From: an uncultured Candidatus Saccharibacteria bacterium
GTDB lineage: Bacteria; Patescibacteriota; Dojkabacteria; J137
DNA length: 64,000 bases
Assembly: GCA_964393185.1 (NCBI GenBank)
Contig: CAYMSO010000002.1
Location: 75,915-139,914, forward strand
Direction of reading: 5' to 3'
Shown here: positions 1 to 64,000 of the stretch, piece by piece
How the letters are laid out: each line of letters begins with the position of its first letter
How positions within the stretch are numbered: position 1 is the first letter of the stretch
Position numbers and translations under genes: made by a program
The notes under the pieces: model-generated
Told to the model about the DNA's origin: nothing
What the model saw: only the letters and a program-made list of their open reading frames with translations
Database searches by the model: none

Positions 1-162
1 ATATTGGTGGCTTCTTACCCGATGTCAAAACCTGAAACAAGTAATCTTTATTCCAGGTAAAAACTTTTGCGCCACCAAATTTTGTAGGATCAAATGTGAT
101 CATATTTAGAACATTATCTATTAATAATATAAAATAGCTACTGCTAAAGTACAAGTCGTAGT

Positions 163-246
163 ATAACTGATTACTCAAAACTGACAACTAATAGCTGATA
201 ACCGATAACCGACTACTGAATACTGATAACTGATAACTGATAACTA
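163..246 (+). repeat. Degenerate tandem heptamer array (about 12 units, AACYGAT type) abutting the mnmA stop codon
   Basis: Read directly: ATAACTG ATTACTC AAAACTG ACAACTA ATAGCTG ATAACCG ATAACCG ACTACTG AATACTG ATAACTG ATAACTG, strict 7-nt phase. Ends 1 nt before the stop at 247-249. Confidence 0.8.
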
Positions 247-1410
247 TTATTCAATAATTCCCCCTCCAAGACACTCTTGATCATCAAATATAACTAGACT
301 TTGCCCAGATGTAACTGCCCGTTGTGGGTTTGTAAATAAGAATTTAAGATTTTCATTATCGAACTTTCCAGATTGAGGAGCTTGTTGATATCTATGAACA
401 GCAGATAAATCTTCGAAGTTTAATGGCCCCTTGGCAACCCAGTGAACATCTTCAATTTTTGCCTCTGAAGAGTAGAGTGAAGGATGTCTCGAACTATGGC
501 AAACGTAAATTATATTATTTTTCAAATCTTTTTTGCACACATAGTATGGATCGCCTGCGCCTCCAATGCCCAATCCTTTTCTTTGGCCGATAGTGTAAAA
601 ATAAATACCCTTATGTTCTCCGACTTTTTGATTACTATCTATATCTAATATATCTCCTGGCTTTTCGGGTATATTGGCCATTAAAAATTGTAAAACATTA
701 ATTTCTCCTATAAAACATATCCCCTGACTATCTGGTTTCTGTTTATTCGGTAATCCAAATTTTTCTGCAAGTTCCCTAACTTTCTTTTTAGGAAATCTAC
801 CAACAGGGAAAAGACTTTTGGCAAGTTGTTGCTGCGTAATGTTATACAAAAAATAGACCTGGTTTTTTATATTGTCATTTCCAGTATAAAGATGGTAAGT
901 TACATCAGTACCATAATCCTTAGTATTAAGAGCATTAACAGTTTCATCTTCACTAAATTCCTCAGGATTTAAGACTTGATTGTTAGAATCTTTTATTATT
1001 TTTCTAGCATAGTGACCTGTTGCAATAAAGTCAGCACCCTCAGCTAAAGCTTTCTCGAGAAAAAGTTTAAATTTAATCTCTTTGTTGCACATTATATCTG
1101 GATTGGGCGTTCTCCCTGCTTTAAATTCAGCGAAAAAATATTCCACTACCTTTTCTCTATATTGTTTTTCAAAATTAAATGATCTAAAAGAAATATCCAA
1201 ATGTTTGCAAACAGCTTCTGCATCTTTTTGATCAACTTCCCACGGGCAGTCTGCCTGAATTCCAAAATCATCTCCCGACCAGTTTTTCATAAAAACACCT
1301 GTAACGTCGTATCCTTGGCGCTTTAACAATGCTGCAGAAACGGCAGAATCTACTCCGCCAGAAAGTGCTACAAATATCTTAGTTTTAGAATTATTCGCTA
1401 ATGTTTTCAC
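247..1410 (-). CDS. mnmA: tRNA-specific 2-thiouridylase MnmA
   Basis: 387-aa ORF. PP-loop SGGVDSAV near the N-terminus, NPDIMCN and GICFIG Cys motifs typical of MnmA/TrmU. Full-length. Confidence 0.9.
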   Translation of the reverse strand: MKTLANNSKTKIFVALSGGVDSAVSAALLKRQGYDVTGVFMKNWSGDDFGIQADCPWEVDQKDAEAVCKHLDISFRSFNFEKQYREKVVEYFFAEFKAGRTPNPDIMCNKEIKFKLFLEKALAEGADFIATGHYARKIIKDSNNQVLNPEEFSEDETVNALNTKDYGTDVTYHLYTGNDNIKNQVYFLYNITQQQLAKSLFPVGRFPKKKVRELAEKFGLPNKQKPDSQGICFIGEINVLQFLMANIPEKPGDILDIDSNQKVGEHKGIYFYTIGQRKGLGIGGAGDPYYVCKKDLKNNIIYVCHSSRHPSLYSSEAKIEDVHWVAKGPLNFEDLSAVHRYQQAPQSGKFDNENLKFLFTNPQRAVTSGQSLVIFDDQECLGGGIIE

Positions 1411-1431
1411 GAAGCAATTATACCATTAAAC

Positions 1432-2244
1432 CTAAAACAGCTTAGCTAAAAGCCAATATCCCAGCATAAAGAAGTAGCCGCCCATAGAAAAGGGGATAAT
1501 GCTGAGTAAAGTAACGTGCCCATGATCGAAAGTTTCATAGTTATATAGCCATAGTTTTCGGCCAAGGAATAGTTGGCATACTTTACCAAACAAGTATTCT
1601 AGGGTCCAGGCTGTTACACCGGCAGCAAAGCTAAAATACAAGTATCTCACATCCTTGGCCGCTAAATAAACCATAGGAATCAGAAAGCCACTAACAAAAA
1701 AACAGTAATTCAAATAAGTAAATTGTTTAAATCGAAAATCCTTATTAACAAGTAATTTTAAAATTAGTCTTGCTGATAATATAAGTAGCAAAATGAGGTT
1801 TGACAAAACCATGTATTCGAGTAAATCTCTGGATTTAATCATTCTATCTTCAATATTTACCAACTTTGCAACGTCAAAATACATAAGCCCGCCTATTCCC
1901 CACGGAATGTAGTTGAGTAAACTTGTAAATTTATTAAAAAGAGTAGCCACTTGGTAATCCCAAAACCTTCTTTTGAAAAGCAAGAACCAGGTTATAGAAA
2001 AAAAAGTTTCTCCAAACATTCCCCAAATTCCAGAAAAAAAGAAAAAGAGTAAACGCATATCATTCTCAACAAGCAAATATTCAGCTAAAGTACCAAAAAG
2101 CAGAGTAACTATAAATAAATGATAATGAGAGTAACTAAAAGAAAATCTAAATTTAACCTTTTTATGATTTAGAAACCGGATAGTATTAATTATAGTAAGT
2201 CCTATAACGAAAAATAGGCCAGACAGAATCAAATTTAAAAACAT
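1432..2244 (-). CDS. Polytopic membrane protein, function unknown
   Basis: 270-aa ORF with multiple hydrophobic segments, tightly packed between mnmA and the uvrB C-half. No motif recognised. Confidence 0.5.
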   Translation of the reverse strand: MFLNLILSGLFFVIGLTIINTIRFLNHKKVKFRFSFSYSHYHLFIVTLLFGTLAEYLLVENDMRLLFFFFSGIWGMFGETFFSITWFLLFKRRFWDYQVATLFNKFTSLLNYIPWGIGGLMYFDVAKLVNIEDRMIKSRDLLEYMVLSNLILLLILSARLILKLLVNKDFRFKQFTYLNYCFFVSGFLIPMVYLAAKDVRYLYFSFAAGVTAWTLEYLFGKVCQLFLGRKLWLYNYETFDHGHVTLLSIIPFSMGGYFFMLGYWLLAKLF

Positions 2245-2310
2245 GCAAAAGAATTAATTATGCAAACAATATATCTGCATAAAAGTACAAAATCAAGAAT
2301 TTAAATTATA

Positions 2311-3204
2311 TTATTTTTTACTAAGTTCTTGAATTAAATCGCGCATTTCTGCGGCTTTTTCGAATTCCATCATATCGGCATAAATTTGCATCTGAAATTT
2401 GAGTTCCTTAATAAATTTGGATTGCTCGGACTTGGTCATAGCTTTATACGCCTCGGCTTGCTTCATCAAATTTTCTTCATGATAATCTTTCTCTTCCTCC
2501 TTATCTTTAAATCTATCTAATTGGTTTACAATAGCTTTTTTAATAGAGGTAGGCGTTATTCCGTGTTTCTGATTATATTCTTCCTGAACCTTTCTTCTTC
2601 TTCTTGTTTCGTCGATTGCCCTTTTCATTGAATCAGTGATTTTATCGCAGTACATAATCACTTTACCCTCGGAATGTCTAGCTGCTCTTCCAATTGTCTG
2701 AATCAAACTTGTGTCTGATCGCAAGAAACCTTCTTTGTCGGCATCAAGTATAATAACAAGAGACACTTCCGGCAGATCCAATCCTTCTCTTAGTAAATTG
2801 ATTCCTACAAGAACATCGTAGAGCCCTTTTCGTAAATCCCTCAAAATTTCTACTCGCTCTACTGTATCTATGTCTGAATGTAAATACTTAGCTTTTATAT
2901 CTTTTTCAATTAAATAATCCGACAGTTCCTCGGCCATTCTTTTGGTTAGAGTAGTAATCAAAACACGCTCACCTTTTTTGATTCTAAGATCAATTTCTTT
3001 AAGTACATTTGGGATTTGTGGTTCTGACCAATTGCTGGTTTGTGCAATTGGCATATCTAAATAACCGCATCTTTCAACTTCGTTTTTTAACTGCAAAAAT
3101 GTTTCTGGTAAAGTAGGGCGCAACTCGAGTATGGGATCTAATAGCCCAGTTGGTCTTATGATTTGATAAACAATTCCCTGATAGTCTTTAGGTAAAGTAG
3201 ACAT
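2311..3204 (-). CDS. uvrB: UvrB C-terminal half (RecA-like domain 3 plus UVR domain) as a stand-alone gene
   Basis: 297 aa. Starts MSTLPKDYQ, then [15 protein letters not shown]. Helicase motifs [29 protein letters not shown] and [10 protein letters not shown]-terminal UVR helix [14 protein letters not shown]. Confidence 0.9.
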
Positions 3205-3226
3205 TAAAAATACTTAACGACTCTTA

Positions 3227-3232
3227 ATTATA
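3227..3232 (-). promoter_or_regulatory. Candidate -10 box (TATAAT) 22 nt upstream of the uvrB C-half ATG
   Basis: Minus strand reads ACTTAGGGTATAATTAAGAGTCGTTAAGTATTTTTAATG. No convincing -35 seen. Confidence 0.4.
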
Positions 3233-3261
3233 CCCTAAGTATGTATTTTAGTGAGAGGTTT

Positions 3262-3732
3262 TCACATTAGCTGGTTTTCTGCTCCAGTCCACGACTTGTA
3301 TTCTGCTTCCACTTCTTCAAAAGTTGTAGCTACTTCGCATATAGCTGCCATGTCTGTGACCCTACATTCATATTCAGTAGGATATTTATTAGAAAGTAAA
3401 TGTGCTGCAAGTACTACAATATCATCTTGTCTTACACCTTCTAAGTTCCTTAATTGTGCAAGTTCATAAGTAAAAGTAGCTTCTTCATCGTATGCAAAGT
3501 TGCAAATTGGCGAAACCTGCCTTAAAATTTCGCTAACGTCTAATCCATAGTTATTTATCGCGGTTATAAAATTGATTTCGCTAAAACCTTCTACATTCGA
3601 GAATATACTTTCATATATATTACTGAGGTATTCACGCTCATCCAATACTCTCAAAATTAACTTAGCTTTTCTATCTGGAACAATTCCTGTTGTAAGTAAT
3701 TTTTCTACTAAAAGTTTTTTATTTGTTTTCAT
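3262..3732 (-). CDS. Hypothetical protein (ORFan) at the inner junction next to the uvrB C-half
   Basis: 156-aa ORF with coding-like composition. The antisense ORFs (3251..3469, 3572..3781) look like shadows. No motif recognised. Confidence 0.4.
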   Translation of the reverse strand: MKTNKKLLVEKLLTTGIVPDRKAKLILRVLDEREYLSNIYESIFSNVEGFSEINFITAINNYGLDVSEILRQVSPICNFAYDEEATFTYELAQLRNLEGVRQDDIVVLAAHLLSNKYPTEYECRVTDMAAICEVATTFEEVEAEYKSWTGAENQLM

Positions 3733-3852
3733 AATTGTCGTTAACTATGGGCAACATTATATCATATTTATAGAGTTTTGATAATTAGTCGATATGAGGT
3801 ATTATTAAGTAGTAAAGGAATTATCCTTATCTTTATTTCTTACACTAATAAA

Positions 3853-4290
3853 ATGTTTGGCGATTTAAACAAAGTACAATTAATGGGGAACGTAACTAAT
3901 GATCCTGACCTAAGGTTCACACCAAGTGGTAGTGCAGTTTTAAACTTTAGCATAGCAACCAATCGAAGCTATAAAGTTGGAGAAGAGTGGAAAGAAGAAG
4001 TAGCTTTTCACAATATTGTTGTTTGGAGAAATGCAGAAAGCCTTGCCAAAAGACTAAAAAAAGGTACTAGAATTTATGTTGAGGGTAGGCTAAATACTAG
4101 AAGCTGGGACGATACAGAAACAGGAAAGAAAAATTACAAAACAGAAGTAATTGTCGATAATGTGATTTTGATTGCTAGGTACGAAGGTGAGCATTCAGCA
4201 AGTGCCGGAGAATCTACAGCTAAACCGTCCAAACCAGCTAAAACAGATACAGAAGATGAAGTAATTGATCCAAACGATCTTCCATTCTAA
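3853..4290 (+). CDS. ssb: Single-stranded DNA-binding protein
   Basis: OB-fold sequence NKVQLMGNVTNDPDLRFTPSG...FHNIVVWR, acidic C-terminal tail ending DLPF. ATG at 3853 preferred over the upstream alternative start at 3778. Confidence 0.9.
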   Translation: MFGDLNKVQLMGNVTNDPDLRFTPSGSAVLNFSIATNRSYKVGEEWKEEVAFHNIVVWRNAESLAKRLKKGTRIYVEGRLNTRSWDDTETGKKNYKTEVIVDNVILIARYEGEHSASAGESTAKPSKPAKTDTEDEVIDPNDLPF

Positions 4291-4303
4291 AATTCTAACT
4301 GCT

Positions 4304-4349
4304 CTGTGCAAAACCAAATGTAAAATATTATACATTTGGTTTTGCACAG
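4304..4349 (+). terminator. Perfect 19-bp stem hairpin just downstream of ssb
   Basis: CTGTGCAAAACCAAATGTA-AAATATTA-TACATTTGGTTTTGCACAG. No U-tract follows, so terminator/stabiliser function is inferred. Confidence 0.5.
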
Positions 4350-4364
4350 CAAGAAATACATCAG

Positions 4365-5396
4365 ATGAAGCACAACAATGTATTCCAAATCAAAAAACAC
4401 TCCATTGCCTTGATTTCAGTATTGATTCTTATATACTTAATTATTCACAAACTACTAATTGGAAGATTTTGGTTATGGAACATCACTTCCGTGATCCCAC
4501 CTGTTTTCTATTTGTTGCTTGCCGTAGCAAGCGTTTATATATCCATACTTTTAATATTCAAGCATCTAAAAAGCATTTACTTAGTAAATATTTTTGTGAG
4601 CTTTGCTTCTATATGGCTAGCAATTGGAATATCCGATCTAAATTTATACTTTTTGCACCAAAGTGCCGCTAAATCAGAGGAAGACATTAGTATCTTTAAT
4701 TGGAATACAGAATTTTGGGAAAATGAGCAGGATTTAGAAAATCTTTATGAATTTTTGCAGAAACAAAATGCAGATATCTATAATCTGCAAGAATTTATTC
4801 CTGTTGTAACTTCTCAAGATGGAAAATACGTAGAAGTTGAGCTCTCAAGACTAGAAGAATACTTTCCTGATCACGAGCTGATAAATCGAGGAGAATTCGT
4901 AAGTCTGTCTAAGTATCCTATTAGAAAAGTCTACAATACGGTTGATTATAAATTTCTAAAATATGATATTGAAGTAGAGGAAGATATACTTACTATATAT
5001 AATGTACACTTGCCAATGCAATTTTCTGGGCCATCTGCATTCAGATCTTTTCCTGATGAATTCAGCCAAATTAAAAGTCAATTTAAATACCGCCAATATG
5101 TTATAAACAAATTAAGCAAAGATATTGCAAAAGCAAACTCTCCATATATCATTTCTGGTGATTTCAATACTACTAAATCAATGGGAATTATGGACGAATT
5201 ACTAGATGAGCATAAGGATTCTTACAAACTAAACCGAAGAATTATACCAACTACCTGGAATAAATTAGGTGTCAGACTTTGGAGAATTGATTATGTACTA
5301 GCAAGTGAAAAAGTAATTTTTGTTGGGCACAAAGACATTGATCCTTTAAATTTTTCTGATCATTGGGGGCAATTAGTTACGTTTAGAGTTGAATAA
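4365..5396 (+). CDS. Membrane-anchored endonuclease/exonuclease/phosphatase (EEP) family protein
   Basis: N-terminal TM segments, then EEP motifs: NWN, NLQE, NVHL, SGDFN, RIDYV, SDHW. Confidence 0.7.
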   Translation: MKHNNVFQIKKHSIALISVLILIYLIIHKLLIGRFWLWNITSVIPPVFYLLLAVASVYISILLIFKHLKSIYLVNIFVSFASIWLAIGISDLNLYFLHQSAAKSEEDISIFNWNTEFWENEQDLENLYEFLQKQNADIYNLQEFIPVVTSQDGKYVEVELSRLEEYFPDHELINRGEFVSLSKYPIRKVYNTVDYKFLKYDIEVEEDILTIYNVHLPMQFSGPSAFRSFPDEFSQIKSQFKYRQYVINKLSKDIAKANSPYIISGDFNTTKSMGIMDELLDEHKDSYKLNRRIIPTTWNKLGVRLWRIDYVLASEKVIFVGHKDIDPLNFSDHWGQLVTFRVE

Positions 5397-5906
5397 CTAG
5401 ATGCTATAAAGAACTATACCTATGCTTGTTCCAACATTTAAGCTTGCACCTTTGCCATACATTGGAATATGCGTTGCTAAATCACACTTGGCTAAAGTAT
5501 CTTTTACTATTCCATAAACTTCACTTCCAGCAATAAAACAGATTTTATTTTCTCTCTGCAAAGTTCTATCCAAAGTATCCATAGGGATTGATTTGTCTGT
5601 CAGTTCTATTGCTACAATACGAAAACCTTGTTTTTTTAATGTATGTATTATCTTGCCAGTATCGCCTTTGCACCATTCAACAGAGGCTTCTTTATTTCTA
5701 GAGGCCTTTCTAAGATCCTTTCCAAAAGGCGGAGTTTTTGTAATACCCGTTAAATATATTCTTTTTACTCCTGCAGCATCGGCTGTTCTAAATATTCCGG
5801 CAACATTTCTTGCGTATTCTATATTTTCTAAAATTAGATAAATAAGCTTATCTCTTTTTTGATCTTTAAACATTTTTTTTATATCCTTTTTTCGTAGTTG
5901 TTTCAT
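5397..5906 (-). CDS. SpoU/TrmH-family RNA 2'-O-methyltransferase
   Basis: Motifs NVAGIFRTADAAGV, FIAGSEVYGI and IPMYGKGASLNVGTSIGIVLY. Confidence 0.8.
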   Translation of the reverse strand: MKQLRKKDIKKMFKDQKRDKLIYLILENIEYARNVAGIFRTADAAGVKRIYLTGITKTPPFGKDLRKASRNKEASVEWCKGDTGKIIHTLKKQGFRIVAIELTDKSIPMDTLDRTLQRENKICFIAGSEVYGIVKDTLAKCDLATHIPMYGKGASLNVGTSIGIVLYSI

Positions 5907-5945
5907 AAATTTTGTTTTGATTTTTCTCTATAGTATAATAGCAGC

Positions 5946-6620
5946 ATGAAAGGATTTTTCAAATCAACAACAACACTTGTACTAATCATTGTTTTTCTAG
6001 TTGCATGCATATTATCCATGCTGCTGATTTTTGCAGCAAGCTGGTTACATACCTATAAATCATTTACAAGAGAAAAAACGGTTGCAGAAATCAGAATTTC
6101 GGAACAAAAAGAAGACGAGCTTGGTAAATACGTAGAAGTTGAATTAACTCCAATAGTTAATGATCAGAGCGCTTTGTCTAGAATATTTATAGGAGAAGAA
6201 GATCCAAATCCAACAAAACTTAGTACCGAAACTTATAAACTTTATGGCGACTTAGTAGAAATTGGAGGACCAATAATAAAATTCAAAAATGGACTGATTT
6301 TAGTAAATTTTGAAACGGCTTATAAATTAAACATACTTGATGTCGAATACGAAAATGATGATGTTGCAGAAGAAAATAGAACTTCAGAAATGATAGATAG
6401 AGTAAGAATAGGCGAGAATGATAACACATACAGACAGATTGCAGATGCAATCAGAGAAGACAGTATTACGGGAAAAATATACAAGATTTTTTTTGACGGA
6501 GAGCCTCAAAGAAAGCAAACTGCTATTTATGTAACCGATAAACCTGTTGAAGGTGTAATTGTAATTAGGAATGATGGATTCCATTGGATAGCAAAAGAGC
6601 TAGACGATACAGCAGAGTAG
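5946..6620 (+). CDS. Hypothetical protein with N-terminal membrane anchor
   Basis: 224-aa ORF, TM helix near the N-terminus. TATAAT (5934-5939) lies 6 nt before the ATG. Confidence 0.4.
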   Translation: MKGFFKSTTTLVLIIVFLVACILSMLLIFAASWLHTYKSFTREKTVAEIRISEQKEDELGKYVEVELTPIVNDQSALSRIFIGEEDPNPTKLSTETYKLYGDLVEIGGPIIKFKNGLILVNFETAYKLNILDVEYENDDVAEENRTSEMIDRVRIGENDNTYRQIADAIREDSITGKIYKIFFDGEPQRKQTAIYVTDKPVEGVIVIRNDGFHWIAKELDDTAE

Positions 6621-6770
6621 TGTATGATTAATTACCTTTTTCGAATAAATTTTGCAAATTTGCTAAAATAATCTGCTCGCGATGTGTGCCAAAGATTTAG
6701 AGTAATTGTGCATTATCTATGGCGAAGAGTCTTCGTGAACTTTAATAAAAAAATACGGTCTATAGTTTAT

Positions 6771-6842
6771 GGTGTCATGGCCAAGTGGTAAGGCGAGAGT
6801 CTGCAAAACTCTTATTCCCCGGTTCGAATCCGGGTGACACCT
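6771..6842 (+). tRNA. tRNA-Cys (anticodon GCA)
   Basis: Cloverleaf folded by hand: acceptor GGTGTCA/TGACACC, anticodon stem AGAGT/ACTCT with loop CTGCAAA, T-arm CCCGG-TTCGAAT-CCGGG, discriminator U. No encoded CCA. Confidence 0.9.
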
Positions 6843-6871
6843 AATTAGTTAAAACCACATATTTTTCTCTT

Positions 6872-7429
6872 ATGAATGTCGAGCTAAAAGCTTTTTCTGT
6901 GCACAACTTTTTTGAACCCAATAATACTGCATCTGTAATTCCATTGAACAGCAACTATAAAGTAAGCGAAGTAGATTTAAAGCGGATTGTGAACATATGC
7001 AACCAGGAAGAGGTTTATAGTTTACTATTTTCTAAAAAGTTAAAAGGAAATCCTTATGAAGTCAAAAATGCTCAGGGATTTATCTCTTGGGCAACAGAAG
7101 GTTGGAAAACTAAAAAGTACTTTGTATTTCTAATTAAACAAGGAGATAGAATCATTGGAGCAATTGATATTAAATCAAATAATATAGAAGGAGCAGAAAT
7201 CGGTTACTGGATGGACAATAGATCAAAAGGATTTATGACAAATGTGGTTATCGAATTATGCAAATTTGCAAAAGCAGCTGGGTTCTTAAAACTTATCGGA
7301 TTTACAAAAATCTTCAACGAAAGCTCTCAAAGAGTACTTATAAGAGCTGGTTTTGAATTCGAGGGTAAAGTTATTCTCGAAGGAGAAGAGCGTTATAAAT
7401 ATTCTAAAGATTTAAGCTTGCTAAATTAG
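6872..7429 (+). CDS. GNAT-family N-acetyltransferase
   Basis: 185 aa. Region IGAIDIK...EIGYWMDNRSKGFMTNVV...RVLIRAGFEFEG matches the GNAT acetyl-CoA binding core. Confidence 0.7.
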   Translation: MNVELKAFSVHNFFEPNNTASVIPLNSNYKVSEVDLKRIVNICNQEEVYSLLFSKKLKGNPYEVKNAQGFISWATEGWKTKKYFVFLIKQGDRIIGAIDIKSNNIEGAEIGYWMDNRSKGFMTNVVIELCKFAKAAGFLKLIGFTKIFNESSQRVLIRAGFEFEGKVILEGEERYKYSKDLSLLN

Positions 7430-8050
7430 AATTGGGTTACCTACAAAATTAACTTCAGAACCGTTGACGACCAACGCTTCACCATTTTTCAATAAATATG
7501 CGTTGATACTCTTTCCATTGATAATATTTTTTACATCTTCCAGTCTTTCCTGAGTAAAATGCGGATATACTTCAAAATCTATCAACCCAAAGCCCTCAAC
7601 ATCTTTTGCATCTGGATCCGGTTCACCTATATAATTTATGGCTAGTTCCTGAGTCTTGGACATGCACATCGACCCTGCACTTGTAGTCAGTAATAATTTA
7701 TTACTTCTAATGACAGATTCAACATGTTGTCGGAGATTTTGACTATCTAGTATTCTCATTAATCGAGATACCAGACCTCCAGTAATAACTAAACCATCAC
7801 AATTATTCAAACTTGTAATAAATTTATGTTTATCTAGATATTCCAGATCTAGCAACATAAAGTTACAACTGCAAAAAGATTGCATACTTGATGTTGTCCA
7901 ATAAACCATTTCGGCTTTCTCAGTACCTTGCCCTGCATTAGGTAAAATGCCAAATGTGCATTTATCTAACTTGCTATTGCCAGCCAAGTTCTCAAGTGCT
8001 GTAAAAATTTTGCTATTAATTATATCCGCTGATGCTAAAACTGCCTTCAT
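7421..8050 (-). CDS. Peptidase S51 (dipeptidase E-like) family protein
   Basis: GLVITGG...RL, nucleophile-like TTSAGSM and FEVYPHF resemble PepE family motifs. 3' end overlaps the convergent GNAT gene by 9 nt. Confidence 0.55.
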   Translation of the reverse strand: MKAVLASADIINSKIFTALENLAGNSKLDKCTFGILPNAGQGTEKAEMVYWTTSSMQSFCSCNFMLLDLEYLDKHKFITSLNNCDGLVITGGLVSRLMRILDSQNLRQHVESVIRSNKLLLTTSAGSMCMSKTQELAINYIGEPDPDAKDVEGFGLIDFEVYPHFTQERLEDVKNIINGKSINAYLLKNGEALVVNGSEVNFVGNPILI

Positions 8051-8129
8051 AAGATCCTTAATACAAATATTAATTCAAACTTCCCTCACATTTCTGCAAG
8101 GGAGCTTAAATTTATTTTAATACCTCCTC

Positions 8130-9863
8130 TTAATAACCATACTTTGTATTCAACTCATTCAGTAAGTCGTAGTATTCATCAGCAGAGATTTCATTATTAT
8201 TATATCTTTCAGTTATTTCATCATAATCATTTAGATATCCTTCATAATCAAAATCTTCGAAGTTGAAATCATCTAATGAAGAATCATCATAATCATAGTC
8301 ATAATTATAATCTGACTCAATTGATGGTCCCAATGGTTTATATAGATTATCCGTTATCATTGATGTATCGAATAATTGTTCTAAATCCATCTCTCCTACT
8401 AATGCGTTAAAGCCTTCAGTAAAGTCCATATCAGCTTCTGGAACTACTATCTCGTAATCAGAATCGTAGCTTACTGTCAAAAATTGTAATTCAATATTTG
8501 AGGATACTTCGTCTGCATCAAAAGAAACTTTAAGACCGATACCTCTACTAGTGTCATCTTCTTTGTCTGAACACGAAGTCATACTCATCTTAAGATCCAA
8601 ATCTTCTAATGAGTTTTCTAACTCATCCATTGTTTCGTCAATAGATTCTTCAATATCCTCGACTGATTCTTCTCCTTCGTAAGATTCATCTTCAACAATT
8701 ACTTTTGCCATTTTTTTACCACCATTTCTTGTTACTTCTATCATATTTGCGAAATTTACATCTCCTGATACACATTTTGAGTTGCTTTCTTCTCTTATTG
8801 GGTCTACATTTTCCACATTGGAGAATACTTCGTAGTCGTTTATCATATCTTCCAATATGCTCATTAATTTTGGACCCACTCTCTGTAATATTTCTCTGTC
8901 TTCTTCATCCATTGATTCAAGTGTCTGCTCAAGACTAGTGTTAAATTCTTTAATAAAGTCGGATTTGCTTAATTCTTCTGTATCAAGACCATTAGAATAT
9001 GTTTGCAATAATTCAGCGTACTGAGGTATTAATTCAGCAACAAATGATTCTGCATTTATAGTAACTACCTTGTCCTCAATTGCAGCAATTGAATTAATTT
9101 CGTCCTGAGATAAACCTTCTTCTGCATCAATTTCTACATTACTTAGTTTTAAATATCCCTGAAGTTTATCCATTGTATATTCAAAATCTGCCTTGATCAC
9201 ATCTTCTGCTACTCTGTAGTCAAGATTACCTTCAACGTACATTGTTGGTAGCAAATTACCTAATTCTTCAGTATCCAAGTCTTCTAGGTAAGCTTGAAGA
9301 TCTTCTATATCTTCGAGATTATTTTCAGAATAATTTTCTGGATATTCGATGTATAGATCAGCACTTAAAGACATTTCGCCTTCAAAATCATCTTCTTTAT
9401 TTTCAAAATCTACATTCATTTCAATTGTGTTGTAGACAGTTTTTCCAGAAAGATCTATATCTTTTGAAGCAAGATGATTCAACTTGCCTGCAGATTCTTC
9501 GATATCTTCTACAAGCTTTTCTATGTCAAATACTTTCTTTGGATCTTCAGAATCTAATTCATCAAAATTGATAGCATTTATTACTGTTTTAATATTATCC
9601 TTTGCATATGCTTCCAATTCCTCAACTCCCGAATCAGCAGAGCTTACGCTAGAACTATCAGATACATTATTGTAAAGGAAGTATCCACCCAACGCCAAAG
9701 CAGCAGCTACAGCTACAACCCCTGCTACCACTAATCCAAAAGATGTCGGATTTTTCTTAGCAGGTGTTTCGGAAGCAGGAACGCTTTTTTCAGAGTTACT
9801 TACCGTATGCTCTGTCTCTGGCTTTGTTTCCTTTTCTTCCTCCTTGTTTTTTTTCTCCTCCAT
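8130..9863 (-). CDS. Hyper-acidic membrane-anchored protein, function unknown
   Basis: 577 aa. Lys/Glu-rich N-terminus, one TM (FGLVVAGVVAVAAALALGGYFLY), then a long D/E-rich ectodomain ending in DYNYDYDYDD-type tracts. Confidence 0.5.
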   Translation of the reverse strand: MEEKKNKEEEKETKPETEHTVSNSEKSVPASETPAKKNPTSFGLVVAGVVAVAAALALGGYFLYNNVSDSSSVSSADSGVEELEAYAKDNIKTVINAINFDELDSEDPKKVFDIEKLVEDIEESAGKLNHLASKDIDLSGKTVYNTIEMNVDFENKEDDFEGEMSLSADLYIEYPENYSENNLEDIEDLQAYLEDLDTEELGNLLPTMYVEGNLDYRVAEDVIKADFEYTMDKLQGYLKLSNVEIDAEEGLSQDEINSIAAIEDKVVTINAESFVAELIPQYAELLQTYSNGLDTEELSKSDFIKEFNTSLEQTLESMDEEDREILQRVGPKLMSILEDMINDYEVFSNVENVDPIREESNSKCVSGDVNFANMIEVTRNGGKKMAKVIVEDESYEGEESVEDIEESIDETMDELENSLEDLDLKMSMTSCSDKEDDTSRGIGLKVSFDADEVSSNIELQFLTVSYDSDYEIVVPEADMDFTEGFNALVGEMDLEQLFDTSMITDNLYKPLGPSIESDYNYDYDYDDSSLDDFNFEDFDYEGYLNDYDEITERYNNNEISADEYYDLLNELNTKYGY

Positions 9864-10023
9864 AGAATATGATTAACGAAATAAATTAATTTAAAAAAAA
9901 GCTTACTATAAGCTAATTCTAATACATAACACTAGAAATTCCAAGTTTTGAAAGTTAGTTATTGCAATCACTTTAAAAAATCAAACATTCGAAATCTCAA
10001 GTCACCAACATTGATCATCATTT

Positions 10024-10127
10024 ATAACCGACAACTGATCACTGATAACCGATGACTGACTACCGATTACTGATTACTGATCGCTGATAACTGACAACCG
10101 ATTACCGACAACTGATAACTGATAAAC
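10024..10127 (+). repeat. Degenerate tandem heptamer array (about 15 units, AACYGAT type) abutting the gpmI stop codon
   Basis: ATAACCG ACAACTG ATCACTG ATAACCG ATGACTG ACTACCG ATTACTG ATTACTG ATCGCTG ATAACTG ACAACCG ATTACCG ACAACTG ATAACTG. Confidence 0.85.
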
Positions 10128-11744
10128 CTAGTTCAACAAATTTCTGCCTGTCATATCAGCTGGCTGTTCAATGCCCAAGATACCAAGTATAGTAGGAGCT
10201 ATATCGGCAAGACCACCCATTGGCAGTTCGATAGGTGGAATATTATTTCCAATAATCAATAAGGGAACTTCATTTGTAGAGTGTTTTGTATCTGGGTCTC
10301 CTGTCTGTAGATTTATCATTTCTTCTGCATTACCATGATCAGCCGAAATTACAACTACGCCGTCCAAGCTAAGTACTTTTTCCACTACCTGGCCTATACA
10401 TTTATCGCAAACTTCCATAGATTTGACAGTTGCATCTATAACTCCAGTATGTCCTACCATATCTGGACCAGCAAAATTTGTGAGTATAAAATCAAACTCC
10501 TTGGAATCTATTTTTTTAATCAACTCCGTAGTCATCCATTCTTGACTCATTTCTGGCTTTAGATCATAGCTCGGAACATCTTTGGGAGAAGGAATTTCTA
10601 ACCACACCTCATTTTCAGAAACATTTCCATTGCCTCCATTAAAAAAGTAAGTAACATGCGCAAATTTTTCTGATTCGGCAATTCTAAGCTGTTTAATTCC
10701 ATGTATCGAAAGAACTTTACCAAGTGGATTAGTAATATCTTCTACAGGAAACGCTATATTTTTAGGATGTCCCTTACCATAATCTGTCATTCCAGTGAAG
10801 CTAATCCCAGTTAGCTGTGGACGCTGGAAATGCTTAAAGTTTTCATCTTCAAAAGCCATACTTAACTGCAAAGCCCTATCTTGTCTAAAATTGAAGAAAA
10901 TTATGCTGTCATTATTCTGAACTTTAACAGGAACTTTATCTACTTTATTGACAACCACTAATGGTTCTATATACTCATCAAAAATCTTCTTTTTATACGA
11001 TTCTTCAAGAGCTTTCTTCCAATCCATCACTACTTCGCCCTTAGCCAATGTGATTAATTCGTATGCTTTTTTAGTCCTTAACCAGTTTCTATTTCTATCC
11101 ATCGCATAAGCCCTGCCCACAATTGATACTATTCTTCCCATTTTCTTTTGTAAGCAATAGGTTTCCAATCTTTCTAAAAGTTCAATTCCTGCATCTGGAT
11201 TAGAATCTCTCCCGTCTAAAAATACATGAATATAAACTTTGTCGGGATTCATTTCTAAGTTGGCAGCCATTTTTATTAAGGCTTGCAGATGTTCAAACGA
11301 AGAATGTACATGTCCAGATCCTATAAGTCCCATAAAGTGTAATCCACTTTTAGCTTTTTTAGCTTGATTAAAAGAATCTAAAAGAATAGGATTTGATTCA
11401 AATGTATCTTTTTGAATAGCATTATCGATTCTGGGTTTGTCTTGCAAAATGACTTTTCCCGCACCCATAGTCATATGACCGACCTCACTATTTCCATCAG
11501 TCCCTGCTGGTAATCCAACATAAAGCCCGGAAGCCTGAATAACTCCATGCGCATATTTAGGCCAGTATTTATCTAAATTAGAAGTATCTGCCAAGGTTAC
11601 AGCATTACCTGGCCCAGGCGGCGCAACTCCAACCCCGTCCATCGAAATCAGAACTACGGGCTTTGGTCTTTTACTTATTTTTTGTTCTGTATTACTAAAA
11701 AGTCCCATCAAATTAGTATATACATAATCACTATAAAGTGCCAA
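10128..11744 (-). CDS. gpmI: 2,3-bisphosphoglycerate-independent phosphoglycerate mutase
   Basis: Full-length similarity. Motifs ISMDGVG, FLDGRDS and SADHGNAE. The track start at 11744 is a TTG; an ATG at 11708 is an alternative start. Confidence 0.9.
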   Translation of the reverse strand: MALYSDYVYTNLMGLFSNTEQKISKRPKPVVLISMDGVGVAPPGPGNAVTLADTSNLDKYWPKYAHGVIQASGLYVGLPAGTDGNSEVGHMTMGAGKVILQDKPRIDNAIQKDTFESNPILLDSFNQAKKAKSGLHFMGLIGSGHVHSSFEHLQALIKMAANLEMNPDKVYIHVFLDGRDSNPDAGIELLERLETYCLQKKMGRIVSIVGRAYAMDRNRNWLRTKKAYELITLAKGEVVMDWKKALEESYKKKIFDEYIEPLVVVNKVDKVPVKVQNNDSIIFFNFRQDRALQLSMAFEDENFKHFQRPQLTGISFTGMTDYGKGHPKNIAFPVEDITNPLGKVLSIHGIKQLRIAESEKFAHVTYFFNGGNGNVSENEVWLEIPSPKDVPSYDLKPEMSQEWMTTELIKKIDSKEFDFILTNFAGPDMVGHTGVIDATVKSMEVCDKCIGQVVEKVLSLDGVVVISADHGNAEEMINLQTGDPDTKHSTNEVPLLIIGNNIPPIELPMGGLADIAPTILGILGIEQPADMTGRNLLN

Positions 11745-11747
11745 GAA

Positions 11748-11831
11748 GAGTTTTGAGTTATTGGGGTGTGGGTTATGAGGTTTTGAGTTTTGAGTTATGA
11801 CTTTTGGGTTTTGAGTTGTGGGGTTTGAGGG
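11748..11831 (-). repeat. Heptamer array in opposite orientation (G/T-rich on the + strand), immediately upstream of gpmI
   Basis: GAGTTTT GAGTTAT TGGGGTG TGGGTTA TGAGGTT TTGAGTT TTGAGTT ... The reverse complement reads AACTCAA/AACCCAA units. Confidence 0.8.
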
Positions 11832-11885
11832 ATTTTTAATCTATAGTTTTTTATTTGTTATAATTATTGGATTTTTAAACGATTG

Positions 11886-13001
11886 ATGAAGGATTGTATC
11901 AAAACAAAACACGGAGATATAAAATTACCCGCATTTATGCCAGATGCTACTTATGGATCGGTCAAGATGATTTCCTTTGAAGATGTTAGAAAAACCGGCA
12001 CAACAGAAATTGTTACTACCACTTTGCATATAGAACAAAAAATAGGTGCATCTTTTATAGAAGAGTTTGGAGGAATTCACAAATTTTTTGGATGGGAAAG
12101 ACCCATATTAACTGATAGTGGTGGATGGCAAGTATTTTCTCTTATCAATAGTGGTAAAGGAGATAAACGCAACAAGATTTCGGAAGTAGGCTGTAGTTTT
12201 ATAAATCCAGAAAATGGCAAGTTTAGCTTACTCACTCCAGAAACATCTATAATTATCCAATCAAAACTAGCACCAGACATAATGACAGTTTTAGACAATC
12301 CAATTCTTGGAAATGCAAGTCTTAACGAAAGAAAAAAATCGATCCATATTAATACAAAATGGGCACAAAGAGCGCAAAATCAATTTAAGCAGATTTACTC
12401 ATCCAGAGCCGAGGCTCCACTGCTTGGGTGTGTAGTTCAAGGCGGAGATGATTTTAAACTTAGAAAGCAAAGTGTGGAAGAACTGTTAGAACTTGATTTT
12501 GATTTGTATAATTATGGTGGAGTTCCTTTGATAAGCAAAATTACTTGGAAACACGATCATCCAATTGGTTTTTATAAAGAAATGCTGCAGTTTGTTTCGG
12601 ACTTAATTCCACCAAATAAAATCAAATACGCTATGGGTGTTGGGCAACCGGAAGATATTGCGTTCTGTTACGAGGTTGGTTGGGATTTATTCGACACAGT
12701 ACTCCCCACTAGAAATGCAAGACACGGTTATTTGTATGTGTCGCAAGGTAATGGTGATGCAACCAGAAGTTATAAAGATCTATATTACGATATACAACAT
12801 ATAAAAACCGAGAGATATAAATATGATCAAAATCCTATAGACAATAACTGCCATTGTGAAGCTTGCATGCATTTTTCTAGAGCATACATAAGGCACCTAC
12901 TCAAAATAAAAGAGCCTGCTGGTATGAGGTTATGTACTATTCATAACCTTACATTTTATAGCAATTGGATGAATGAGGTTAGAAAACTAACCAGAAACTA
13001 A
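11886..13001 (+). CDS. tgt: Queuine tRNA-ribosyltransferase
   Basis: LTDSGGWQVFSL catalytic region and Zn site CHCEAC...H. ATG at 11886. Extended -10 TGnTATAAT at 11856-11864. Confidence 0.9.
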   Translation: MKDCIKTKHGDIKLPAFMPDATYGSVKMISFEDVRKTGTTEIVTTTLHIEQKIGASFIEEFGGIHKFFGWERPILTDSGGWQVFSLINSGKGDKRNKISEVGCSFINPENGKFSLLTPETSIIIQSKLAPDIMTVLDNPILGNASLNERKKSIHINTKWAQRAQNQFKQIYSSRAEAPLLGCVVQGGDDFKLRKQSVEELLELDFDLYNYGGVPLISKITWKHDHPIGFYKEMLQFVSDLIPPNKIKYAMGVGQPEDIAFCYEVGWDLFDTVLPTRNARHGYLYVSQGNGDATRSYKDLYYDIQHIKTERYKYDQNPIDNNCHCEACMHFSRAYIRHLLKIKEPAGMRLCTIHNLTFYSNWMNEVRKLTRN

Positions 13002-13078
13002 ATACAATGATTTAGAACTTAGAATACTACTCTAAAACATTTTGTTTGATATAATAGTACTTGATTTAACAATTCAAT

Positions 13079-13654
13079 ATGTATCCAAAACTTGTATTAA
13101 GAATAGAAAACCACATTCCACAAATAATTTTTCACCCTGAAAATGGGATGTCTAGAAACATGATAGGAGTCGAAGAAAACCTTTTAGAGTTAATTACCGA
13201 ACTGGGCGAAAAATTAAATTTGAATCAGGAGTTTAAATCAAAAGACGAAAAATTATTGCAGGAGTTGCTACAACTGGCCACAGAAGGCGATGAGAGATTT
13301 ATAGCAGATTATCCAAAACTACAGCAGGACTCACTGAGTTTTGAACTTAGTAATGCAATTAATAATCACTTAGAAAAATCACAAAGTGATTTTTCGGATT
13401 TTAGCGAATATGGCGAACTTGAAGAAGCAGTGCTTGAAGAATTAAAACGAAATCAAAATATTGATATTTTCGCAAGCCTTTTAGAAGCCATATACTTAAT
13501 TTTGATTGCCAAAACTTTACTCATTTGTTCAGAATTGGGAATTGGGCAAATTGAATTAGATGATAGAAACGGTTATTTAAGATTACAAGAAAGGATGGCC
13601 AGCGAGCTTACCAAAAGCGGAGTAGAGTTTAAAATTATCGAAATCAAAAAGTGA
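13079..13654 (+). CDS. Hypothetical acidic protein
   Basis: 191-aa ORF, no motif recognised. Confidence 0.35.
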   Translation: MYPKLVLRIENHIPQIIFHPENGMSRNMIGVEENLLELITELGEKLNLNQEFKSKDEKLLQELLQLATEGDERFIADYPKLQQDSLSFELSNAINNHLEKSQSDFSDFSEYGELEEAVLEELKRNQNIDIFASLLEAIYLILIAKTLLICSELGIGQIELDDRNGYLRLQERMASELTKSGVEFKIIEIKK

Positions 13655-13656
13655 AT

Positions 13657-14598
13657 TTAGATAAGTGGATTACCCCAGTCAAGTAAATTTCTTTTTGTCA
13701 TAATGCTTAGCAATTTATGGCAGTTATAATCCCCAGTTTTAATTGCCTCGCGAAGTCTGGTATACAATGCTAAATCTATATAACATTCAAATTTGAAATC
13801 CACATTATGCAAAAAAGCAAAATTTTTGTTTAAGATACTATTTTTAATTTCTGCCAAAGAATATGCAGAATGATTTAAAAGCAAATCCACTATAATTTGA
13901 GCAGTATTTGCAGTAACAGAAACTTTAGAAAAATCAGGTTTTAAGTTTAAAAATATATTTTCCTTTTTGTCTATTCGACAATTAAGCAAATCTGGATAAC
14001 TGACTTGAATTACATTATTAGTATGATAATTCGCATTCTCTATAGCTAGCAAATTACTTCTTAACAAACCCCAGAGATGCTTATTTATTTCCACAAACAA
14101 ATAATTTTCCATGACTAGCCTAGAACCTCTTAACTTAAAAAAATTTTCAATGTCTTCGAGTTGCTGTTGCAAATCCTTCTGATTGTTTTTGTTTGCGATG
14201 TTAATATTACTTTTTATGTAAATTGAATCGCTTGCTTCAAAAAATTTAAAAAGTACAGTAGATAAATTTTTTAATTTAGCAATAGAAATTTTGCTGCTTT
14301 CAAATTTAATATTTTTTGGCTGCTTAACCAAAACGGCTTTGTAATTTTTTTGCTCAATAGAAAGGTCTATTACTTTCTGACCATTAGCATTCTCTACAAC
14401 AATCCAAGTAAGGATATCTGCAGATTTTAACTCATCTAAAAGTTCGGAAAAATAATCGAGTTCTTTTTTGCTATTTTGTGATTTAATCAAAAGTTTATAG
14501 TTATTAAGGTTGTCTGTTAATAAATACTCTGACTGAGAAATATTTATTATTTCGTTGCAATTTATTCCATATTGTTGAAAAAGAAAAGTAGTCAACAT
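13657..14598 (-). CDS. Hypothetical protein
   Basis: 313-aa ORF. Faint resemblance to phosphotransferase/CotS-like folds, but catalytic motifs were not identifiable. Confidence 0.35.
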   Translation of the reverse strand: MLTTFLFQQYGINCNEIINISQSEYLLTDNLNNYKLLIKSQNSKKELDYFSELLDELKSADILTWIVVENANGQKVIDLSIEQKNYKAVLVKQPKNIKFESSKISIAKLKNLSTVLFKFFEASDSIYIKSNINIANKNNQKDLQQQLEDIENFFKLRGSRLVMENYLFVEINKHLWGLLRSNLLAIENANYHTNNVIQVSYPDLLNCRIDKKENIFLNLKPDFSKVSVTANTAQIIVDLLLNHSAYSLAEIKNSILNKNFAFLHNVDFKFECYIDLALYTRLREAIKTGDYNCHKLLSIMTKRNLLDWGNPLI

Positions 14599-14601
14599 AA
14601 A

Positions 14602-15291
14602 CTAACCATAATTTTCTATATATATCTTGTCGGCTCCCAAATTAATTAAAACTTCTTTTGTATTTTTGATCATCTGATTATTGCCACAAATATAAAATTC
14701 TGTATGCTGCCAATCAAAAGATTTTGTTTTAATGACCTCGTTAACCCGACCTAATTCAAAATCTAAATAGTTACCTTCTGGCTGAGTTATACATCTAGTA
14801 TATATAATATTTTTACTTGCGATTTCTTCGTGTAAGAATTTATAAGCCACTATATCATCCGCCAAAAATCTACTACCAAAAAAGAGGTGCACAGACCCAG
14901 TTAAATTACTTTTCATCAAAGTCTTGATCATTGGTATAAACGGTGCAATTCCTGCTCCGGTTGCAATAAATACCTTGGGCAATTCTGTTTCCTTAACGGC
15001 GTATCTCCCCATTGGACCATACACTAATGTACTTTGTCCTACCTCTAGTTCGCGAAAATACGTAGAGCCGTAGCCAGGTAAGCTTCCCGAAACATCGGCA
15101 ATTAGTTTCAAATTATTTTCTTTTATCTCGACTATGGAAAATGGTCTTTTGTAAGGTTTTTGCACCAAGACATTCAAAAACTGTCCCGGTCTAAAGCTAA
15201 TAGTCTCACTAGTCAAAAAATTATACTCAAATATTTTTGGAGTTAACTGTATTTTTTGAGTCAACCCTAGTTTAAAGCTTTTTATTTCCAT
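14602..15291 (-). CDS. Ferredoxin-NADP reductase-like FAD/NAD(P)-binding oxidoreductase
   Basis: RPFSIV (RxYS-type FAD motif), GPMG, and ATGAGIAPF nucleotide-binding motif. Confidence 0.7.
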   Translation of the reverse strand: MEIKSFKLGLTQKIQLTPKIFEYNFLTSETISFRPGQFLNVLVQKPYKRPFSIVEIKENNLKLIADVSGSLPGYGSTYFRELEVGQSTLVYGPMGRYAVKETELPKVFIATGAGIAPFIPMIKTLMKSNLTGSVHLFFGSRFLADDIVAYKFLHEEIASKNIIYTRCITQPEGNYLDFELGRVNEVIKTKSFDWQHTEFYICGNNQMIKNTKEVLINLGADKIYIENYG

Positions 15292-15362
15292 CTTGGCAAT
15301 TCAAGCGAAGCTAACTGAATTTATATTTTATGGCAAAAACCATTAGATAATATCATAAATTT

Positions 15363-16325
15363 CTAGCTAAACAATGTAAACTGATCGGAGACAATATTGT
15401 AGTTGTAAGCTGTCGAAAAAGTACTCTCTACATATCTACCAATCAAATAAGGAATTTTAAAATAAAGAATTTGTTTATTATTTTCTATAAATAGATATTT
15501 GCCACGTATTCCTTTAAAGGTACCTGACAAGATTGAATTATCCCTTAAGTAGTAAATTGTTTCTTGTGGAAAATACAAAAGTGGGTGATTACTAAAATCC
15601 ATAATCACTGCGGTGTCGGCATTTAGCATGTAATCTTTCAAATCAGTTCGGTTGCTAATTCTATGAATGATTTTTTGTAAAACTGCTTTGAGATTTTGGC
15701 TAGCGACCTGTAAGCTTGGCTTTTGATATACATTTTTTATTTTCGATCTCGACCTTACAAATTGAGTTATTCCTATAGTTTTGGAAATAAATTCTTCGAG
15801 CGCTTTAGCTATTTGTGCATTTGGAACTTCTGCTATTATCATACTTACTAGAGAATCTTGTTCCAACGTCCTGATATTTTTTCTTTTAAAAGATGTGGTT
15901 CCCACTTTGATTATATCTCCCAAAAAATATGCCAAGTAAACTACATGTTTCTGATCCAGATAGGCTTGCACACCCACAGAAGCTGGTTTATCAAAAAAGA
16001 AAGCGCCTTTAAAATCAAATTTGCTTTGGCAGTAGTTGCACTGATCATAGGAAAGTTTTTCTAACTGCTGTTGAGTTGGACAGGGATGATAACCATCGGC
16101 TAATTTATAACCTATACAATATCTTGCCTCAGACAATTGAAAGTTAAATATATAGTCAACTAGATTAACTTCTTGTAGTTGCTTTTCTTCAGTATTCCAT
16201 AATCGCATAATAGGAAAATGTTTATCGTTCTTATATTTCCATTGTATTGATGTTAAATGTAACAAAGTCAGCACTTTAAATGTTAAGTAGTAAATTTTAG
16301 CATTGCAGTGAGTAACTTTGGACAC
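15363..16325 (-). CDS. Hypothetical protein with a Cys-pair (possible zinc-ribbon) region
   Basis: HPCP...CNYC pattern followed by IIKVGTTSFKRKNIRTLEQ. Start uncertain (ATG at 16208 is an alternative). Confidence 0.35.
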   Translation of the reverse strand: MSKVTHCNAKIYYLTFKVLTLLHLTSIQWKYKNDKHFPIMRLWNTEEKQLQEVNLVDYIFNFQLSEARYCIGYKLADGYHPCPTQQQLEKLSYDQCNYCQSKFDFKGAFFFDKPASVGVQAYLDQKHVVYLAYFLGDIIKVGTTSFKRKNIRTLEQDSLVSMIIAEVPNAQIAKALEEFISKTIGITQFVRSRSKIKNVYQKPSLQVASQNLKAVLQKIIHRISNRTDLKDYMLNADTAVIMDFSNHPLLYFPQETIYYLRDNSILSGTFKGIRGKYLFIENNKQILYFKIPYLIGRYVESTFSTAYNYNIVSDQFTLFS

Positions 16326-16422
16326 AAATCAAACACATTAGTTAGATATAATGCGTTAAACGCTGTAAACCGTTCTCAATTGAGGTTAATTATGCTAAAT
16401 TACAAAGAGTAAAAATACTTGA

Positions 16423-17367
16423 ATGAAGATTTCAATTTTATTAACTGCATGGAAGGAAGAAAAAACGATAGGAAGAAGTATAGAAACGTTTATTGATGGG
16501 TATAAAGGTGACTACGAAATATTACTGGCAATTGTAGACAAAGGAACAAAAGAGGCTGCCATTGCAAAGGCCAAAGAATTAGATATAGAAGATAAAGTAT
16601 GGATTTCGGATTTAGTCAAAGATGAAAAGCCAAAAGGTAAACCCACCGAATTAAATTATTTAATGGATCATGCCAAGGGTGATATCTGGTTTTTTGGTGA
16701 TGGAGATGTATGGTTCAAACCGGGAAGTATTGATAAAATTCTTAAACACTTTAAAGATAAAAATGTATTTGCTGTTACTGGTAGGCCAAGATCTGCAGAC
16801 TCAAGAAAAACAATGATGGGTTATTTCGGAAATTTGCTTGCTGATGCAGCTCATCACAAAAGAACAGTAGATCTTACAAATATTCACTCTGGAAAAAGCT
16901 TAAATATAATAAAAAAACGAAGCTTTTTTCCTGTAAGTGGTTATCTGTTCGCAATGCGCAAAACAAATATTAGAGCTCCAAAGGGTACTCTTGTAGAAGA
17001 TGCTTACTTTTCTTACGAAATTCATAATCGGGGTTACAAGATTGCCTACGAACCAGAAGCAGAAGTTTATGTAAAATATCCAACAAATCTAGGTGATTAT
17101 TTTAAACAGAAAAAAAGATCCACAGGAGGTTATGTGCAGTTGTGGGAGTATGGAGTTGTAAAACCGGAAACCAAAACTCGCTCTTTTTTTAGAGAGCTGG
17201 AATATTTTTGGTTTCCAATTAAATACGCTTCTAATCTCAAAGAGCTTTTTTGGTCATTTCTTCTTTATCCAATACGATTATGGCTCTGGATTATGATTTT
17301 TTGGGAAAGGAGAGTGATTAAGAAAGATTTTGTAAAAACTTGGGTAAGAATAGAAAGTACAAAGTAA
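16423..17367 (+). CDS. Family 2 glycosyltransferase
   Basis: N-terminal ILLTAWKEEKTIGRSIETF, DxD-like FFGDGDVWF, C-terminal TM helices. Confidence 0.75.
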   Translation: MKISILLTAWKEEKTIGRSIETFIDGYKGDYEILLAIVDKGTKEAAIAKAKELDIEDKVWISDLVKDEKPKGKPTELNYLMDHAKGDIWFFGDGDVWFKPGSIDKILKHFKDKNVFAVTGRPRSADSRKTMMGYFGNLLADAAHHKRTVDLTNIHSGKSLNIIKKRSFFPVSGYLFAMRKTNIRAPKGTLVEDAYFSYEIHNRGYKIAYEPEAEVYVKYPTNLGDYFKQKKRSTGGYVQLWEYGVVKPETKTRSFFRELEYFWFPIKYASNLKELFWSFLLYPIRLWLWIMIFWERRVIKKDFVKTWVRIESTK

Positions 17368-17772
17368 TTACTCCTCGTCTACAAAAAATACGGCCATGTA
17401 ATTATGCTTTGCAGCAAAATAATCAAACCAGTTCCTTCTAGCAGATTTGGTTGCTGCTTCTTTACAAAAATCCGTTACGTCGTGCTCTTGATTATATTCG
17501 TAGACCCTATATCCTGTAGCAGCTATAGCACGTTCATTTTCTTCTATACTTAAGCCAATAATACTTGGATCAGTTGCAAAAGCTCGATGAAAAACCCAGT
17601 GTTCTACATCTGTTACATAAATAATATTACACACATTGTCGTAACAGCTACTTTGTTTGTTATGGTTAAGATGGCAGAATTCCATATTTCTGGTATTTAA
17701 ACCTGACATCTCGGAAACCCCTTCTGCCCTGTCGCGAATTTCGTTCTTTAGACTTCTAGATATATCTGTCAT
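17368..17772 (-). CDS. Small HNH-nuclease-like protein
   Basis: IRDRAEGVSEMSG...EFCHLNHNK...N...VEHWVFH resembles the HNH beta-beta-alpha metal finger. Weak. Confidence 0.4.
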   Translation of the reverse strand: MTDISRSLKNEIRDRAEGVSEMSGLNTRNMEFCHLNHNKQSSCYDNVCNIIYVTDVEHWVFHRAFATDPSIIGLSIEENERAIAATGYRVYEYNQEHDVTDFCKEAATKSARRNWFDYFAAKHNYMAVFFVDEE

Positions 17773-17879
17773 TATTACATAACGTAATTATTTTCCACTA
17801 ATAAAATTTCTTGGCTGTAAAATAACACACATACAAGGTAGAATTTAAGTATTTTCTGAGTTAATGTTATAATTCCTTC

Positions 17880-18584
17880 ATGAAAAATGAATACGAAGCA
17901 ACCTACCCAAATCAAGTCAAAAGCGAAATAAGAGATAGACTAAAACAAGCCGGTGCCAAACTAGTTAGGAAAGAGTTTATGCAAAAGAGAATAGTTTTTA
18001 ATTTACCTGAAACTCCTTTGGATAATATTCCAGCTTATGAAATTGAAGGGAAAACAGTTTGCTTTGAAGATTTTAACTTGGAGGTTGATAGCATTGATAA
18101 CTTTGAAGAAATTGTCGATATTATTACAAGCCCTGAATATGTATTAGCTGCAAATAAGGGTTGGCTAAGGGTTCGGGATGAAGGTACTAAAATTACTTTG
18201 TCCTATAAAAAAGTTGCAGGTAAACGAATAGAAGATACTTTTGAAGTTCAACTCGTAATTAATGAATTTGAAAGTGGTAGAAAATTTCTACAACTTTTTG
18301 GCTGTATTCAGAAAGCATATCAGGAAAGTCTAAGAGAGCTTTGGCAACTTGAATCTGCTGATATTACCATCGATACTTGGCCATTTTTGCCGCCATTTGT
18401 TGAGGTAGAAGCAGAGGCTGAATCTATTGTAGAAGATGTATCGAAACAACTTGGGTTTGATTACAATACAGCATACTTTGGGGCAGTTGATGAATTGTAT
18501 GCTAAGAAATATGGAATTGATACAAATATTATAAATAACGAAACACCAGTAATAAGATTCAACGGTCCCAATCCCTTTGAGTAA
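17880..18584 (+). CDS. CYTH-domain protein (class IV adenylate cyclase / triphosphatase family)
   Basis: N-terminal EYEATY (ExExK-like) strand, WLRVRDEG..ITLSYK, ITIDTWPFLPPFVEVEAE. Extended -10 TGnTATAAT at 17865-17873, 6 nt before the ATG. Confidence 0.55.
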   Translation: MKNEYEATYPNQVKSEIRDRLKQAGAKLVRKEFMQKRIVFNLPETPLDNIPAYEIEGKTVCFEDFNLEVDSIDNFEEIVDIITSPEYVLAANKGWLRVRDEGTKITLSYKKVAGKRIEDTFEVQLVINEFESGRKFLQLFGCIQKAYQESLRELWQLESADITIDTWPFLPPFVEVEAEAESIVEDVSKQLGFDYNTAYFGAVDELYAKKYGIDTNIINNETPVIRFNGPNPFE

Positions 18585-18613
18585 TTAAATCTAACTTCGA
18601 TAAGTGGAATAGC

Positions 18614-19273
18614 TTACTTGTTGTACTTTAGCATGTACCAGAATAGATTCATTCCAATAACAAAGTTCACTAGTACTATAATCAGTATTAATATACTTGT
18701 AAATTCGTACAAAATCATACAGAGCCCCAATGCCAAAGAACCTAGAGCAGAAATTAATAATGCAGAGAAAAAGTTAAGCGTGTTAAATTTCTCGGCTTTA
18801 GGAATAGTTGCTTCTGTCCATACTATATAGTTTAGCAAATGTGGATTTTCTATAAAAAAATAATTTTTAATTTTATTCATAATCCTTACAGATTCAATCC
18901 ACGCCTGTCTAAGTCGAACCATAAACAAGATAAATACATAAGAAATTAAAGTCAAAAACAAGAAACCTAAGGGAATATAATCATTAAGTTTATTACCAAC
19001 AATATCTTTTAATCCGAAAGATATTGTCCCAACAGCAGCATATAGCCCTAAATAAAAGTTCACGAGGGTCAATCTATCTTCTTGTGCTTTAATACTGGTA
19101 TCTTTAGCATATTCAAATTCAAGTTTTAAAATTTCTAAATCCTTTTGTGGATCAATCACTTTAGTGCTCAATCTTAGTTTAGCAGTTTTAAGCAAAAAGT
19201 AACTCCATGCCAAAGCAATAATTAGCATTGCTGTAAATGCAAAGCCTAGTAGTAAGTATTCCAAAATATTCAT
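18614..19273 (-). CDS. Multi-pass membrane protein, function unknown
   Basis: 219 aa. One TM, a helical soluble segment, then several TM helices. 20 nt downstream of the kinase gene, same strand. Confidence 0.45.
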   Translation of the reverse strand: MNILEYLLLGFAFTAMLIIALAWSYFLLKTAKLRLSTKVIDPQKDLEILKLEFEYAKDTSIKAQEDRLTLVNFYLGLYAAVGTISFGLKDIVGNKLNDYIPLGFLFLTLISYVFILFMVRLRQAWIESVRIMNKIKNYFFIENPHLLNYIVWTEATIPKAEKFNTLNFFSALLISALGSLALGLCMILYEFTSILILIIVLVNFVIGMNLFWYMLKYNK

Positions 19274-19292
19274 TCAAGGATTATAGCATTAG

Positions 19293-20156
19293 TTAGCTTT
19301 CGTTTTGTTTATAGAAAATAGATGCTAACAACTCCAGCATATTTGCTGCAGAGTCAAAATGAATATCTGCTAAAAATAACATTTGTAGTGCGTTGATCAC
19401 TTCCTCATTTTTAATCCTAGTTTTTATTTCGTCTATATCTAATTGTTCCGAATGAAGAGCGATCATGGGTCCTAAAATCTTCTTTCCGCACATAATCTCA
19501 CAAAATATTAATCCTAATGCTTTTATATCACGCTGGTACCAGAAATCTATATCTGGATTATCATTATCGAATGAGCCTGGATAATAGCCATAACTGGGAA
19601 TATAATTGACTAAACCTGTAATTTCTCCATTTGCAAATATTAATGAAGTTCCATAGTCTATTAGCTCAGTTTTATAATCAGTATTAGAAACAATTATATT
19701 GTTTGGCTTAATATCTCTATGAACTACTCCATTGTACTTAGCATGGTCCATTCTATTAGCCGCTCCAACCAATAAATTTTTTACTAAATTTGGATCAACC
19801 TGATTTTTAGTAAATAATTTTTCTCGAGTAATACCTTTAGGATCAACAAAATTACATAACGTCACTCCTTCTATAAATGGCATTTGTAAAACCGATATTT
19901 CTATGCAACTACATTTTAGAAGCCTAGAATGTTCCAAGGCCGCTTGTAGAATAGAGTACTTTGGACTGCAGGGATCTATATAACTAGTTGGTATACCCGC
20001 TAAAGTTGTAGCTTCGGCTTCGAGTATAGCTCCAGAAAGATTATCAGGTATCAGCTTTAATGCAATAGCCGTGCCATTTTCGCCAACTTTCACAACTACT
20101 CCATAGCTACCTTGACCGACAAGCTCATAAGTTTTTCCTTCAATAGTATTATCCAT
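19293..20156 (-). CDS. Hanks-type Ser/Thr protein kinase (catalytic domain only)
   Basis: Gly loop GQGSYGVV, AIALK lysine, catalytic HRDIKPNNIIV, DYG. Confidence 0.8.
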   Translation of the reverse strand: MDNTIEGKTYELVGQGSYGVVVKVGENGTAIALKLIPDNLSGAILEAEATTLAGIPTSYIDPCSPKYSILQAALEHSRLLKCSCIEISVLQMPFIEGVTLCNFVDPKGITREKLFTKNQVDPNLVKNLLVGAANRMDHAKYNGVVHRDIKPNNIIVSNTDYKTELIDYGTSLIFANGEITGLVNYIPSYGYYPGSFDNDNPDIDFWYQRDIKALGLIFCEIMCGKKILGPMIALHSEQLDIDEIKTRIKNEEVINALQMLFLADIHFDSAANMLELLASIFYKQNES

Positions 20157-20259
20157 ACATTATTTTATCATACTTATCGAATTTTGTCACCTTGGAGTGG
20201 CGACATATTGTAGAGGTCCTTAGATTATAATATACTTAAGTAATTATTATTAAATCTAT

Positions 20260-20523
20260 ATGGCTACTTTAGAGCAGTTAGCACAAGAACTTGAATTAAT
20301 TAAACTTAGAAATAAAAAAGTAGAAAAAGATAAGGAATGGGAAGTAAGTTGGACAAGAAGAATATCTATTGCAGTCTTAACTTATTTTACAATTTTATTG
20401 TTCTTCCTAGCCGGAGAATTTGATAGACCATTTGTAAGCGCATTAGTGCCAACTTTAGGTTTTCTATTATCTACATTATCTTTGGGTATATTAAAAAAAA
20501 TTTACTTTAATAGAAATAAATGA
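20260..20523 (+). CDS. Small two-TM membrane protein
   Basis: 87-aa ORF. Its TGA stop overlaps the ung ATG (ATGA), suggesting translational coupling. Confidence 0.4.
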   Translation: MATLEQLAQELELIKLRNKKVEKDKEWEVSWTRRISIAVLTYFTILLFFLAGEFDRPFVSALVPTLGFLLSTLSLGILKKIYFNRNK

Positions 20524-21182
20524 ATATTAAACTGGATGATTCCTGGAAACAGCTTCTGAAAGATGAGTTTGAAAAAGACTATTTTAAGAATTTAGTCAAT
20601 TTTATTAAAGATGAATATACCAATAATGTAATTTATCCTCCTGGTCCATTAATATTTAGAGCACTGAACGAGTGTAAGTTTGAAGATGTTAAGGTAGTAA
20701 TTTTGGGACAGGATCCATACCATACTCCTGGTGTGGCAAATGGGCTAGCATTTTCGGCTAATCATGGTCAAAAAATTCCTCCATCATTACTAAATATATA
20801 CAAAGAACTACAGAATGATTTAGGAAAGAATATTCCTGATTCTCCTGATTTAAGTAGATGGGCCAGACAAGGGGTTTTATTGTTGAATGCTACGCTTACA
20901 GTCAGAAAGGGACAAGCAGCTTCCCATCAAAATAAAGGCTGGGAAATTTTTACCGATGCAATCATAAAAATAATTTCGGAACAAAAAGATCATGTTGTGT
21001 TTTTTCTTTGGGGAGCATATGCACAAAAGAAAGGTGAAATTATAGACGAAGAAAAGCACTTAGTTATTAAATCAGCACATCCTTCTCCCTTTTCTGCAGA
21101 TAAAGGCTTTTTTGGTAGTAGACCATTCTCTCAAGCTAATGAATTTTTAAGAACAGTAGGAAAAACACAAATCAACTGGTAA
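20520..21182 (+). CDS. ung: Uracil-DNA glycosylase (family 1)
   Basis: GQDPYH, LLLNATLTV and HPSPFSA motifs. Confidence 0.9.
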   Translation: MNIKLDDSWKQLLKDEFEKDYFKNLVNFIKDEYTNNVIYPPGPLIFRALNECKFEDVKVVILGQDPYHTPGVANGLAFSANHGQKIPPSLLNIYKELQNDLGKNIPDSPDLSRWARQGVLLLNATLTVRKGQAASHQNKGWEIFTDAIIKIISEQKDHVVFFLWGAYAQKKGEIIDEEKHLVIKSAHPSPFSADKGFFGSRPFSQANEFLRTVGKTQINW

Positions 21183-21269
21183 CCCATAACCACTCCCCAT
21201 AACTCATAACTCGTAACTCACAACCCATAACCCGTAACTCAAAACTCAAAACCCATAACCCACAACTCC
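21181..21269 (+). repeat. Degenerate tandem heptamer array (about 12 units, AACYCAT/AACTCAA type) starting inside the ung stop codon
   Basis: AACCCAT AACCACT CCCCATA ACTCATA ACTCGTA ACTCACA ACCCATA ACCCGTA ACTCAAA ACTCAAA ACCCATA ACCCACA. Confidence 0.85.
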
Positions 21270-21325
21270 ATATTTACATCTGTTCTTTTTCTTTCTATAC
21301 TTCTAATATTAGTTATTTTTTAAAT

Positions 21326-22183
21326 ATGCAAAAAATCAAAAACAGCTGGCGTATCAGTAAGAGAAGTTTTAGTATACTAATGAATGATTCGAGGTTAATA
21401 ACGTTGCAAATCGTTTCTATTATTTTAGCCACCATAGCAGCCGCTGCAATTATTATACTGACTTCATTAATATTTGATTTTGACGAGGCTAGTACAAGCG
21501 AAAGCGGAGGAGAGGTTCTAGGTCTTCTGATTTTATTTATTCTTTACTTTGTTGTGTCTACAGTTGTTGTTTACATCAATTACATGATTACATTCATTGT
21601 GCTAAAAAAAATTGAGAATATTAATGTCAGTCTTTCGGAAGCAATGGGCTCTGCCAATTCAAAACTAGGTACAATTATGGGATATGCTCTAATAGCTGCA
21701 ACAGTAGGAGTTATTTTAAATATACTACAAAACGCAAGCAGAAACAGCGATAAACCAGCTGCACGAATTGCCGGTAGTATTGCAAATGCATTAGGTGGAG
21801 CAGCATGGAGTATCGCAACATTTTTAGTTATACCTGTTTTGGTAATGAATAATGTAGGCCCAATAGATGCAATCAAACAAAGCCTAGCACTATTCAAAAA
21901 AACCTGGGGAGAACAAATTATAGGAGGGTTTGCTTATGGATTAATCATATTCATCGTTGCTTTGCCGGCATTTATAATTTCTTTTTTGATAATTATTTCG
22001 GGAGTAAGTGCAGAATCTTCGGGCACAACAGGTTTAGGCATATTCTTGCTAACTATTACTATTATAATAGCTGCACTTGTAAGTAGCGCAATAAGCACAA
22101 TTTACAAATCAATTCTGTTTAAATTTGCAACGGAAGGAAAAATTGCCGAAGGTTTTGACGAATCGATGATAAAAAATCTGTAA
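21326..22183 (+). CDS. Polytopic membrane protein (DUF6159-like), function unknown
   Basis: 285 aa, about 6 TM helices with Gly/Ala-rich loops. Confidence 0.45.
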   Translation: MQKIKNSWRISKRSFSILMNDSRLITLQIVSIILATIAAAAIIILTSLIFDFDEASTSESGGEVLGLLILFILYFVVSTVVVYINYMITFIVLKKIENINVSLSEAMGSANSKLGTIMGYALIAATVGVILNILQNASRNSDKPAARIAGSIANALGGAAWSIATFLVIPVLVMNNVGPIDAIKQSLALFKKTWGEQIIGGFAYGLIIFIVALPAFIISFLIIISGVSAESSGTTGLGIFLLTITIIIAALVSSAISTIYKSILFKFATEGKIAEGFDESMIKNL

Positions 22184-22338
22184 AGAAAACAAAGTGATGA
22201 ACGAAACAATCATCATCTTATGCACCAGGTTATAAAAGCAATATGACTTGACTCTGTAGTAGAAATTAGTAAGAAAAGATCTACGTGACTCCAAAAATAC
22301 TGGGAATGTATGTTCAGTTTGAAAAATGTTCCTACTAT

Positions 22339-23280
22339 TTACTGTCGAATCAAAGTAATGTACGAGTACGATGATGAATCAAATTCAGATTCTAATTTAA
22401 ACCTAAAGCCTTCGAGCTTTTGCAACAATTCATCTTTATTATTTTTCTTTTCAAAATACATTTGTTCCTTGCCATTTTGCATAAAGCAAATCCATGATTG
22501 ACTAGATTTTTCTGCAGTTTTAAATTCTAGAATTAATCTAGAATCCGGCTTTAGTATTTTAAAAAAAGCATCCAAATAGTTTGCCTCTTTCTCGAGCGGA
22601 ATTAATGGCCAGTACTTATTGACCAACATAAGATTGAAGTGGACTGGTTTGAATGTGTTTAAAAGAAAATCTTTTGTAGTAAAAGATGCAAGCTTATTAC
22701 ACTTAACTTTGCTTAGTTGGTTTAATTTATTTGCATAATCTATAATAGTAACTTTATACTTCTTACTTGCGAGAACCATTGGCAAAATTGAGCACCCGCT
22801 ACCAAGTATTAGTGCTCTAGCATTTGTAGTTTGAACTGACATCAGTCCAGCTAATTGCAACAAGTGATTACTCTGAATATCGTCATTTTTCTTTAGTAGT
22901 TGTTCTGCATTTGCATTTCTAAGTCTTCTCATTTTAGTCAAAACATTTTTATAATCGAAATTAATCATCGTCTTTTTTCTATCTAATTCTTGTCTGACTT
23001 GCTTTAGCTTCCACAAGTATAGTGGTCCTTTGTTTTCTTCTGTAATATCTGCAACAAAAGAATACACTCTTTCGAGTATTACTCTATCAATACTTCTTGC
23101 CAGTCTAAGATATATCTTTAAGTTAGCTAAGTCATTTAAATCTGAAGCAAGTTTGTACGCGTAAGCTTGAAATTCGTGGGCAGCCCTTCGCTTTGATAAT
23201 TTAGAGTCGCGATTATTATCTGGATTAGAAAAATCGTAGTTTATTAAAATATCTTTGGCTGTTACAAAAGCTGAATTCAT
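22339..23280 (-). CDS. Two-domain protein: unknown helical N-domain plus class I SAM-methyltransferase-like C-domain
   Basis: ALILGSGCSILPMVLA...KVTIIDYA resembles SAM motif I plus the acidic post-I residue. Confidence 0.4.
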   Translation of the reverse strand: MNSAFVTAKDILINYDFSNPDNNRDSKLSKRRAAHEFQAYAYKLASDLNDLANLKIYLRLARSIDRVILERVYSFVADITEENKGPLYLWKLKQVRQELDRKKTMINFDYKNVLTKMRRLRNANAEQLLKKNDDIQSNHLLQLAGLMSVQTTNARALILGSGCSILPMVLASKKYKVTIIDYANKLNQLSKVKCNKLASFTTKDFLLNTFKPVHFNLMLVNKYWPLIPLEKEANYLDAFFKILKPDSRLILEFKTAEKSSQSWICFMQNGKEQMYFEKKNNKDELLQKLEGFRFKLESEFDSSSYSYITLIRQ

Positions 23281-23497
23281 CTAATAAAAACTAAGTTATA
23301 TATCTTAGATATATCGTCAACAAGTGTTAGTTGTTAACTTATTCTAAAACATAACTATAATTGGATCAAATAATTACTTCGAAACTATAGTTCCACAATA
23401 TATTTGTTTTGCAATTACTTATTACAACGAGAATAATTCGTGAAACCAGGAAATATAGAAAACTTTGCGGAATATGCTATATCAATTTAGATTAAAA

Positions 23498-23869
23498 TTA
23501 ATTTTCTGTAAAGAGAGAATCATCTGTAAGAAGAGAAATATCTGTCAGCAAAAGTCTGTCCAGATTTTGTAGTTCTCGAGATTGCTCAACATTATTGTTA
23601 CTAATAAATTCTGTATACCAATATAATAAATTTTTTAGCGCTTGTTGAGAAGCTTTATCGGGGCGAGTATGTAGATCAAGCTTTTTTCGATCAAATAAAT
23701 GATTTATCAGTTTCTTCGCCTTAAGATAAGAAGTATCGGGATCTTTGTCTACCGTTTTTTTAAGTTTATAAATCAACATATTAAGCATAATCCGCTCTTT
23801 CAAACCGAGCTTGGATTTTCCTTTTTCTAATACGTATATTTCGTAATCTAGTTTATCCAAAAAAGCCAT
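23498..23869 (-). CDS. Hypothetical protein
   Basis: 123-aa ORF, no motif. Confidence 0.3.
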   Translation of the reverse strand: MAFLDKLDYEIYVLEKGKSKLGLKERIMLNMLIYKLKKTVDKDPDTSYLKAKKLINHLFDRKKLDLHTRPDKASQQALKNLLYWYTEFISNNNVEQSRELQNLDRLLLTDISLLTDDSLFTEN

Positions 23870-23972
23870 AGCATTATTATACTATTCATTTTTCATATTA
23901 AAAAATTGAAGATCCAAGACCTGGACATTATTATTTACTTAAATGTAAAATCAGTATAGAAAAGAATCTAAT

Positions 23973-24701
23973 ATGGATATACCAATTGTATGGCAAAACC
24001 CTAATGAAACGTGCGATTTTACTGGTAGTTGGGTATTAAGTGCTCTACCAAGTCAAGTTATTGATGTAGACTGGGAAGAATATGATTCAAAAGTTAAAGA
24101 TATAGTTAGAGCATTTGGACTTAACTGCCCGGATAATGGCTTCACTACTAGATCAACTATTGTCCCATTATACAATCCCAGTGTACAGCCAAGTCCTGAG
24201 TTCAAACACGAACAACCATCTACAGTCATAGAATTGTCAAACGATGCCACTCTTGTGGTTCCATTACCATTCGACAGCAATCAAACGCCAACAGTACGCA
24301 ATTTTATGGGTGGAACCCACGAAAGGATCACATTCGAGGTACGATTTCTACCAGAACCTGTTATTAATGCACAGGGTACTCCAGTTGCGCCAGAGAATAC
24401 ATTTCAAACCTCAGTATTAGTTACAATAAATGGAGATAGAACCTATACAATGGAGGGCAAGGATTATAATCAAGTTAACGCACAATTTTATACACTGGAA
24501 GTGAATGGGCAGGATAAATTAATTTTCGTTATGGATAAAAAGGGTGGTATTAAAGCGGAAGACAACATAGAAATATTTATCGTTGATGACGTACCTATAA
24601 TTCTTCCTAAATTAAACATTAGTGGCGATGTTGTTATTGGTGTTTTTACCAACACAAATACTGTTGAAGAAGGTATTAGACAGGCTCAAGAGGAACAATA
24701 A
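23973..24701 (+). CDS. Hypothetical protein
   Basis: 242-aa ORF, beta-rich composition, no signal peptide or motif recognised. Confidence 0.35.
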   Translation: MDIPIVWQNPNETCDFTGSWVLSALPSQVIDVDWEEYDSKVKDIVRAFGLNCPDNGFTTRSTIVPLYNPSVQPSPEFKHEQPSTVIELSNDATLVVPLPFDSNQTPTVRNFMGGTHERITFEVRFLPEPVINAQGTPVAPENTFQTSVLVTINGDRTYTMEGKDYNQVNAQFYTLEVNGQDKLIFVMDKKGGIKAEDNIEIFIVDDVPIILPKLNISGDVVIGVFTNTNTVEEGIRQAQEEQ

Positions 24702-24724
24702 ATATTAAGCAGCAAAGATCCTAT

Positions 24725-25027
24725 TCACTGCAGCTCTAAATAATTGCCTAAATTTGCGCTTAACCTAAATGCCACTTCGATATCAACTTTAGATATAGCT
24801 GATATATAATAAGTCGCTAGTAAACATAACTGTTGTCTATACTGAGTACCTAAAAAATCACCTTGATTTGATAAGTAAAAAATCAATTCATTCGTACGTG
24901 TTATAGCGTCAACTACATTTGCTTCAACTAAATATTGTAACTCATTATATTGCAAAACGGATTCTATATCTGCTCCTGGTGCCTGAAAGGAGAGTATAGT
25001 AGTCGTTTCTTGGGGGGTTAAGTTCAT
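24725..25027 (-). CDS. Hypothetical protein
   Basis: 100-aa ORF, no motif. Confidence 0.3.
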   Translation of the reverse strand: MNLTPQETTTILSFQAPGADIESVLQYNELQYLVEANVVDAITRTNELIFYLSNQGDFLGTQYRQQLCLLATYYISAISKVDIEVAFRLSANLGNYLELQ

Positions 25028-25085
25028 ATGCTCAATAAAACTTCAGGGATTGTAGCAGAGAATATTTAGAATTGTAAGCAGAAAT

Positions 25086-26591
25086 TTATACAATGCTCTC
25101 AACTAGCTTATTTGCTATTTCTGTCAATCTATAAGAACTAAAGAAAACTATAAGCGTTTTTGCGCGGTGATTAGCTACGGCATTGCTAAGTTCAGCAATA
25201 ATACTACTATTGGGAACATGCTTTGCATTTACACCCAAGTCATTGAGCCACTTAACTATTTCTTCCGATGTTGCTAATTCATTCTTGTAATCCGATAAAT
25301 CTGGAATGATTATTTGATCGGCGTTATCGAATGTGCCAGAATAGTTCTTTTTGAATTCAGTTTCGGACTTAAATCTACTTCCACTGTTTGGTTCAAAAAT
25401 AGCAACTATTTTGTGATCGGGATAATATTGTTTCAATGTGTTTAAAGAATTTAGCGTTCTATTTGGCGCTACGCCAAAGTCATCAACAACTACCAAATCA
25501 TCAGATGAATGAAGTATTTCAAGCCGCTTCTTAGGACCCAAAAAATCCCTAAATACCTTAGAAATTATATTGAGATTACCTGTGCCTTGCAACAGAACTT
25601 GTGCGGGCATAACTTTTGAAGGCAAATTGCAGATTAAAGTTGTAGTGGCAAGAATATTTTCTAAATTATATTCTCCTAAAAGTTTAGTTTCCGATCTAAG
25701 AATAACTTCTCCTTTATGATTTAGAATTTTAAACTTTTTAGGTTCTGCTGCGTCTTTCTCGATAGTCCACAAAAGATTACTATCTTTTTGTAACTTGGAA
25801 TTTCGAATTTGAGAATTATAGAAGTACCTAACCACTTTACATTTGGCGTGCTCAATTATTTTGTCAATATTCTCATCTCCCCATTTAGCAATAATTAAGC
25901 CATCTTCGGGTACTAATTCTACACATTTTTTGAACTCATCAATGTAATCCTTTTGAGTAGGAAAAACATCCTGATGCTCATAGCCTATATTTGTAATTAT
26001 CAAGTACTTAGGTTTGTACTCTAAGAATTTAGCTCCTCTAGAAAATTCTTTGCTATGATATTCATCTCCTTCTAAAACTGACCAGTCAGATTCTGTGTTT
26101 ACTAGTGAGCTAGGAAGGTCCTTAACCTCAGCTCCAATCATGTAACTAGGGTCGAGATTCAATTCTTGCAAGACTCTTACTACTAAAGATGTTGTAGTTG
26201 TTTTACCTGCTGTTCCAATCACAACTACAGAATTTTGTTTGACTAAATATTCGCCTAATATTTGCGAAAATGGTCTAAAGTCAAGTTTGTGTACTTTTGC
26301 AAAAAGTAATTCTTTGTTTTTTGCAGTTGTAGACTCAACTATTAATCCTAGATCGGGTTTATCCGAAATAGATAACTTTGTTTCTAATTTTCTTTCCCAA
26401 TATTCCCGAGTTAGGTGCTTAAAGTTGTATCCTTCGGCTGTGTTTATTTTTTCGCGTATAAGAAACTCGCTAACTGGCGGGAAATATTGAAAATCAGAGC
26501 CTGTTACAAACCAGCCCATATCCTTAAACATTTTTGCCACATTCGAAGTTGCTTTTCCACAAATACCAATAGCGTGAAACCATTTTTTCAT
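25086..26591 (-). CDS. Mur ligase family protein (Mpl/MurC-like)
   Basis: N-terminal HAIGICGKATSNVAKMFKDMGWFVTGSD...FPPVS (Mpl-like) and P-loop VIGTAGKTTTTS. Confidence 0.8.
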   Translation of the reverse strand: MKKWFHAIGICGKATSNVAKMFKDMGWFVTGSDFQYFPPVSEFLIREKINTAEGYNFKHLTREYWERKLETKLSISDKPDLGLIVESTTAKNKELLFAKVHKLDFRPFSQILGEYLVKQNSVVVIGTAGKTTTTSLVVRVLQELNLDPSYMIGAEVKDLPSSLVNTESDWSVLEGDEYHSKEFSRGAKFLEYKPKYLIITNIGYEHQDVFPTQKDYIDEFKKCVELVPEDGLIIAKWGDENIDKIIEHAKCKVVRYFYNSQIRNSKLQKDSNLLWTIEKDAAEPKKFKILNHKGEVILRSETKLLGEYNLENILATTTLICNLPSKVMPAQVLLQGTGNLNIISKVFRDFLGPKKRLEILHSSDDLVVVDDFGVAPNRTLNSLNTLKQYYPDHKIVAIFEPNSGSRFKSETEFKKNYSGTFDNADQIIIPDLSDYKNELATSEEIVKWLNDLGVNAKHVPNSSIIAELSNAVANHRAKTLIVFFSSYRLTEIANKLVESIV

Positions 26592-26629
26592 AATAGGTAT
26601 TATATCACTATTTTATTGCTATAATTCCA

Positions 26630-26767
26630 TCATGGAATTTCCCAGTAGTCAGCCACAAAGTCAATAAGAGATTCTTTGTAAACTGCCGAATTTCTTTTTA
26701 AATGAAGAAATTTATTTTCTTTAACAATAATAGCCTTAGCTCCGATTTGCTGTATTCCTGATTGCAT
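26630..26767 (-). pseudogene. Possible remnant of a Nudix hydrolase N-terminus
   Basis: 45-codon ORF MQSGIQQIGAKAIIVKENKFLHLKRNS...ADYWEIP, then TGA just where a Nudix box (PGG...) would begin. Not in the ORF track (too short). Confidence 0.25.
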
Positions 26768-26886
26768 AGAGTTTCTTGATTTCTATCTCTAACTTAGTCT
26801 AAATAGTAATACCAAAAATAAGCAGAATTTGTATTATTCACAGCTTTCATAATATAATAACTCTATAAGCGATTAAAAACTCCATT

Positions 26887-27339
26887 ATGCATTGCCCATA
26901 TTGCAAAAATAGAAACACAAAAGTGGTAGATAAAAGAGATAATGAAGAAACAAATTCTACAAGAAGAAGAAGGGAATGCGAGAATTGTGAAAAAAGATTT
27001 ACTACCTATGAACGCGTAGAAAAAGTCTTATTAAATGTATTGAAGCGTGACGGCAGAGTTGAAGAATTTAACAGAGAAAAATTGAAGTTAGGAATAATGA
27101 AAGCTGTTAAAAAAAGGCCTATCCCACCCGAAAAAATAGATGAACTGATTGAAGATATTGAACAAAAATTAATGGCCCGTGATGAGCAATATATCAAGTC
27201 AACCGAGATTGGTGAACTAGTGCTAAAAGGACTCAGCAAAATTGATAAGCTAGGAGCTTTATTGTTTGCTGCTGTGTACAAAGAATTTGAAGATTTAGAG
27301 GATGTAGAAAAGGAATTAAAGAGACTTACAAAGAATTAA
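26887..27339 (+). CDS. nrdR: Transcriptional repressor NrdR
   Basis: Zn ribbon MHCPYC...C.NC followed by an ATP-cone. Confidence 0.9.
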   Translation: MHCPYCKNRNTKVVDKRDNEETNSTRRRRECENCEKRFTTYERVEKVLLNVLKRDGRVEEFNREKLKLGIMKAVKKRPIPPEKIDELIEDIEQKLMARDEQYIKSTEIGELVLKGLSKIDKLGALLFAAVYKEFEDLEDVEKELKRLTKN

Positions 27340-27343
27340 CAAC

Positions 27344-28483
27344 CTATCTTTGTACAAAATAAATCCATAGTCCAATAATAGAACAAACAAGACCAAAAAG
27401 CGCCAACCTCATTACAACTTTTTCCTCGGACCAATTGTTTTTGATTTGTAGGTGATAATGAAGCGGAGCCAGCCTAAAAATTCTTCTACCCAAAACTCTT
27501 CTACCAAAACCTTGTATAACTACCGAAAGCAAAGTAATGGCAAAAGGAGCAGATATTAAAAGTAACATTAAGGGTTCATCTACCAAAAATGCTAATCCTG
27601 CCAGCAGACTGCCAAGAGCCAAGGCTCCTACGTCTCCCATCTGAAATCTTGCTGGTGGTACATTAAAGTATAAATAGCTAATTAAAGACCCGATAACAGT
27701 AGAAATTATAAATACAGATCTTATATCATTCTTATATAGTGCAATAATAAGAAAACCAATAAATGATGACATAAGTAAACTTGACGAAAGTCCATCCATT
27801 CCATCAGATATGTTTACAGCATTAGTCATTAACAGTACAGTTAGCCAAGCAAACGGGATAATCAGAAAACCTATGTTTAGGTTAAAATCTAGCACCGGAA
27901 CCCATAAATCACCTGGATTCATTCGTGAGGCGTAAAAGAAGAGACCAATGCCTAAAGATAGGCCAGCAACTGACTGAACCAGTATTTTTTCGTGGGATTG
28001 AATTCCTTTACCGGGATTAGATCCTAAAATAAAAAAAAGTCTTTTGTAAATTTCCCAAGGCAAGGTAACCAGTAAAAACAACCTTTTTGCTTTACTTTTA
28101 TGAACTTTAATCAATTTGAATGTTCTGCTTAACGCTCTTGGATTCTGTCTTTTGAAGCCATAAATATTAAGAACATCATCCATCCCACCTAGCAGAGCCG
28201 ATATAGTAAAAATAAACAACATCAAAACTGTACCTTCATTTTTAATTTCTGGATTGAATAGTAAATTGAGAATTATAACTGTTATAATCACTATTAAGCC
28301 TCCCATGATTGGCACACCTGCTTTAGCATCCCGCTTTTCTATTACTGTAGTAAAATCTTCAGCATCCATTCTGCGAGTTATATTAAATTTGTATAGCATA
28401 GAAATAATTGGAAATGCTATGGCGAAGCTAAATAACATCGAGGAGATAATTATTGTGAGTACATATTCAATTTCGATCGACAT
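27344..28483 (-). CDS. mraY: Phospho-N-acetylmuramoyl-pentapeptide transferase
   Basis: 10-TM-type profile. NAVNISDGMDGL and MGDVGALALG motifs. Confidence 0.9.
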   Translation of the reverse strand: MSIEIEYVLTIIISSMLFSFAIAFPIISMLYKFNITRRMDAEDFTTVIEKRDAKAGVPIMGGLIVIITVIILNLLFNPEIKNEGTVLMLFIFTISALLGGMDDVLNIYGFKRQNPRALSRTFKLIKVHKSKAKRLFLLVTLPWEIYKRLFFILGSNPGKGIQSHEKILVQSVAGLSLGIGLFFYASRMNPGDLWVPVLDFNLNIGFLIIPFAWLTVLLMTNAVNISDGMDGLSSSLLMSSFIGFLIIALYKNDIRSVFIISTVIGSLISYLYFNVPPARFQMGDVGALALGSLLAGLAFLVDEPLMLLLISAPFAITLLSVVIQGFGRRVLGRRIFRLAPLHYHLQIKNNWSEEKVVMRLALFGLVCSIIGLWIYFVQR

Positions 28484-28693
28484 TCAATAGTATTTAATTG
28501 CTATGATAGTTAAAGTCAAAAATGCTTAACCAATTATAAAATAACAGATAGTGCTTATAGTGTAAACAGGTTACAGTTTTTGGCATTTGATTTTAGCCTG
28601 CTAGTAATCTTTTAGAGTTTACGACTGTTAATTGTTAAGCCTAGCTCTACCTACACAAAGACACAGAATTTGTCTTACTGTATAATTAAACAA

Positions 28694-30214
28694 ATGAATC
28701 CAGTACTAGAAACAAAAAGCAAAGAATTTCAAAAAAAAGTTATAGATGCTCCCTTGCTGCCTGGATGCTACATGTACAAAAACAAGAATGGAAAGGTAAT
28801 TTACGTTGGAAAAGCAAAAAATCTAAGAAATCGCATAAAAAGCTATTTTACAAATTATCAGAAGATTGAATTGCAAAAACAGATAATGGTTCAGAAAGCT
28901 CAGGATATAGAAATCATTACAGTTGATTCGGAGGTAGAGGCTTTAATTTTAGAGATGAACTTGATCAAAAAGTATAGGCCAAAATACAACATAATAATGA
29001 GAGACGATAAAAGTTATATTTATATTAGATTAGAGAAAATAAGAAAGAAAAATCAACCAATACCTACTAGAGATTCAGTTTATCAGGATTTTCCAAGAAT
29101 CTCGGTTACTAGGCAAAAAAAAGACGATGGAGCAGAGTATTATGGTCCATTCCCCAATACCGTTCCAGTCAAAAGAATACTTAGAAAATTAAGATGGCTT
29201 TTCCCTTTCAGAACAACTAACGAACTTGTATATGTTGATCCTGAAGATACTTCCAAAGTTATTTCTTCCAACAAACGTCCTTCGCTTTATTACCATCTCG
29301 GGCTAAGCAATGGAGCTGAAGCCGGATTAGAAACTAAAGAAAATTACTTAAAAAACTTTCGTGCTGTAAGAAGTTTTTTGAGAGGTGAAAAGAACACTCT
29401 TTTGGAAGAAGTTCAGAAGAAAATGAAAATAGCAGTCGAAAATCTAAATTTTGAAGAAGCTGCAAGATTGAGGGATAGAATGAATGATATTAAATATGTA
29501 ACAGCAAACATTAGAATCGATAATAGTGTGGATGATATTGCAATCGAAAATATGAGAACAAAAGAAAAAAAATCTGGTTTAAAACAATTACTAGCTGAAT
29601 TAGACTTTCCAGCTGAGCATTTACAAATAAAGGAGGATTTTAAAATTGAATGTTACGACATTAGTAATATTCAAGGTACAAGCGCTGTAGGTTCAATGGT
29701 TGTTATGGTTGGTGGAGAAATACAGCCACAGCTTTATAGAAGATTTCGAATCAAAATGAAAAACGAGCCGAATGATTTTGCCATGTTACAAGAAGTTTTA
29801 ACTAGAAGATTTAAAAGAATTGTAGCAGAAAATCTAAGCCGTTACGAAGATGGCGAAGTACTCAAGAAGCCTAAAATCAAGCCTGATCCTAGCTTTTCTG
29901 TACTTCCCGATTTGATAATAATAGACGGTGGAAAAGGGCAGCTTGCTTCTACTTACAAAATCTTATATAAGTTTAATCTGCACAACCAAATTCCAATTGT
30001 TGGATTAGCAAAACGCGAAGAAGAAATTTTTAAAATCTCTGATCAATTCAACGATGATTTTAGAGAAGTTAACGAATCAAATAGATTTAGTCGAATATTA
30101 CTTCCACGTAGATCTAGTGCGCTCTTTTTGGTACAAAGAATACGTGATGAAGCTCATAGATTTGCTATTACGTATCATCGGAAGGTTAGATCAAAAAAAA
30201 TGATTTTAAATTAG
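28694..30214 (+). CDS. uvrC: Excinuclease subunit UvrC lacking the C-terminal (HhH)2 domain
   Basis: GIY-YIG (PGCYMYKNKNGKVIYVGKAKNLRNRIKSYF), UVR domain (FEEAARLRDRMNDI), RNase H-like domain ending RDEAHRFAITYHRK, then a stop. ATG at 28694 is preferred over the TTG at 28670, which lies in the -10 box. Confidence 0.85.
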   Translation: MNPVLETKSKEFQKKVIDAPLLPGCYMYKNKNGKVIYVGKAKNLRNRIKSYFTNYQKIELQKQIMVQKAQDIEIITVDSEVEALILEMNLIKKYRPKYNIIMRDDKSYIYIRLEKIRKKNQPIPTRDSVYQDFPRISVTRQKKDDGAEYYGPFPNTVPVKRILRKLRWLFPFRTTNELVYVDPEDTSKVISSNKRPSLYYHLGLSNGAEAGLETKENYLKNFRAVRSFLRGEKNTLLEEVQKKMKIAVENLNFEEAARLRDRMNDIKYVTANIRIDNSVDDIAIENMRTKEKKSGLKQLLAELDFPAEHLQIKEDFKIECYDISNIQGTSAVGSMVVMVGGEIQPQLYRRFRIKMKNEPNDFAMLQEVLTRRFKRIVAENLSRYEDGEVLKKPKIKPDPSFSVLPDLIIIDGGKGQLASTYKILYKFNLHNQIPIVGLAKREEEIFKISDQFNDDFREVNESNRFSRILLPRRSSALFLVQRIRDEAHRFAITYHRKVRSKKMILN

Positions 30215-30262
30215 TAATAATCGAAAATAGTGCAAAGAAGAGCACCTTGTTTAAAGCTGTTC

Positions 30263-30865
30263 TTATCTATACTGTCTTATAACTGTGACTCTTCTAACTC
30301 TTCTTTTATGAATCATATCTTCGATAATAGACATTAGAAAGAAATCAAAAAACATTACTATTAACAAAATTAGCACAAGAGAAAGAGAGATTCTGCCATC
30401 AAAAAGCCTTGTATTTATAACTGTTGCAGCCCAGTTTGTACTTTTAGCTACAAAATCTGCAAAATCGCTTACACTAAGATTAACTTTAAAAAAGTCAAAC
30501 ACCAGCCTAATTATTATTAAAGTCTCTACTGTTTTAAAAAAGAAATCCAATAAATTTAGCATAACATCCGATACCCGGTCATAGAAAAAAGAAGTTAATA
30601 GTTCAGAAAGAATGGTGCCTATTAATATAATGAATATAATAGCTGCCAATGCGTTTAAGTTAAAATCTCCAGGCTTTGCTTGTTGTTCAAATATACCAAT
30701 AAATGGATTGATTAGTGGATCAGTAATTTGGAGTAAAAATTTGACAAAACTATTATTTCTATCGGCTTTTATCAAATCGAATACTATTCGTACAAAAATC
30801 AATAAACTTAAGAATACGCTAGCGCCTATTGTTAGAATCCTTATATTTTCTCTTGTCTGTCTCAT
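30263..30865 (-). CDS. YggT-like integral membrane protein
   Basis: 200 aa, 4 or more TM helices. ITDPLINPF resembles the YggT signature. Confidence 0.45.
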   Translation of the reverse strand: MRQTRENIRILTIGASVFLSLLIFVRIVFDLIKADRNNSFVKFLLQITDPLINPFIGIFEQQAKPGDFNLNALAAIIFIILIGTILSELLTSFFYDRVSDVMLNLLDFFFKTVETLIIIRLVFDFFKVNLSVSDFADFVAKSTNWAATVINTRLFDGRISLSLVLILLIVMFFDFFLMSIIEDMIHKRRVRRVTVIRQYR

Positions 30866-30905
30866 ATTTAAAATAAAATAGATTTTAACTGATCTCTTTT
30901 GATTA

Positions 30906-32765
30906 TTACTTTCCTTTTCTTAATTCATACATTCTGACTAATTCTTTGACAGTATTAGGATAGTCTTTATCTCTATCCCAAATTTTGATTCGTGGAAATC
31001 TTACAGACAAACCTCTATCTGATTTATCACCCTTAACGCTTGTGGGTATTCCCATTGCAGCAGTGTGCGCAGGGCTTCTTGTAATTTCGTCGGCTATAAT
31101 TTCGATAATATACTTAGGTCTTACCCAAACATCTGGTTTAAGCTGAGAATTTACCACATAATTCTGTTGTGCTTCCGACACTTCTTCGGCTTTCAGAGCT
31201 ATTGCAATTTTTTCTAGTATTTCGTCTGTCAAACCGCTACCCACTTTACCAACCGAGTAATATTTATCCTCCTTTTCTTCGTACACAGCCGTGAGTAGGG
31301 CTCCGATGCCGAATTTAGATCGCTGACCTGTGCCAATATAATAACCAATCACAGCAACATCCAATGTATCTACAAGATCAGATCTTGTGTTTGCTTTTAG
31401 TTTGATCCACTTAAAATTTCTTGATCCAGGTTCGTAAGTAGTTCCAGGTGCCTTACAGATAATTCCTTCCAACCCAGCTTCTACTTTTTCGGTAAAGTAT
31501 TGATTTAATTCTGCTTCGGAATTACATTGCTTAGTTTCTAGCATTCTCAAGGCAGAGCTCGAGTTTGATAAAATAGAAGATAATAAATCTAATCTTTTTT
31601 CAAGTATTACTGAAGATAAGTCCTGTCCATTCAAATATAAGATATCAAAACACATAGCTCTTACAGGAATCGAACCGCTAAAAAGATCTATATCGTATTT
31701 TCTTTTTCTCTGCATTGTCTCCTGATAAGAAAGATAGGAGTTTGCTTCCTCATTAAAGCCTATTATTTCTGAATCTAGAATAATCGAATCAACTTCTAGA
31801 TTTTTTAACGAATAAAGTAACTCCGGGAATTGATCAGTCATATTTTCCATGTTCCGACTAAAGATTTGCGAACCACCTGTTTTGGAATAATGCAACTGAC
31901 CTCTTAAACCATCTAACTTTGGTTGTACAAAACAGTTAGGCATTCGTTTCCAAACAGATGCTGGATCAGCTTCTCTTTCTACTAACTTTGATGCTACCGG
32001 CTTTCCAATTTGTAATTCGATATCTGCTAATTTTGTTTCAATCTGATCTTTAGAAGTGGAAATCACTAGTTTTGCTAATTCACCAATATCTGAATTAGCG
32101 CCAAAGGCATAATCTAAGATTTCCCGTAAAGATTTATCTCCTTTTACATACCAAGACAATGCATCTAAAACGGTTTTGTCACTTACTCCCAATCGTAAAT
32201 CACCAGATACAATCCTAGTCACAAATCTTGCACTTAACGGATCCAACGAAAGTAATGTTAATATAAAAGAGTTAATTTTTGATTCGACTGAGCCTTTTCC
32301 TGCAGCCTTTGCTATACGTTCAAGATTAAAATATATGTCAGAAATTTTATCCGAGATAATCACAGCAATTTGATTCTCGGGAATTAGCATAGATTGCTCT
32401 TTTGAGTCTGCTGATTTGAATTTACTAACAAGTGCTTCTTTTAATTTTAGCTCTTGTATTTTTAACATTATCACCTCTGCCACGCTACCTAGATCACCAC
32501 TTGATTTATATATATCCATTATATCTACAGATATTTGGCTTTCTGCAATAATTTTCTCGAAGGATTTTAGTATAAGCTTTTTCGAAAAATTAAATTCCAG
32601 ATTAACAAATTTAGGTGCAAGTCGACCTTGCATCATATACATTGCGTAAGGTGCTTCATCAGGATCTACTTTTGCAAAAAAGTCTGCCAATATAATTGTC
32701 AAATCGTTTCTTTTAGAAGTTTCTTCTAACTTTTTTAGAAACTCAGAAAATTCTATAAATTTCAT
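30906..32765 (-). CDS. lig: ATP-dependent DNA ligase (archaeal/eukaryotic Lig1-like, with N-terminal DNA-binding domain)
   Basis: Adenylation motif I QPKLDGLRGQ, motif IV EGIICK, OB domain, 619 aa. Confidence 0.85.
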   Translation of the reverse strand: MKFIEFSEFLKKLEETSKRNDLTIILADFFAKVDPDEAPYAMYMMQGRLAPKFVNLEFNFSKKLILKSFEKIIAESQISVDIMDIYKSSGDLGSVAEVIMLKIQELKLKEALVSKFKSADSKEQSMLIPENQIAVIISDKISDIYFNLERIAKAAGKGSVESKINSFILTLLSLDPLSARFVTRIVSGDLRLGVSDKTVLDALSWYVKGDKSLREILDYAFGANSDIGELAKLVISTSKDQIETKLADIELQIGKPVASKLVEREADPASVWKRMPNCFVQPKLDGLRGQLHYSKTGGSQIFSRNMENMTDQFPELLYSLKNLEVDSIILDSEIIGFNEEANSYLSYQETMQRKRKYDIDLFSGSIPVRAMCFDILYLNGQDLSSVILEKRLDLLSSILSNSSSALRMLETKQCNSEAELNQYFTEKVEAGLEGIICKAPGTTYEPGSRNFKWIKLKANTRSDLVDTLDVAVIGYYIGTGQRSKFGIGALLTAVYEEKEDKYYSVGKVGSGLTDEILEKIAIALKAEEVSEAQQNYVVNSQLKPDVWVRPKYIIEIIADEITRSPAHTAAMGIPTSVKGDKSDRGLSVRFPRIKIWDRDKDYPNTVKELVRMYELRKGK

Positions 32766-32837
32766 GGAAATAATTAACTATTTGATCATTATACCCTGGA
32801 TTTTGTAACTTTCTAAAGAAGTAATTTTGGTTAAAAT

Positions 32838-32960
32838 AAAAAACAACGAGCGGAAGTTCATAGTTTTATGTTGTTATGGAAAAAGTTTAACTTAATGACT
32901 AAGCTCCTTTCGTTGACTAAAGCCAATGTTTCTAAGATTAACTCGCAATAAAGTAGTACT
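32838..32960 (+). repeat. Solitary copy of the ~115-nt structured repeat (same family as 53800-54030)
   Basis: Aligns to the pilB-pilC copies over its whole length (AAAAACAACGAGCGGAAGTTCATAGTTTTATGTTGTT...CTAAAGCCAATG...AAGATTA...CAATAAAGTAG). Confidence 0.75.
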
Positions 32961-32971
32961 AGGACAATGCC

Positions 32972-34813
32972 TTAACTCGTTGCTTCGGGCTCATAATAAC
33001 TAATTGGTTCTTGATCGGCAGGTGTAATTGTAGTGTTAGGTTCTGCACTAGTTTGATTATTTTGAGCAAGACTTGATGATTGAGTTTGACCTTGTGGAAC
33101 ATACGTTTGTGTCCAATCTGTTTCTGGCTGGTATACAAACGTGCCTTGTTGATTATAGTCTATAGCAGAAGGATCCGTATGAGTATATGGATCATATGGA
33201 TTTAAATAATCAGTCATTGATTGCTGATCTATAACCTGTTCTTTTGTCTCCACTGTTTCTTCATCGCTTCCACCGCTCCACATTAAGTATATAATCCATG
33301 GCACAAATAATATGGTAAAGCCAAGTCCACAAATAATTATAATAAGAATTAATGCAGATCTTGGTATTTCTCTTCCAAAAACATTTAGAGTTGTTTGATC
33401 ACCTGGAGATTGCCCAACAATAAATACCCAATCATAACTGGTTTCTTTTTCGGTTGAATCTTGTACTCTTACTTGAACCTGATGTTTTCCATCCGGAACT
33501 GTTCTATCTGTTAAATCGCAATCAAAACTAATCGCTGTGACTGTACATTTGGAAGTTACATCCTCGTTGTCGAAGATCATTTCGAAAGAATCAACCACAA
33601 TTTCGCTATTGATAGATGGTACTAATTCTCCCGATATTTTTATAGGTGTTCCAGAATCTACAACATCGTTGTTCGCAGGTATCGGATTAATTATAAGTGG
33701 GGTACTTGTTATATCTGTATTATCTTCATCCGAAATATTGAATTTATCTGATACTGTCTCGAAAATTACATTGTTGTCTGCATCTAGTCCCTGAATTCTA
33801 ATAAGATACTCACCTTTTTCTATGTCGGATACATCCCATACTTGTTCAGTTTTATCAGTACCAATATCGTTAGCAATTGTTGTCCATTCGGATGTATCTT
33901 TAGTATAGGAAATACTTAATTTAGTAATAACATTATCTGGATTTACAAGCTCCCATCTTATTAAAGCATTGTTTCCACTTAGCACTGAAGTCTTTAACGG
34001 AAATTTTATTACAATACTAATCTCGTCGTCATCGCTTTGCGAATTCTCATCCTGTCTTACCTTTATAGTGAATGACTGAAAAACGCTGGGACTTTTATTA
34101 TCTGTTACAGCAATAGTAACATCGTAAGAAATAGATTCTTGTCCGTGAGTGGAAAGTGGTATACTAGTGATTTCTCCCGTATCTTCGTTTATTCGCAGTT
34201 CTGCATTCGCTTTTATAAATCTATATTTAATGGGATCTTTATCCGGATCGTCTACAGTAATTTGATACGAGAATGTTTCTCCCTGGGTAAACTCTGTTTT
34301 ATCCGGATTTGATGTAATTTTAGGCTGGGTATTGCTATTGTATACACCTATAACTCGCGTATTGCAAACAGAGTAGGGTGCTTGTTCGTTTAACAAAGCT
34401 GCGCATAGTTTAATGCAATATTTCCCATCGGATAAGGGCGAAGTTGTACTTGTAGAACTCGTGTTCCATTGAATTATGCTATTTTCATCTTTTGATGATT
34501 GTGCTTTGCTATTTTTTGTAATACTGCCCAAATTGGTATTAGAACAAGTTTGTGCGTCAAAAAGTCTAGCACTGTACTGGATTTCTTCTTGATCATCATC
34601 GTATAATTTCCAGCTAACATTAAAAATATCTTTGACTATTTCGTTATTAGTTGGAGCTTCGATCTCAAATACATCATCATCGTCTGTTAAAGCAGCGTCA
34701 ATTTTGTTTGGAAAAAACGCAAATATAGATATCGAAATAAATGCAATAAAGAAGGCTGATTTAAATTTTTTAAATATATTTATAAAATCATTCATATTTA
34801 TGTATTTTAGCAC
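32972..34813 (-). CDS. Large surface protein with Ig/cadherin-like repeats, C-terminal TM anchor and Q/T/P-rich tail
   Basis: Signal/anchor at the N-terminus. PKITSNPDKTEF..YQITVDDPDKDPIKYRF...INEDTGEITS resembles He_PIG/dystroglycan-type cadherin-like domains. TM ALILIIIICGLGFTILFVPWIIYL. Confidence 0.6.
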   Translation of the reverse strand: MLKYINMNDFINIFKKFKSAFFIAFISISIFAFFPNKIDAALTDDDDVFEIEAPTNNEIVKDIFNVSWKLYDDDQEEIQYSARLFDAQTCSNTNLGSITKNSKAQSSKDENSIIQWNTSSTSTTSPLSDGKYCIKLCAALLNEQAPYSVCNTRVIGVYNSNTQPKITSNPDKTEFTQGETFSYQITVDDPDKDPIKYRFIKANAELRINEDTGEITSIPLSTHGQESISYDVTIAVTDNKSPSVFQSFTIKVRQDENSQSDDDEISIVIKFPLKTSVLSGNNALIRWELVNPDNVITKLSISYTKDTSEWTTIANDIGTDKTEQVWDVSDIEKGEYLIRIQGLDADNNVIFETVSDKFNISDEDNTDITSTPLIINPIPANNDVVDSGTPIKISGELVPSINSEIVVDSFEMIFDNEDVTSKCTVTAISFDCDLTDRTVPDGKHQVQVRVQDSTEKETSYDWVFIVGQSPGDQTTLNVFGREIPRSALILIIIICGLGFTILFVPWIIYLMWSGGSDEETVETKEQVIDQQSMTDYLNPYDPYTHTDPSAIDYNQQGTFVYQPETDWTQTYVPQGQTQSSSLAQNNQTSAEPNTTITPADQEPISYYEPEATS

Positions 34814-34819
34814 TACGTT

Positions 34820-36355
34820 CTAAAGTATTCCTTTTTGTTCGATAAATCCTTTTAGTGCTGTTTCCAAAGATCTAAGTTGAGTATCGGAAGCACTTTCTAC
34901 GCTTGCCATTTCTTCAAATGCTTTCCGAGCTTGCAATCCTTTTATAAATTTCAAACTTAGGGCAGTGGAAAGACCTTCATTGTAGACATTCAAATATTGA
35001 TCGGTTGCCAGATCATCCGCCATGTCTGATCTTGGGTAAAGTGTACCAAAGTGTCCTTCCTGTGTTTTAATATTTTCGTGAAGTTTTCTAAGTTGTTCAG
35101 GCTGGCTAAGCCAGTTAAGAAACTGCCAGGCAGCTTGCGAATTTGGCCGCTGATTGCTAACCATATTTCCCCAATAAGTTGCCCAGTTAAGAAATGGTTG
35201 CGACTGTCCTTGTATTTGTGGCATTGGCGACACTCCTATATTAATTCCCAAATTATATGATTCATTATAGTTAAGTAAATCTCTAAGTCTCCAACTTGTA
35301 CCTACAATCATGGCCACATCTTTTTCTAAGAATGCTGCTGCGTCATTTTTAAAACCTGAACTCCATGTTTGATTAGAAGAAACAAAGCTTTTATAAAAAT
35401 TTACAGCGCCTTGTGCTTGAGTATTAGTTGCAAATTCTGGTTGACCTGTTGTGGGGTTATAAAGACTTACTCCATTCTGCACAAAAAGCAAATTAAGCAA
35501 CTCAAAAGTAAAGGATGTATTGCCAGGAGCACCTGCAGCAAATCCTGCCTGCAATAGGTTTCTGCCTTCTCTTTTTGTTAAGGATTCGGCAAAATTTCTA
35601 AACTCAATCCAATTTTCCGGAGGTGTAAGAATATTATTATTGTTTTGTGCAATCAGATCTTTATTATAAATTATAGCAAGTGTATCTATCCACAGTGGTA
35701 AACCATGAACTCCACTTGTTCCAATAAAATCGTTTGCAACAGCAGGGTAGTAGCTACTTCTTAGGGATTCGGCACTGATCAGTGCTGTTGGAGCTGGAGC
35801 AGTGTACTTTTCGTAGTCAAGTGCCCATGTATTTTCAATCATAAATATATCTGGGATTTCAACTATATCTCCATTTTGAACTCCAGACAGAATCACCCTG
35901 TTTAATTCTGCTAGGTAGTCTTCCGATGCGGTTTTAAAATCTTTATCGTAGAACCATTTATCCTCGTATTTTATTGTTACATTCGGATTCTCGTCTTGAT
36001 ATTCTTCAATCAAAGGTTGAATAACTTCTGGATCCATAAATACTCCCCACCACTCCAAAGTAATTGGTGTATTGTTGTTTGTATTTCCTGTATTATTGTT
36101 GTTATTTTGATTGGTATTACTTTTACCCCCCGAAAGCAAGAAAAAAAGTAAAATTATTATTCCAAGGATGACTAATCCTCCAAGTACCAGCAAAGGTAGT
36201 GGGAATTTTCTTTCGTTTTGATATTCGGCATCATCGTCAGTAGAAAATTCCTCGTAATAAGTAGTTTCTTCGGCAGGCGCAGGATCTACAGTGTATGGCT
36301 CAATCGTTGTTGTAGAAAAATCCTGTGTGGAATAGTCTGCGTTATTGCTCTCCAT
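34820..36355 (-). CDS. Membrane-anchored extracellular solute-binding protein (ABC SBP family 1-like), no cognate permease adjacent
   Basis: Acidic N-terminal segment, TM, Asn-rich linker, then an SBP-like domain (LEWWGVF...IEEYQDENPNVTIKYE). Confidence 0.65.
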   Translation of the reverse strand: MESNNADYSTQDFSTTTIEPYTVDPAPAEETTYYEEFSTDDDAEYQNERKFPLPLLVLGGLVILGIIILLFFLLSGGKSNTNQNNNNNTGNTNNNTPITLEWWGVFMDPEVIQPLIEEYQDENPNVTIKYEDKWFYDKDFKTASEDYLAELNRVILSGVQNGDIVEIPDIFMIENTWALDYEKYTAPAPTALISAESLRSSYYPAVANDFIGTSGVHGLPLWIDTLAIIYNKDLIAQNNNNILTPPENWIEFRNFAESLTKREGRNLLQAGFAAGAPGNTSFTFELLNLLFVQNGVSLYNPTTGQPEFATNTQAQGAVNFYKSFVSSNQTWSSGFKNDAAAFLEKDVAMIVGTSWRLRDLLNYNESYNLGINIGVSPMPQIQGQSQPFLNWATYWGNMVSNQRPNSQAAWQFLNWLSQPEQLRKLHENIKTQEGHFGTLYPRSDMADDLATDQYLNVYNEGLSTALSLKFIKGLQARKAFEEMASVESASDTQLRSLETALKGFIEQKGIL

Positions 36356-36590
36356 TAATAATTGCTAAATCTAAATAAGTCTATATTAGTAAGTCTAGGT
36401 TGTAAAGGTCGATTAGTTGTTTTCGACAAATAGAAATTTTAGGTAGAATAACATAATTTTAGAAACAAAATTTTTTATACAAAGGCTTAACATATGCTTG
36501 GATTAGTCTCGTTGTACTTCTAATTTACACCAACAGTATTATCTGATATCTTATCTTATATTAGGTATCTTGTTTTTAAAAACATTATCA

Positions 36591-37766
36591 ATGGCCTCAC
36601 TTTACGAATCAAGTGCAAGAGCAAGAAAATTATTTACTGTTCTTATAATTTTAATGTTAGTTGTATACATTGTAGATACCTATATTCTTACTCCTACTCA
36701 GCAAGTTGTAGTAGATAATAAAAATAGATTTTACTTAGATCCTCAGAATGGATTCGGAGCTATTGCTGAGTACAATATAGATGGTTTAGACTATAACGCT
36801 AATGCTGTTTTTAGTAGAGAAAGCGTACACGGTTTTTATCCAGATACTGCTTACATTCACAAAATTGAACAACCTAGGGAAAATTTAAATACTATAGATA
36901 ATGCAAAAAGGAGTGTACGAGTATTAGGTTTCCCCGCAGATGATTTTCAATCACTGGAAAATGGACAGGTGTATAAATGGACAAAAGATAATTTAACAAA
37001 AAATATAACATTTGATCGAAGAAACCTAGTATGGAATATGGACACGCTATTTTTACAGAACATAGATTCCTTAGCTAGCAAACAAATTCTTCAACAAATA
37101 GAAACTTACAAAGCCCGATCTTTAGGACTTGTATCCAGCCTTGGATTTGATACGGCTGGTATTAGAGATGGTGTTTACGATATAAGATTTGCAGAACTTG
37201 GATTAGATGGTATTTTTCTCGAAACTACTAGCTATAATGTAGCTGATTATATCTTTATTAACATTTTTAGAAAACTGCCACTGGCCGATCTTAAACCGGA
37301 TGGTCAAAGACCTCCTGCCACTGAGCAAAATCCAGTTCCACCTCCAGTAAGTGGTAAAGTGTATAAAAACGATCCAAGACTTGGACAAATAGAACTAGTT
37401 GTATCTAACTCCTTATCTAATTACCCTAAGGATGTATTTAGGATTAAATTTACAGATTTTGAGTATTCCGAAAGTTCAGTTTATCTAATAAAATCTGCAG
37501 ATGAAGCTTGGACAGATGTGCAACTTGGCAAGGGTAGTTTAGTTTTGGTAAGGCCCCAAGGTGCAAATTATTTTGGAGGGAACCAGAGTGTGAATATTAA
37601 GGAATTTCGGATGGATGCCAGATTAACAGAACTTGCCTACTACGAACCCGAAATTTGGAGTGGTTACACTTATCCCATATTTGTATTTAGAGGAACAGCA
37701 ACATTAGAAAATGGAGGATTTGCCAGTTTTGTATTTTTTGTAGATGCAATTAAAAGAGCACAATAA
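36591..37766 (+). CDS. Hypothetical membrane-anchored protein at the edge of the T4SS-like cluster
   Basis: One N-terminal TM (LFTVLIILMLVVYIV), then about 350 aa predicted extracytoplasmic. The track start at 36570 is a TTG. Confidence 0.4.
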   Translation: MASLYESSARARKLFTVLIILMLVVYIVDTYILTPTQQVVVDNKNRFYLDPQNGFGAIAEYNIDGLDYNANAVFSRESVHGFYPDTAYIHKIEQPRENLNTIDNAKRSVRVLGFPADDFQSLENGQVYKWTKDNLTKNITFDRRNLVWNMDTLFLQNIDSLASKQILQQIETYKARSLGLVSSLGFDTAGIRDGVYDIRFAELGLDGIFLETTSYNVADYIFINIFRKLPLADLKPDGQRPPATEQNPVPPPVSGKVYKNDPRLGQIELVVSNSLSNYPKDVFRIKFTDFEYSESSVYLIKSADEAWTDVQLGKGSLVLVRPQGANYFGGNQSVNIKEFRMDARLTELAYYEPEIWSGYTYPIFVFRGTATLENGGFASFVFFVDAIKRAQ

Positions 37767-37790
37767 TTTTAAAAATTATAATAATACTTT

Positions 37791-38546
37791 ATGATTAAAC
37801 ATATAAGATTAATAAACATAATAGTACTAACCTTTATAAGCTTGACTTTATTGACAGGATTTATTGGAGTCACCAACTGGAATGCGATAAAAGCAGATAG
37901 TGGTGAACTCGGTAAAGGTTGTAAAGACAATGATAAATGCAATAGTGGATTAACTTGTATGAGAAAGTTCGGCTATGATAGAGATGTGTGCGTACAACTG
38001 AGAACAAGTGACGGAGGATTCGGATGTGGGAGCGAAAATGAAGGGTGTTGTACTATCTATAGACCTAAAGATATCTCTGTGCCTTCCTTCTGTTGGGGAA
38101 GCTTTGTTTGCGTTGACAATACATGCATAGATGAAAGTACACCCGAGCAGGATGAAGAAGACGAGGATAATCAAGAGAATGATGAGAATAATCAAATTGA
38201 CTATCGAAATGGCGTAGAAAACTGTAATCTACAAGATGATCCAGGTTGCGTTAGCTGCATAGGACAAGGTGGTATCTGGACTGCTATTGGTTGTATTGAC
38301 CCTTCTCCTACTGGTATTCTTACTGGCTTAATTAGAATTGGTTATGGAGTTATGGGTGGTGTTGCTTTACTACAATTAATATTTGTTGGTCTTATGTATC
38401 AATCTGGTGATGAAGCTAAAATCGCTGATGCTAGAAGTAAGCTTTTTGCTACTTTAGGTGGTGTTGCTTTGTTAACTTTTAGTGTATTAATACTAAGAAT
38501 TATTGGTATAAATATATTAGATGTTATCCCTGTTGGTGGTATTTAA
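37791..38546 (+). CDS. VirB2/TrbC-like T4SS pilin candidate with a Cys-rich N-terminal ectodomain
   Basis: Signal/TM, 14 Cys in about 130 aa, acidic linker, then GIWTAIGCIDPSPTG plus two hydrophobic helices separated by QSGDEAKIADARSK (VirB2-like hairpin). TATAAT 8 nt before the ATG. Confidence 0.5.
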   Translation: MIKHIRLINIIVLTFISLTLLTGFIGVTNWNAIKADSGELGKGCKDNDKCNSGLTCMRKFGYDRDVCVQLRTSDGGFGCGSENEGCCTIYRPKDISVPSFCWGSFVCVDNTCIDESTPEQDEEDEDNQENDENNQIDYRNGVENCNLQDDPGCVSCIGQGGIWTAIGCIDPSPTGILTGLIRIGYGVMGGVALLQLIFVGLMYQSGDEAKIADARSKLFATLGGVALLTFSVLILRIIGINILDVIPVGGI

Positions 38547-38596
38547 TATATTTATTTTGTAATTAATTTATGTAATCTATTAATTAATTGCAGGTC

Positions 38597-39886
38597 CTAC
38601 TCTTCTTCGAAGCAGTCGCTATCTAATCCGCGCCTGGCACACATGATGCGATTAACTAGATTAGCATCCAGAATACACTTTCTTAATAATTCCAGTTCTA
38701 TCTCTGCCTTCAAATTAGGTTTTCTCATATTTGCCTCTGCTGTATCTTTATATATATTTATTGCGCCAGTAACAGAAGGAGCCATAGCCATCATCTTATA
38801 CTGATTTAAGGATGGACCTTCCTCACTGCTATCCGTAGTTAATTCTATGCTAACTTGGTCAGCTAGCTCTTGGCAAGCAAGAGATGTAGCTATATCCACC
38901 GATGAGTCAAAAATAATTTCAACTGTCTCATTTTTATTATCCTTAACCCAATTCCATAAATCTTGAACCACATAGGTGATTAGAAAAAAAATAAATACAA
39001 TCACAGCTAGACCGTAAATTATATAGCGCTTTTTTTTATATATAAAGAAAGCTGCCTTTACGATCTTTCCTACTGCTGGAGTAAATAAAAGTGCTGCAAT
39101 TGCAGGAAGTATTTGGTCTGCATTGTTTCCTAATAGTTTGGCTGCCTTAAAAATATTGCCGGGAGTAGGTTTCTTTAGCAACTCATAGATTCTATACATA
39201 ACAGTTACATCACCACCAGCATACTTATTTGCAATTGCTATTATCTTTCTTCCAATAGGATTATTTAGTGCCGGTGGGATATCTGTAATTGATGAAGTGG
39301 ACATGAGCATTCTTTCTCCTAATTCATCTACGCCATCTTGTTCAACAAGATTTGAATCCATACCTTCTGCATTTTGAATAGCCGAATCTAATGTACGCCT
39401 TCCTGAATCTAGTCCAAAGTCATCACTTATGAAGTCACTCTGGTTACCCCCGTTTGATGTAGTATTTTGAATACTAGAATCGGCAGGTGTTCTATTATCT
39501 ATATTCCCACCTGCGTTATCAGATGACTGAAGTTGAGGTTGGAGCTGGCCTATTTGTGAATCTAATTCTAAAATTTGATCTTCAAGCTGCTTTATTTCTT
39601 CTGCGGATCCACCATTTTCTTGTAATAAAGTGCGGCGTCTGCTTAATTCATCTCGAGCTGACCACGCATCACTAAGTCTCTTCTGAACACTCCTGTTCCT
39701 GGAGCTAATATTATTTCTTTTCGCAATAATTCGATCAGATAGCGCTTTGCTTCTTTGCTCTCTTAAATTTCTTTGCATTTCCCTTTGCTGCGTAAGCTTG
39801 CCAGAAAAGCTTCCTGGATTAACAAAATCGCTAATAGTTTTGCCTATTAACTCTAACCACCCTTTGGGTTTTTGTGACTCTGCCAT
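38597..39886 (-). CDS. Coiled-coil membrane protein of the T4SS-like cluster
   Basis: 429 aa. R/Q/E-rich coiled-coil N-half, TM pair (AALLFTPAVG.., YGLAVIVFIFFLITYVV), Cys-containing C-terminus. Confidence 0.4.
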   Translation of the reverse strand: MAESQKPKGWLELIGKTISDFVNPGSFSGKLTQQREMQRNLREQRSKALSDRIIAKRNNISSRNRSVQKRLSDAWSARDELSRRRTLLQENGGSAEEIKQLEDQILELDSQIGQLQPQLQSSDNAGGNIDNRTPADSSIQNTTSNGGNQSDFISDDFGLDSGRRTLDSAIQNAEGMDSNLVEQDGVDELGERMLMSTSSITDIPPALNNPIGRKIIAIANKYAGGDVTVMYRIYELLKKPTPGNIFKAAKLLGNNADQILPAIAALLFTPAVGKIVKAAFFIYKKKRYIIYGLAVIVFIFFLITYVVQDLWNWVKDNKNETVEIIFDSSVDIATSLACQELADQVSIELTTDSSEEGPSLNQYKMMAMAPSVTGAINIYKDTAEANMRKPNLKAEIELELLRKCILDANLVNRIMCARRGLDSDCFEEE

Positions 39887-39915
39887 ACAATTTCAATAAC
39901 AACTCGTGGGTTAAT

Positions 39916-42309
39916 TTAATCTTTCGAAATATTGCCTTTATCATTATATATTTGAGCAGCCCATTTGTTAATTTTAAATTCAATTTCTTCTTTGCTACTG
40001 GCATACGATTCTCTACTTAACTTAATTATTTCTTCCTTTAACTCTTCTGGCTTAAAGTTAGGCAACATTAAAATGCCAGTAAAAGGATTGCTCTGAGACC
40101 CATCTATTGTGAGTTTTATAGCCATTCTGAATTTTTCTAAGTTAACAAGGTCCTCCATATTCAAAAAAGGCGCATATTCTTTTTGTAACCTCAATGCATC
40201 TTTCTGACTTACTACATAATTAATTAATGTACCTACATTCCCAAAAATTGCATCCTGTACTTCTGTACTAATCTGATCGATATATTGATGAGTAACAAAT
40301 AGATTAAGACCGTATTTTCTTGATTCAGAAAGTATTTTTATAAAAGTATCGGTCGAAAAATTTTGAAATTCATCTACGTATAAATAAAAGTCCCTTCTAC
40401 GATCCAGGATCATGTTTGCCCTTTGCATTGCATTTGTATAGATTCTCGTAATTAACATACCTCCAAGCAAAGAAGTATTTTCCTCTCCAATTTTACCTTG
40501 AGATAAATTAACCAAAAGAATTTTACCCGAATCCATTATCTCTCTAAAATCTATGGTCGATTTTATTTGCCCAATCATGTTTCGAATCATTGGAGAGTTC
40601 AAAAATCTACCTACTTTATTATTAATAGGAGCCACAGCTTCAGAAATTAAGCGTGGGTTCTTTGCCATTTCTTCAAATTCCTGCTCCCAAAATTTAATCA
40701 AAAATGGATCTTTCACCTGTTTAAGCAAGAATTTCCTATAGTTCTTATCCTGCAAAATTCTTTGAACTGCAAGTAGCGAAACATTTTGACAATGAAGTAG
40801 AGTAAGGACTGTATTTGTCAATATATACTGTAATCTTGGCCCCCACGAGTTGCCAAAGAACTTTTTAAAGACAGTTACAATGCCATCTGCAAGAAGTTCC
40901 ATCGATTCTCCTTCCTTAATATCCAGCATGTTAAGACCCACTGGATATTCTGTATCGGAAGGATCTATATATACTACATCTTTAAGTCTGTGCTGTGGAA
41001 TAAGGTTCAAAACATGTTCAACTAGTTCGCCATGTGGATCGATAATGCCAAATCCTTCGCCATCATGAATATCTCCATAAACTAGTCGTTGTATCAAAGC
41101 ACTTTTACCAGTGCCTGTTTTTCCTATCAAATACATGTGTCTTCTTCTATCTTCTTTTTTTATGCCAAAAGGCACATGCACGTTTCTATAATCTGTATAG
41201 CCAAATACTCGTATGCCATAATTGTTTTTTATACTTGAATCATAATTGGGTATAACTGGTAAATTCGCCGGTATTTCCAATTTTTTTGATCTAGCCCAAT
41301 CAATGTTTGGAGTTTTTACAGATTCATTTGGAAAATGATAAAGAGAAGCCAGTTCTTCTGTATTAATAATATTAACTTCTTTCTCGTCCAAAAATCTTCT
41401 TATATATTTTTCTTTAATACTTAAAGACTGTTCTAATCTTTTGCCTAAAAATAATGTTTTGATTGCAGAAGTTGAATTCTTCTTGGCAGCAAGGCTATTG
41501 AGTTTTCCTCTTTGGAATTGTTTAAAGGATGCCTCAATATCTTCCATTAAGTTATTCACCATCATTTTGTCTGGGCCTTTTACAATTACTCGCACAGTAA
41601 ATTGATAGCCTGATTTATTGCTTTTTTGTTCAATTTCTCTAATTTCTTGAAGCTGATCAGTATCTAATGGTGTGGATGCCGTTTGTATTTCTGGTTTTGA
41701 TCTAGCGGAGTCTTTTAAAGTTTTTACAAATGACTTTCCAGTGTCTTGCCAATAGCTGGCTACAGGTCTGCATACTATTTGTATCCAGGCTTCAAAACCA
41801 TTTTGCATTTTGGATATTGAAGAAGTTATAGGTCCAAGTGGATCAATCTCAAAATTTTTAAATGTGTTCAAAGGGTACATACTTTCTCTGGCAAGTCCAT
41901 ATTCTGCCACACTTATAACACCATTAAACTGACGGATAGTTTCCACGTAATCCTTCACCAGAGTAATTTGTGCTTCGGGATATTGAGCGTAAACCTGGTT
42001 TTCGATAAAGTTTTTGTATCTTTTGCTACATACTATTAAGAAAAAAATACCCATCGAGTTTCCTACAATTTCAAAACTGAAAAGATCCTTTGACTTTGAA
42101 TTATTTCTCAAGGTTCCATGTAGGGATTGAAAAAAAGCTTCTGCTGCTAGTGGTTTTTTGTCGTTGTAAAGTGGAACAGCAATTTTTAATACTATTCTTT
42201 CTTTAATTGTCTCATTTACTGTGATTTTTAAATAATTACGACGAAGTTGATAGGTATATAGACCTACAGCTGGTATAAATAGTAGTGTGATTAGCAGTAT
42301 TATTGTCAT
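39916..42309 (-). CDS. VirB4/VirD4-superfamily (HerA/FtsK-fold) T4SS ATPase with N-terminal TM
   Basis: Walker A YLIGKTGTGKS, Walker B FYLYVDEFQNF, SESRKYGLNLFVTHQ. Size and Walker A position resemble VirB4. Confidence 0.7.
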   Translation of the reverse strand: MTIILLITLLFIPAVGLYTYQLRRNYLKITVNETIKERIVLKIAVPLYNDKKPLAAEAFFQSLHGTLRNNSKSKDLFSFEIVGNSMGIFFLIVCSKRYKNFIENQVYAQYPEAQITLVKDYVETIRQFNGVISVAEYGLARESMYPLNTFKNFEIDPLGPITSSISKMQNGFEAWIQIVCRPVASYWQDTGKSFVKTLKDSARSKPEIQTASTPLDTDQLQEIREIEQKSNKSGYQFTVRVIVKGPDKMMVNNLMEDIEASFKQFQRGKLNSLAAKKNSTSAIKTLFLGKRLEQSLSIKEKYIRRFLDEKEVNIINTEELASLYHFPNESVKTPNIDWARSKKLEIPANLPVIPNYDSSIKNNYGIRVFGYTDYRNVHVPFGIKKEDRRRHMYLIGKTGTGKSALIQRLVYGDIHDGEGFGIIDPHGELVEHVLNLIPQHRLKDVVYIDPSDTEYPVGLNMLDIKEGESMELLADGIVTVFKKFFGNSWGPRLQYILTNTVLTLLHCQNVSLLAVQRILQDKNYRKFLLKQVKDPFLIKFWEQEFEEMAKNPRLISEAVAPINNKVGRFLNSPMIRNMIGQIKSTIDFREIMDSGKILLVNLSQGKIGEENTSLLGGMLITRIYTNAMQRANMILDRRRDFYLYVDEFQNFSTDTFIKILSESRKYGLNLFVTHQYIDQISTEVQDAIFGNVGTLINYVVSQKDALRLQKEYAPFLNMEDLVNLEKFRMAIKLTIDGSQSNPFTGILMLPNFKPEELKEEIIKLSRESYASSKEEIEFKINKWAAQIYNDKGNISKD

Positions 42310-42422
42310 GAATATATTGTACTATAAAAATCAACCAATAGTACCTAGCAATTAACAAGGGTTATTGAAACAAAAGCAGTTTACGAAGAAAACTTTCGTT
42401 ATGACAAGAACAAACTTAAAGC

Positions 42423-45083
42423 TTATTGCTTTTGCATAGTTATTGGAATTTTCAAAGACGCAGCACTACCATACCCACTTATACCAAATGCTACTGCATC
42501 TGTTACTAGTGCACCTCCAGAAACACCGCTACCGCTGATCATACCACCTACAAACGTTTTTTGGAGTGGATCAAGCTTACCAAATAGTTGCACCAAACTG
42601 CCCATTACAGTCGCATCCCCAGGCTTTCTTTCTATTACCAACTCAAACTTAATCTCTAATAGCTTTCCTGCGCCATACGTAGGATAAGGTTGAGGATTAG
42701 ATCCAGATACCAATAATTTTAGCATCCCATTTGTTATATGATACCAACGACTTGTTCTCCTATCGTAAGCCCACATGAAAGGGTCATTTCCATTGCTTAG
42801 CCGCTTAAACGGCTGAGTAATACCTCTCTGGAATCCAGCAGGTGAGCTTACTACGGCTATATCCATTGGATCTATAGTTCTGCCAAATTCAAAATCTTTA
42901 GGCATTAAGGTAAGCTTACCATTGTTCCTGGCAATGTATCTAACTGGAGGTGCTCCCTCTGCTGGATTAGCTATAGCACCACTTGCTGGATCTACATTAC
43001 AACTTCTAAATATTTGGATAATTTCGTTGACAGTAAATTCTATAGTATTATCAGGATTCTGTGGAAAAGTAAATTTAAAATCTATACCTATTTCTTTACC
43101 TTCTTCGTGTATAGATCCACCGCTTCGCATATTTACTCCTGTTAAACCTGTCATACTTCCCTCAAACAAATTTGTGCCTTTTTGTAAAATTTCACCGACT
43201 GCCCTGGCAGCGCCACCCCTGTTAATTAAATTACCTATTCTCGTCCTTGCAAGAGTTCCTAGCTCATTCATTTTATCTTCTGCCGAGCCCTGTTGTCCTG
43301 CCTTAACGCCAACCATTCTGTTGTAGGTTGCTGCACTAAATTTGCCTACCGCTCTTGTAGGAACTAGCGCTGCATTTCTCATTTTTGTTGTCACTGCTCC
43401 TTCTCTGAAGGTAGCATTTTTCCTTATATCATTTGCTAAGTTAAGCGAGTCTTTAGCACTAGAAAACGCACCACTTACAAATGTAGGGATAACTGCTTTC
43501 GTACCCATAGAATCATCAATGGAATTTAGTATATTCGGAACGTTTAAATAAATCATTATGGCTAGAACTCCAAATACCAATGCGTTTACACTGTTAAATA
43601 ATAAATCCCCGCCACCAGATATTAATTCTTCTAAACCCAATAGTGGAGGTACATAGCCAGACTTGCCTAGGTCTGGTATAGAGTTTTGAAAAGCCTCGGT
43701 AGAAAAGATAATTGCGAGTAAAAACATTGCATAAGTAACAATGTAAAAAAGCGAAGCAGCTCCCATAATTTTTGCAAATTGCATAATTTGCTTTGTGCCA
43801 TTGCCTGGAATTGCTATAGTAGCAAAGATAAAAGGGGAGGCAATTGGAGCTAATAAGAAAACAAGATACTTCATCAAAAGTAATTTTAGAATTCTAAGCC
43901 CAGTAAAGAACAACAGGATTCTTATAAAAAAATTTATAATATCTCCAATCCAAGCTATGGGTCCACCATCTGATTGACCCAATACTTCTAGTATAGCTGC
44001 TACAGTAAGTCCTAGATTATCACCTATAATAGTTGAACCTATACTTTGCAAACCGTGTTGTATCTCATCACTTACATTTACATTACCGCCGGAAGAATAC
44101 CACGTCAATCTAGGGTCATCTGGGTAGAGACCTCTATCGTTCTCTGCATATCCTATACAACCAGGTGGTTTGTTATTATCGTCAGGTGAGTCGCAATTTC
44201 TGTTTTCGTACACAGATCGTGCAGGTGCGCCGGGTCCGATCAAGAATTGTCTAACCACATTTGTGCCTATTGTTACGCTATCTATAAATAATCCGCTAAT
44301 AGCATAGCTAAGTGGAATAAGAATCATGGCCAGTGCTATGTTCGGAATTGCATTTTGTATGGTTACAGAAACTCCTCCAGGCAATTGAGCTCTAAACATA
44401 ATAGAGAATGCTACTCCAATAATTAGAAAGATCATTAATCCGTATACTATATTAACAGACCAACCCCAAAAATCCTGAATAGGTTTTAATAGAGTAAATC
44501 CGTTACCAGGATAGTATAGTGCATCGGCGTTATCTTGTGCATTAACCTGACCTAAATTTTTTATTGCGTAAACTTGCTGTTGAAAGTATACCTGTCCACT
44601 TGCGGGACGTTCATCTAGCAATTTATTACTTGCAGCTAATACTACACCCGATAGTCCCCTAGTTGCATCAGGATTATTTAGTCTGGCTTGTCTCTGCACA
44701 AAGTTTTCTGCAGTTATTTTACATCCGCCATTACCATCAGATTCTGTAACTTCAGCCAAGAATTCCGAATAAGTTTGATAGTCTGTAGAAAGAATTTTTG
44801 CCCATGGTTTCATTAATCCGCCCCACAAGCTTCCTTGTGCAGGAGATATAGGGCACGCTGTACCATATAGCAATTGATTTACTTCAGGATCCCCAACACT
44901 CCAAGCATTCATATCGCTTGCTGTGTCGAATATTCCATTAGCTTCTATATCTTTGCTAGGCCAAAAAAAGGGAATAATTACCAAGAAAGCTACTAGCAGA
45001 ATTACTACTAACCTGTATGTATAGATCTTATTGTAGACAAAGCAAATTTTATCTTTCACGTTTTGCAAAACATTTTCTAACAA
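42423..45083 (-). CDS. Very large polytopic membrane protein (VirB6/TrbL-like role inferred from context)
   Basis: 886 aa, 8 or more TM helices in the central part, large soluble N- and C-terminal regions. Non-ATG (TTG) start in the track, so the start is uncertain. Confidence 0.4.
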   Translation of the reverse strand: MLENVLQNVKDKICFVYNKIYTYRLVVILLVAFLVIIPFFWPSKDIEANGIFDTASDMNAWSVGDPEVNQLLYGTACPISPAQGSLWGGLMKPWAKILSTDYQTYSEFLAEVTESDGNGGCKITAENFVQRQARLNNPDATRGLSGVVLAASNKLLDERPASGQVYFQQQVYAIKNLGQVNAQDNADALYYPGNGFTLLKPIQDFWGWSVNIVYGLMIFLIIGVAFSIMFRAQLPGGVSVTIQNAIPNIALAMILIPLSYAISGLFIDSVTIGTNVVRQFLIGPGAPARSVYENRNCDSPDDNNKPPGCIGYAENDRGLYPDDPRLTWYSSGGNVNVSDEIQHGLQSIGSTIIGDNLGLTVAAILEVLGQSDGGPIAWIGDIINFFIRILLFFTGLRILKLLLMKYLVFLLAPIASPFIFATIAIPGNGTKQIMQFAKIMGAASLFYIVTYAMFLLAIIFSTEAFQNSIPDLGKSGYVPPLLGLEELISGGGDLLFNSVNALVFGVLAIMIYLNVPNILNSIDDSMGTKAVIPTFVSGAFSSAKDSLNLANDIRKNATFREGAVTTKMRNAALVPTRAVGKFSAATYNRMVGVKAGQQGSAEDKMNELGTLARTRIGNLINRGGAARAVGEILQKGTNLFEGSMTGLTGVNMRSGGSIHEEGKEIGIDFKFTFPQNPDNTIEFTVNEIIQIFRSCNVDPASGAIANPAEGAPPVRYIARNNGKLTLMPKDFEFGRTIDPMDIAVVSSPAGFQRGITQPFKRLSNGNDPFMWAYDRRTSRWYHITNGMLKLLVSGSNPQPYPTYGAGKLLEIKFELVIERKPGDATVMGSLVQLFGKLDPLQKTFVGGMISGSGVSGGALVTDAVAFGISGYGSAASLKIPITMQKQ

Positions 45084-45136
45084 CTAGTATATGAGAAAAA
45101 AAGCATGATGTAAACAAGGAGAAATTAACAAGTTAA

Positions 45137-45220
45137 CGGTTATCGGTAATGAGTTTTCAGAGTACTTGATTCTTATCTTATGTCCTTTTCTTCAAATTAC
45201 TGAAAACCGAAAACTGATAA
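45137..45220. repeat. Two short heptamer-type arms in inverted orientation upstream of the P-type ATPase
   Basis: GGTTATCGGTAATGAGTTTTCAG ... 38 nt ... CTGAAAACCGAAAACTGATAA. The arms match 15/21 as an inverted repeat. Confidence 0.6.
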
Positions 45221-45300
45221 TTTATTTAGTACCAACTATTTCTTATATCCTACGCATACTTCTTTTTATCGTGTTAAAATATTCTGTTTTAGTACATTTA

Positions 45301-47832
45301 ATGATACATGGATTAACCTCGGCCGAAGTCAATAGAAAAAAGACTTTGGGACTAACCAATCAAAAAATAGATTCATATTCGCCAAGTTACTTAAGCATTG
45401 TAAGAAGAAACACTTTCAGTCTTATGAACTTTGTGATTATTCCATTGGTTATATTACTTTACGCATTTAAGCTTTACAACGATGCCACTGTTTTTGGAGT
45501 TTTTGTGCTTGGCAATACAATTCTTAACTCCTTTGAAGAAATCAGAATAAAAAGACGTATAGAAAAACTAATTCAAGAGTTTCAACAGAAAACTAAGGTA
45601 ATTAGAGATGGCATTGTACAGGAAATTCCTTCCAGCGAAGTTGTAATTGGCGACTATATAAAGGCAGAAGAAGGTGAAGCCATAATCACCGATGGAAAAA
45701 TAGTGCAAGAAAATTATTTACAAATCGATGAATCGGCATTAACTGGAGAATCAGATTATATAAAAAAGAAAGTTAACGATCAGGTACTATCTGGTAGTTT
45801 CGTAGTAACAGGAGATTGCATCTATACTGCTCAGAAAGTTGGTAAGCAAAACTATTTGAACGAGCTTGGTTCTAAAAGTCTTACATACAAAAAGACTAAA
45901 AGTAGATTAGAGAAGTCGGGGGATAGATTTATTTCTTTCTTTGTAATTACGGGTTTTATAGCTGCGCTTTTCCATCTTTTTATGGCGCGCGAAGGAGGTG
46001 CAAGTCGTGAAGATCTTCTTTTAAGTTTTACAATGGTAATTTCTATAATAATACCGCAGACTTTGATCTTTTTATATGGATTAACTTTTGTAATTTCTAT
46101 AACAAAGCTTGCAAACAGAGGGATTCTTGTTCAAAAAAGAGGAGCCATAGACGATCTGGCAGGTATCGATACAATTTGCATAGATAAGACAGGTACAATT
46201 ACTACAAACCAAATGTATGTTGCAGAAAATAAATACTTTAATCTAAAGGAAGAATTAATTGGAAGAGTGTTCAACTCTGCAAGTAAATTATTCTATGGAA
46301 AGAACAAAACATCTTCCGCAATCGAAAACATTTATGCCACATTTGAAACTATTGAATTTTCAGATTTTGATCAGATTCCATTTACGTCACGTAATAAGTA
46401 TAGTGCATTTTCCTTTTTTCAAGAAGACACCAAGCATATTGTTTTTCTTGGCGCCCCAACAATTTTACTTAATCTTGTAGAAAAAAATTTAAAAATTGAA
46501 TTAGAAAACCATGTAAAGAAACAGGAAGACAAGGGTTTTAGAGTAATAATATTACTTTACTCAACAAAACAAAAGATTGAATTAAACAACATTCAAACAA
46601 TAGAGGATGTAAAACAGGTATTTGATTCGGCAGCTTGCTTTTCTATTCAAGAAAATTTAAATCCAGGAATTAAAGAAATTCTTAAACAACTTCGAGAACA
46701 GGAAATAGATGTTAAAGTGATTTCTGGAGACAGCTATAAGTCAGTTTCGGATATTGCTCAAAAAATTGGCTTTCCAAATCCCAGAATTATAGATGTATCT
46801 CAAACTAATGAGAGACTCGAAAGATTAGCTTTGGAATATAATATTTTTACTAGAGCTAAACCAGAAGATAAATTAGTAATTATCAAAACACTACGAGAGA
46901 ACGGTCATAAAGTAGCAATGATAGGTGATGGAATCAATGATGTACTTAGCATGAAACAATCTACAGTAAGTATCGCCATGGAAAATGGTGCAAAAATTGC
47001 TAGAGACGTCGCAGACATTGTTCTTCTTCAAAATGATTACAAGAAAGTTCCTCAAATATTTTACGAAGGCGATAATATAGTTTTTAACTTAAAACTAACT
47101 ACCAAAATTTTTTATGCCAAAGCATTTATGGGATTTGTGATTGCTGGTTTTTTCGCACTGTTAATGAAACCAATTCCGATTTTGCCTTCAACTTCTCTAA
47201 TATTTAGTTTCTTTGGAGGAACATTTATTAGTTATGTAGTTTCCTTTTCTAGACAGCAAGTAAAAAATCAGACAGACTTTACAAAAAACATTATCGCAAC
47301 TGCAACTCCTAGTGGAATTTTTATGGGATTGTCAATCATTTTAATGTATTTAATAAATAAGAGCACCTCTTTTGACCTACTAAATAGTTATCTAGTTATG
47401 GGGTTACTTTCTGTAAGTTTGGTATATGCAATTTACCTTCTTTGGGAGGCTGAAAAAATTAATTCAATAAAATTTATGTTATTTGTATGGATTATAGGAA
47501 TGTTCTATGGAATGTTACTTATAAACTTACCAATATATTCTTATAACGAAGTAAGTAATAAGGTGATTGGATTATTAGGACTAATCATAACATCATCTAT
47601 CTTCTTTACTTATATTGTGTATAAGATTTCGAGTCACAGTGCAAATAGGATTAAGTACGCAATCGTTTTAGGACTTGCTCATTTTTTAGTGCTGATGATA
47701 TTCCCATTTAAGTATTATTACCAGGCAGAGCCAATCAACAAGCACTTAACATTAGATATAGTCTTAGTAACTGCATTGTTTAGTATTATAATGCTTATAC
47801 TTCATAGAATCTTCAAGTTCTTTGGAAATTAG
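45301..47832 (+). CDS. Cation-transporting P-type ATPase
   Basis: N-terminal GLTSAEV, TGES, phosphorylation site CIDKTGTITTN, hinge MIGDGINDV. ATG at 45301 is preferred over the upstream TTG at 45166. Confidence 0.85.
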   Translation: MIHGLTSAEVNRKKTLGLTNQKIDSYSPSYLSIVRRNTFSLMNFVIIPLVILLYAFKLYNDATVFGVFVLGNTILNSFEEIRIKRRIEKLIQEFQQKTKVIRDGIVQEIPSSEVVIGDYIKAEEGEAIITDGKIVQENYLQIDESALTGESDYIKKKVNDQVLSGSFVVTGDCIYTAQKVGKQNYLNELGSKSLTYKKTKSRLEKSGDRFISFFVITGFIAALFHLFMAREGGASREDLLLSFTMVISIIIPQTLIFLYGLTFVISITKLANRGILVQKRGAIDDLAGIDTICIDKTGTITTNQMYVAENKYFNLKEELIGRVFNSASKLFYGKNKTSSAIENIYATFETIEFSDFDQIPFTSRNKYSAFSFFQEDTKHIVFLGAPTILLNLVEKNLKIELENHVKKQEDKGFRVIILLYSTKQKIELNNIQTIEDVKQVFDSAACFSIQENLNPGIKEILKQLREQEIDVKVISGDSYKSVSDIAQKIGFPNPRIIDVSQTNERLERLALEYNIFTRAKPEDKLVIIKTLRENGHKVAMIGDGINDVLSMKQSTVSIAMENGAKIARDVADIVLLQNDYKKVPQIFYEGDNIVFNLKLTTKIFYAKAFMGFVIAGFFALLMKPIPILPSTSLIFSFFGGTFISYVVSFSRQQVKNQTDFTKNIIATATPSGIFMGLSIILMYLINKSTSFDLLNSYLVMGLLSVSLVYAIYLLWEAEKINSIKFMLFVWIIGMFYGMLLINLPIYSYNEVSNKVIGLLGLIITSSIFFTYIVYKISSHSANRIKYAIVLGLAHFLVLMIFPFKYYYQAEPINKHLTLDIVLVTALFSIIMLILHRIFKFFGN

Positions 47833-47842
47833 ATCATCAACA

Positions 47843-47871
47843 TTGACGTAATCAAGCTGACATCATATAAT
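47843..47871 (+). promoter_or_regulatory. Near-consensus sigma70-type promoter TTGACG-17 nt-TATAAT
   Basis: Read directly. 25 nt upstream of the ATG at 47897. Confidence 0.6.
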
Positions 47872-47896
47872 GGTGGCATATTAATACATAAATAAT

Positions 47897-48304
47897 ATGA
47901 GCAATCGAGACCCAGACTTATCACGACCTGGTTCGGAAGAGAGGCCAATAGTAATAGAAAATTCCTTCACTAGTGACACCCAACCTATAATTGACGCTAT
48001 CAGCCAAGCAATTAAAATCGCAATCATAGATAGATATGCATTCATAGATCATAGAGTTTTCAGCATAAGTCTTTCTAATCAGGAGAACGGAAAACCAGAA
48101 CTTACTACAATCAAAATCAATGTAAAATTTAATGCACATCCTTATGCTGCCCAGCATTTTTGGAATACACTACTAAGAGAAATTCCGGGTTTTGAACCTA
48201 CAGAAGATAATGTTGAATTGTTTATTCCTGTGAGAGTTCCATTTAATGAATGGTCTACTGCCGTGCCTAATACAGAAGAAGATGCAGATGATTCAGAAAT
48301 ATAA
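47897..48304 (+). CDS. Hypothetical small acidic protein
   Basis: 135-aa ORF behind a strong promoter. No motif. Confidence 0.4.
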   Translation: MSNRDPDLSRPGSEERPIVIENSFTSDTQPIIDAISQAIKIAIIDRYAFIDHRVFSISLSNQENGKPELTTIKINVKFNAHPYAAQHFWNTLLREIPGFEPTEDNVELFIPVRVPFNEWSTAVPNTEEDADDSEI

Positions 48305-48357
48305 TTGAGTGCTAAAGTTAGTTTTGTTATAATTTCCTAACAATTTAGCAAAAGCAT

Positions 48358-48612
48358 TGATTGGGAAGAGAAGTAATTCATCCAATTTAAGAGAGATGAC
48401 GGTAGGTGAAAGTCATTATTGCAAATTACTTCAGCCACCCATGAGCAGACTGCAAGAAAGACAAAAGTCACAAGCAGCTCCGAAAACTACATCGTTAAAG
48501 TAGGTTGTACAAAGTACAACAGAGGCTGTAACAGCAATGTTAGAGCGAATAAAGGTGGTACCACGGAAATCCGTCCTTTGTGTTTAATAAACATAGAGGA
48601 CGGGTTTTTTGG
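48358..48612 (+). promoter_or_regulatory. T-box riboswitch leader, Ala-specific (specifier GCC), with intrinsic terminator
   Basis: Stem I: helix AGTAATT/AATTACT, AG bulge AAGAGAG, distal hairpin GATGAC-GGTAGGTGAAA-GTCATT, specifier loop TCA-GCC-A closed by GGG/CCC. T-box sequence AATAAAGGTGGTACCACGG (48548-48566). Terminator CCGTCCT...AGGACGG plus TTTTTT (48571-48610). Extended -10 at 48325-48333. Confidence 0.75.
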
Positions 48613-48668
48613 GTTTTGGGTTGTGAGTTTTGGGTGTTGGGTTATGGGTTATGGGTGTTGGGTTAGGG
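48603..48668 (-). repeat. G-rich heptamer array (GGGTTNT-type, nine GGG tracts) directly after the T-box terminator
   Basis: GGGTTTTTTGGGTTTTGGGTTGTGAGTTTTGGGTGTTGGGTTATGGGTTATGGGTGTTGGGTTAGGG. The reverse complement reads AACCCAT/AACCCAA units. Confidence 0.85.
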
Positions 48669-48708
48669 ATTATTATCGACAGTGCATAAATTGTGTTTTA
48701 TTTAAAAT

Positions 48709-49194
48709 ATGGGCTATATTAAACGCAAAACACTTCGAAAACCGAGCCATAATTACAATGGAAAATATTCATATTTCATAACAATTTGCACGAAAAATAG
48801 GAAGGAATTCTTCGGCAAAATTGTAAATTCGCAGATGAATTTAACCGATATAGGAGAAACTGCATTGCAATGCTGGAATGAAATACCAATTCATTATCCT
48901 GGTACAAAATTAGATAATTTCGTAATCATGCCTGACCACATACATGGAATATTACATTTAGAAGGAGTGGCAACGCATGCGTTGTCACTTCAATCCGAAA
49001 AGCGCAAATATGATAGATTACCACGTGTCATAGGTGGATTTAAATCAGCAGTATCAAAATTAATCCATCAAAAATTCCCTGATAGAAATTTTAAATGGCA
49101 ACGTTCATACAATGATAAAATAATCATGAATGAATACGAATTAGAAAATGTCAGAAAATATATTATTAAAAATCCATCATTAATCAAAAATTAA
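48709..49194 (+). CDS. IS200/Y1 HUH-type transposase-like protein of the REP-associated (RAYT) kind
   Basis: 161 aa. YSYFITICTKNR, HUH motif MPDHIHGIL, C-terminal WQRSYNDKII (catalytic Tyr region), YIIKNP. Confidence 0.75.
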   Translation: MGYIKRKTLRKPSHNYNGKYSYFITICTKNRKEFFGKIVNSQMNLTDIGETALQCWNEIPIHYPGTKLDNFVIMPDHIHGILHLEGVATHALSLQSEKRKYDRLPRVIGGFKSAVSKLIHQKFPDRNFKWQRSYNDKIIMNEYELENVRKYIIKNPSLIKN

Positions 49195-49226
49195 AATTTA
49201 AAAAAATCATATATTAATAAAAGTCT

Positions 49227-51200
49227 ATGACAAACTCACAAATCTCAAACCACACAACCTCATTTAAAAACTCAAAACTCGAAACTCAAGACCACAAGTC
49301 ATCAAAACAAATACGACACGACTTCATCAATTTCTGGACCTCAAGTCCTAGAAACGCAAAAGAAGTACCAAATGTTTCTCTTGTTCCAAACAACGATCCA
49401 ACTTTACTTTTCGTTAATTCAGGAATGTTTCCAATTAATCCATATTTAGCAGGTCAGCCGCACCCATTGGGAACTAGACTTTGCAATTTACAAAGATGCT
49501 TGAGAACAAACTATGACGAAATGCTCGAAATTGGAGATAACAGGCACACATTAATGTTTGAAATGATGGGTAATTGGTCTTTGGGTGACTTTACAAAAGT
49601 TGATCAAATTCCGTGGATTATGGAATTCTGGGTTAAAGTTTGCGGACTTGATCCTAAAAGACTTTATGTTTCAGTTTTCGAAGGCAATGATGCTGCACCA
49701 CGCGATGATTTGGCAATTGAAACCTGGAAGAAAACCTTCAGAGAGTATGGCGTTGAAGCAGAATTCTCAGATGATATAACAAATATTCCAAAAGATCTAA
49801 AAGAAGGTGAAACATGGAAATATAGAATTTTCCCCTATGGTAAAAAGAAAAATTGGTGGCAAAGAGCTGCTGATGCACCAGGAGAATTAGGCGGCCCAAC
49901 ATCAGAAATGTTTTACGATATGGGAGAAATTATTCAACAACAGGATAAATATCATATTAATGATGATTCTGGAAGATTCATTGAAATTGGGAATAACGTT
50001 TTCATGGAATATAAATTTAGCGAGGAAGGTAAATGGGTTCTAATGGACAAGAAAAATATTGACTTTGGTGGTGGATTCGAAAGAGTAGTTATGATTGTAC
50101 AAAATAAAAAAGATATTTTCGAAACAGATGTGTATGAAGAAGTTCTGGGAGAAATTGAAAAAATCTCAGGCAAACCCTATAAGAAAGATGGCACTGAATA
50201 CGAAATGACTAAATATTTTAGGATTTTAGCTGATCATTCAAGAGCTGCAACATTTATTTTAGCTGACGGGGTTTTGCCTTCAAATAAAGATCAAGGTTAT
50301 ATTCTCAGAAGATTTATTCGAAGATTAGTACGTTATGGAATTATGCTTGGTATAGAAGGTAATTTTACAAAAACTCTTTCAAAAGCTGTAGTCAATTCAA
50401 TGAATTATGCTTATCCGCACCTTAAAGAGAATGAAGACAAGATTCTAGAAGAAATTGAAAAAGAAGAAATTAAATTTAGAAAGACCCTGACTAATGGATT
50501 AAAAGAAATTAGGAAAATGATTGATAGCAAGGTAAATATAGATGGTAAAAAAGCTTTTTATATTTACGAAACCTATGGTTTTCCTTTAGAAATGACTTTA
50601 GATGAATTCAATATTTCAGAAGATTATCAAATTGAAGAGATAAGTAAAGAATTTAATGAAGAACAAGAAAAGCATAGATCACAGTCAAAAGCAGGTGCAG
50701 AACAAAAGTTTAAAGGAGGCCTAGCTGATCAATCTGTAGAAACTACTAAACTGCATACAGCTCATCATCTGCTATTGAAAGCACTGCAACAAGTTTTAGG
50801 TTCAGAAGTTAAGCAACGAGGAAGTAATATTACAGGCGAAAGATTAAGAATTGATTTTAACTATGGAGATAAATTAACAGATGAGCAGGTCAAACAAGTT
50901 GAAGATATAGTTAATCAAAAAATCGCAGAAGGATTAGCAGTAAAAAGAGTTGAAATGCCAAAAGATGAGGCTGAAAAAATTGGAGCGCAAATGGAATTTG
51001 GACAGAAATATCCTGATACAGTTTCAGTTTACTTTATTGGTGCTGATGAAAATAATAAAGGCTGGTTCTCAGCTGAGTTCTGTGGTGGACCACATGTTAA
51101 AAATACTAAAGAAATTGGTGAAGGTGGAAAGAAATTTAAAATCCAAAAGCAGGAAAATGTAGGTGCAGGAACTAGGAGAATTAAAGCTATTTTGCAATAG
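49227..51200 (+). CDS. alaS: Alanine--tRNA ligase, short form (no C-Ala domain)
   Basis: IRHDFINFW, catalytic core, editing domain HTAHHLL and CGGPHV...GTRRIKAI, then a stop 2 aa later. The first ~25 codons overlap a heptamer array. Confidence 0.9.
   Translation: MTNSQISNHTTSFKNSKLETQDHKSSKQIRHDFINFWTSSPRNAKEVPNVSLVPNNDPTLLFVNSGMFPINPYLAGQPHPLGTRLCNLQRCLRTNYDEMLEIGDNRHTLMFEMMGNWSLGDFTKVDQIPWIMEFWVKVCGLDPKRLYVSVFEGNDAAPRDDLAIETWKKTFREYGVEAEFSDDITNIPKDLKEGETWKYRIFPYGKKKNWWQRAADAPGELGGPTSEMFYDMGEIIQQQDKYHINDDSGRFIEIGNNVFMEYKFSEEGKWVLMDKKNIDFGGGFERVVMIVQNKKDIFETDVYEEVLGEIEKISGKPYKKDGTEYEMTKYFRILADHSRAATFILADGVLPSNKDQGYILRRFIRRLVRYGIMLGIEGNFTKTLSKAVVNSMNYAYPHLKENEDKILEEIEKEEIKFRKTLTNGLKEIRKMIDSKVNIDGKKAFYIYETYGFPLEMTLDEFNISEDYQIEEISKEFNEEQEKHRSQSKAGAEQKFKGGLADQSVETTKLHTAHHLLLKALQQVLGSEVKQRGSNITGERLRIDFNYGDKLTDEQVKQVEDIVNQKIAEGLAVKRVEMPKDEAEKIGAQMEFGQKYPDTVSVYFIGADENNKGWFSAEFCGGPHVKNTKEIGEGGKKFKIQKQENVGAGTRRIKAILQ
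49231..49297 (+). repeat. C/A-rich heptamer array overlapping the 5' end of alaS
   Basis: CAAACTC ACAAATC TCAAACC ACACAAC CTCATTT AAAAACT CAAAACT CGAAACT CAAGACC. Confidence 0.7.
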
Positions 51201-51269
51201 AATACTACGATCTTGAGTTCAAGGTATCTTTTACTGTTTGAGTTTACTCTTTAAAAGTTGCTCTAAAAC

Positions 51270-51671
51270 TTACAGTTCTCGAACGCCGATATCCATAACT
51301 GGCTCGGACACATTTATAATGTTAAATACTTGATCGCAGCCTTCAAAATTAATGCTGCCCTGTGAACCAAGTTGTATGTTGTTAGTTGAATAATTAATCA
51401 ATACAAATGGACCTATTCCAGTATGCAGGTCTTTCGAACTTTTTGCTGATGTGATATAAGTATCATTAAATTTGGCAACTTGCATGATTTTAAAAATAGC
51501 AAGACCTAGACTCCCACCCTCATGACTACTAACATTCATTACAAAAGAAGCATTAAAACACAATTGTCTGCCATCTTGATCACTAACAGTTAAGTTTTTA
51601 ACACACTGTCTATCCTCGAACATTTCGAAAAAAGCTTTTGCCTGCACATTGTTATTTGTTGCTAAATCCAT
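51270..51671 (-). CDS. Hypothetical protein
   Basis: 133-aa ORF, no motif. Confidence 0.3.
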   Translation of the reverse strand: MDLATNNNVQAKAFFEMFEDRQCVKNLTVSDQDGRQLCFNASFVMNVSSHEGGSLGLAIFKIMQVAKFNDTYITSAKSSKDLHTGIGPFVLINYSTNNIQLGSQGSINFEGCDQVFNIINVSEPVMDIGVREL

Positions 51672-51830
51672 TTATTGTGTTTAATTATTTTGAAACAGGA
51701 AATTATAGCAAGAAAATCAATTAACGTATTATGTCATTATCGAGTGACAGCTTGGCGAGATCGTATATATTATTTACTCAATTATATTTTAGGCAAAAGT
51801 AAATCAAATCTACTAAATTTACAGAAAATG

Positions 51831-51859
51831 TTGACATCGCTATAAAGCATACATATACT
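51831..51859 (+). promoter_or_regulatory. Consensus-like promoter TTGACA-17 nt-TATACT for the major pilin gene
   Basis: Read directly. 44 nt upstream of the ATG at 51904. Confidence 0.6.
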
Positions 51860-51903
51860 AAATTAGTTTTAATTTACTATTTATTTATTATATTTTTGTA
51901 AAT

Positions 51904-52347
51904 ATGAGTAATACACTCAAAAGCAAAAAAGGATTCACACTGGTAGAAATCCTTGTAGTAGTTGGTTTAATCGCTATTTTGGCAACCATTACTATTGTGG
52001 CCATTAACCCAGGAAAAAACTATAGAGATACAAGAAATTTAAAGCGAAGAGCACACTTATCAGAAATTCTTAGTGCTACAACTCAATTTATTTCAGAAGA
52101 AGGAAATTCTGTAGCAGGATTAGGCTCTATTCCTGCATGCACAGGTACACCAGCAGCTATCGGAACAGGAGCTGGAAATGTTAACTTAGCAGCAGTTTTA
52201 GTTGATGAATACATCCCAGAAATACCTACAGATCCACAAGGTGGAACACAAGAAGATACAGGCTACGAAATATGCCTTACAAGCCCTGGGGAAAGAGTTC
52301 AATTAAGAGCTCCTAGTGCTGAGGGTGAGACAATAGTAGTTAAGTAA
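51904..52347 (+). CDS. Type IV pilin (major pilin candidate)
   Basis: Class III signal KKGFTLVEILVVVGLIAILATI with Glu at +5. 147 aa. Confidence 0.8.
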   Translation: MSNTLKSKKGFTLVEILVVVGLIAILATITIVAINPGKNYRDTRNLKRRAHLSEILSATTQFISEEGNSVAGLGSIPACTGTPAAIGTGAGNVNLAAVLVDEYIPEIPTDPQGGTQEDTGYEICLTSPGERVQLRAPSAEGETIVVK

Positions 52348-52371
52348 ACACTAACTTAGAAAAAGTATTGA

Positions 52372-52410
52372 TGACCTTAAAATCATTCTTTAAGAATGAT
52401 TTTAAGGTCA
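52372..52410 (+). terminator. Perfect 17-bp hairpin between the pilin gene and pilB (attenuator/terminator candidate)
   Basis: TGACCTTAAAATCATTC-TTTAA-GAATGATTTTAAGGTCA. Confidence 0.55.
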
Positions 52411-52429
52411 TAGTTAATTAATTTTGAGT

Positions 52430-53800
52430 ATGAAGCTAGTTACTAATTTAGAAGGAAGCAGTTCAGACAAAAAAAAGAAAGTAGATGTATCGACCAGAAC
52501 AGAAGATACAAAACCCACAAGTAGTGGATCAAGTTTTTATAATAAAGCCACAGAAAGCACAACTAGTGCACAAAATCATGCTCCTTATTCTGAGCCAGAA
52601 AAAACAGTTTATGCAAACACCGGTTCAGAACAAGGAGTAGGAGGGATCTTGAATGATTTAGTAGTAGTGGCATTAAATAAGGGTGCATCCGATATACATA
52701 TCGAACCTACAGAAGAAGCAGTTGTAGTAAGGTACAGAATAGATGGCATACTTAGAGATGCATTTAAAATCGAAAAAAAATACGAAGAATCTCTGATCTT
52801 CAAAATTAAAGTCAATGCCAAGCTAAGAACCGACGAACATTTCGCACCTCAAGATGGAAGAATTACTTTTGAAGTTGGCAAAAAAGTCGATACAAGAATT
52901 TCTATACTACCAACAACAAAAGGTGAGAAAGTAGTCATGAGACTTCTGTCTAAAGAAGGTAAGTCTTTTAAACTAGAAGATTTAGGTATGGGAGAGGAGG
53001 ATTTACTGAAAGTAACCAGAGCATATCTTAAACCTTACGGATCTATAATAGTATCTGGACCAACTGGTTCGGGAAAAACAACAACTTTGTATTCTATTCT
53101 TCAGATAATTAACTCGAGAGATATAAACATTACTACAGTTGAGGATCCGGTGGAATACGAAATTGAAGGCGTTAATCATGTCCAAATTAATGTTAAGGCA
53201 GGTCTAACTTTTGCAAAAGGTTTAAGATCAATACTTAGACAAGATCCTAATATAATAATGATAGGTGAAATCAGAGACGCCGAAACTGCAGAAATTGCAA
53301 CAAATTCGGCTATGACAGGCCACTTAGTGTTATCTACCATCCACACTAATGATGCCATCACAACCATTCCAAGACTAATCGATATGGGAGTAGACCCCTA
53401 TCTAATTGCAAATACCCTAAATGTAGTGATTGCCCAGAGACTTGCGCGAAGACTTTGCCAAAAATGTAAAGTTGAATACAAAATTACACAAAAAGATTTA
53501 GATGCACTAAGTTATTATCGACCAGACTTAACCAAGCTTTTAAAACCTGAAGAAACAGTATTTAAAGAAACAGGTTGTAAAGAGTGCGCTTCTGGATTTA
53601 AAGGTAGAGTTGGTCTTTACGAAGTACTAGAAATCACCGAAGAAATGCAAAAACTTATTCTATTAAAAACCAGTACAGACGAGATATTTAAAGTTGCTCG
53701 ATCTAAAGGATTAAAGTTGATTGTTGAAGATGGAATTGATAAGCTAAGAAAAGGAATTACCAGTCTTAGCGAAGTAATGAGGGTTACTGCATTAAAATAA
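52430..53800 (+). CDS. pilB: Type IV pilus assembly ATPase (GspE/PilB family)
   Basis: Walker A SGPTGSGKTTT, Asp box, Walker B IIMIGEIRD, His box STIHTND, tetracysteine CQKC...CKEC. Confidence 0.9.
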   Translation: MKLVTNLEGSSSDKKKKVDVSTRTEDTKPTSSGSSFYNKATESTTSAQNHAPYSEPEKTVYANTGSEQGVGGILNDLVVVALNKGASDIHIEPTEEAVVVRYRIDGILRDAFKIEKKYEESLIFKIKVNAKLRTDEHFAPQDGRITFEVGKKVDTRISILPTTKGEKVVMRLLSKEGKSFKLEDLGMGEEDLLKVTRAYLKPYGSIIVSGPTGSGKTTTLYSILQIINSRDINITTVEDPVEYEIEGVNHVQINVKAGLTFAKGLRSILRQDPNIIMIGEIRDAETAEIATNSAMTGHLVLSTIHTNDAITTIPRLIDMGVDPYLIANTLNVVIAQRLARRLCQKCKVEYKITQKDLDALSYYRPDLTKLLKPEETVFKETGCKECASGFKGRVGLYEVLEITEEMQKLILLKTSTDEIFKVARSKGLKLIVEDGIDKLRKGITSLSEVMRVTALK

Positions 53801-54030
53801 AAAACTACGAACTGAAGTTCATAGTTTTATGTTGTTAATGAAGAAGCTTAATTAAAAGACTAATCTCCATCCATTGGCTAAAGCCAATGGTTTTAAGATT
53901 AGTTTACAATAAAAAACTACGGACGTAAGTCCATAGTTTTATATTATTAAGTAAGAAGCTTAATTTGAAGACTAATCTCCTTCCATTGGCTAAAGCCAAT
54001 GATTTTAAGATTAGTTTACAATAAAGTAGC
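53800..54030 (+). repeat. Two tandem copies of a ~115-nt structured repeat in the pilB-pilC spacer
   Basis: Copies 53800-53912 and 53913-54030 are about 90 percent identical by eye. Each has hairpin 1 (AAAACTA-C-GAAC-TGAA-GTTC-A-TAGTTTT) and a long hairpin with inner stem CCATTGGC-TAAA-GCCAATGG and outer stem GACTAATCT/AGATTAGTT. Confidence 0.85.
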
Positions 54031-54112
54031 CAATTGAACTACACTCTATTATAAAAATTGCTCTACAAGCCACAACAAAATCAATGGGCCTAAGAGTGAA
54101 ACAATAAAAATT

Positions 54113-55261
54113 ATGTTTTGGAAAAAAAAGTCGAATTCTGCTCTGCAAGAAGAGCATGCACAAAGCAAACCAGACAAAAAGAAAAATGTAATGTCTGCTG
54201 AATTTCATATATTTGGAGTTTCTAAAATAGCTATTGCTTTAAGCATAAGACATTTATCCTTAATGCTAAAATCAGGACTTGCGCTGGGAGATGCAATTCA
54301 GATACTTGCCGAAAAAACTATTGACACTAGACTACAGAAAACATATTCAAAAATTTCTCAAAATATTCAATCAGGTATGACTCTTAGCGATTCAATGAAA
54401 GAACATCCAAAAGTCTTTAGTGATATAGTCATATCCATTGTAAGTATAGGAGAACAAGGTGGAACCTTAGAGAAAAATTTAGAATTTTTGGCAGATTATT
54501 TAAAAAAAGGTCACGAACTAAGCAAAAAAGTTAAAGGTGCTTTGATTTATCCAGGTATAGTCTTTACTATGACAATTGTAGAAATGGTAGGAGTTATGTT
54601 TTTTATTTTACCTAAGCTAGAAGAATTATTTTCATCTTTCTCTAATATACCCAAATTTACGCAAGGTATATTGAACATTTCATTATTCATGAGAGAAAAT
54701 GTGCTATTTATAGTAATAGGAATATTATTAATAATAACTTCCTGGATCGTGTTCATGCGAACGAAAAGAGGAAAGTACTTCAAAGATTGGATGTCTTTGA
54801 ATTTACCTGTAATAAAAAGCCTAACTTCTAATAATATTTTGGCAACATTTGCAAGAACACTCGGTATACTCTTAGAAACAGGTATACCTATTGTTCACGC
54901 ACTAGAAATCACTTCGAGTACAGTAGGCAATAGAATATACCAAAAAGCTCTAACGCAAGTACACGACAGCGTAAAATCAGGGCAGAACTTGGCTCAGTCG
55001 CTGGAGCAATTCGAAAAGTTATTCCCTCCAACCTTTACTAAGATGGTAGAAATCGGAGAAAATACCGCTTCGTTGGAAACTAACTTAGGATACCTTTATG
55101 ACTTTCATGCAAATGAAGTTGAAGATATTAGCACAAATCTTACAACCCTAATAGAACCCATATTATTAATCTTTATAGGCTCGATGATTGGATTACTAGC
55201 TATAATTATTATAGGGCCAATTTATCAATTTACTGGAAGTGTTAGTACAACTCCTACATGA
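54113..55261 (+). CDS. pilC: Type IV pilus platform protein (GspF/PilC family)
   Basis: 382 aa, duplicated GspF domains, 3 TM helices. Confidence 0.9.
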   Translation: MFWKKKSNSALQEEHAQSKPDKKKNVMSAEFHIFGVSKIAIALSIRHLSLMLKSGLALGDAIQILAEKTIDTRLQKTYSKISQNIQSGMTLSDSMKEHPKVFSDIVISIVSIGEQGGTLEKNLEFLADYLKKGHELSKKVKGALIYPGIVFTMTIVEMVGVMFFILPKLEELFSSFSNIPKFTQGILNISLFMRENVLFIVIGILLIITSWIVFMRTKRGKYFKDWMSLNLPVIKSLTSNNILATFARTLGILLETGIPIVHALEITSSTVGNRIYQKALTQVHDSVKSGQNLAQSLEQFEKLFPPTFTKMVEIGENTASLETNLGYLYDFHANEVEDISTNLTTLIEPILLIFIGSMIGLLAIIIIGPIYQFTGSVSTTPT

Positions 55262-55719
55262 AAGCTTTATGTTCGAAAAGAGGCTTTACATTAGTTGAGA
55301 TGCTTATTGTTATGGGCTTACTTGTAAGTGCAACAGCCGTAATTATACCCATATCTGTAAAACTTCTTAGAAGCAATCGCACAGAATCAGTAGCCAAAAG
55401 TGTCTATTCAGATACATTTCTTACGCAGCAGAATGCATACACAGGACTAGGTAATACTAACCACGGCATAGCATTCTTTGTTAACAGGTACGAAATATAT
55501 ACAGGCAATTCTTTAAGCGAAGCAACAAGTAAAGAAATAGTTTATCTTCCTAATAACGTAAGTATTATAAACATAAATTTTAATACCTCTAACGAAGTAA
55601 GATTTGCAAGAGGTGCGTTTAGACCAGTAGCTGATGGTAGTTTTATAGTGAGCGATGCCAGTAATTCTTACTTAATAACTATTAACAAGGAAGGCGCAAT
55701 TTTCTATGAAAAGATTTAA
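55258..55719 (+). CDS. Minor pilin / pseudopilin
   Basis: KRGFTLVEMLIVMGLL prepilin signal. ATGA overlap with pilC. Confidence 0.75.
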   Translation: MKALCSKRGFTLVEMLIVMGLLVSATAVIIPISVKLLRSNRTESVAKSVYSDTFLTQQNAYTGLGNTNHGIAFFVNRYEIYTGNSLSEATSKEIVYLPNNVSIININFNTSNEVRFARGAFRPVADGSFIVSDASNSYLITINKEGAIFYEKI

Positions 55720-57622
55720 CAATAAAGGTTTTAGTTTAGTCGAAATTATTTTGGCAATAAGTTTATTTACACTTGTTATTTCTAGCGTAGTCTTTTTTTC
55801 TATAGATTCGTACAGATTTACACAAACTAATGAGAAAAGAATAAAAGCGGCTTTATACATTCAAGAAACGATGAATGCTTTAACCCTTAGTAAGCACGAA
55901 CTTTGGCAAAATATTTTAGAAAATACAGATGATGGCGAAAAATCTATATTGTACCAAGATAACAAATATCGATTAGTTGATGGTCCTTCTACCAAAAACG
56001 GAATCACTACTAGCTTCACAATAAACAAGGTATTTAGAGATGCCAATGGAAATATAATTGATACAGGTGGAATAGAGGACTTACATACTCGTAAAATAGA
56101 TATAACATCACGATGGCCAGACCTAACCGGTGCAAATGTTACTGTCAGCAACAGAATTTATGTTAGTGATTGGCAAACTATTACCTGGCAGCAATCCACA
56201 AATACAGAGTTTAGTCTAGGGCAGTTAAGCCAAACACTTGTTACAAATAACTCAGGTGGTGAAGTTGAATTGGAAAAAGAATTAGTTACTGACTGGTGCA
56301 AACCTGAACTTACCCAAGCGGTATACAATTTACCAGGTAGTGGTGCACCTACACTAATTAGCTCGCTTCCAGGTAATGCTTATATTGGCTCAAGTTCTAC
56401 AAGCTCATCCTTGCAAGGTATTGATATTAATCACTCAGTAAGTCCGGCTACTGTAAATGTTAATAGTACTTTTACTGGTTATGCAACCAAGGCAATTTTT
56501 GCAGAACCAAACTATGCATACTTGGCAACAACTAGTAATAGCAAAGAAGTTGTAATAGTTAATACTTCCACAAATCCTTTTACCGAAATTGGTTATTTTA
56601 ATGCGTCAGGTACGGCCGATGCTGAAAGCGTTGCAGTGGCTGGCAATGTAGGTTATGTTGCACACGGTAGAGTCTTAAGTTCATTTAATCTTTCTAGCAA
56701 AACTGGATCAAGAGCAGTAATAGATACAATAACATTAAGCTCATATTTTGCATATATAACAGAAATAGAAATAAGAGGAAACTACTTATATGCTACTTTA
56801 TATAATGATTTAGATGAATTGGTGATTGTAGATATATCCAATCCCAGCAACTTAAGAGAAGTAGCAACTGGAGATGTAAACGTTCAACAAGCATACGATC
56901 TATTTGTTTCGGAGGATGGAAACAAAGTGTATTTTGGCACAAATTCCTCTTCAGCTAAAGACTTTTTTGTAATAGATACCTCAGTAAAATCAGGAGTACG
57001 ACCGGTAATTGGACAATACGAAACAAATGGTATGTCTGTACGTGGAGTAACAGTAATAGACAATAGAGCCATAATCGTAGGAACTGGTGGAGAAGAGTAC
57101 CAGGTAGTTGATGTGAGTAATCCGGCTTCGATGACTCGTTGTGGAGGATTGCAAGTTAATACAGGGCTTACAGGTGTAAATTCTGTAACAACTTTGGATG
57201 GCGACAGGTATTCGTACGTAATAGGAAATGATACTTCTGCAGAATTTAGAATTGTACAAGGTGGTCTTGGCAATGGCTATGGATACAGATATTTAGAAAC
57301 TGGCACATTTGCTTCACCTATTCACGATACCGGGTCTAGCAAAACAGCATATTATGTAATTGAGTGGAAAAGCCAGATTCCGCAATCTACTAACCTAAGA
57401 TTACAATTAAAAGTAGGGAATCAACCTGATTTGAGTGATGGAGTTCTTGTTGGACCAGACGGAACTGGCAATACATATTTTACTAACTCACTTGGTGAGT
57501 TTATAAATTACTCGGCCAGTAAGAATAAAAGATACTTTCAGGTAGTGGCTTATTTTAACTCTGATTCTGAGCTTATTAATTCTCCAGTTTTAGAAGAATT
57601 TAAAATTAATTATCAAAAATGA
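55706..57622 (+). CDS. Giant pilin-like protein: prepilin N-terminus fused to an LVIVD-repeat beta-propeller-like domain
   Basis: NKGFSLVEIILAISLF signal. LVIVD-type repeats VVIVNTSTNP, LVIVDISNPSNL, FFVIDTSVKS, YQVVDVSNPASM. Confidence 0.7.
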   Translation: MKRFNNKGFSLVEIILAISLFTLVISSVVFFSIDSYRFTQTNEKRIKAALYIQETMNALTLSKHELWQNILENTDDGEKSILYQDNKYRLVDGPSTKNGITTSFTINKVFRDANGNIIDTGGIEDLHTRKIDITSRWPDLTGANVTVSNRIYVSDWQTITWQQSTNTEFSLGQLSQTLVTNNSGGEVELEKELVTDWCKPELTQAVYNLPGSGAPTLISSLPGNAYIGSSSTSSSLQGIDINHSVSPATVNVNSTFTGYATKAIFAEPNYAYLATTSNSKEVVIVNTSTNPFTEIGYFNASGTADAESVAVAGNVGYVAHGRVLSSFNLSSKTGSRAVIDTITLSSYFAYITEIEIRGNYLYATLYNDLDELVIVDISNPSNLREVATGDVNVQQAYDLFVSEDGNKVYFGTNSSSAKDFFVIDTSVKSGVRPVIGQYETNGMSVRGVTVIDNRAIIVGTGGEEYQVVDVSNPASMTRCGGLQVNTGLTGVNSVTTLDGDRYSYVIGNDTSAEFRIVQGGLGNGYGYRYLETGTFASPIHDTGSSKTAYYVIEWKSQIPQSTNLRLQLKVGNQPDLSDGVLVGPDGTGNTYFTNSLGEFINYSASKNKRYFQVVAYFNSDSELINSPVLEEFKINYQK

Positions 57623-58116
57623 TTAATCTGAAGACGAACAAAAAGGGTATGACATTAATAGAAGTAATAGTTTACTTGGCACTCTTCGCTATTTTTTTTA
57701 CAACAATTTTACGATTTGTACGAGTAATTAGTGAATATAATAAGATTGCCGAAGACAGGATTATTATCAATCAAACTTCTATTTTTGTAGCTGAACATAT
57801 TAAAGATATAGTAGAAAATTCGTTGGCAATAGACACAGTTAATTCTGATTTGTCTCAGCCTTTAAGTACTGTCCGCCTTAATAAGGGAACTTCTTATGTA
57901 GAATATAGTATAGAAAACAGTAAATTAGTTTTTACAGAGGCAAGTACTAATCAAACAATTTTAACTCCGTCTCAGGTCGGTATTTCTTTATTTGAGTTAA
58001 ATCCAATACTAAATTCTGACGAAACTCAATTGTTAGGCATAAAGGCAAAAATTACAATTTATAATTTTAAAACTCCTAAAGTTAACACAACCATAGAAAC
58101 ATCTTATATATTATGA
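57619..58116 (+). CDS. Minor pilin / pseudopilin
   Basis: KKGMTLIEVIVYLALFAIF signal. ATGA overlap. Confidence 0.7.
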   Translation: MINLKTNKKGMTLIEVIVYLALFAIFFTTILRFVRVISEYNKIAEDRIIINQTSIFVAEHIKDIVENSLAIDTVNSDLSQPLSTVRLNKGTSYVEYSIENSKLVFTEASTNQTILTPSQVGISLFELNPILNSDETQLLGIKAKITIYNFKTPKVNTTIETSYIL

Positions 58117-58499
58117 ATCTGATAAGTTTAAAAAAAGGAAGCGCAGCATTAACAACAGTCATCCTGGTATCTGGAATTCTGTTTAGCGCTGGTCTTGGAT
58201 TAATTTTGTTAAGCATGGATCTGGCATTAACATCTAAGGGATTTAATCTAAAAACAAGAACAGAATTTAATACATTAAGCTGCCTCGAAGAAAGTTTAAG
58301 ATTGATAAAAAATAACGAATCCTTTGTAGGAACTATTTCTCCTAACAATCCCGTAGGATCTTGTACTGCTAATATAACTATAGATTCTGTTAATCCAAAT
58401 TATAGAGTAGTGCAAGTAACAAGCTCCATTCAAAACTACACTTTTAGCAAAACAGAAAAGGTAGACATTTCAACCGATCCTATAACTCTAGTTAAATAA
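58113..58499 (+). CDS. Pilin-like protein with degenerate signal (PilX-like candidate)
   Basis: LKKGSAALTTVILVSGILF. ATGA overlap with the preceding gene. Confidence 0.5.
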   Translation: MNLISLKKGSAALTTVILVSGILFSAGLGLILLSMDLALTSKGFNLKTRTEFNTLSCLEESLRLIKNNESFVGTISPNNPVGSCTANITIDSVNPNYRVVQVTSSIQNYTFSKTEKVDISTDPITLVK

Positions 58500-59127
58500 A
58501 TAGAATAAAACCAATTCTTAAATTTAATACAAAGGCAATCATTGCACCAAAGATTAAAAATGGTACAAAAGGTATTTGAATATTCTTGATTCTTTTATAA
58601 TAAATAATTAAAGGTACTGATACCACAAGAGCAAGATAAATAGCAATATACAAACCAATAATCATTTTCTCTAATCCTATAAGTAAACCTATTAAAGCTA
58701 ATATTTTTATATCCCCCCCACCCATACCTTTCTCTTTTGTTATTAAAACTATAATCAATATAATAATTCCTCCAACAACTCCGCCGATTAAATTTTGCAG
58801 TGGATTAGGCAGTATATGGATCGGTTTATTACTAAAACCATAAATTATTCCCAATACGATATTACTTGTACCACTAACTAGAATTAGAGAATTTACAAGT
58901 TTAAGTGGAATTTCTAAATATAAAATATCAAACAGTATTAAATAGCCTAGTACTTGGAAGAATAAAAAGCTTACTAAAGTTACCACTAATCCCAAACTAT
59001 TTTGTGTCAAGAAAAACAGAAACAAGCACTCTGTAAGCACCAGCGAGGCAATAATAGATAGTTTAGTAAGTTTGTCAGAATTGATAAACTGATTCCAATC
59101 TTTTTGTAAGATTTTAAATGGGGACAT
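58492..59127 (-). CDS. pilD: Prepilin peptidase (A24 family)
   Basis: Polytopic. GGGDIKILALIGLLIG aspartyl motif. Confidence 0.8.
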   Translation of the reverse strand: MSPFKILQKDWNQFINSDKLTKLSIIASLVLTECLFLFFLTQNSLGLVVTLVSFLFFQVLGYLILFDILYLEIPLKLVNSLILVSGTSNIVLGIIYGFSNKPIHILPNPLQNLIGGVVGGIIILIIVLITKEKGMGGGDIKILALIGLLIGLEKMIIGLYIAIYLALVVSVPLIIYYKRIKNIQIPFVPFLIFGAMIAFVLNLRIGFILFI

Positions 59128-59129
59128 AG

Positions 59130-60092
59130 TTAAGACGACTCTGTAATATGTTTGGCTTGCTCTCGATCTACAGTTGTCTTATTTAATAAATATACCATCA
59201 AAAAACCTACAGTAACTAGAATTATTGTTATTATTATATCTATAAATTCGTAAGTAGTTGGGCTTACAATGTTTCTAACCTCATTACCATTCGAATCAAT
59301 TTCGGATTCAAAAAATGGCCATATTACCCTTAGGGACGCCAACATTATTCCAAAAAAGCAGGCAAGAAGCTCCGAGGTATATTTTTCGAAGATTATTTTA
59401 AATAATCTTATAAATACCAAAAATCCAAAAGTCAATCCAAGTACAAAAACCACTAAGCCTTGAAGATCTTTTAGGTTGGCTTCAAATCTAGTTAGGTTTT
59501 TTATTATATCCACTTCGTAATCATAAATTCCCATTACCAAAAGAATAAACGACCCGCTAATGCCCGGCAAAATTAAACCAGTTATTCCTATTACTCCTCC
59601 TAAAAATAGGAAGGGTAGGCTAGGATCTTTAACAGCGTTTGGCTTTAACCCTAACAGTAGAAAGGCAATCGCAAAACTTACAATTGCAATTATGTAGTGT
59701 CTTGCATTAGGTCTTTTTATTTCTTTCCATGGTATAAATGCAGAAGCTAAAACAACTCCAAAAAAGAAATCTACAACGTAGTTGGGGTAATTTTCTCTTA
59801 GCGTGTGTATTAGATTTGAAAGTAATGCAATTGCCAAAATCATTCCAATTACTAGTTTTATTCCAAACTCCCACTTTATTTTAAAGAAAGATTCTTTAAT
59901 TTTTTTATAATTACTTTTTCCAAGAACAAAGAATAAAACTTCCTGAGCGAGCCTGGAACAATCGCTTAACAGGTTGATAAAATCATCGTATACACCCATA
60001 ACAATTGCTAAGTTAGATCCATTTACTCCTGGTATCATTTCCCCGATTCCCATTATTGCACCTTGTAGCATTGGTAGTAGTTTTTTTCCCAT
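59130..60092 (-). CDS. DUF368-family membrane protein (polyprenyl-phosphate transporter family)
   Basis: Repeated GEMIPGVNGS / ILPGISGSF motifs typical of DUF368. ATG at 60092 is preferred over the TTG at 60110. Confidence 0.7.
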   Translation of the reverse strand: MGKKLLPMLQGAIMGIGEMIPGVNGSNLAIVMGVYDDFINLLSDCSRLAQEVLFFVLGKSNYKKIKESFFKIKWEFGIKLVIGMILAIALLSNLIHTLRENYPNYVVDFFFGVVLASAFIPWKEIKRPNARHYIIAIVSFAIAFLLLGLKPNAVKDPSLPFLFLGGVIGITGLILPGISGSFILLVMGIYDYEVDIIKNLTRFEANLKDLQGLVVFVLGLTFGFLVFIRLFKIIFEKYTSELLACFFGIMLASLRVIWPFFESEIDSNGNEVRNIVSPTTYEFIDIIITIILVTVGFLMVYLLNKTTVDREQAKHITESS

Positions 60093-60108
60093 TTGACTAA
60101 TATAGCAC

Positions 60109-60133
60109 AAAAAACCCCCGTTTTTAACGGGGG
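60109..60133 (-). terminator. Rho-independent terminator
   Basis: Minus strand reads CCCCCG-TTAAAAA-CGGGGG followed by TTTTTT. Downstream of the gene ending at 60221. Confidence 0.75.
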
Positions 60134-60220
60134 TAGCTTTAGCTTTAATTTTACTCAGCTAACACGCGATCAATTATATCTTTAGCTTTATAACCTCGTA
60201 ACACAGTTGTGTCACTACTT

Positions 60221-61351
60221 TTAGCTCAGTTTTAGTGCTCGATCAATGTTGTCTGGAGTTGCTTTAGTTATGATGTCTGGCAGTTCATCGTGTTCGTCGG
60301 TAAAACCCAATCTCTGTACATTTAGATAAAGATGATGAGCAATAGTTGTCATTATATTATCAGCTTGAAAGTGGCCATATGCGACTCTCTCCAATGCGGA
60401 CTCAAGAAAAGCGCTTGGAGCAGAAGCGAGAAATAATTCTCTGGCTCCTAAGAACTGAACTGCCGGCGTAATCTTGTGTAGTCCAGAATTTGTATAGCGA
60501 TTAATTATACTATTGCCATCAGGATTATTAGATAAATCTTCCATCAAAACTGCATTGCCCTGAATCAGATCCATAACTTTAGTATGAGTACTTTTTCTAT
60601 GGGCAATTTTCCTTTGCTGATTAGATCCGCGACTGATAATCAAAGCAGCATCGAGTTGAGCAATAGCTGACTGTACTTCTCTTCTCCTTACATTAATATA
60701 TCTACTCTTATTTTCACCAGCTAGTATAGAAAATTTATCTGCTATCTCTTGAGGTAGCATACTTCCACAACATATTGCAGTTAAAATGCCTGCAGTTACT
60801 CCATACCTTCGGGATATTCCTAGCAATATTCTATCTCTATTAGGAATATGTATTTCTTTATTAACCAAATCTCCTAAATGTTGGTACACAGGTTTAAACA
60901 TATTTACCTGCAAGGTAGGTTTGCCTTCAATTTCAAACCTAGTAACAGGAAAAACTGAGTTACGCCTTTCTACAACATAAGCACGTCCCTCATTATCTTT
61001 ATTACGAATCCGTATTATATAATCTTGTCCATTTCTACCTTCAATACATTGAACTAAACTTCGTTGCAATCTGTTACCCTGTAATATAAAGTCGTCAAAC
61101 TCCTGGGTATTATTTATGGCTTTGCCTATAATATGTTGCAATATCGAGCCGGCTATTTGCGTATTAGTACCATTTGGCAATTGCACCATAATATTCTCAA
61201 CTTCACCAGATAAATATGCTTCTATATTTTGTGGAGTACCAGGTAATGTCCCATGCTGATTGGCAATAGAGCGAAAAGTATCTACTGTAAGACCTTTTAC
61301 AACTTCTGGCATTTCCAAGCTGTTAGACATGTATAGCTCATGATCACTCAT
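60221..61351 (-). CDS. Hypothetical protein (ORFan) at the inner junction next to the uvrB N-half
   Basis: Long ORF with no motif. ATG at 61351 preferred, because the first 21 codons of the track ORF are AT-rich promoter-like sequence with TATAAT boxes. Confidence 0.4.
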   Translation of the reverse strand: MSDHELYMSNSLEMPEVVKGLTVDTFRSIANQHGTLPGTPQNIEAYLSGEVENIMVQLPNGTNTQIAGSILQHIIGKAINNTQEFDDFILQGNRLQRSLVQCIEGRNGQDYIIRIRNKDNEGRAYVVERRNSVFPVTRFEIEGKPTLQVNMFKPVYQHLGDLVNKEIHIPNRDRILLGISRRYGVTAGILTAICCGSMLPQEIADKFSILAGENKSRYINVRRREVQSAIAQLDAALIISRGSNQQRKIAHRKSTHTKVMDLIQGNAVLMEDLSNNPDGNSIINRYTNSGLHKITPAVQFLGARELFLASAPSAFLESALERVAYGHFQADNIMTTIAHHLYLNVQRLGFTDEHDELPDIITKATPDNIDRALKLS

Positions 61352-61555
61352 AATATCAATATAAATTATAAAGCGAATAATTATACTATAGTCGCCATAT
61401 TTTGACAACATCATATAGTTGGCAAAAGATTATAATTCTATTTTACCAAGACCTTGATTCTAGTAAGTAAACTTTTAACCTTCGATTAGAAATGCTAGTT
61501 ACCCAATGAAAATGAAAGTATCCTGAAGTAAATTAAGGTAAACTAATCAGAAGTA

Positions 61556-61608
61556 GTTATAACTCATAACCCCATTCCGAAAACCTATGACTGATAACTG
61601 ATAACCAA
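61556..61608 (+). repeat. Short mixed heptamer array abutting the stop codon of the uvrB N-half
   Basis: ATAACTC ATAACCC CATTCCG AAAACCT ATGACTG ATAACTG ATAACCA. Confidence 0.7.
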
Positions 61609-62847
61609 TTACTTATTATACAATCTTGCGCTTTCCTTACTTTGTTCTATCTCGTATTGCCTAGGAGTTGCAGACAAGTACACTACCTGGTTCAATCTGC
61701 TTTTAAATTCTTCAAACTTTAGTGGCCGGTTATCTAGTGCAGCTCTTAATCTGAAGCCATAATCTACAAGATTTTGTTTTCTGGATCTATCGCCTTCGTA
61801 CATACCTCCAATTTGCGGCACAGTAATATGAGATTCATCTATAAACATGAGGTAATCATCGGGAAAATAATCTAACAGGCAGGACCCTGCCGTTCCAGGG
61901 GCCCTTTTGTCAAAATATCTTGAATAATTTTCTATCCCTTTTGTAAAACCAGTTTCCCTAAGCATTTCTAAATCGTATGCGACTCTTTGCTTTAACCTGG
62001 CTGCTTCTATCATTTTGCCAGTATCGGTAAAAGCTTTCACTTCTTTTTCTGCATCTATTTCTATTTGCTGTATTGCATCGTTGACTTTGTCTTGTGGGCT
62101 TACGTAATGTTTAACAGGAAAAATTTTGTAAGAATCAACTCTTCTGATTAATTCGCCGCTTATTGGGTTTATTAATTTGATAGATTCAACTTCATCTCCA
62201 AACATTTCTAGTCTGACTGCTTGATCATCTGCCAAAGACAAATTTATATCTATAATTTCGCCTCTGACTCTAAAGCTTCCATTTCTAAAATCTTGCGTAC
62301 CTCTTTCGTACTGCATATCTGTTAATCGGCTAAATAGCTTGTCTCTATTTAGTGTTTGACCTACTTTAAGCTCTGCACTTAATGCAAGATAGTCATTTGG
62401 ATTACCCAGACCGTATATACAGCTTACTGTAGCAACTATTACCACATCTCTCCGAGTTAACAAATTCTGAGTTGCAGTATTCCTATATTTTTCGATTGTT
62501 TCGTTAATATCTGAATCTTTTTCTATATACAAATCCCTTTGCGGAACGTAAGCTTCTGGTTGATAATAATCATAGTAGCTAACAAAGTAAGAAACTGCAT
62601 TTTCCGGAAAGAATTCTCTAAATTCGGAAAATAACTGTGCTGCCAGGGTTTTGTTATGAGAAATAATAATGGTTGGTCTACCTGTATTTTGAATCACATT
62701 AGCCATTGTAAATGTTTTACCTGTTCCAGTTGCACCAATAATTGTCTGATGTTCAAGACCAGCTTGTATACCTGCAGTTATCAATTCAATTGCTTGTGGC
62801 TGATCCCCAGAAGGTTTATATTGTGAATTTAACTTAAAAGTAGACAT
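61609..62847 (-). CDS. uvrB: UvrB N-terminal half (domains 1a/1b/2 with beta-hairpin) as a stand-alone gene
   Basis: 412 aa. Walker A GATGTGKTFT, YYDYYQPEAY, FIDESHITVPQ, ends VYLSATPRQYEIEQSKES plus ARLYNK and a stop. Confidence 0.9.
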   Translation of the reverse strand: MSTFKLNSQYKPSGDQPQAIELITAGIQAGLEHQTIIGATGTGKTFTMANVIQNTGRPTIIISHNKTLAAQLFSEFREFFPENAVSYFVSYYDYYQPEAYVPQRDLYIEKDSDINETIEKYRNTATQNLLTRRDVVIVATVSCIYGLGNPNDYLALSAELKVGQTLNRDKLFSRLTDMQYERGTQDFRNGSFRVRGEIIDINLSLADDQAVRLEMFGDEVESIKLINPISGELIRRVDSYKIFPVKHYVSPQDKVNDAIQQIEIDAEKEVKAFTDTGKMIEAARLKQRVAYDLEMLRETGFTKGIENYSRYFDKRAPGTAGSCLLDYFPDDYLMFIDESHITVPQIGGMYEGDRSRKQNLVDYGFRLRAALDNRPLKFEEFKSRLNQVVYLSATPRQYEIEQSKESARLYNK

Positions 62848-62855
62848 CAGCTTAA

Positions 62856-62884
62856 ATTATAACTGGAGTGAGAGTTTTTGTCAG
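62856..62884 (-). promoter_or_regulatory. Promoter CTGACA-17 nt-TATAAT, with the -10 box 8 nt before the uvrB N-half ATG (leaderless-type)
   Basis: Read directly on the minus strand. The -35 abuts the stop codon of the upstream gene. Confidence 0.55.
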
Positions 62885-63850
62885 CTACAGCTCTGCAAAT
62901 AGCTGACAAAATTGAAAGTCTAACCATAACTCTGATACAGCCTGACTATCTAGCAACGGTTTTACTTTATTATCAATGAAGCTGTCTATAGACTTAACGC
63001 CATTCCACGTAAAAGATGATAATTCTTCTAGTACATAACAGTCAGGTAGTACTACTCTTTGAGAGTAAAATTGAATGATTTCATCAATAATTTGTTTACT
63101 ACTACTGTAAGTTTTATGATTTAAATAAATAAAATTTTGAGGATGATTTATTTTATTCACCATATCATTTTTTACTTCTAATAATCGAATCCAATACTCT
63201 TGAACAAATGAAAAGTAATCAAATATAAAAGTGTCTTGAGAACTGCGCTGGCCATACTGGTCGGAAAATAGAAAATAATTATAAAAGTCCCTGTTTAGCT
63301 TAACTGCCATTTGGTAACTACTTGGTTTTGCTAATGGTGTTTGGATAAATTTTGTAAATAAATCATCCCTTACTTTTTCGTTATGGCCGAGCTGTAAAAT
63401 AAATCTGTTCAAATCCTCGTCAGATTCTACTAAGGGTAAGAAGTTAAACTGGGGGTACATTTTACTTAGTACTCCATGCATTAATTCATGGAAAATAGCG
63501 GTTTGAGACTGTAGATCAAATAATTGAACGAATGCTTCAGGAGGTAATCTGTTCAATCTTTTGTTACTATACTTTGCTAAGAAATCATCAAGATTATTTA
63601 CATTTATATGCGTACTAATTAGATTTCTAAACTGCATACTTGAATTCAGAAAACAAAAAGATGATGAATCAATATCTTCAGCTGTAAAGTTGAATATAGC
63701 ACCGTCTGTCAAATCTCTTGGAAATAACTTTTGTAATGCTTCTTGGATAACTCTACTTGCTCCCATTCTTTGCTGAATAACTTCAGTAGAAGAAACTGTG
63801 AAATTATGCGGTGCTTGTTTTTCTTTTTGTACTAACTTTATTAAATTCAT
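62885..63850 (-). CDS. Hypothetical protein with HExxH motif (possible zinc metallopeptidase)
   Basis: IFHELMHGV is the only motif. ATG at 63850 is preferred over 63910. Confidence 0.4.
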   Translation of the reverse strand: MNLIKLVQKEKQAPHNFTVSSTEVIQQRMGASRVIQEALQKLFPRDLTDGAIFNFTAEDIDSSSFCFLNSSMQFRNLISTHINVNNLDDFLAKYSNKRLNRLPPEAFVQLFDLQSQTAIFHELMHGVLSKMYPQFNFLPLVESDEDLNRFILQLGHNEKVRDDLFTKFIQTPLAKPSSYQMAVKLNRDFYNYFLFSDQYGQRSSQDTFIFDYFSFVQEYWIRLLEVKNDMVNKINHPQNFIYLNHKTYSSSKQIIDEIIQFYSQRVVLPDCYVLEELSSFTWNGVKSIDSFIDNKVKPLLDSQAVSELWLDFQFCQLFAEL

Positions 63851-63953
63851 AGTCGCTAGCAATATATGGCAACAGATTACAGGTTGGTAGATTATAAAAC
63901 ATAATTTCAATATTTCAAATTCTGGTAAGGTAGTTTATAATTTCTTGAGTGCT

Positions 63954-64000
63954 GGGCTCGTAGCTTAGTTGGTAGAGCGTTCCGATGGCATCGGAAAGGT
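63954..64000 (+). tRNA. tRNA-Ala (anticodon GGC), 5' part, truncated by the window end
   Basis: GGGCTCG-TA-GCTT-AGTTGGTA-GAGC, anticodon stem TTCCG/CGGAA with loop ATGGCAT. Confidence 0.8.

Follow-up and report, generated by a model that had tools for sequence, protein, structure and literature searches.

UvrB is a textbook single-chain protein of nearly all bacteria, in which the ATPase site lies between two RecA-like domains tethered by a hinge, and the C-terminal UVR domain is the part that binds UvrC. The interfaces between the RecA-like lobes of SF2 enzymes are generally small, and a stable association of untethered lobes is not guaranteed. An essential DNA enzyme can be made from two distant genes, as shown by split-intein genes such as cyanobacterial dnaE, whose products are ligated after translation via the intein halves. 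The reverse gyrases of Nanoarchaeum equitans and Methanopyrus kandleri, which include an SF2 helicase module, are encoded by two separated genes and form active heterodimers; the split lies between the helicase and topoisomerase modules in N. equitans and inside the topoisomerase in M. kandleri (PMC4117796). Here we describe a uvrB gene that is split in one clade of Candidatus Dojkabacteria, like these two hosts a reduced-genome lineage. Whereas the reverse gyrase splits spare the RecA-like lobe pair, the uvrB split divides the ATP site itself, and unlike split-intein genes, which carry intein halves at the break, it is free of intein sequence. No published description of a split UvrB was found in the literature. 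An engineered counterpart of one half does exist: an N-terminal fragment of Thermus thermophilus UvrB (PDB 7egt, 411 residues) is a stable, crystallised protein that folds alone. It has almost the extent of the natural N-half described below and aligns to its residues 11-403 (TM 0.93, normalised to target length), but is a laboratory truncation without a natural C-terminal partner protein.

In the window, by which we mean the whole 64-kb stretch of DNA that was analysed, uvrB is carried by two ORFs (Table 1). A sequence-only reading had proposed both, and their positions and strand were borne out. The N-half encodes domains 1a, 1b and 2, and the elements that had been called intact could be located by residue: Walker A at 38-45, the beta-hairpin at 91-111 and DESH at 337-340, as well as motif Ia (64-72), SATP (392-395) and the UvrA-interaction domain 2 (Pfam PF17757, residues 159-248, E 1.4e-29). 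The C-half encodes the hinge strand, domain 3, the UvrB domain and the C-terminal UVR domain, and the predicted helicase motifs IV-VI were found in its domain 3. Pfam matches were UvrB_inter and ResIII for the N-half and Helicase_C, UvrB (PF12344) and UVR for the C-half. Residues 3-406 of the N-half aligned to PDB UvrB chains with an E value of 1e-155, and the C-half aligned to UvrB 405-658 of these chains. When the unsplit relative P0108 (711 aa) was used as a tblastn query, its residues 1-407 matched 62850-61627 and its residues 416-711 matched 3201-2317, and no further UvrB-like piece was found in the window. Alignments, motif positions and this search all agree with the earlier claim that the halves tile a full-length UvrB without a lost motif; the UvrB family features (domain 1a motifs and beta-hairpin, domain 2, domain 3/UvrB/UVR) are all present across the two ORFs. 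On the NCBIfam uvrB model (TIGR00631/NF003673) the N-half covers positions 1-403 with 629-633 bits and the C-half positions 425-657 with 339-343 bits. Neither half alone reaches the equivalog cutoffs of 743-750, whereas the sum of both does.

Table 1. Features of the split uvrB locus and its surroundings in the window
Feature	Position	Strand	Remarks
uvrB N-half gene	61609..62847	-	412 aa; UvrB residues 1 to about 406
uvrB C-half gene	2311..3204	-	297 aa; remainder of UvrB
C-terminal tail of N-half (YEIEQSKESARLYNK)	61612..61656	-	Extended hinge helix; homologous to first part of the unsplit Dojkabacteria UvrB linker
N-terminal head of C-half	3133..3204	-	Conserved second part of the hinge linker and strand into domain 3
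Insertion of ~30 aa in domain 3 (LPETF...WSEPQ)	3016..3111	-	Dojkabacteria-specific; in split and unsplit relatives
Promoter-like site before N-half, CTGACA-17-TATAAT	62856..62884	-	Consensus match only; -10 box at 62856-62861 ends 8 nt before ATG
TATAAT box before C-half	3227..3232	-	22 nt upstream of ATG
uvrC (514 aa), partner nuclease, between the uvrB halves	28670..30214	+	GIY-YIG, UVR, UvrC_RNaseH_dom; TIGR00194 351 bits, cutoff 285
mnmA	247..1410	-	Ancestral downstream flank marker of uvrB, kept beside the C-half

Compared to canonical single-chain UvrB (Bacillus caldotenax/Geobacillus and B. subtilis; 1D9Z, 3UWX, 2D7D, 6O8E), the domains, the motifs and their order are the same at 51-55% identity. 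The Dojkabacteria form differs in being made of two genes and polypeptides, in a hinge that is about 18 aa longer and in a helical insertion in domain 3. This insertion, which the sequence-only reading had missed, amounts to 30 aa relative to PDB UvrBs and is predicted as two helices (pLDDT 95-98), both in a model of the joined N+C sequence and in the C-half alone. The unsplit Dojkabacteria/WS6 UvrB proteins (P0108, P0110, P0412 from 'candidate division WS6 bacterium OLB20') are 64-67% identical to the window halves and likewise have an extended variable hinge, the motif YxG(I/V)V(E/Y)QII, the domain-3 insertion and the flanking genes, but are encoded by one continuous ORF, unlike in the split clade. 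The split clade is further set apart by Y for E in GIV(Y)QII (106 of 120 C-halves) and by G for a conserved R at N-half residue 347.

Past SATP, the N-half tail typically runs for 17-18 aa, and its position 8 is S in all 104 of 104 sequences; the C-half head comprises 16-18 aa before RPTG; the corresponding lengths in the window are 17 and 16 aa. Among 120 C-halves, the head residues L, P, Y and G vary little or not at all, and the head motif is also found in unsplit relatives. Tail and head add up to 33-35 aa compared to 28-47 aa for the unsplit linker, and the flanking motifs are common to both. The end residues therefore represent the old linker: ARLYNK and MSTLPKDYQ, which had been taken for novel additions, instead correspond by homology to linker residues in the hinge of unsplit relatives. 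As judged from these alignments, the break lies within a lineage-specific, length-variable expansion of the hinge loop. The earlier placement of the cut between the RecA-like domains thus holds for the hinge but not for an exact domain boundary, since the cut is inside the expanded loop, probably one beta-strand before the second RecA-like domain starts.

The same split with the same end points was found in more than 100 sequence clusters from NCBI, ENA, JGI and Logan assemblies. At least 104 N-halves (398-441 aa) and at least 121 C-halves (283-329 aa) were recovered, which are 57-80% identical, and the carriers are Candidatus Dojkabacteria wherever they are named. At the five loci examined, each half has its proper stop or start codon and other genes adjoin it. 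Contigs of 0.1-1.1 Mb carry both halves, and no intact Dojkabacteria-type uvrB was seen on the long contigs carrying halves, which indirectly supports the absence of an intact second uvrB from the genome of the window. In both halves, pN was 0.15-0.20 and pS 0.63-0.82, with synonymous sites saturated, and dN/dS was 0.05-0.15 where dS could be computed, N- and C-half alike. No variation was seen in the catalytic motif residues, which include GRAAR, LLREGLD and KEGFLRS in 95 C-halves. These comparisons indicate that both halves are under strong purifying selection. In NJ trees, the split sequences form one bipartition, with a bootstrap of 100/100 for the N-part and a moderate 66/100 for the C-part; on the other side are unsplit proteins of about 700-720 aa, which belong to Dojkabacteria/WS6 where named. 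The split thus has a single origin, and the uvrB fission is best read as ancient and fixed in one Candidatus Dojkabacteria clade (Patescibacteria/CPR). The number of clusters, their restriction to one clade and the selection on them strengthen the earlier view of two functional polypeptides rather than decay. The two polypeptides may act as a complex.

At unsplit loci the gene order is HhH-GPD - uvrB - ... - S30AE - mnmA. The mnmA gene lies downstream of unsplit uvrB (locus L093) and downstream of C-halves (L004, L007 and L089); HhH-GPD was kept upstream of N-halves, while S30AE/mnmA were kept by C-halves. Each half has thus kept the ancestral neighbour on its own side, the N-half upstream and the C-half downstream (mnmA), which suggests a single break in the chromosome. 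In three genomes the halves lie on the same strand in N-to-C order, 45.3, 48.8 and 58.4 kb apart, whereas on a 1.14-Mb contig of another genome they are found on opposite strands, about 280 kb apart. The two arrangements together rule out excision or co-transcription. Between the halves in the window we confirmed tRNA-Cys, gpmI, tgt, a Mur ligase gene, mraY and alaS, and added an intact uvrC. The intervening DNA had been described as carrying essential-type genes and as something other than a simple mobile-element insertion, and the presence of these core chromosome genes agrees with this. An excisable element of the skin or nifD-element type was rejected on the core genes inside, the lack of a junction repeat beyond chance and the opposite strands in one genome. 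The window, which covers only part of the genome, does not contain uvrA.

The two genes had also been described as separately promoted. A TATAAT box is indeed present upstream of both, but these are consensus matches only, and promoter-like matches are no commoner in the window than in shuffled sequence. For the box before the C-half, no matching -35 hexamer was found by the promoter scan. The Pfam search of the halves gave no intein match, no intron or other RNA was detected at the junctions with Rfam, and a repeat common to both junctions measures only 7-8 nt, where shuffled sequence gives 8 on average. A second assembly (Logan run SRR8109492) contains both junctions: one of its contigs corresponds to window positions 59321-64000 at 99.98% and another to 968-3409 at 100%, which speaks against misassembly.

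We put at about 0.8 the probability that a fixed fission gave rise to a two-subunit UvrB, a non-covalent heterodimer with its ATP site formed in trans. The ATP-driven motor of UvrB is thus probably built from two proteins. In the ancestral UvrB of ~710 aa, the hinge joining the first to the second RecA-like domain would have contained a variable loop of unusual length. The gene would then have been divided by a chromosomal rearrangement, in the simplest case an inversion of which one breakpoint fell in the loop-coding DNA; the upstream piece would have acquired a stop codon, and the downstream piece a start codon together with expression signals of its own. UvrB-N (domains 1a, 1b and 2) would bind ATP, bear the beta-hairpin and contact UvrA, and UvrB-C (hinge strand, domains 3 and 4) would contribute the motif VI arginines, contact DNA through domain 3 and contact UvrC, the two forming a heterodimer of ordinary UvrB architecture. 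As domain 3 residues complete the UvrB ATP site, both proteins would have to meet for an active enzyme. The conserved head of UvrB-C (LPxxYxGIVYQII) may pack as a strand on UvrB-N, with the likewise conserved tail helix of UvrB-N completing the clasp. An AF2 model of the joined N+C sequence of the window (pLDDT 88.6, pTM 0.82) matched PDB UvrB chains with TM 0.84-0.88, normalised to target length; the input consisted of covalently joined halves and UvrB was part of the AF2 training, and for both reasons the canonical arrangement does not count as independent proof. In this model the N-half tail forms a helix (397-410, pLDDT 94) and the C-half head a beta-bridge with a pLDDT of about 90, compared to a coil of pLDDT 74-78 when the C-half is modelled alone. 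The head strand is thus ordered only when the N-half is present in the model.

The fission could instead have been followed by sub- or neofunctionalisation without a stable complex. UvrB-N would then be a damage-verification clamp acting with UvrA and UvrB-C a separate protein, perhaps transiently recruited to bring the arginine finger and UvrC, or one half would have another role. Such a division fits the unlinked loci with different neighbours, which in one genome lie on opposite strands 280 kb apart so that coupled expression is not enforced, and it fits the location of the UvrA contact (domain 2) and the UvrC contact (UVR domain) on different chains as well as the stability of the 7egt fragment alone. 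However, the invariance of the ATPase motifs on both chains makes sense only with a composite site that is still in use. The new termini show conservation and predicted order, as expected of an interface, and both halves evolve at the same rate. We regard a separation of functions as improbable.

The three genomes in which the halves lie on the same strand, in N-to-C order and 45-58 kb apart, have the topology of an interrupted gene, as if it were made whole by excising or inverting the DNA in between, by trans-splicing of RNA or through a split intein. Against this stand the tail of 17 aa and head of 16 aa, which derive from the old linker by homology and match no intein in Pfam, junctions with neither an Rfam intron or RNA nor a repeat beyond the shuffle mean, and an interval that holds alaS, mraY, the Mur ligase gene, tgt, gpmI and uvrC. 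With the opposite-strand arrangement in another genome and an own stop or start codon on each half at all loci read, rejoining is extremely improbable and close to refuted. In metagenome bins, a conserved gene that appears as split ORFs is often an artefact of a frameshift or a chimera, and NCBI names the halves generically, each being below the uvrB cutoff, which would fit a decaying pseudogene or an assembly artefact. This explanation is scarcely credible in view of more than 100 clusters with the same split from four sources, the strong purifying selection with pN far below pS and intact ORFs and motifs, the reproduction of both window junctions in the second assembly and the 0.1-1.1 Mb contigs with both halves.

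A two-subunit UvrB might further be the first natural SF2-type motor with its RecA-like lobes as separate gene products and with conditional assembly, for example only on UvrA-loaded damaged DNA, although we consider this proposal rather unlikely. If true, subunit association would be a checkpoint for ATPase activation and UvrC recruitment, with the hinge strand and the tail helix as the clasp. For annotation, the split means that halves below the uvrB family cutoff receive generic names from the pipelines, whereby these genomes may be credited with no NER or only part of it, and marker or completeness estimates that use uvrB can err. The split can also serve as a clean synapomorphy of a Dojkabacteria subclade. 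A lineage-wide two-protein UvrB would be a natural experiment on the importance of the covalent hinge in SF2 motors, on the reassembly of split enzymes and on how an essential-type gene can tolerate a rearrangement breakpoint that strikes a long loop already present.

Both reading frames taken by the sequence-only reading as the two parts of uvrB were confirmed at the coordinates listed in the table; we refer to them as UvrB-N and UvrB-C. UvrB-N matches the Pfam families UvrB_inter and ResIII, and its residues 3-406 align with solved UvrB chains (E 1e-155), while UvrB-C matches Helicase_C, UvrB and UVR and its alignment to solved UvrB spans UvrB residues 405-658. When the whole window was searched by tblastn with P0108, the 711-aa UvrB of an unsplit Dojkabacteria relative, residues 1-407 mapped to 62850-61627 and residues 416-711 to 3201-2317, and no further UvrB-like fragments were found. 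The two frames thus tile one UvrB, and the claim that no motif was lost holds, with just eight residues of a variable loop missing. Both junctions were reproduced in a second assembly (run SRR8109492), which agrees with the window by 99.98% over 59321-64000 and by 100% over 968-3409 and speaks against misassembly. The halves score 629-633 bits (N) and 339-343 bits (C), below the NCBIfam uvrB equivalog cutoffs of 743-750, which probably explains their generic NCBI names, 'DEAD/DEAH box helicase family protein' and 'UvrB/UvrC motif-containing protein'. By all its features of sequence and fold the split protein is a UvrB, the one exception being that it consists of two polypeptides. Domain 3 carries a helical insertion (LPETFxxLKxxxERCGYxDMP...W..PQ; predicted with pLDDT 95-98) that is specific to Dojkabacteria and is found in both split and unsplit UvrBs; it is older than the fission.

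Features of the split UvrB and of the DNA between and around its halves (window positions; residue numbers refer to the respective half)
Feature	Window position	Strand	Details
UvrB-C	2311-3204	-	297 aa
Domain-3 insertion	3016-3111	-	UvrB-C residues 32-63; ~30 aa
GIVYQII tyrosine	3166-3168	-	UvrB-C residue 13
Motif IV			UvrB-C residues 81-92
Motif V			UvrB-C residues 133-147
Motif VI			UvrB-C residues 169-177
UVR domain			UvrB-C C-terminus
ORF without Pfam match	8130-9863	-	577 aa
uvrC	28670-30214	+	514 aa; above TIGR00194 cutoff
ATP-dependent DNA ligase	30906-32765	-	619 aa
ORF without Pfam match	32972-34813	-	613 aa
ORF without Pfam match	42423-45083	-	886 aa
T-box leader	48348-48581	+	105 bits, over gathering score
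ORF between T-box leader and alaS	48709-49194		161 aa
alaS	49227-51200	+	657 aa
Type IV pilus genes	52424-55261	+
LVIVD-repeat protein	55706-57622		638 aa
Type IV pilus genes	58492-59127	-
ORF without Pfam match, beside UvrB-N	60221-61414	-	397 aa
UvrB-N	61609-62847	-	412 aa
PQ(I/V)GGMY glycine	61807-61809	-	UvrB-N residue 347
Walker A			UvrB-N residues 38-45
Motif Ia			UvrB-N residues 64-72
Beta-hairpin			UvrB-N residues 91-111
DESH			UvrB-N residues 337-340
SATP			UvrB-N residues 392-395
Region of UvrB-N -10 box	62845-62884	-
ORF without Pfam match, beside UvrB-N	62885-63910	-	341 aa

As read from alignments, SATP and RPTG are 16 residues apart in ordinary UvrBs and 28-47 residues apart in unsplit Dojkabacteria UvrBs, where a variable middle is enclosed by the conserved flanks YELxLS(K/R)Q... 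and ...LPxDYxG(I/V)VEQII. In the split clade, the N-halves end in a tail of 17-18 residues beyond SATP, xxYE(L/I)xxSxx(S/A)A(K)(E)(V)L(G), and the C-halves start with a head of 16-18 residues ahead of RPTG, M..LP(K/E)(N/D)YxGIVYQII. Tail and head together (33-35 residues) match the unsplit linker in length and in motifs, and the terminal residues are therefore the two ends of the old hinge loop. The six 'added' and nine 'novel' residues described earlier are thus not new. The alignments place the break within the variable centre of this loop. The head reads GIVYQII instead of G(I/V)VEQII in 106 of 120 C-halves, with Y where an acidic residue is usual. At another position that is otherwise conserved, N-halves mostly carry PQ(I/V)GGMY instead of PQxRGMY (G in 88% of split and R in 88% of unsplit sequences).

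Searching with UvrB-N returned at least 104 proteins of 398-441 aa with 64-80% identity, and full-length proteins (668-721 aa) entered only under about 67%. The search with UvrB-C returned at least 120 stand-alone proteins of 283-329 aa (65-76% identity), so that the split is common to sister genomes. Named sources of the halves were Candidatus Dojkabacteria or Patescibacteria. The unsplit UvrBs of ~700-720 aa, found with an unsplit relative as query, likewise belong to Dojkabacteria/WS6, which indicates that the fission arose inside this class. Among the best 120 unsplit matches, no intact Dojkabacteria-type uvrB lay on a half-bearing contig, which speaks indirectly against a second, unsplit copy. 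In a search of 50%-representatives with UvrB-C, matches were mostly contig-end fragments, and P0242 was the sole true stand-alone C-half among the short candidates read; an independent split in another phylum did not turn up among these. In neighbour-joining trees a single branch separates all split sequences (bootstrap 100/100 for the N part and 66/100 for the C part), and the lowest pairwise identity inside the split clade is 0.62 and 0.57, respectively. The fission of uvrB in this Dojkabacteria subclade is real, ancient and selected.

In unsplit genomes the locus has the order HhH-GPD glycosylase, uvrB, two small genes, aspS, S30AE, (one gene) and mnmA. In split genomes HhH-GPD is still found upstream of the N-half and S30AE and/or mnmA on the side of the C-half; in the window, mnmA lies a short way downstream of UvrB-C. 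These retained flanks point to a single breakpoint inside uvrB and are incompatible with a duplication followed by complementary loss. The halves are on the same strand with N first in the window (58.4 kb apart), in GCA_964437465.1 (45.3 kb) and in JGI Ga0613827_000009 (48.8 kb). On a 1.14-Mb contig they are about 280 kb apart on opposite strands and convergent. A single inversion, if one of its ends fell within the DNA for the hinge, could have produced the convergent arrangement directly, and subsequent rearrangements may have given the same-strand ones.

We also considered whether the halves might be rejoined. A split intein is excluded, as tail and head are too short, are homologous to the linker and contain no intein. 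The junctions gave no Rfam match, whether to introns or to other RNA families, and no repeat common to both junctions was above chance. Excision of the interval would cost alaS, mraY and other core genes, and the opposite-strand halves in another genome rule out both co-transcription and simple excision. Decay into pseudogenes was addressed with five N-half and five C-half genes taken from contigs. Synonymous differences were at or near saturation in both halves (pS 0.63-0.82), whereas non-synonymous differences were low (pN 0.15-0.20), and dN/dS was 0.05-0.15 where dS was computable, equal for both halves. In addition, the equivalents of Arg506, Asp510, Phe527, Arg540 and Arg543 (ATPase/DNA contact; B. 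subtilis numbering), described as essential in the UvrB literature (PMC3458569), are invariant in the C-halves. Decay is therefore excluded, and both halves are under purifying selection.

The 58.4 kb between the halves are ordinary chromosome of even composition (GC 0.31-0.37). The core genes reported there (alaS, mraY, gpmI, tgt and tRNA-Cys) are all present, so this is not a simple mobile-element insertion. The interval also encodes SSB, an Exo_endo_phos protein, a SpoU methylase, a Mur ligase, a HerA/TrwB-like ATPase and a P-type ATPase, together with type IV pilus genes for a PilB-like ATPase, a PilC-like platform protein and a prepilin peptidase. Its uvrC is short and has Pfam GIY-YIG, UVR and RNase H-like endonuclease domains, the last of them reaching residue 500, and Pfam detected no C-terminal helix-hairpin-helix domain. 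It converges with the ATP-dependent DNA ligase, a three-domain enzyme of archaeal/eukaryotic type (DNA_ligase_A_N/M/C), and the pair forms a small repair cluster. The T-box leader lies ~650 bp upstream of alaS, which is short, as in relatives (629-647 aa); it may regulate alaS, the 161-aa ORF between them or both. The neighbours of UvrB-N were found again in the independent contig L094. In GCA_964437465.1 (L088, 5276-9242) the gene after the N-half encodes an alpha-2-macroglobulin-like protein of >1591 aa (MG2, A2M_BRD, A2M), which is unusual in a genome so small.

TATAAT boxes are present ahead of both halves as proposed, but the separate promotion read from them is not established: in this AT-rich DNA, promoter and terminator scans gave matches no commoner than in shuffled sequence. 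The -10 box of UvrB-N ends 8 nt ahead of the ATG; if the box is used, transcripts would carry little or no leader. A Shine-Dalgarno sequence cannot be seen at the UvrB-N start, and the 22-nt spacer of UvrB-C has no obvious one either.

An AF2 model of the covalently joined halves, which is not a binding test of two chains, reached pLDDT 88.6 and pTM 0.82 and matched PDB UvrB chains with TM 0.84-0.88 (normalised to target length). In it the tail forms a helix (397-410, pLDDT 94), and a beta-bridge formed by IVY in the head (423-425, pLDDT about 90) precedes the first strand of domain 3. UvrB-C also folds when modelled alone (pLDDT 82.5), with the head strand gone and head pLDDT down to 74-78, which fits ordering by the other chain. 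In other SF2 proteins, the last strand of the first RecA-like domain comes after motif III. By analogy, the head strand is probably part of domain 1a, in which case the cut falls one strand ahead of the domain boundary. An engineered fragment of Thermus UvrB that covers the same part as UvrB-N (PDB 7egt) forms a stable protein.

The claim of two functional polypeptides is backed by the lineage-wide split, purifying selection and invariant motifs. From sequence and models, a two-subunit UvrB is most likely. Nucleotide binding resides in UvrB-N, as do the hairpin and the contact with UvrA; UvrB-C has the arginine finger, the DNA contacts of domain 3 and the UVR domain that binds UvrC. We infer that the two must associate, since motif invariance on both chains is sensible only with a composite ATP site. 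The usual UvrB architecture of the joined model, the stable Thermus fragment, the head that loses its strand when UvrB-C is modelled alone and the split-clade substitutions speak for association; the head of UvrB-C, if ordered by UvrB-N, may act as a clasp.

Our literature search, of incomplete coverage and extended to naturally split helicases, found no description of a split uvrB or of uvrB in Dojkabacteria. The nearest precedents are naturally split reverse gyrases, whose splits lie outside the two-lobe motor (review, PMC4117796). Gene fission that yields a heteromeric enzyme is already known, and split uvrB is another case of it, with a two-subunit UvrB as the most likely product. Its structural interest is unusual in that, in contrast to the reverse gyrases, the cut parts the two halves of the ATPase motor.

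Follow-up and report, generated by a model that had tools for sequence, protein, structure and literature searches.

What are the tandem heptamers that recur between the genes of this bacterium, and what maintains them? The window, by which we mean the whole 64-kb stretch of DNA analyzed here, belongs to a Dojkabacteria-like member of the Patescibacteria; the best relatives of its gpmI and AlaRS sequences are Candidatus Dojkabacteria MAGs. The original prediction described a dispersed family of eight arrays, in which 7-nt units follow each other head to tail and keep AAC (GTT on the other strand) in phase. The sites, together with the genes and signals that adjoin them, are as follows.

163..246, plus strand: array A, 12 units, consensus AACTGAT (TAACTGA in another phase), AAC strand on the plus strand
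247–249, minus strand: stop codon of mnmA (assigned by NCBIfam), adjoined by the 3′ end of array A
10024..10127, plus strand: array B, the focal site, 14–15 units AACTGAT/AACCGAT
10128–10130, minus strand: stop codon of gpmI, adjoined by the 3′ end of array B
11748..11831, minus strand: array C, ∼11 units AAAACTC/AACCCAA (GAGTTTT on the plus strand), with indels
21181..21269, plus strand: array D, 12–13 units AACCCAT/AACTCAT/AACTCAA
45137..45220, no strand: site H, two inverted heptamer stubs (45140–45160 and 45200–45220) 39 nt apart, not an array
48348–48581: Ala T-box, specifier GCC, terminator fold of −29.4 kcal/mol, with array E beginning in the T-tract
48603..48668, minus strand: array E, 8–9 units AACCCAA/AACCCAT (GGGTTTT/GGGTTAT on the plus strand)
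48709..49194, plus strand: Y1 (HUH) transposase gene, IS200-like (Pfam Y1_Tnp, 34.9 bits)
49231..49297, plus strand: array F, weak and broken, AAACTCA three to four times plus degenerate units, found by TRF only at 49267–49289
61556..61608, plus strand: array G, short and mixed, AACTCAT, AACCCCA, GACTGAT, AACTGAT and AACCAAT
61609–61611, minus strand: stop codon of the uvrB N-half ORF (Pfam UvrB_inter and ResIII), adjoined by the 3′ end of array G

The heptamer family is confirmed as a real feature of this Dojkabacteria-like Patescibacteria window. TRF reports period-7 arrays at 163–245, 10024–10125, 11748–11829, 21198–21268, 48607–48664, 49267–49289, and 61590–61605, and a scan of the window for self-matches at lag 7 (28- or 42-nt windows) detects five regions. 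With 42-nt windows, no region is found at any other lag from 3 to 12, and composition-preserving shuffles of the window yield no lag-7 regions. One stray lag-11 region appears with the 28-nt window. A search for four successive AACYSAH units with at most three mismatches returns 40 overlapping matches, all within the reported sites, and 0 in 100 shuffles. The seven arrays of tandem 7-nt units in 64 kb are thus beyond chance, as in heptanucleotide short tandemly repeated repetitive (STRR) or long simple-sequence repeats. Their density corresponds to one array per 8–9 kb in a window that is 91.6% coding.

The predicted family with a phased AAC core is borne out by these searches, whereas several of its details need correction. 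Five arrays are strong, whereas those at 49231 and 61556 are weak, and the site at 45137 is not an array. The count of eight therefore drops to seven sites with period 7, because 45137–45220 holds only two inverted stubs of 2–3 units. The array at 49231–49297 is broken, with ∼4 good units, and that at 61556–61608 comprises ∼3 clean units plus degenerate ones. Strict phasing is seen in the arrays at 163, 10024, and 48603 and in most of that at 21181, but not at 11748, where TRF reports 5% indels. The arrays are only partly the most G/C-enriched noncoding stretches that they were taken for, as their GC content ranges from 0.32 to 0.47, compared with 0.338 for the window. The predicted adjacency to stop codons is correct for mnmA (247), gpmI (10128), ung (the first unit includes its TAA), and the N-half of uvrB (61609), and the T-box and terminator fold place the start of the array at 48603 in the U-tract of the Ala T-box terminator, as had been proposed. 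The prediction had also called for a search for the arrays at orthologous sites in relatives (see below) and in independent assemblies. The Logan assembly L001, from run SRR8109492, is identical to the window over 47223–49987, including arrays E and F around the Y1 gene. For the other arrays, no second assembly is on record via gpmI, ung, the DUF6159 protein, or a 577-aa ORF.

The units within an array are 71–80% alike according to TRF. At period 7, TRF counts 11.9 copies with 76% matches in array A, which is also positive in the lag-7 scan, 14.6 copies with 73% matches in array B, 11.4 copies with 71% matches and 5% indels in array C, and 10.1 copies with 79% matches in array D; array E has 80% matches, and array G is recognized at 61590–61605 with 2.3 perfect copies. 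Longer periods score better than 7, with 89% versus 80% matches at 48607 (array E, period 21), 84% versus 79% at 21196 (array D, period 28), and 78% versus 73% at 10026 (array B, period 35), although the advantage of these higher-order periods is modest. This suggests that the arrays grow by slippage of multi-unit blocks. The prediction that recent slippage of one unit does not account for the arrays agrees with the degeneracy of the units, but has to be qualified with respect to these 21-, 28-, and 35-nt periods.

The array unit can be written as nACYSAh and occurs in two flavors, AACTGAT/AACCGAT (flavor 1) and AACTCAA/AACCCAT (flavor 2). AC at positions 2–3 and G/C-A at positions 5–6 are kept in nearly every unit, whereas positions 1, 4, and 7 drift. 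Over 44 untrimmed units, the deviations at positions 1–7 number 12, 2, 0, 12, 3, 4, and 16 (chi-square p ∼1e-5, a value that is inflated, because units within an array share ancestry). Exact TAACTGA-type direct repeats are found at 223–245 (ACTGATAACTGATAACTGATAAC), 10110–10123 (AACTGATAACTGAT), and 61590–61605 (ACTGATAACTGATAAC), and the remaining units are mostly one or two substitutions away from TAACTGA. Flavor 1, represented by arrays A, B, and G, has no G runs and as much G as C. The AAC strands of flavor 2 are nearly free of G, C-rich, 66–89 nt long, and unstructured. In general, the AAC strands have a predicted RNA MFE of 0 (array A on the plus, array C on the minus, and array D on the plus strand), and the GTT strands form weak, G-U-based folds with z-scores mostly between −0.9 and −2.8 and a minimum of −3.5 (minus strand of array B).

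The arrays are intergenic, within the noncoding 8.4% of the window, array F however lying inside the alaS ORF. Four adjoin a stop codon directly, and another two are located at gene 5′ ends. Their neighbors are the housekeeping genes mnmA, gpmI, tgt, ung, alaS, and uvrB. About 160 nt separate array B from the next minus-strand gene. The genes gpmI and tgt diverge from the gap that holds array C, the AAC strand of which is directed at the start of gpmI, with the likely ATG near 11708. Arrays B and C thus surround gpmI, and a search for complementarity between them found none. The first unit of array D contains the TAA stop codon of ung, and the array ends 56 nt upstream of the next plus-strand gene (DUF6159). 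Array F starts just inside the alaS ORF (start at 49227), where it adds ∼22 amino acids to the N terminus, an extension that the alignment shows to be missing or shorter in relatives; this array has no match in the search for four AACYSAH units. Site H is situated between an 886-aa ORF and a P-type ATPase gene, which diverge from each other. Its stubs form a 21-nt inverted repeat with 76% complementarity, the fold of which is not significant (z = −1.9), and neither TRF nor the lag-7 scan calls an array there.

The 3′ end of the AAC strand faces the neighboring gene or terminator in six of the seven arrays (A, B, C, E, F, and G). Array D, which has divergent polarity, is the only one to break this rule. 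The flanking genes are co-directional at five of the eight sites, and the transcript of the upstream gene carries the GTT strand at four arrays and the AAC strand at two. In IMG/VR loci (59 dereplicated arrays), the GTT strand is in sense in 16 of the 19 arrays that adjoin a stop codon, a count limited by crude ORF calling and by a probable phylogenetic clustering of the contigs, of which some are related to Microcystis. One of these contigs (L190) has short segments in common with Microcystis phages, and another (L232) matches nothing.

Relatives of the window reach at best 63% identity via gpmI (genome and metagenome scans) and 82%, 77%, and 76% via AlaRS. At the orthologous sites, the closest relatives lack the arrays. 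The gpmI flanks are free of arrays in five loci (L006, L007, L010, L011, and L086), and so is the T-box-to-alaS spacer of the locus with the 82% identical AlaRS (L262). Other Patescibacteria-like loci possess heptamer arrays. We detect 33 and 27 lag-7 arrays in 1.26 and 0.94 Mb, respectively, whereas any other lag gives 0–12. These arrays have other units, as does the relative L265, with (GTTTGTA)4 and (CTACAAA)4. In a comparison of heptamer arrays from other Patescibacteria-like loci, ACYSA is not enriched (5 of 60, compared with 5% expected). The unit is specific to the genome and not phylum-wide. A literature search returned no account of heptamer repeats from the candidate phyla radiation (Patescibacteria), Dojkabacteria included.

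Cyanobacteria have been known to harbor dispersed heptamer repeats since ∼1990, when Mazel reportedly described the STRR heptamers. Outside cyanobacteria, such repeats became known between 2007 and 2015. The STRR and the long simple-sequence repeats resemble the window arrays as dispersed tandem 7-nt families in noncoding DNA that have no known function and of which one genome contains several unit types. The STRR were, however, defined in heterocystous cyanobacteria, whereas the window host is Dojkabacteria-like, and their units (CCCCAGT, TTGGTCA, and CAACAGT) differ from those of the window. According to Mrazek 2007, as summarized in PMC4679880, no class of long simple repeats is more common in prokaryotes than that of heptanucleotides, and polymerase slippage was proposed as their origin.

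The closest match is to the TAACTGA direct repeats of Beggiatoaceae, Thiocystis, 15 Cyanobacteria, and 5 Bacteroidetes (MacGregor 2015, PMC4679880), whose arrays comprise up to 43 copies and are often mixed with other heptamers. The flavor-1 unit is identical, as AACTGAT is TAACTGA in another phase. Like the window arrays, these repeats are arranged head to tail in intergenic DNA near start or stop codons, mix with related heptamers (e.g. in Microcystis, Gramella, and Elizabethkingia), have no predicted RNA structure, and are strain-specific, with relatives that lack arrays at the same sites. In contrast, the published arrays contain 2–6 perfect copies, whereas those of the window contain 8–15 degenerate units (71–80% matches) and include a second flavor with C at position 5 (AACTCAA/AACCCAT) in the same frame. 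Moreover, the repeats of BOGUAY (orange Guaymas “Maribeggiatoa”) are “forward” before start codons, whereas the window arrays are mostly “reverse” and flush after stop codons. The Patescibacteria are outside the published host list, which extends the range and does not preclude membership.

A further comparison is with the GGGNATC heptamers of Xanthomonas and Nostoc, which are located near stop codons and in many cases overlap or follow them (Rehm 2015, PMC4692102). They share with the window arrays the 7-nt period, the enrichment in noncoding DNA, and the preference for gaps between co-directional ORFs. Their polarity is comparable as well, because the repeat adjoins the ORF 5′ of the G-rich strand irrespective of ORF orientation, as do six of the seven window arrays, array D excepted. 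They differ in unit sequence, and the window arrays show no preference for four units. The window arrays are of the known TAACTGA/STRR/long simple-sequence repeat kind in a new host, and not a new kind of element.

Other classes of repeats do not fit. The period is indeed far too short for CRISPR, as predicted, since contiguous 7-nt units without spacers stand against 23–50-nt repeats with unique spacers. Phase-variable contingency repeats can be discarded, as the units are 71–80% alike and not perfect, and the neighbors are housekeeping and not surface or virulence genes. The same applies to telomere-like repeats, because the arrays are internal, consist of contiguous degenerate 7-nt units, and lie next to housekeeping genes.

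How, then, did the arrays arise, and why do they persist? The explanation that we favor, and consider somewhat more likely than not, is that they are self-expanding slippage heptamers under sequence constraint, lineage-specific, and with any role in cis being probably secondary. Arrays would grow and shrink by slipped-strand mispairing or unequal exchange, in a register of 7 nt and of 21-, 28-, and 35-nt blocks, and point mutation would make the units degenerate. They would survive only in noncoding, nonpromoter DNA and would therefore fill the free spacer and end flush at a stop codon, terminator, or start region. The kept AC and SA and the polarity are not neutral and may be the mark of a single host factor or process that is sequence-specific and strand-aware, a candidate being a single-strand nucleic acid binder or the replication/repair machinery, which would favor this unit and polarity. 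Both slippage as the process of growth and the existence of a cognate factor are what we infer from these patterns. Because the closest relatives lack arrays at the same sites, the adjacent housekeeping genes do not need them. A cis effect on the neighbors, for instance as an unstructured leader or trailer in mRNA, is probably modest and secondary. On the other hand, a streamlined, 91.6%-coding genome would be expected to purge neutral arrays, which hints at a function or a strong generating force.

A role as binding platform was proposed by MacGregor for BOGUAY (PMC4679880). For the window, we consider it unlikely that the 7-nt-periodic unstructured tracts in 5′ or 3′ UTRs attract a single-strand RNA binder, such as ribosomal protein S1 or a cold-shock-domain protein, that would tune translation initiation downstream or mRNA stability and 3′-end formation upstream. 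The conservation of AC and SA by position at 7-nt spacing and the wholly unstructured AAC strand (MFE 0) are what such a platform would look like, and arrays C and F are located “forward” at the 5′ ends of gpmI and alaS, as in the BOGUAY pattern. Heptamer repeats affect the expression of recF and recO in Nostoc reporter assays (bioRxiv 10.1101/2022.06.06.494920), and most GGGNATC repeats are transcribed in Xanthomonas (PMC4692102). However, the orientation to transcription is mixed, with the GTT strand in the transcript at four arrays and the AAC strand at two, the adjoining housekeeping genes are unrelated to each other, and relatives express the same genes without arrays. We identified no candidate binder in the window, and the literature names no binding protein for heptamer repeats in any organism.

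It is improbable that the arrays act through structure or termination, be it as a G-quadruplex on the G-rich strand, as an AAC strand that loads Rho, or as insulators. Rho-loading rut sites are C-rich, G-poor, and unstructured, and the flavor-2 AAC strands resemble them in all three respects. The plus strand of array E, directly after the terminator, carries nine GGG tracts at 4-nt spacing, which constitute a G-quadruplex motif. The array thereby fits the G3N4 motif of the GGGNATC heptamers, which form G4 in vitro and are placed in the same way (PMC4692102). The location of five of the eight sites between co-directional genes is likewise compatible with termination. Yet, at least four G3 tracts at 7-nt spacing are found only in array E (nine) and partly in arrays C and D; there are none in arrays A, B, and G, and the family as a whole is thus not of the G4 type. 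As flavor-1 arrays lack G runs, contain G and C in equal amounts, and are incapable of forming G4, neither G4 nor rut covers the whole family. Furthermore, the rut-like strand is present in the transcript of the upstream gene only at arrays D and F, and consensus scans of the window for intrinsic terminators, as for promoters, give hits at chance level and are uninformative.

The Y1 transposase gene raises the question of whether the arrays are REP-like substrates of this enzyme, as originally suggested. The array–Y1–array block would then be an autonomous copy, analogous to a REPtron, and the solitary arrays its nonautonomous derivatives, which we regard as very improbable. Located between the Ala T-box leader and alaS, the gene has array E on one side and array F, inverted with respect to E, on the other, with arms that are 75–83% complementary over 23–28 nt. 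Relative to the L262 locus, where the Y1 gene is missing and alaS follows the terminator after ∼41 nt, the block is an insertion. Like REP/BIME elements, the arrays are dispersed short intergenic repeats just after stop codons, and one Y1 gene is flanked here by inverted copies. REPs are imperfect palindromes that form hairpins, and the known Y1 enzymes recognize hairpins, whereas the window arrays are direct heptamer repeats without any hairpin (MFE 0). REP_Tyr_transpos is the best NCBIfam match of the Y1 protein, but its score of 53.4 bits is below the cutoff of 80. JGI “RayT” names on Y1 homologues are generic annotation. The closest Y1 homologues (47–50% identity; L002–L005) have no flanking arrays, and tblastn finds no Y1 homologue in 96 array-rich IMG/VR loci (233 heptamer arrays, ∼0.87 Mb) and only one distant homologue, next to no array, in 2.2 Mb of gpmI loci. 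Unlike RAYTs and REPtrons, arrays and Y1 genes thus do not co-occur elsewhere. In addition, the flavor-1 arrays (ACTGA) are unlike the flavor-2 arrays that flank the Y1 gene, and given 8 arrays distributed over 58 gaps, the chance that a gene is flanked by two of them is not very low (∼2% per gene). The suggestion of Y1 substrates is therefore not borne out.

That the arrays are assembly or sequencing errors of a metagenome-assembled genome is hardly credible: simple repeats can be misassembled, and Elizabethkingia contigs often terminate within such repeats (PMC4679880), but each array is degenerate, hence unique in sequence, and none is as long as a read pair, the arrays are placed exactly between intact ORFs, the Logan assembly of SRR8109492 exactly reproduces 47223–49987 with arrays E and F, and the same unit family recurs in ∼96 unrelated IMG/VR contigs and in published finished genomes.

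Returning to slippage arrays under constraint, the window sharpens the question of the origin and function of such repeats, since AC and SA are retained in spite of drift at the other three positions, and since the polarity matches that of the unrelated G-rich heptamers. The occurrence of the TAACTGA unit every 8–9 kb in a streamlined, 92%-coding genome makes an explanation by neutral junk less comfortable. The arrays might even be the footprint of one conserved strand-aware system, shared or horizontally exchanged among Cyanobacteria, Beggiatoaceae, Bacteroidetes, and Patescibacteria, although we consider this rather doubtful. Such a system would involve a candidate factor, either a single-strand binder or a repeat extender, that reads the ACYSA core every 7 nt and deposits, extends, or protects arrays directionally, ending at gene boundaries. 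The density of the arrays, the kept AC and SA, and the shared polarity make this single-factor hypothesis amenable to phylogenetic profiling or pull-downs. If it is true, the recurrence of one unit in four phyla, the two kept dinucleotides, and the shared polarity rule would have a single cause, and phylogenetic profiling could make the factor identifiable.

Tandem Repeats Finder detected period-7 arrays at seven places in the window, whose G+C content is 33.8%.

Period-7 arrays in the window (Tandem Repeats Finder; each array is named by the start of its site)
163-245, array 163: 11.9 copies, 76% matches
10024-10125, array 10024: 14.6 copies, 73% matches
11748-11829, array 11748: 11.4 copies, 71% matches
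21198-21268, array 21181: 10.1 copies, 79% matches
48607-48664, array 48603: 8.3 copies, 80% matches
49267-49289, array 49231: 3.3 copies, 87% matches
61590-61605, array 61556: 2.3 copies, 100% matches

A self-match scan of the window over lags 3-12 gave five regions at lag 7. With a 42-nt scan window no other lag in this range yielded a region, with a 28-nt scan window a single stray region appeared at lag 11, and composition-preserving shuffles gave none. All 40 overlapping matches to (AACYSAH)x4 with ≤3 mismatches fell within the reported sites; 100 shuffles contained none. Hence, the dispersed family of heptamer arrays proposed in the original prediction is real. Of the eight strictly phased arrays claimed, the core family stands, and the site at 45137-45220 is reduced to two short stubs in inverted orientation. 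The array at 49231-49297 is present but weak and lies inside the alaS ORF, the array at 61556-61608 has only ~3 clean units, and indels break the phasing of array 11748. An assembly artefact as the source of the arrays is very unlikely, because a separate Logan assembly of run SRR8109492 matches window 47223-49987 at every base, two arrays included.

All units were read on the AAC-carrying strand (n = 72). Their consensus is n-A-C-Y-S-A-h, with A at position 1 in 54 of the 72 units, A at position 2 in 69, C at position 3 in 71, T or C at position 4 (42 and 30), mostly C or G at position 5 (34 and 31), A at position 6 in 62, and T, A, or C but never G at position 7 (39, 23, and 10). Sites 163, 10024, and 61556 and the 45137 stubs carry the flavor ACTGA/ACCGA, and sites 11748, 21181, 48603, and 49231 carry ACTCA/ACCCA. 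Within the four cleanest arrays (44 contiguous, untrimmed units), deviations from each array's own consensus concentrate at positions 1, 4, and 7 (12, 12, and 16) and are scarce at positions 2, 3, 5, and 6 (2, 0, 3, and 4). The same pattern recurs in each array, and the chi-square p value of ~1e-5 for this bias is inflated because the units share ancestry. In three arrays, Tandem Repeats Finder matched periods of 21, 28, and 35 nt better than period 7, which suggests that the most recent growth was by duplication of blocks of 3-5 units that had diverged beforehand. For the AAC strands, folding predicts no structure at all (MFE 0 kcal/mol), and for the complementary GTT strands only weak G-U folds. 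On its + strand, array 48603 shows nine GGG tracts at 7-nt spacing.

Coding sequence takes up ~92% of the window, and the arrays are placed in the remainder, with array 49231 overlapping the 5' end of the alaS ORF. The predicted contacts with stop codons were found at all four genes: arrays 163, 10024, and 61556 are flush with the stop codons of mnmA, gpmI, and the N-terminal half of uvrB, respectively (all on the - strand), and array 21181 includes the ung stop TAA. Array 48603 begins, as also predicted, in the terminator T-tract of an alanine T-box (specifier GCC), and array 11748 occupies a divergent gap upstream of gpmI. In 6 of the 7 arrays, the end touching the gene or terminator is the 3' end of the AAC strand. 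The orientation relative to transcription is mixed, and GC skew within the window is too noisy for replichore assignment.

The uvrB gene is split into two ORFs ~58 kb apart, each with its own start and stop codon.

Other features of the window
61609-62847, - strand: uvrB N-half, 412 aa, ResIII and UvrB_inter, ending ...SATPRQYEIEQSKESARLYNK before the stop
2311-3204, - strand: uvrB C-half, 297 aa, Helicase_C, UvrB, and UVR
8130-9863, 42423-45083, 60221-61414, and 62885-63910, all - strand: four ORFs of 341 to 886 aa without Pfam match
39916-42309, 51904-53800, and 58492-59127: type IV pilus/type IV secretion-like gene cluster
53792-54025: tandem duplication of a 112-nt unit, 2.1 copies, 89% matches

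N-half-only uvrB ORFs (411-412 aa) are also found in L264 and L265, two AlaRS-holding loci of relatives, so the fission looks conserved within the clade. Three of the four Pfam-negative ORFs adjoin sites 10024, 45137, and 61556; two of the four were searched in NCBIfam, again without a match. The pilus-like cluster encodes a TrwB/VirD4-like coupling ATPase, a prepilin with N-methylation motif, a PilB-like T2SSE ATPase, and a prepilin peptidase. The 112-nt duplication lies in the 312-nt gap 3' of the PilB-like gene; its unit contains the small palindrome CCATTGGCTAAAGCCAATG, and the duplication has no Rfam match at gathering threshold.

Cyanobacterial STRR heptamers, described by Mazel in 1990, reportedly predate the other heptamer repeats cited here. 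The original prediction was unsure whether the family had been described; the unit AACTGAT of the window arrays is that of the abundant intergenic TAACTGA direct repeats of marine Beggiatoaceae, Thiocystis, 15 Cyanobacteria, and 5 Bacteroidetes (MacGregor 2015, PMC4679880). Those arrays reach 43 copies, are often mixed with other heptamers, and occupy positions that differ between strains; they lack a predicted structure and an established function (PMC4679880). According to Mrazek, as cited in PMC4679880, heptanucleotides are the commonest unit of long simple repeats in prokaryotes, a prevalence ascribed there to polymerase slippage. GGGNATC heptamer arrays of Xanthomonas and Nostoc are enriched between co-directional ORFs, and many overlap stop codons; the ORF that they adjoin is the one 5' of their G-rich strand, whatever its orientation (Rehm et al. 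2015, PMC4692102), which is the polarity of the window arrays. At reporter level, heptamer repeats influence the expression of recF and recO according to a Nostoc preprint (bioRxiv 10.1101/2022.06.06.494920). Our literature search found no report of heptamer repeats in Patescibacteria.

Among IMG/VR contigs, 54 contain exact four-unit runs of AACYGAT and 42 contain such runs of AACYCAW; many of these contigs hold several arrays each, and at least one is Microcystis-related. The GTT strand is in sense in 16 of 19 stop-abutting arrays of IMG/VR loci (from 59 dereplicated co-directional cases), figures limited by rough ORF prediction and by clustering within the sample. In some viral-labelled IMG/VR contigs, heptamer arrays with several types of unit are densely packed (L228, 16 arrays in 12.7 kb; L213, 14 in 13.7 kb; L244, 13; L232, 10). 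L190 has short segments in common with Microcystis MaMV phages, and L232 had no match among phage records. Inverted pairs of arrays, in which long hairpins are possible, are frequent: window 45140-45220, (AATTAGG)4 with (CCTAATT)4 upstream of gpmI in a 64% GC Clostridia MAG (L077 1773-1955), GTAATTG/GTAAATA paired with its own complement (L118 2000-2103), and a pair in the Dojkabacteria relative L265 (137-392).

Among species-representative genomes, a set that does not contain the host genome, the best gpmI matches (57-63%) are to MAGs of Candidatus Dojkabacteria and to others auto-labelled 'Saccharibacteria', and AlaRS relatives with up to 82% identity bear Dojkabacteria names; judged by these matches, the host is a Dojkabacteria-like member of Patescibacteria. 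Conservation at orthologous sites was absent where checked. The gpmI flanks in five loci of relatives hold no arrays, and L262, the locus with 82% AlaRS identity, has neither arrays nor the Y1 gene between T-box terminator and alaS. The arrays of L265 are of another unit, (GTTTGTA)4 and (CTACAAA)4, in an inverted pair. Across 2.2 Mb of gpmI-containing loci, many of which are from Patescibacteria, arrays at lag 7 outnumber those of any other short period at least twofold (counts of 33 and 27 versus 0-12 at other lags), the units vary from genome to genome, and ACYSA is found in 5 of 60 heptamer arrays, without enrichment. Hence, the tendency toward heptamer arrays is widespread, the unit is specific to the genome, and single arrays are short-lived in evolutionary terms.

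What separates the alanine T-box leader (specifier GCC) from alaS differs between loci (window 48348-49227, L262 9640-9944, L264 9093-10001): a Y1 transposase gene in the window, a HAD hydrolase gene in L264, and no gene in L262, where ~41 nt separate the terminator from the alaS start. A gene inserted here would be under T-box read-through control. Array 49231 encodes the first ~22 AlaRS codons (window 49227-49300; MTNSQISNHTTSFKNSKLETQD...), the AlaRS of L262 has a shorter N-terminal extension with a faint 7-nt pattern, and those of L264 and L265 start with a conserved MKTSEE. By this comparison, a non-triplet repeat appears to have been absorbed into the coding region at the 5' end of alaS.

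The IS200-like Y1 gene (48709-49194) lies between inverted arrays that are 75-83% complementary over 23-28 nt and is an insertion between T-box and alaS relative to L262, a REPtron-like look that agrees with the suggestion of REP-like transposase substrates. However, the defining traits of a REPtron are absent: the repeats are not palindromic, the Y1 protein falls short of the RAYT model cutoff, no arrays accompany its closest homologues, and none of its homologues occurs in 0.87 Mb of loci with 233 heptamer arrays, which makes such a role highly improbable.

The analysis shows how the repeats are built, where they lie, and to which family they belong. They are most likely heptanucleotide simple repeats of the TAACTGA/STRR kind that expand by themselves, and we infer remodelling by slippage, in register of 7 nt and of several units. 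They would be tolerated only where intergenic DNA is free, which would explain the flush ends at stop codons and terminators, and a fast turnover would explain why relatives lack them. Conservation of the dinucleotides AC and SA, together with the polarity common to the arrays, argues for more than neutral slippage. A sequence- and strand-specific factor or process probably favors the array unit and may act on DNA, in replication or repair, or on RNA, with the arrays as unstructured binding platforms in UTRs. We doubt that one cross-phylum, strand-aware system stands behind all such heptamer arrays. The window arrays are a real feature; they are no new class of element and add a new host phylum to a known, functionally unexplained kind.

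Follow-up and report, generated by a model that had tools for sequence, protein, structure and literature searches.

A RAYT gene of subclass 2.4 and neighbouring heptamer arrays at the alaS T-box leader of a Dojkabacteria-like bacterium

Results

Gene order in the alaS leader

The window analysed here is the whole stretch of 64,000 nt of contig CAYMSO010000002.1 (GCA_964393185.1; positions 75,915–139,914, forward strand), and covers 64 kb of a low-GC, Dojkabacteria-like genome (CPR). Within it, a T-box leader, a small open reading frame (ORF) of the RAYT/TnpAREP type and alaS follow one another on the same strand, with arrays of heptamers on either side of the ORF:

48305–48333, + strand: sigma-70-like promoter, TTGAGT-17-TATAAT with TG (consensus match only), preceding the T-box leader
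48348–48581, + strand: T-box leader RF00230 (105.3 bits, cut-off 93), full-length, model positions 1–219
48565–48609, + strand: intrinsic terminator hairpin and T-run of the T-box, conserved in the relative L082
48603–48670, + strand: left array of ~8–9 GGGTTWT/GAGTTTT units (reverse complement TAACCCA/AAACTCA)
48709–49194, + strand: predicted RAYT/TnpAREP-like Y1 HUH gene, 161 aa, subclass 2.4 (group 4), sole copy in the window
48937–48945, + strand: HUH motif H77-I-H79 (in PDHIHG), aligned to PEHMHC of 4ER8
48963–48990, + strand: in-frame REP-like palindrome, core GTGGCAACGCATGCGTTGTCAC at 48967–48988, encoding VATHALSL
49096–49128, + strand: WQ or guide-recognition stretch W130-Q131...D136-K137...M140, from the 4ER8 alignment
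49159–49161, + strand: catalytic tyrosine Y151 (in RKYIIKNP), from the alignment to 4ER8 and the Y motif
49183–49205, + strand: homologue of the T-box–alaS spacer of L082 (ATCAAAAATTAAA...), from pairwise alignment
49227–51200, + strand: alaS, 657 aa, with the AlaRS Pfam domain from residue 28
49228–49297, + strand: right array of C/A-rich, AAACTCA-type units, within the ~24 codons that open alaS

The specifier of the T-box, read from the Rfam alignment, is GCC (Ala) followed by A, and the UGGU bulge fits a discriminator A73. As in other T-box-controlled aminoacyl-tRNA synthetase operons, a full-length T-box with an alanine specifier and a terminator stands upstream of the synthetase gene, and an alanine T-box precedes alaS in two relatives (L082 and L084) as well. 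The distance from terminator to alaS, however, is ~645 nt, taken up by a G-rich array and a complete foreign ORF, versus 37 nt in L082. The ORF begins 100 nt past the terminator and ends 32 nt ahead of the alaS ATG, matching the spacings of about 100 and 30 nt given in the initial annotation. No terminator-like or promoter-like site was found from the T-box terminator to alaS, and the single good promoter-like site lies upstream of the T-box; a polymerase reading through the T-box would therefore copy first the array and the RAYT gene and only then alaS. That the RAYT gene is transcribed first, as had been proposed earlier, is thus probable on the arrangement of these signals. The ATG of the RAYT gene is preceded by neither a Shine–Dalgarno sequence nor a leaderless-type promoter.

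Identity and conserved residues of the RAYT protein

The suspected RAYT-like Y1/HUH nature of the encoded protein was borne out by profile searches. The ORF matches Pfam Y1_Tnp (PF01797) with an E-value of 1.9e-8 and 34.9 bits (cut-off 23), over profile positions 5–119 of 121. Its best NCBIfam match is the equivalog model REP_Tyr_transpos (NF047646; 53.4 bits, below the cut-off of 80), and in the PDB the family profile matches only E. coli TnpAREP (YafM, 4ER8), with the HUH and tyrosine motifs aligned. The nearest protein is only 50% identical, and homologues are found mainly in Cyanobacteria, Bacteroidota, Chloroflexota and Chlorobiota/Ignavibacteria, with others in scattered phyla. By tblastn with 120 family members, the 64-kb window holds one copy.

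The two histidines of the HUH motif, H77 and H79, lie in the MPDHIHGIL segment where the motif had been placed and are invariant in an alignment of 31 sequences. The catalytic tyrosine had been assigned to WQRSYNDKII; the tyrosine of that segment (Y134) is a phenylalanine in many homologues, and the role of the WQ stretch is GTAG recognition. Alignment to 4ER8 together with the YIxxNP motif moves the catalytic residue to Y151, which is invariant in the same 31 sequences and corresponds to the tyrosine of DYIYINP in 4ER8 (Y115 by our own residue count). The counterparts of the WQ stretch in the E. coli protein are W94, Q95, E100, H101 and R104, residues with a role in GTAG recognition (PMC6006769). 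W130 and Q131 are kept, whereas the position of H101 is occupied by a lysine (K137) and that of R104 by a methionine (M140), in a column that is arginine in 92% of 119 homologues.

The motifs DHIH, WQ and YIIKNP agree with those listed for subclass 2.4 (NH[IFV]H, WQ and YIxNNP; PMC6006769 Table 1), and both deviations, i.e., aspartate for asparagine in DHIH and lysine at the x/N position of YIIKNP, are shared by close homologues. This subclass 2.4 (Quentin et al. 2018, PMC6006769) is the same as Group 4 in the scheme of Bertels et al. 2017 (PMC5581495), with which the protein shares [ND]H[IFV]H, WQ, YIxxNP and an N-terminal YDYS..G.YFITICT block, and the gene shares the low copy number. Judged from these motifs, the gene is a RAYT/TnpAREP of subclass 2.4 (Bertels group 4) present once in the window. 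Membership of IS200/IS605 was rejected: Pfam PF01797 and the HUH/Tyr chemistry are common to both, but the Y motif is YIIKNP, of the form YIxxNP and not Y[IV]ENQ, the gene is single-copy in the window, without subterminal end hairpins and without tnpB, and the NCBIfam IS200 model NF033573 scores 22.2 bits, below its cut-off of 55.

GTAG-footed hairpins in the gene family

In-gene REPs are a reported trait of subclass 2.4 (PMC6006769), and the in-frame palindrome of the window gene, situated in the interval between the HUH and tyrosine motifs, resembles them. It forms a 10-bp hairpin (z = -2.95) at +258 nt of the gene, the offset at which homologues carry in-gene GTAG hairpins (e.g., GTAGGGACAACGCATGCGTTGTCCCTAC at locus L027). 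Its feet, however, are degenerate (GGAG...CTTC versus the canonical GTAG...CTAC), and a search that allowed up to 3 mismatches gave no further copy anywhere in the 64 kb.

Among 84 homologue loci, GT[AG]G hairpins occur within the gene at ~+240 to +310 nt in 57 and no more than 500 bp from it in 47, and 73 loci have a GTAG-footed hairpin in one place or the other. The density is 1.2–1.5 per kb in the gene and its flanks, versus 0.086 per kb elsewhere, a 14–18-fold enrichment. The REP reported for the Microcystis 2.4 protein BAG06124.1, GTAGGGATAATTCATGAATTATCCCTAC (PMC6006769), was recovered as a hairpin both within the Microcystis homologue (L016) and next to it. These sequences point to a GTAG-footed hairpin (REP) as the natural DNA partner of subclass 2.4. 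The window gene departs from this pattern: no GT[AG]G-footed REP hairpin flanks it, the in-gene palindrome being the sole match within 3 kb, and no GTAG REP family was seen elsewhere in the 64 kb. Because of this we refer to it as an orphan RAYT. The methionine and lysine in place of R104 and H101, together with the loss of both feet of the in-gene REP, would be compatible with an altered DNA specificity, too.

Heptamer arrays of the window

The G/T-rich left and C/A-rich right arrays described in the initial annotation are indeed repeats of period 7, and their arms are 75–83% complementary over 23–28 nt. For the left array, TRF gives period 7, 8.3 copies and 80% matches, in agreement with autocorrelation and unit parsing; it begins directly at the terminator T-run and contains nine GGG tracts, mostly separated by 4-nt loops. 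The unit family [TAC][AT]AC[TC][GC]A is common to both and, as had been noticed, to six other sites in the window:

163–245, + strand: TAACTGA-type array, ending just short of the stop codon of mnmA (– strand)
10024–10125, + strand: TAACTGA/TAACCGA array, ending just short of the stop codon of iPGM (– strand)
11748–11829, + strand: GAGTTTT/GGGTTAT array in the spacer that separates the divergent genes iPGM and tgt
21183–21270 (also delimited as 21198–21268), + strand: TAACCCA/AAACTCA array, beginning immediately past the UDG stop codon
45137–45222, no strand assigned: two short inverted arrays ~36 nt apart, upstream of a P-type ATPase gene
61586–61608, + strand: three-unit TAACTGA mini-array adjoining the stop codon of a 412-aa UvrB-like ORF

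Runs of at least three consecutive units number 8 in the window versus 0 in 30 dinucleotide shuffles. By their units, the arrays belong to the TAACTGA-type heptamer tandem repeats, which are known from Beggiatoaceae, Cyanobacteria and Bacteroidetes and were described without a link to a transposase (MacGregor 2015, PMC4679880). According to Mrazek 2007, units of seven nucleotides are more frequent than any others among the long simple repeats of bacteria at large. With the repeats of both studies, and with the cyanobacterial STRR heptamers, the arrays share the unit and its one- or two-base variants, the tandem order and mixing with other heptamers, the intergenic position a few bases from start or stop codons, insertions and deletions in 7-nt steps, and a host with few Shine–Dalgarno sites. 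They differ in the host, a CPR/Dojkabacteria-like group off MacGregor's list; in a second dialect (TAACCCA/AAACTCA) that predominates at four sites; and in that one array is translated as an N-terminal extension of AlaRS and another follows directly after a T-box terminator.

The translated one is the right array. It starts one codon past the ATG at 49227, the only canonical start of alaS, and adds ~24 N-terminal residues; no other in-frame ATG, GTG or TTG precedes the conserved KQIR motif. Of the claim that two arrays frame the RAYT gene between T-box and alaS, the left array therefore stands, while the right one lies within the coding sequence of alaS.

The arrays as a possible RAYT substrate

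It had been suggested that this RAYT and the arrays form an unusual pairing of enzyme and repeat. In such a model the arrays would serve as the REP equivalents of the RAYT, which would bind and cut them as single strands and spread or seed them within a REPtron-like inverted frame. The inverted arrays of one family on both sides of the gene, the lack of a GTAG REP family in the window, the atypical guide-recognition residues and the lost GTAG/CTAC feet of the in-gene REP all fit such a role. Furthermore, most reports of subclass 2.4, like most of those of TAACTGA arrays, come from Cyanobacteria and Bacteroidetes, and Microcystis NIES-843 and Flexibacter litoralis carry both; the 2.4 RAYTs of these two, however, have ordinary GTAG REPs. 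Two inverted arrays that enclose a single small gene are an uncommon arrangement; ~6 arrays in ~62 spacers would give ~0.5 adjacent pairs by chance, by our own estimate, and 2 are seen.

The homologue loci (84 loci, 1.25 Mb, 36 period-7 arrays) argue against it. The initial annotation had itself named a lack of association with arrays elsewhere as a refuting observation, and such a lack is what these loci show. Within 300, 500, 1000 and 2000 bp of the RAYT homologues we counted 1, 2, 4 and 6 period-7 arrays, versus 1.4, 2.3, 4.5 and 8.6 expected, in contrast to the strong enrichment of GTAG hairpins at the same loci. An array occurs somewhere in 17 loci, which could speak for a link, but the other 67 have none. 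Heptamer arrays are missing beside the gene in all four of the closest homologues examined. Two of these carry clear GTAG hairpins with a double foot immediately upstream, and the hairpin-like sequences of the other two are weaker. Conversely, 120 metagenome loci with TAACTGA arrays (0.9 Mb) yielded no RAYT homologue, in a test of low power, and the relative L085 has arrays without a RAYT in 22 kb.

The window itself gives a similar picture, with eight array sites versus one RAYT. The sites lie mostly beside housekeeping genes, adjoining such ordinary neighbours as mnmA, iPGM, tgt, UDG, the P-type ATPase and the UvrB fragment, and by unit parsing the arrays beside the RAYT gene look the same as these. 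As REPs or REPINs the arrays were rejected: their units repeat directly and have no GTAG foot, and the inverted pair tested (45125–45230) has no significant hairpin potential compared with shuffled sequence (z = -0.75), thus lacking the hairpins used by Y1 enzymes of the RAYT family. The right array, moreover, is coding sequence that predates the insertion or deletion in the leader, or is independent of it. The pairing of RAYT and arrays is thus not supported, and a substrate role is the least probable of the explanations considered here. The arrays beside the RAYT gene are most probably not its substrate; the flanking period-7 repeats would form a class of their own, simple heptamer repeats of the TAACTGA type that occur genome-wide.

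Comparison with relatives

The closest relative, L082 (AlaRS 82% identical), has the order T-box, terminator, 37 nt and alaS, and its T-box is homologous to that of the window (76.6 bits). Homology stops at ~48609 and restarts at 49183, so that ~573 bp (48610–49182) are missing from L082; the leaders differ by the left array and the RAYT gene only. This RAYT-less leader does not have the left array and keeps the right C/A-rich stretch, in a shorter form, in alaS, and the spacer comparison thus speaks against the proposed pairing. Among the next relatives, the T-box is missing in L085, L091 and L092, and L084 has another gene in that position. The direction of the change is most readily read as an insertion in the window lineage; L082 could instead have lost the segment.

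The arrays might also be fragile or recombinogenic sites, by single-strandedness or G-quadruplex formation, that attract insertions as preferred targets without being mobilised as substrates. The left array, with its nine GGG tracts, does adjoin the boundary of the insertion, the space ahead of alaS is variable in relatives (a HAD hydrolase gene in L084, a 23S-rRNA-IVP-like gene in L091), and a role in gene rearrangement has been proposed for long heptamer arrays by MacGregor (PMC4679880). The empty site of L082, however, has no left array, and no array lies next to the genes inserted in L084 and L091 (L084 being without detected arrays and L091 without a T-box). Since arrays are not enriched near RAYT homologues either, we regard this explanation as very unlikely.

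The RAYT gene takes its last three codons (IKN) and its stop from sequence like the L082 spacer. Unlike other subclass 2.4 proteins, its product thus has a C-terminus encoded by spacer DNA of the host, and it lacks the conserved tryptophan after NP (82% of homologues). These features raise the question of an inactive, decaying relic of a former REPtron, which would have lost its 3' end and its flanking REPs, with arrays that are unrelated to it and a reading frame that is open by chance or through recent arrival. The loss of the R104 equivalent, the degenerate REP feet without flanking or dispersed REPs in 64 kb, the score under the NCBIfam equivalog cut-off and the ATG without a recognisable start signal would agree with decay. 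The ORF, however, is intact across its full length and retains 42 of 49 highly conserved columns, including HUH, K112, WQ, Y151 and N155-P156; several homologues in the 31-sequence alignment terminate equally near the NP motif; and Shine–Dalgarno sequences are rare anyway, being present in only 2 of 44 window genes. The GC content of 0.311, versus 0.338 for the host, suggests long residence without decay. On balance, a relic appears unlikely, if less so than a part for the arrays as substrate or as insertion target.

Discussion

The best explanation of the locus as a whole, to which we give a probability of roughly 0.7, is an orphan subclass 2.4 RAYT that lies in the alaS leader, is independent of the arrays and is co-expressed with alaS. 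Like E. coli TnpAREP, with which it shares the Y1 HUH nuclease fold and the aligned HUH, WQ and Y-I-x-x-N-P motifs, it is, within the 64 kb, a single-copy gene of the domesticated type. The E. coli protein, however, belongs to subclass 2.2 and has on both sides REP/BIME copies whose family numbers hundreds genome-wide, whereas the window RAYT is bracketed by heptamer tandem arrays only. From other members of its own subclass it is further set apart by its CPR (Dojkabacteria-like) host and its position within a T-box-controlled leader.

The arrays lie at the edges of genes, beside terminators and start or stop codons. Local replication slippage would be their simplest explanation, and one array has apparently grown into the 5' end of alaS, where it is translated. 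Slippage leaves the recurrence of the TAACTGA unit across distant phyla unexplained. Together with, or next to, one such array the RAYT gene fills the ~573 bp that L082 lacks, a segment situated between the alanine T-box terminator and alaS, with one degenerate REP copy surviving in frame within the gene.

Because the arrays most probably form a separate, genome-wide repeat class and not a RAYT substrate, the RAYT gene is in itself fairly ordinary; what is unusual is its location within the alaS leader. There, uncharged tRNA-Ala would cause antitermination, upon which transcription would arrive at alaS only after crossing the G-rich array and the RAYT ORF. Since the RAYT gene must be crossed on the way, it would be co-expressed with alaS.

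Arrangement of the locus

The window has a G+C content of 33.8%, and its AlaRS is 61–82% identical to proteins that their sources name Candidatus Dojkabacteria, which marks the host as a Dojkabacteria-like CPR bacterium. On the forward strand, a P-type ATPase gene and then a 135-aa ORF precede the T-box promoter, and the leader region follows.

Features of the alaS leader region (window positions)
48305–48333, + strand: promoter-like site upstream of the T-box
48348–48581, + strand: full-length T-box leader, specifier GCC (RF00230, 105.3 bits)
48565–48609, + strand: T-box terminator
48603–48670, + strand: left array, G/T-rich, period 7, directly 3' of the T-box terminator
48709–49194, + strand: RAYT ORF, 161 aa
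49227 (ATG), + strand: start of alaS

The protein is a subclass-2.4 RAYT

The initial annotation of the 161-aa ORF as a RAYT-like Y1/HUH transposase is borne out by profile searches, in which the protein scores over the Pfam Y1_Tnp threshold and has the REP-associated tyrosine transposase as its nearest NCBIfam model, with a score under the equivalog cut-off. Among 5.8 billion proteins it has 397 relatives, the best of them only 50% identical, and several carry the JGI name RayT. The sole PDB match of the family profile is E. coli TnpAREP (4ER8), in which PEHMHC corresponds to PDHIHG of the RAYT, and WQ...YIYINP to WQ...YIIKNP. Residues H77, H79, K112, W130, Q131, Y151 and N155 are invariant in an alignment of 31 sequences. 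The catalytic tyrosine had been placed in WQRSYNDKII, where many homologues have Phe; we assign it instead to Y151 of YIIKNP, because this residue is invariant and aligned to the YIYINP tyrosine of 4ER8. The set of DHIH, WQ and YIxxNP motifs matches subclass 2.4 of Quentin et al. 2018 (PMC6006769), which equals group 4 of Bertels (PMC5581495).

The reading frame is unbroken, and of 49 columns conserved to at least 75% across 119 homologues the protein retains 42. In the same set, the equivalent of R104 (E. coli TnpAREP numbering) is Met in the window protein versus Arg in 92%, and the residue following NP is Ile versus Trp in 82%; the equivalent of H101 is Lys. Recognition of GTAG is marked by W94, Q95 and R104 (Quentin et al., PMC6006769). 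The GC content of the gene (0.311) is near that of the host (0.338), and the RAYT is therefore not obviously a recent arrival. The only other contig with an identical RAYT protein, L001, matches the window base for base.

REP hairpins accompany the homologues

REPs, the GT[AG]G-footed hairpins that are the usual DNA partners of this subclass, were sought in 84 RAYT-homologue loci, comprising 80 species genomes and four close metagenomic relatives. A GTAG-footed hairpin lies inside the gene, at +240 to +310 nt, in 57 of these loci and within 500 bp of the gene in 47, so that 73/84 have one in either position. The density of such hairpins is 1.2–1.5 per kb in or near the gene, versus 0.086 per kb in the remainder of the loci. 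The hairpin recovered from the Microcystis homologue is the REP given for a 2.4 protein in Table S1 of Quentin (PMC6006769), which ties the homologue set to subclass 2.4.

The window RAYT contains a 22-nt palindrome at the corresponding place (48967–48988, +258 nt), its only copy in the window, which forms a 10-bp hairpin (z = −2.95). Compared with the REP of the homologue locus L027, GTAGGGACAACGCATGCGTTGTCCCTAC, its feet are decayed to GGAG...CTTC. A custom hairpin scan of the 64-kb window found no GTAG-type REP family, its hits being this palindrome and unrelated coding-sequence matches only.

Comparison with a RAYT-free relative

The closest relative of the locus (L082/L083) has an AlaRS 82% identical to that of the window. 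In L082, a homologous T-box (76.6 bits) and the same terminator are followed by 37 nt and then alaS. Homology with the window ends at the T-run of the terminator (~48609). It is restored from ATCAAAAATTAAA (49183) onward, where the RAYT ORF has its final three codons and its stop. The two genomes thus differ here by ~573 bp, which hold nothing but the left array and the RAYT. Four further relatives, L084, L085, L091 and L092, are too divergent or differently arranged to separate insertion from deletion.

The right array, C/A-rich, lies outside the ~573-bp segment and in the reading frame of alaS. Ahead of the conserved KQIR motif, alaS has no canonical start other than the ATG at 49227, and translation of 49227–49310 gives a low-complexity N-terminal extension of ~24 residues (TNSQISNHTTSFKNSKLETQDHK), absent in most relatives, whose AlaRS begins at MKTS.QIR. 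In L082, too, alaS begins with ATGACAAA, and its C/A-rich extension is shorter. Thus, of the two arrays described as flanking the transposase gene, both are present, but the right one does not stand between RAYT and alaS, since it is inside the alaS frame, and its counterpart is kept within alaS in the RAYT-free relative. DNA recognition by this RAYT is probably relaxed or altered, to judge from its residue substitutions, its degenerate REP feet and a C-terminus derived from the host.

Other genes occupy the same position elsewhere. In L084, a HAD-family hydrolase gene (9093–10001) lies between the T-box (94.3 bits) and alaS, and in L091 a gene for a small protein like that of the 23S-rRNA intervening sequence (IVP; 5548–6001) lies 24 nt before alaS. 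Passengers are thus tolerated at this position, and the alaS leader seems to receive them repeatedly.

Predicted transcription through the leader

The sole good promoter-like site found by the promoter scan is the one upstream of the T-box, and a scan from the T-box terminator to alaS found no further terminator-like site. With a single promoter and no later terminator, the alaS mRNA would begin at the T-box promoter and include the left array and the RAYT gene, in agreement with the earlier proposal that T-box readthrough transcribes the transposase before alaS. RAYT expression would then rise with uncharged tRNA-Ala. A candidate alaS promoter spotted by eye, TATATT, 11 nt before the ATG, does not pass the promoter scan.

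Across the window, only 2 of 44 ATG-start genes (among the 44 are those at 1410, 5946, 17880, 19273, 23869, 26591, 42309 and 62847) have a Shine-Dalgarno-like motif, and many genes have a TATAAT-like hexamer ending 5–9 nt before the ATG, suggesting that leaderless mRNAs may be widespread in the host. Separately, a 112-bp stretch is duplicated in tandem (53792–54025; 2.1 copies at 89% identity) in the spacer that separates the pilB-like gene (T2SSE) from the pilC-like one (T2SSF). Two hairpins are present in each copy, one of them terminator-like, ACTACGAAC...GTTCATAGTTTT, and the other long, GACTAATCTCC...AAGATTAGT.

Heptamer arrays of the window

Period-7 arrays were located by TRF and an autocorrelation scan at 163–245, 10024–10125, 11748–11829, 21183–21270, 48603–48670 and 49228–49297, and a unit-based scan added short ones at 45137–45222 (parts at 45137 and 45196) and 61586–61608. 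For four of these arrays the scans themselves give slightly later starts, at 21198, 48607, 49231 and 61588. There are thus six sites besides the two at the RAYT, as initially counted, and a frequency of ~1 per 8 kb. Every array is made of [TAC][AT]AC[TC][GC]A units, in two coexisting dialects, TAACTGA/TAACCGA (xxACTGA/xxACCGA) and TAACCCA/AAACTCA (xxACTCA/xxACCCA). Runs of at least three units number 8 in the window versus 0 in 30 dinucleotide shuffles.

The arrays are placed at gene boundaries. Four lie directly against stop codons, 0–2 nt away (mnmA, iPGM, UDG and a UvrB-like ORF); the others occupy two divergent spacers, the position directly after the T-box terminator and that directly after the alaS start codon. 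The longest exact match between arrays is 12–19 nt (~2–2.7 units); the arrays look independently assembled from one unit vocabulary and not transposed as blocks. Nor does the inverted pair at 45125–45230 behave as a REPIN-like hairpin, as it folds no better than shuffles. A similar inverted pair, AGTTTGT x4 and CTACAAN x4, ~170 nt apart, lies in a divergent spacer of L085, from a Dojkabacteria relative (143–413).

On the sense strand, the left array has nine GGG tracts, six of them with 4-nt loops at 48627–48668, a textbook G-quadruplex motif predicted for the DNA and for any readthrough RNA immediately past the T-box terminator. The UvrB-like ORF (61609–62847), whose stop codon a TAACTGA mini-array abuts, encodes only ~412 aa (ResIII and UvrB_inter), a length conserved in L084, L085, L091 and L092; the next ORF downstream of it (60221–61414) is without a Pfam match.

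Tandem TAACTGA repeats of this kind were described from marine Beggiatoaceae and from 15 Cyanobacteria and 5 Bacteroidetes, the only groups for which the unit had been reported (MacGregor 2015, PMC4679880). For their spread 'no mechanism is evident' in that paper, which does not mention transposases and explicitly leaves the origin and spread of heptamer arrays open. Mrazek (2007) reportedly found that heptanucleotides outnumber other long simple repeats in most genomes, and proposed polymerase slippage.

No support for a RAYT–array pairing

The arrays had been taken as the REP equivalents of this RAYT. In the 84 RAYT-homologue loci (1.25 Mb), 36 period-7 arrays occur in 17 loci, and 67 have none; those within 300, 500, 1000 and 2000 bp of the gene number 1, 2, 4 and 6, versus 1.4, 2.3, 4.5 and 8.6 expected. 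In the four closest homologues, no array stands next to the gene; clear GTAG double-foot hairpins are seen immediately upstream in two of them, and the remaining two show hairpin-like sequences that are weaker. The pairing gains no support from the flanks of the family, from the closest homologues or from the empty site of L082. L085 has arrays and lacks a RAYT in the 22 kb covered. A metagenome scan with (TAACTGA)x4 retrieved 120 loci, 0.9 Mb in total, in which there are 235 period-7 arrays but not one RAYT homologue. This is weak evidence, as a set of this size should contain only ~2 even were RAYTs flanked by arrays. Of the TAACTGA-bearing species, only Microcystis and Flexibacter appear with subclass-2.4 REPtrons in Table S1 of Quentin, which is not a complete presence/absence list.

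Within the RAYT-homologue loci, 7 is the commonest TRF period (1.2 Mb). Many different long arrays, such as AGTACCG x23 and CTGCTCA x14, lie within 10 kb of the RAYT but not adjacent to it in L017, L027, L028, L063 and L009, the array-rich loci belonging to several Bacteroidota, Planctomycetota, Ignavibacteria and Balneolales genomes.

The RAYT might alternatively have been retargeted from GTAG hairpins to single-stranded TAACTGA-type arrays, which it would nick, seed or resize. The Met and Lys at the R104 and H101 equivalents and the degenerate feet of the in-gene REP are in its favor; we regard this as highly improbable. Retargeting, if true, would give the unexplained heptamer arrays of Cyanobacteria, Bacteroidota, Beggiatoaceae and CPR an enzymatic origin, and place an array-acting enzyme under tRNA-Ala (T-box) control. 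Action of the RAYT on arrays would explain their origin and spread, but the evidence points the opposite way.

Discussion

In sum, the initial annotation was largely right, except that the catalytic tyrosine and the placement of the right array need correction. The locus is best described as an orphan RAYT of subclass 2.4 within the T-box leader of alaS, beside members of an independent class of TAACTGA-type heptamer repeats; the finding falls short of establishing a new RAYT-repeat system. A described RAYT subfamily now has a member in a CPR/Dojkabacteria-like host, at an unusual site, the T-box leader that precedes an essential synthetase gene. In addition, TAACTGA-type arrays are extended to a phylum without an earlier report of them, and one such array is translated into AlaRS.
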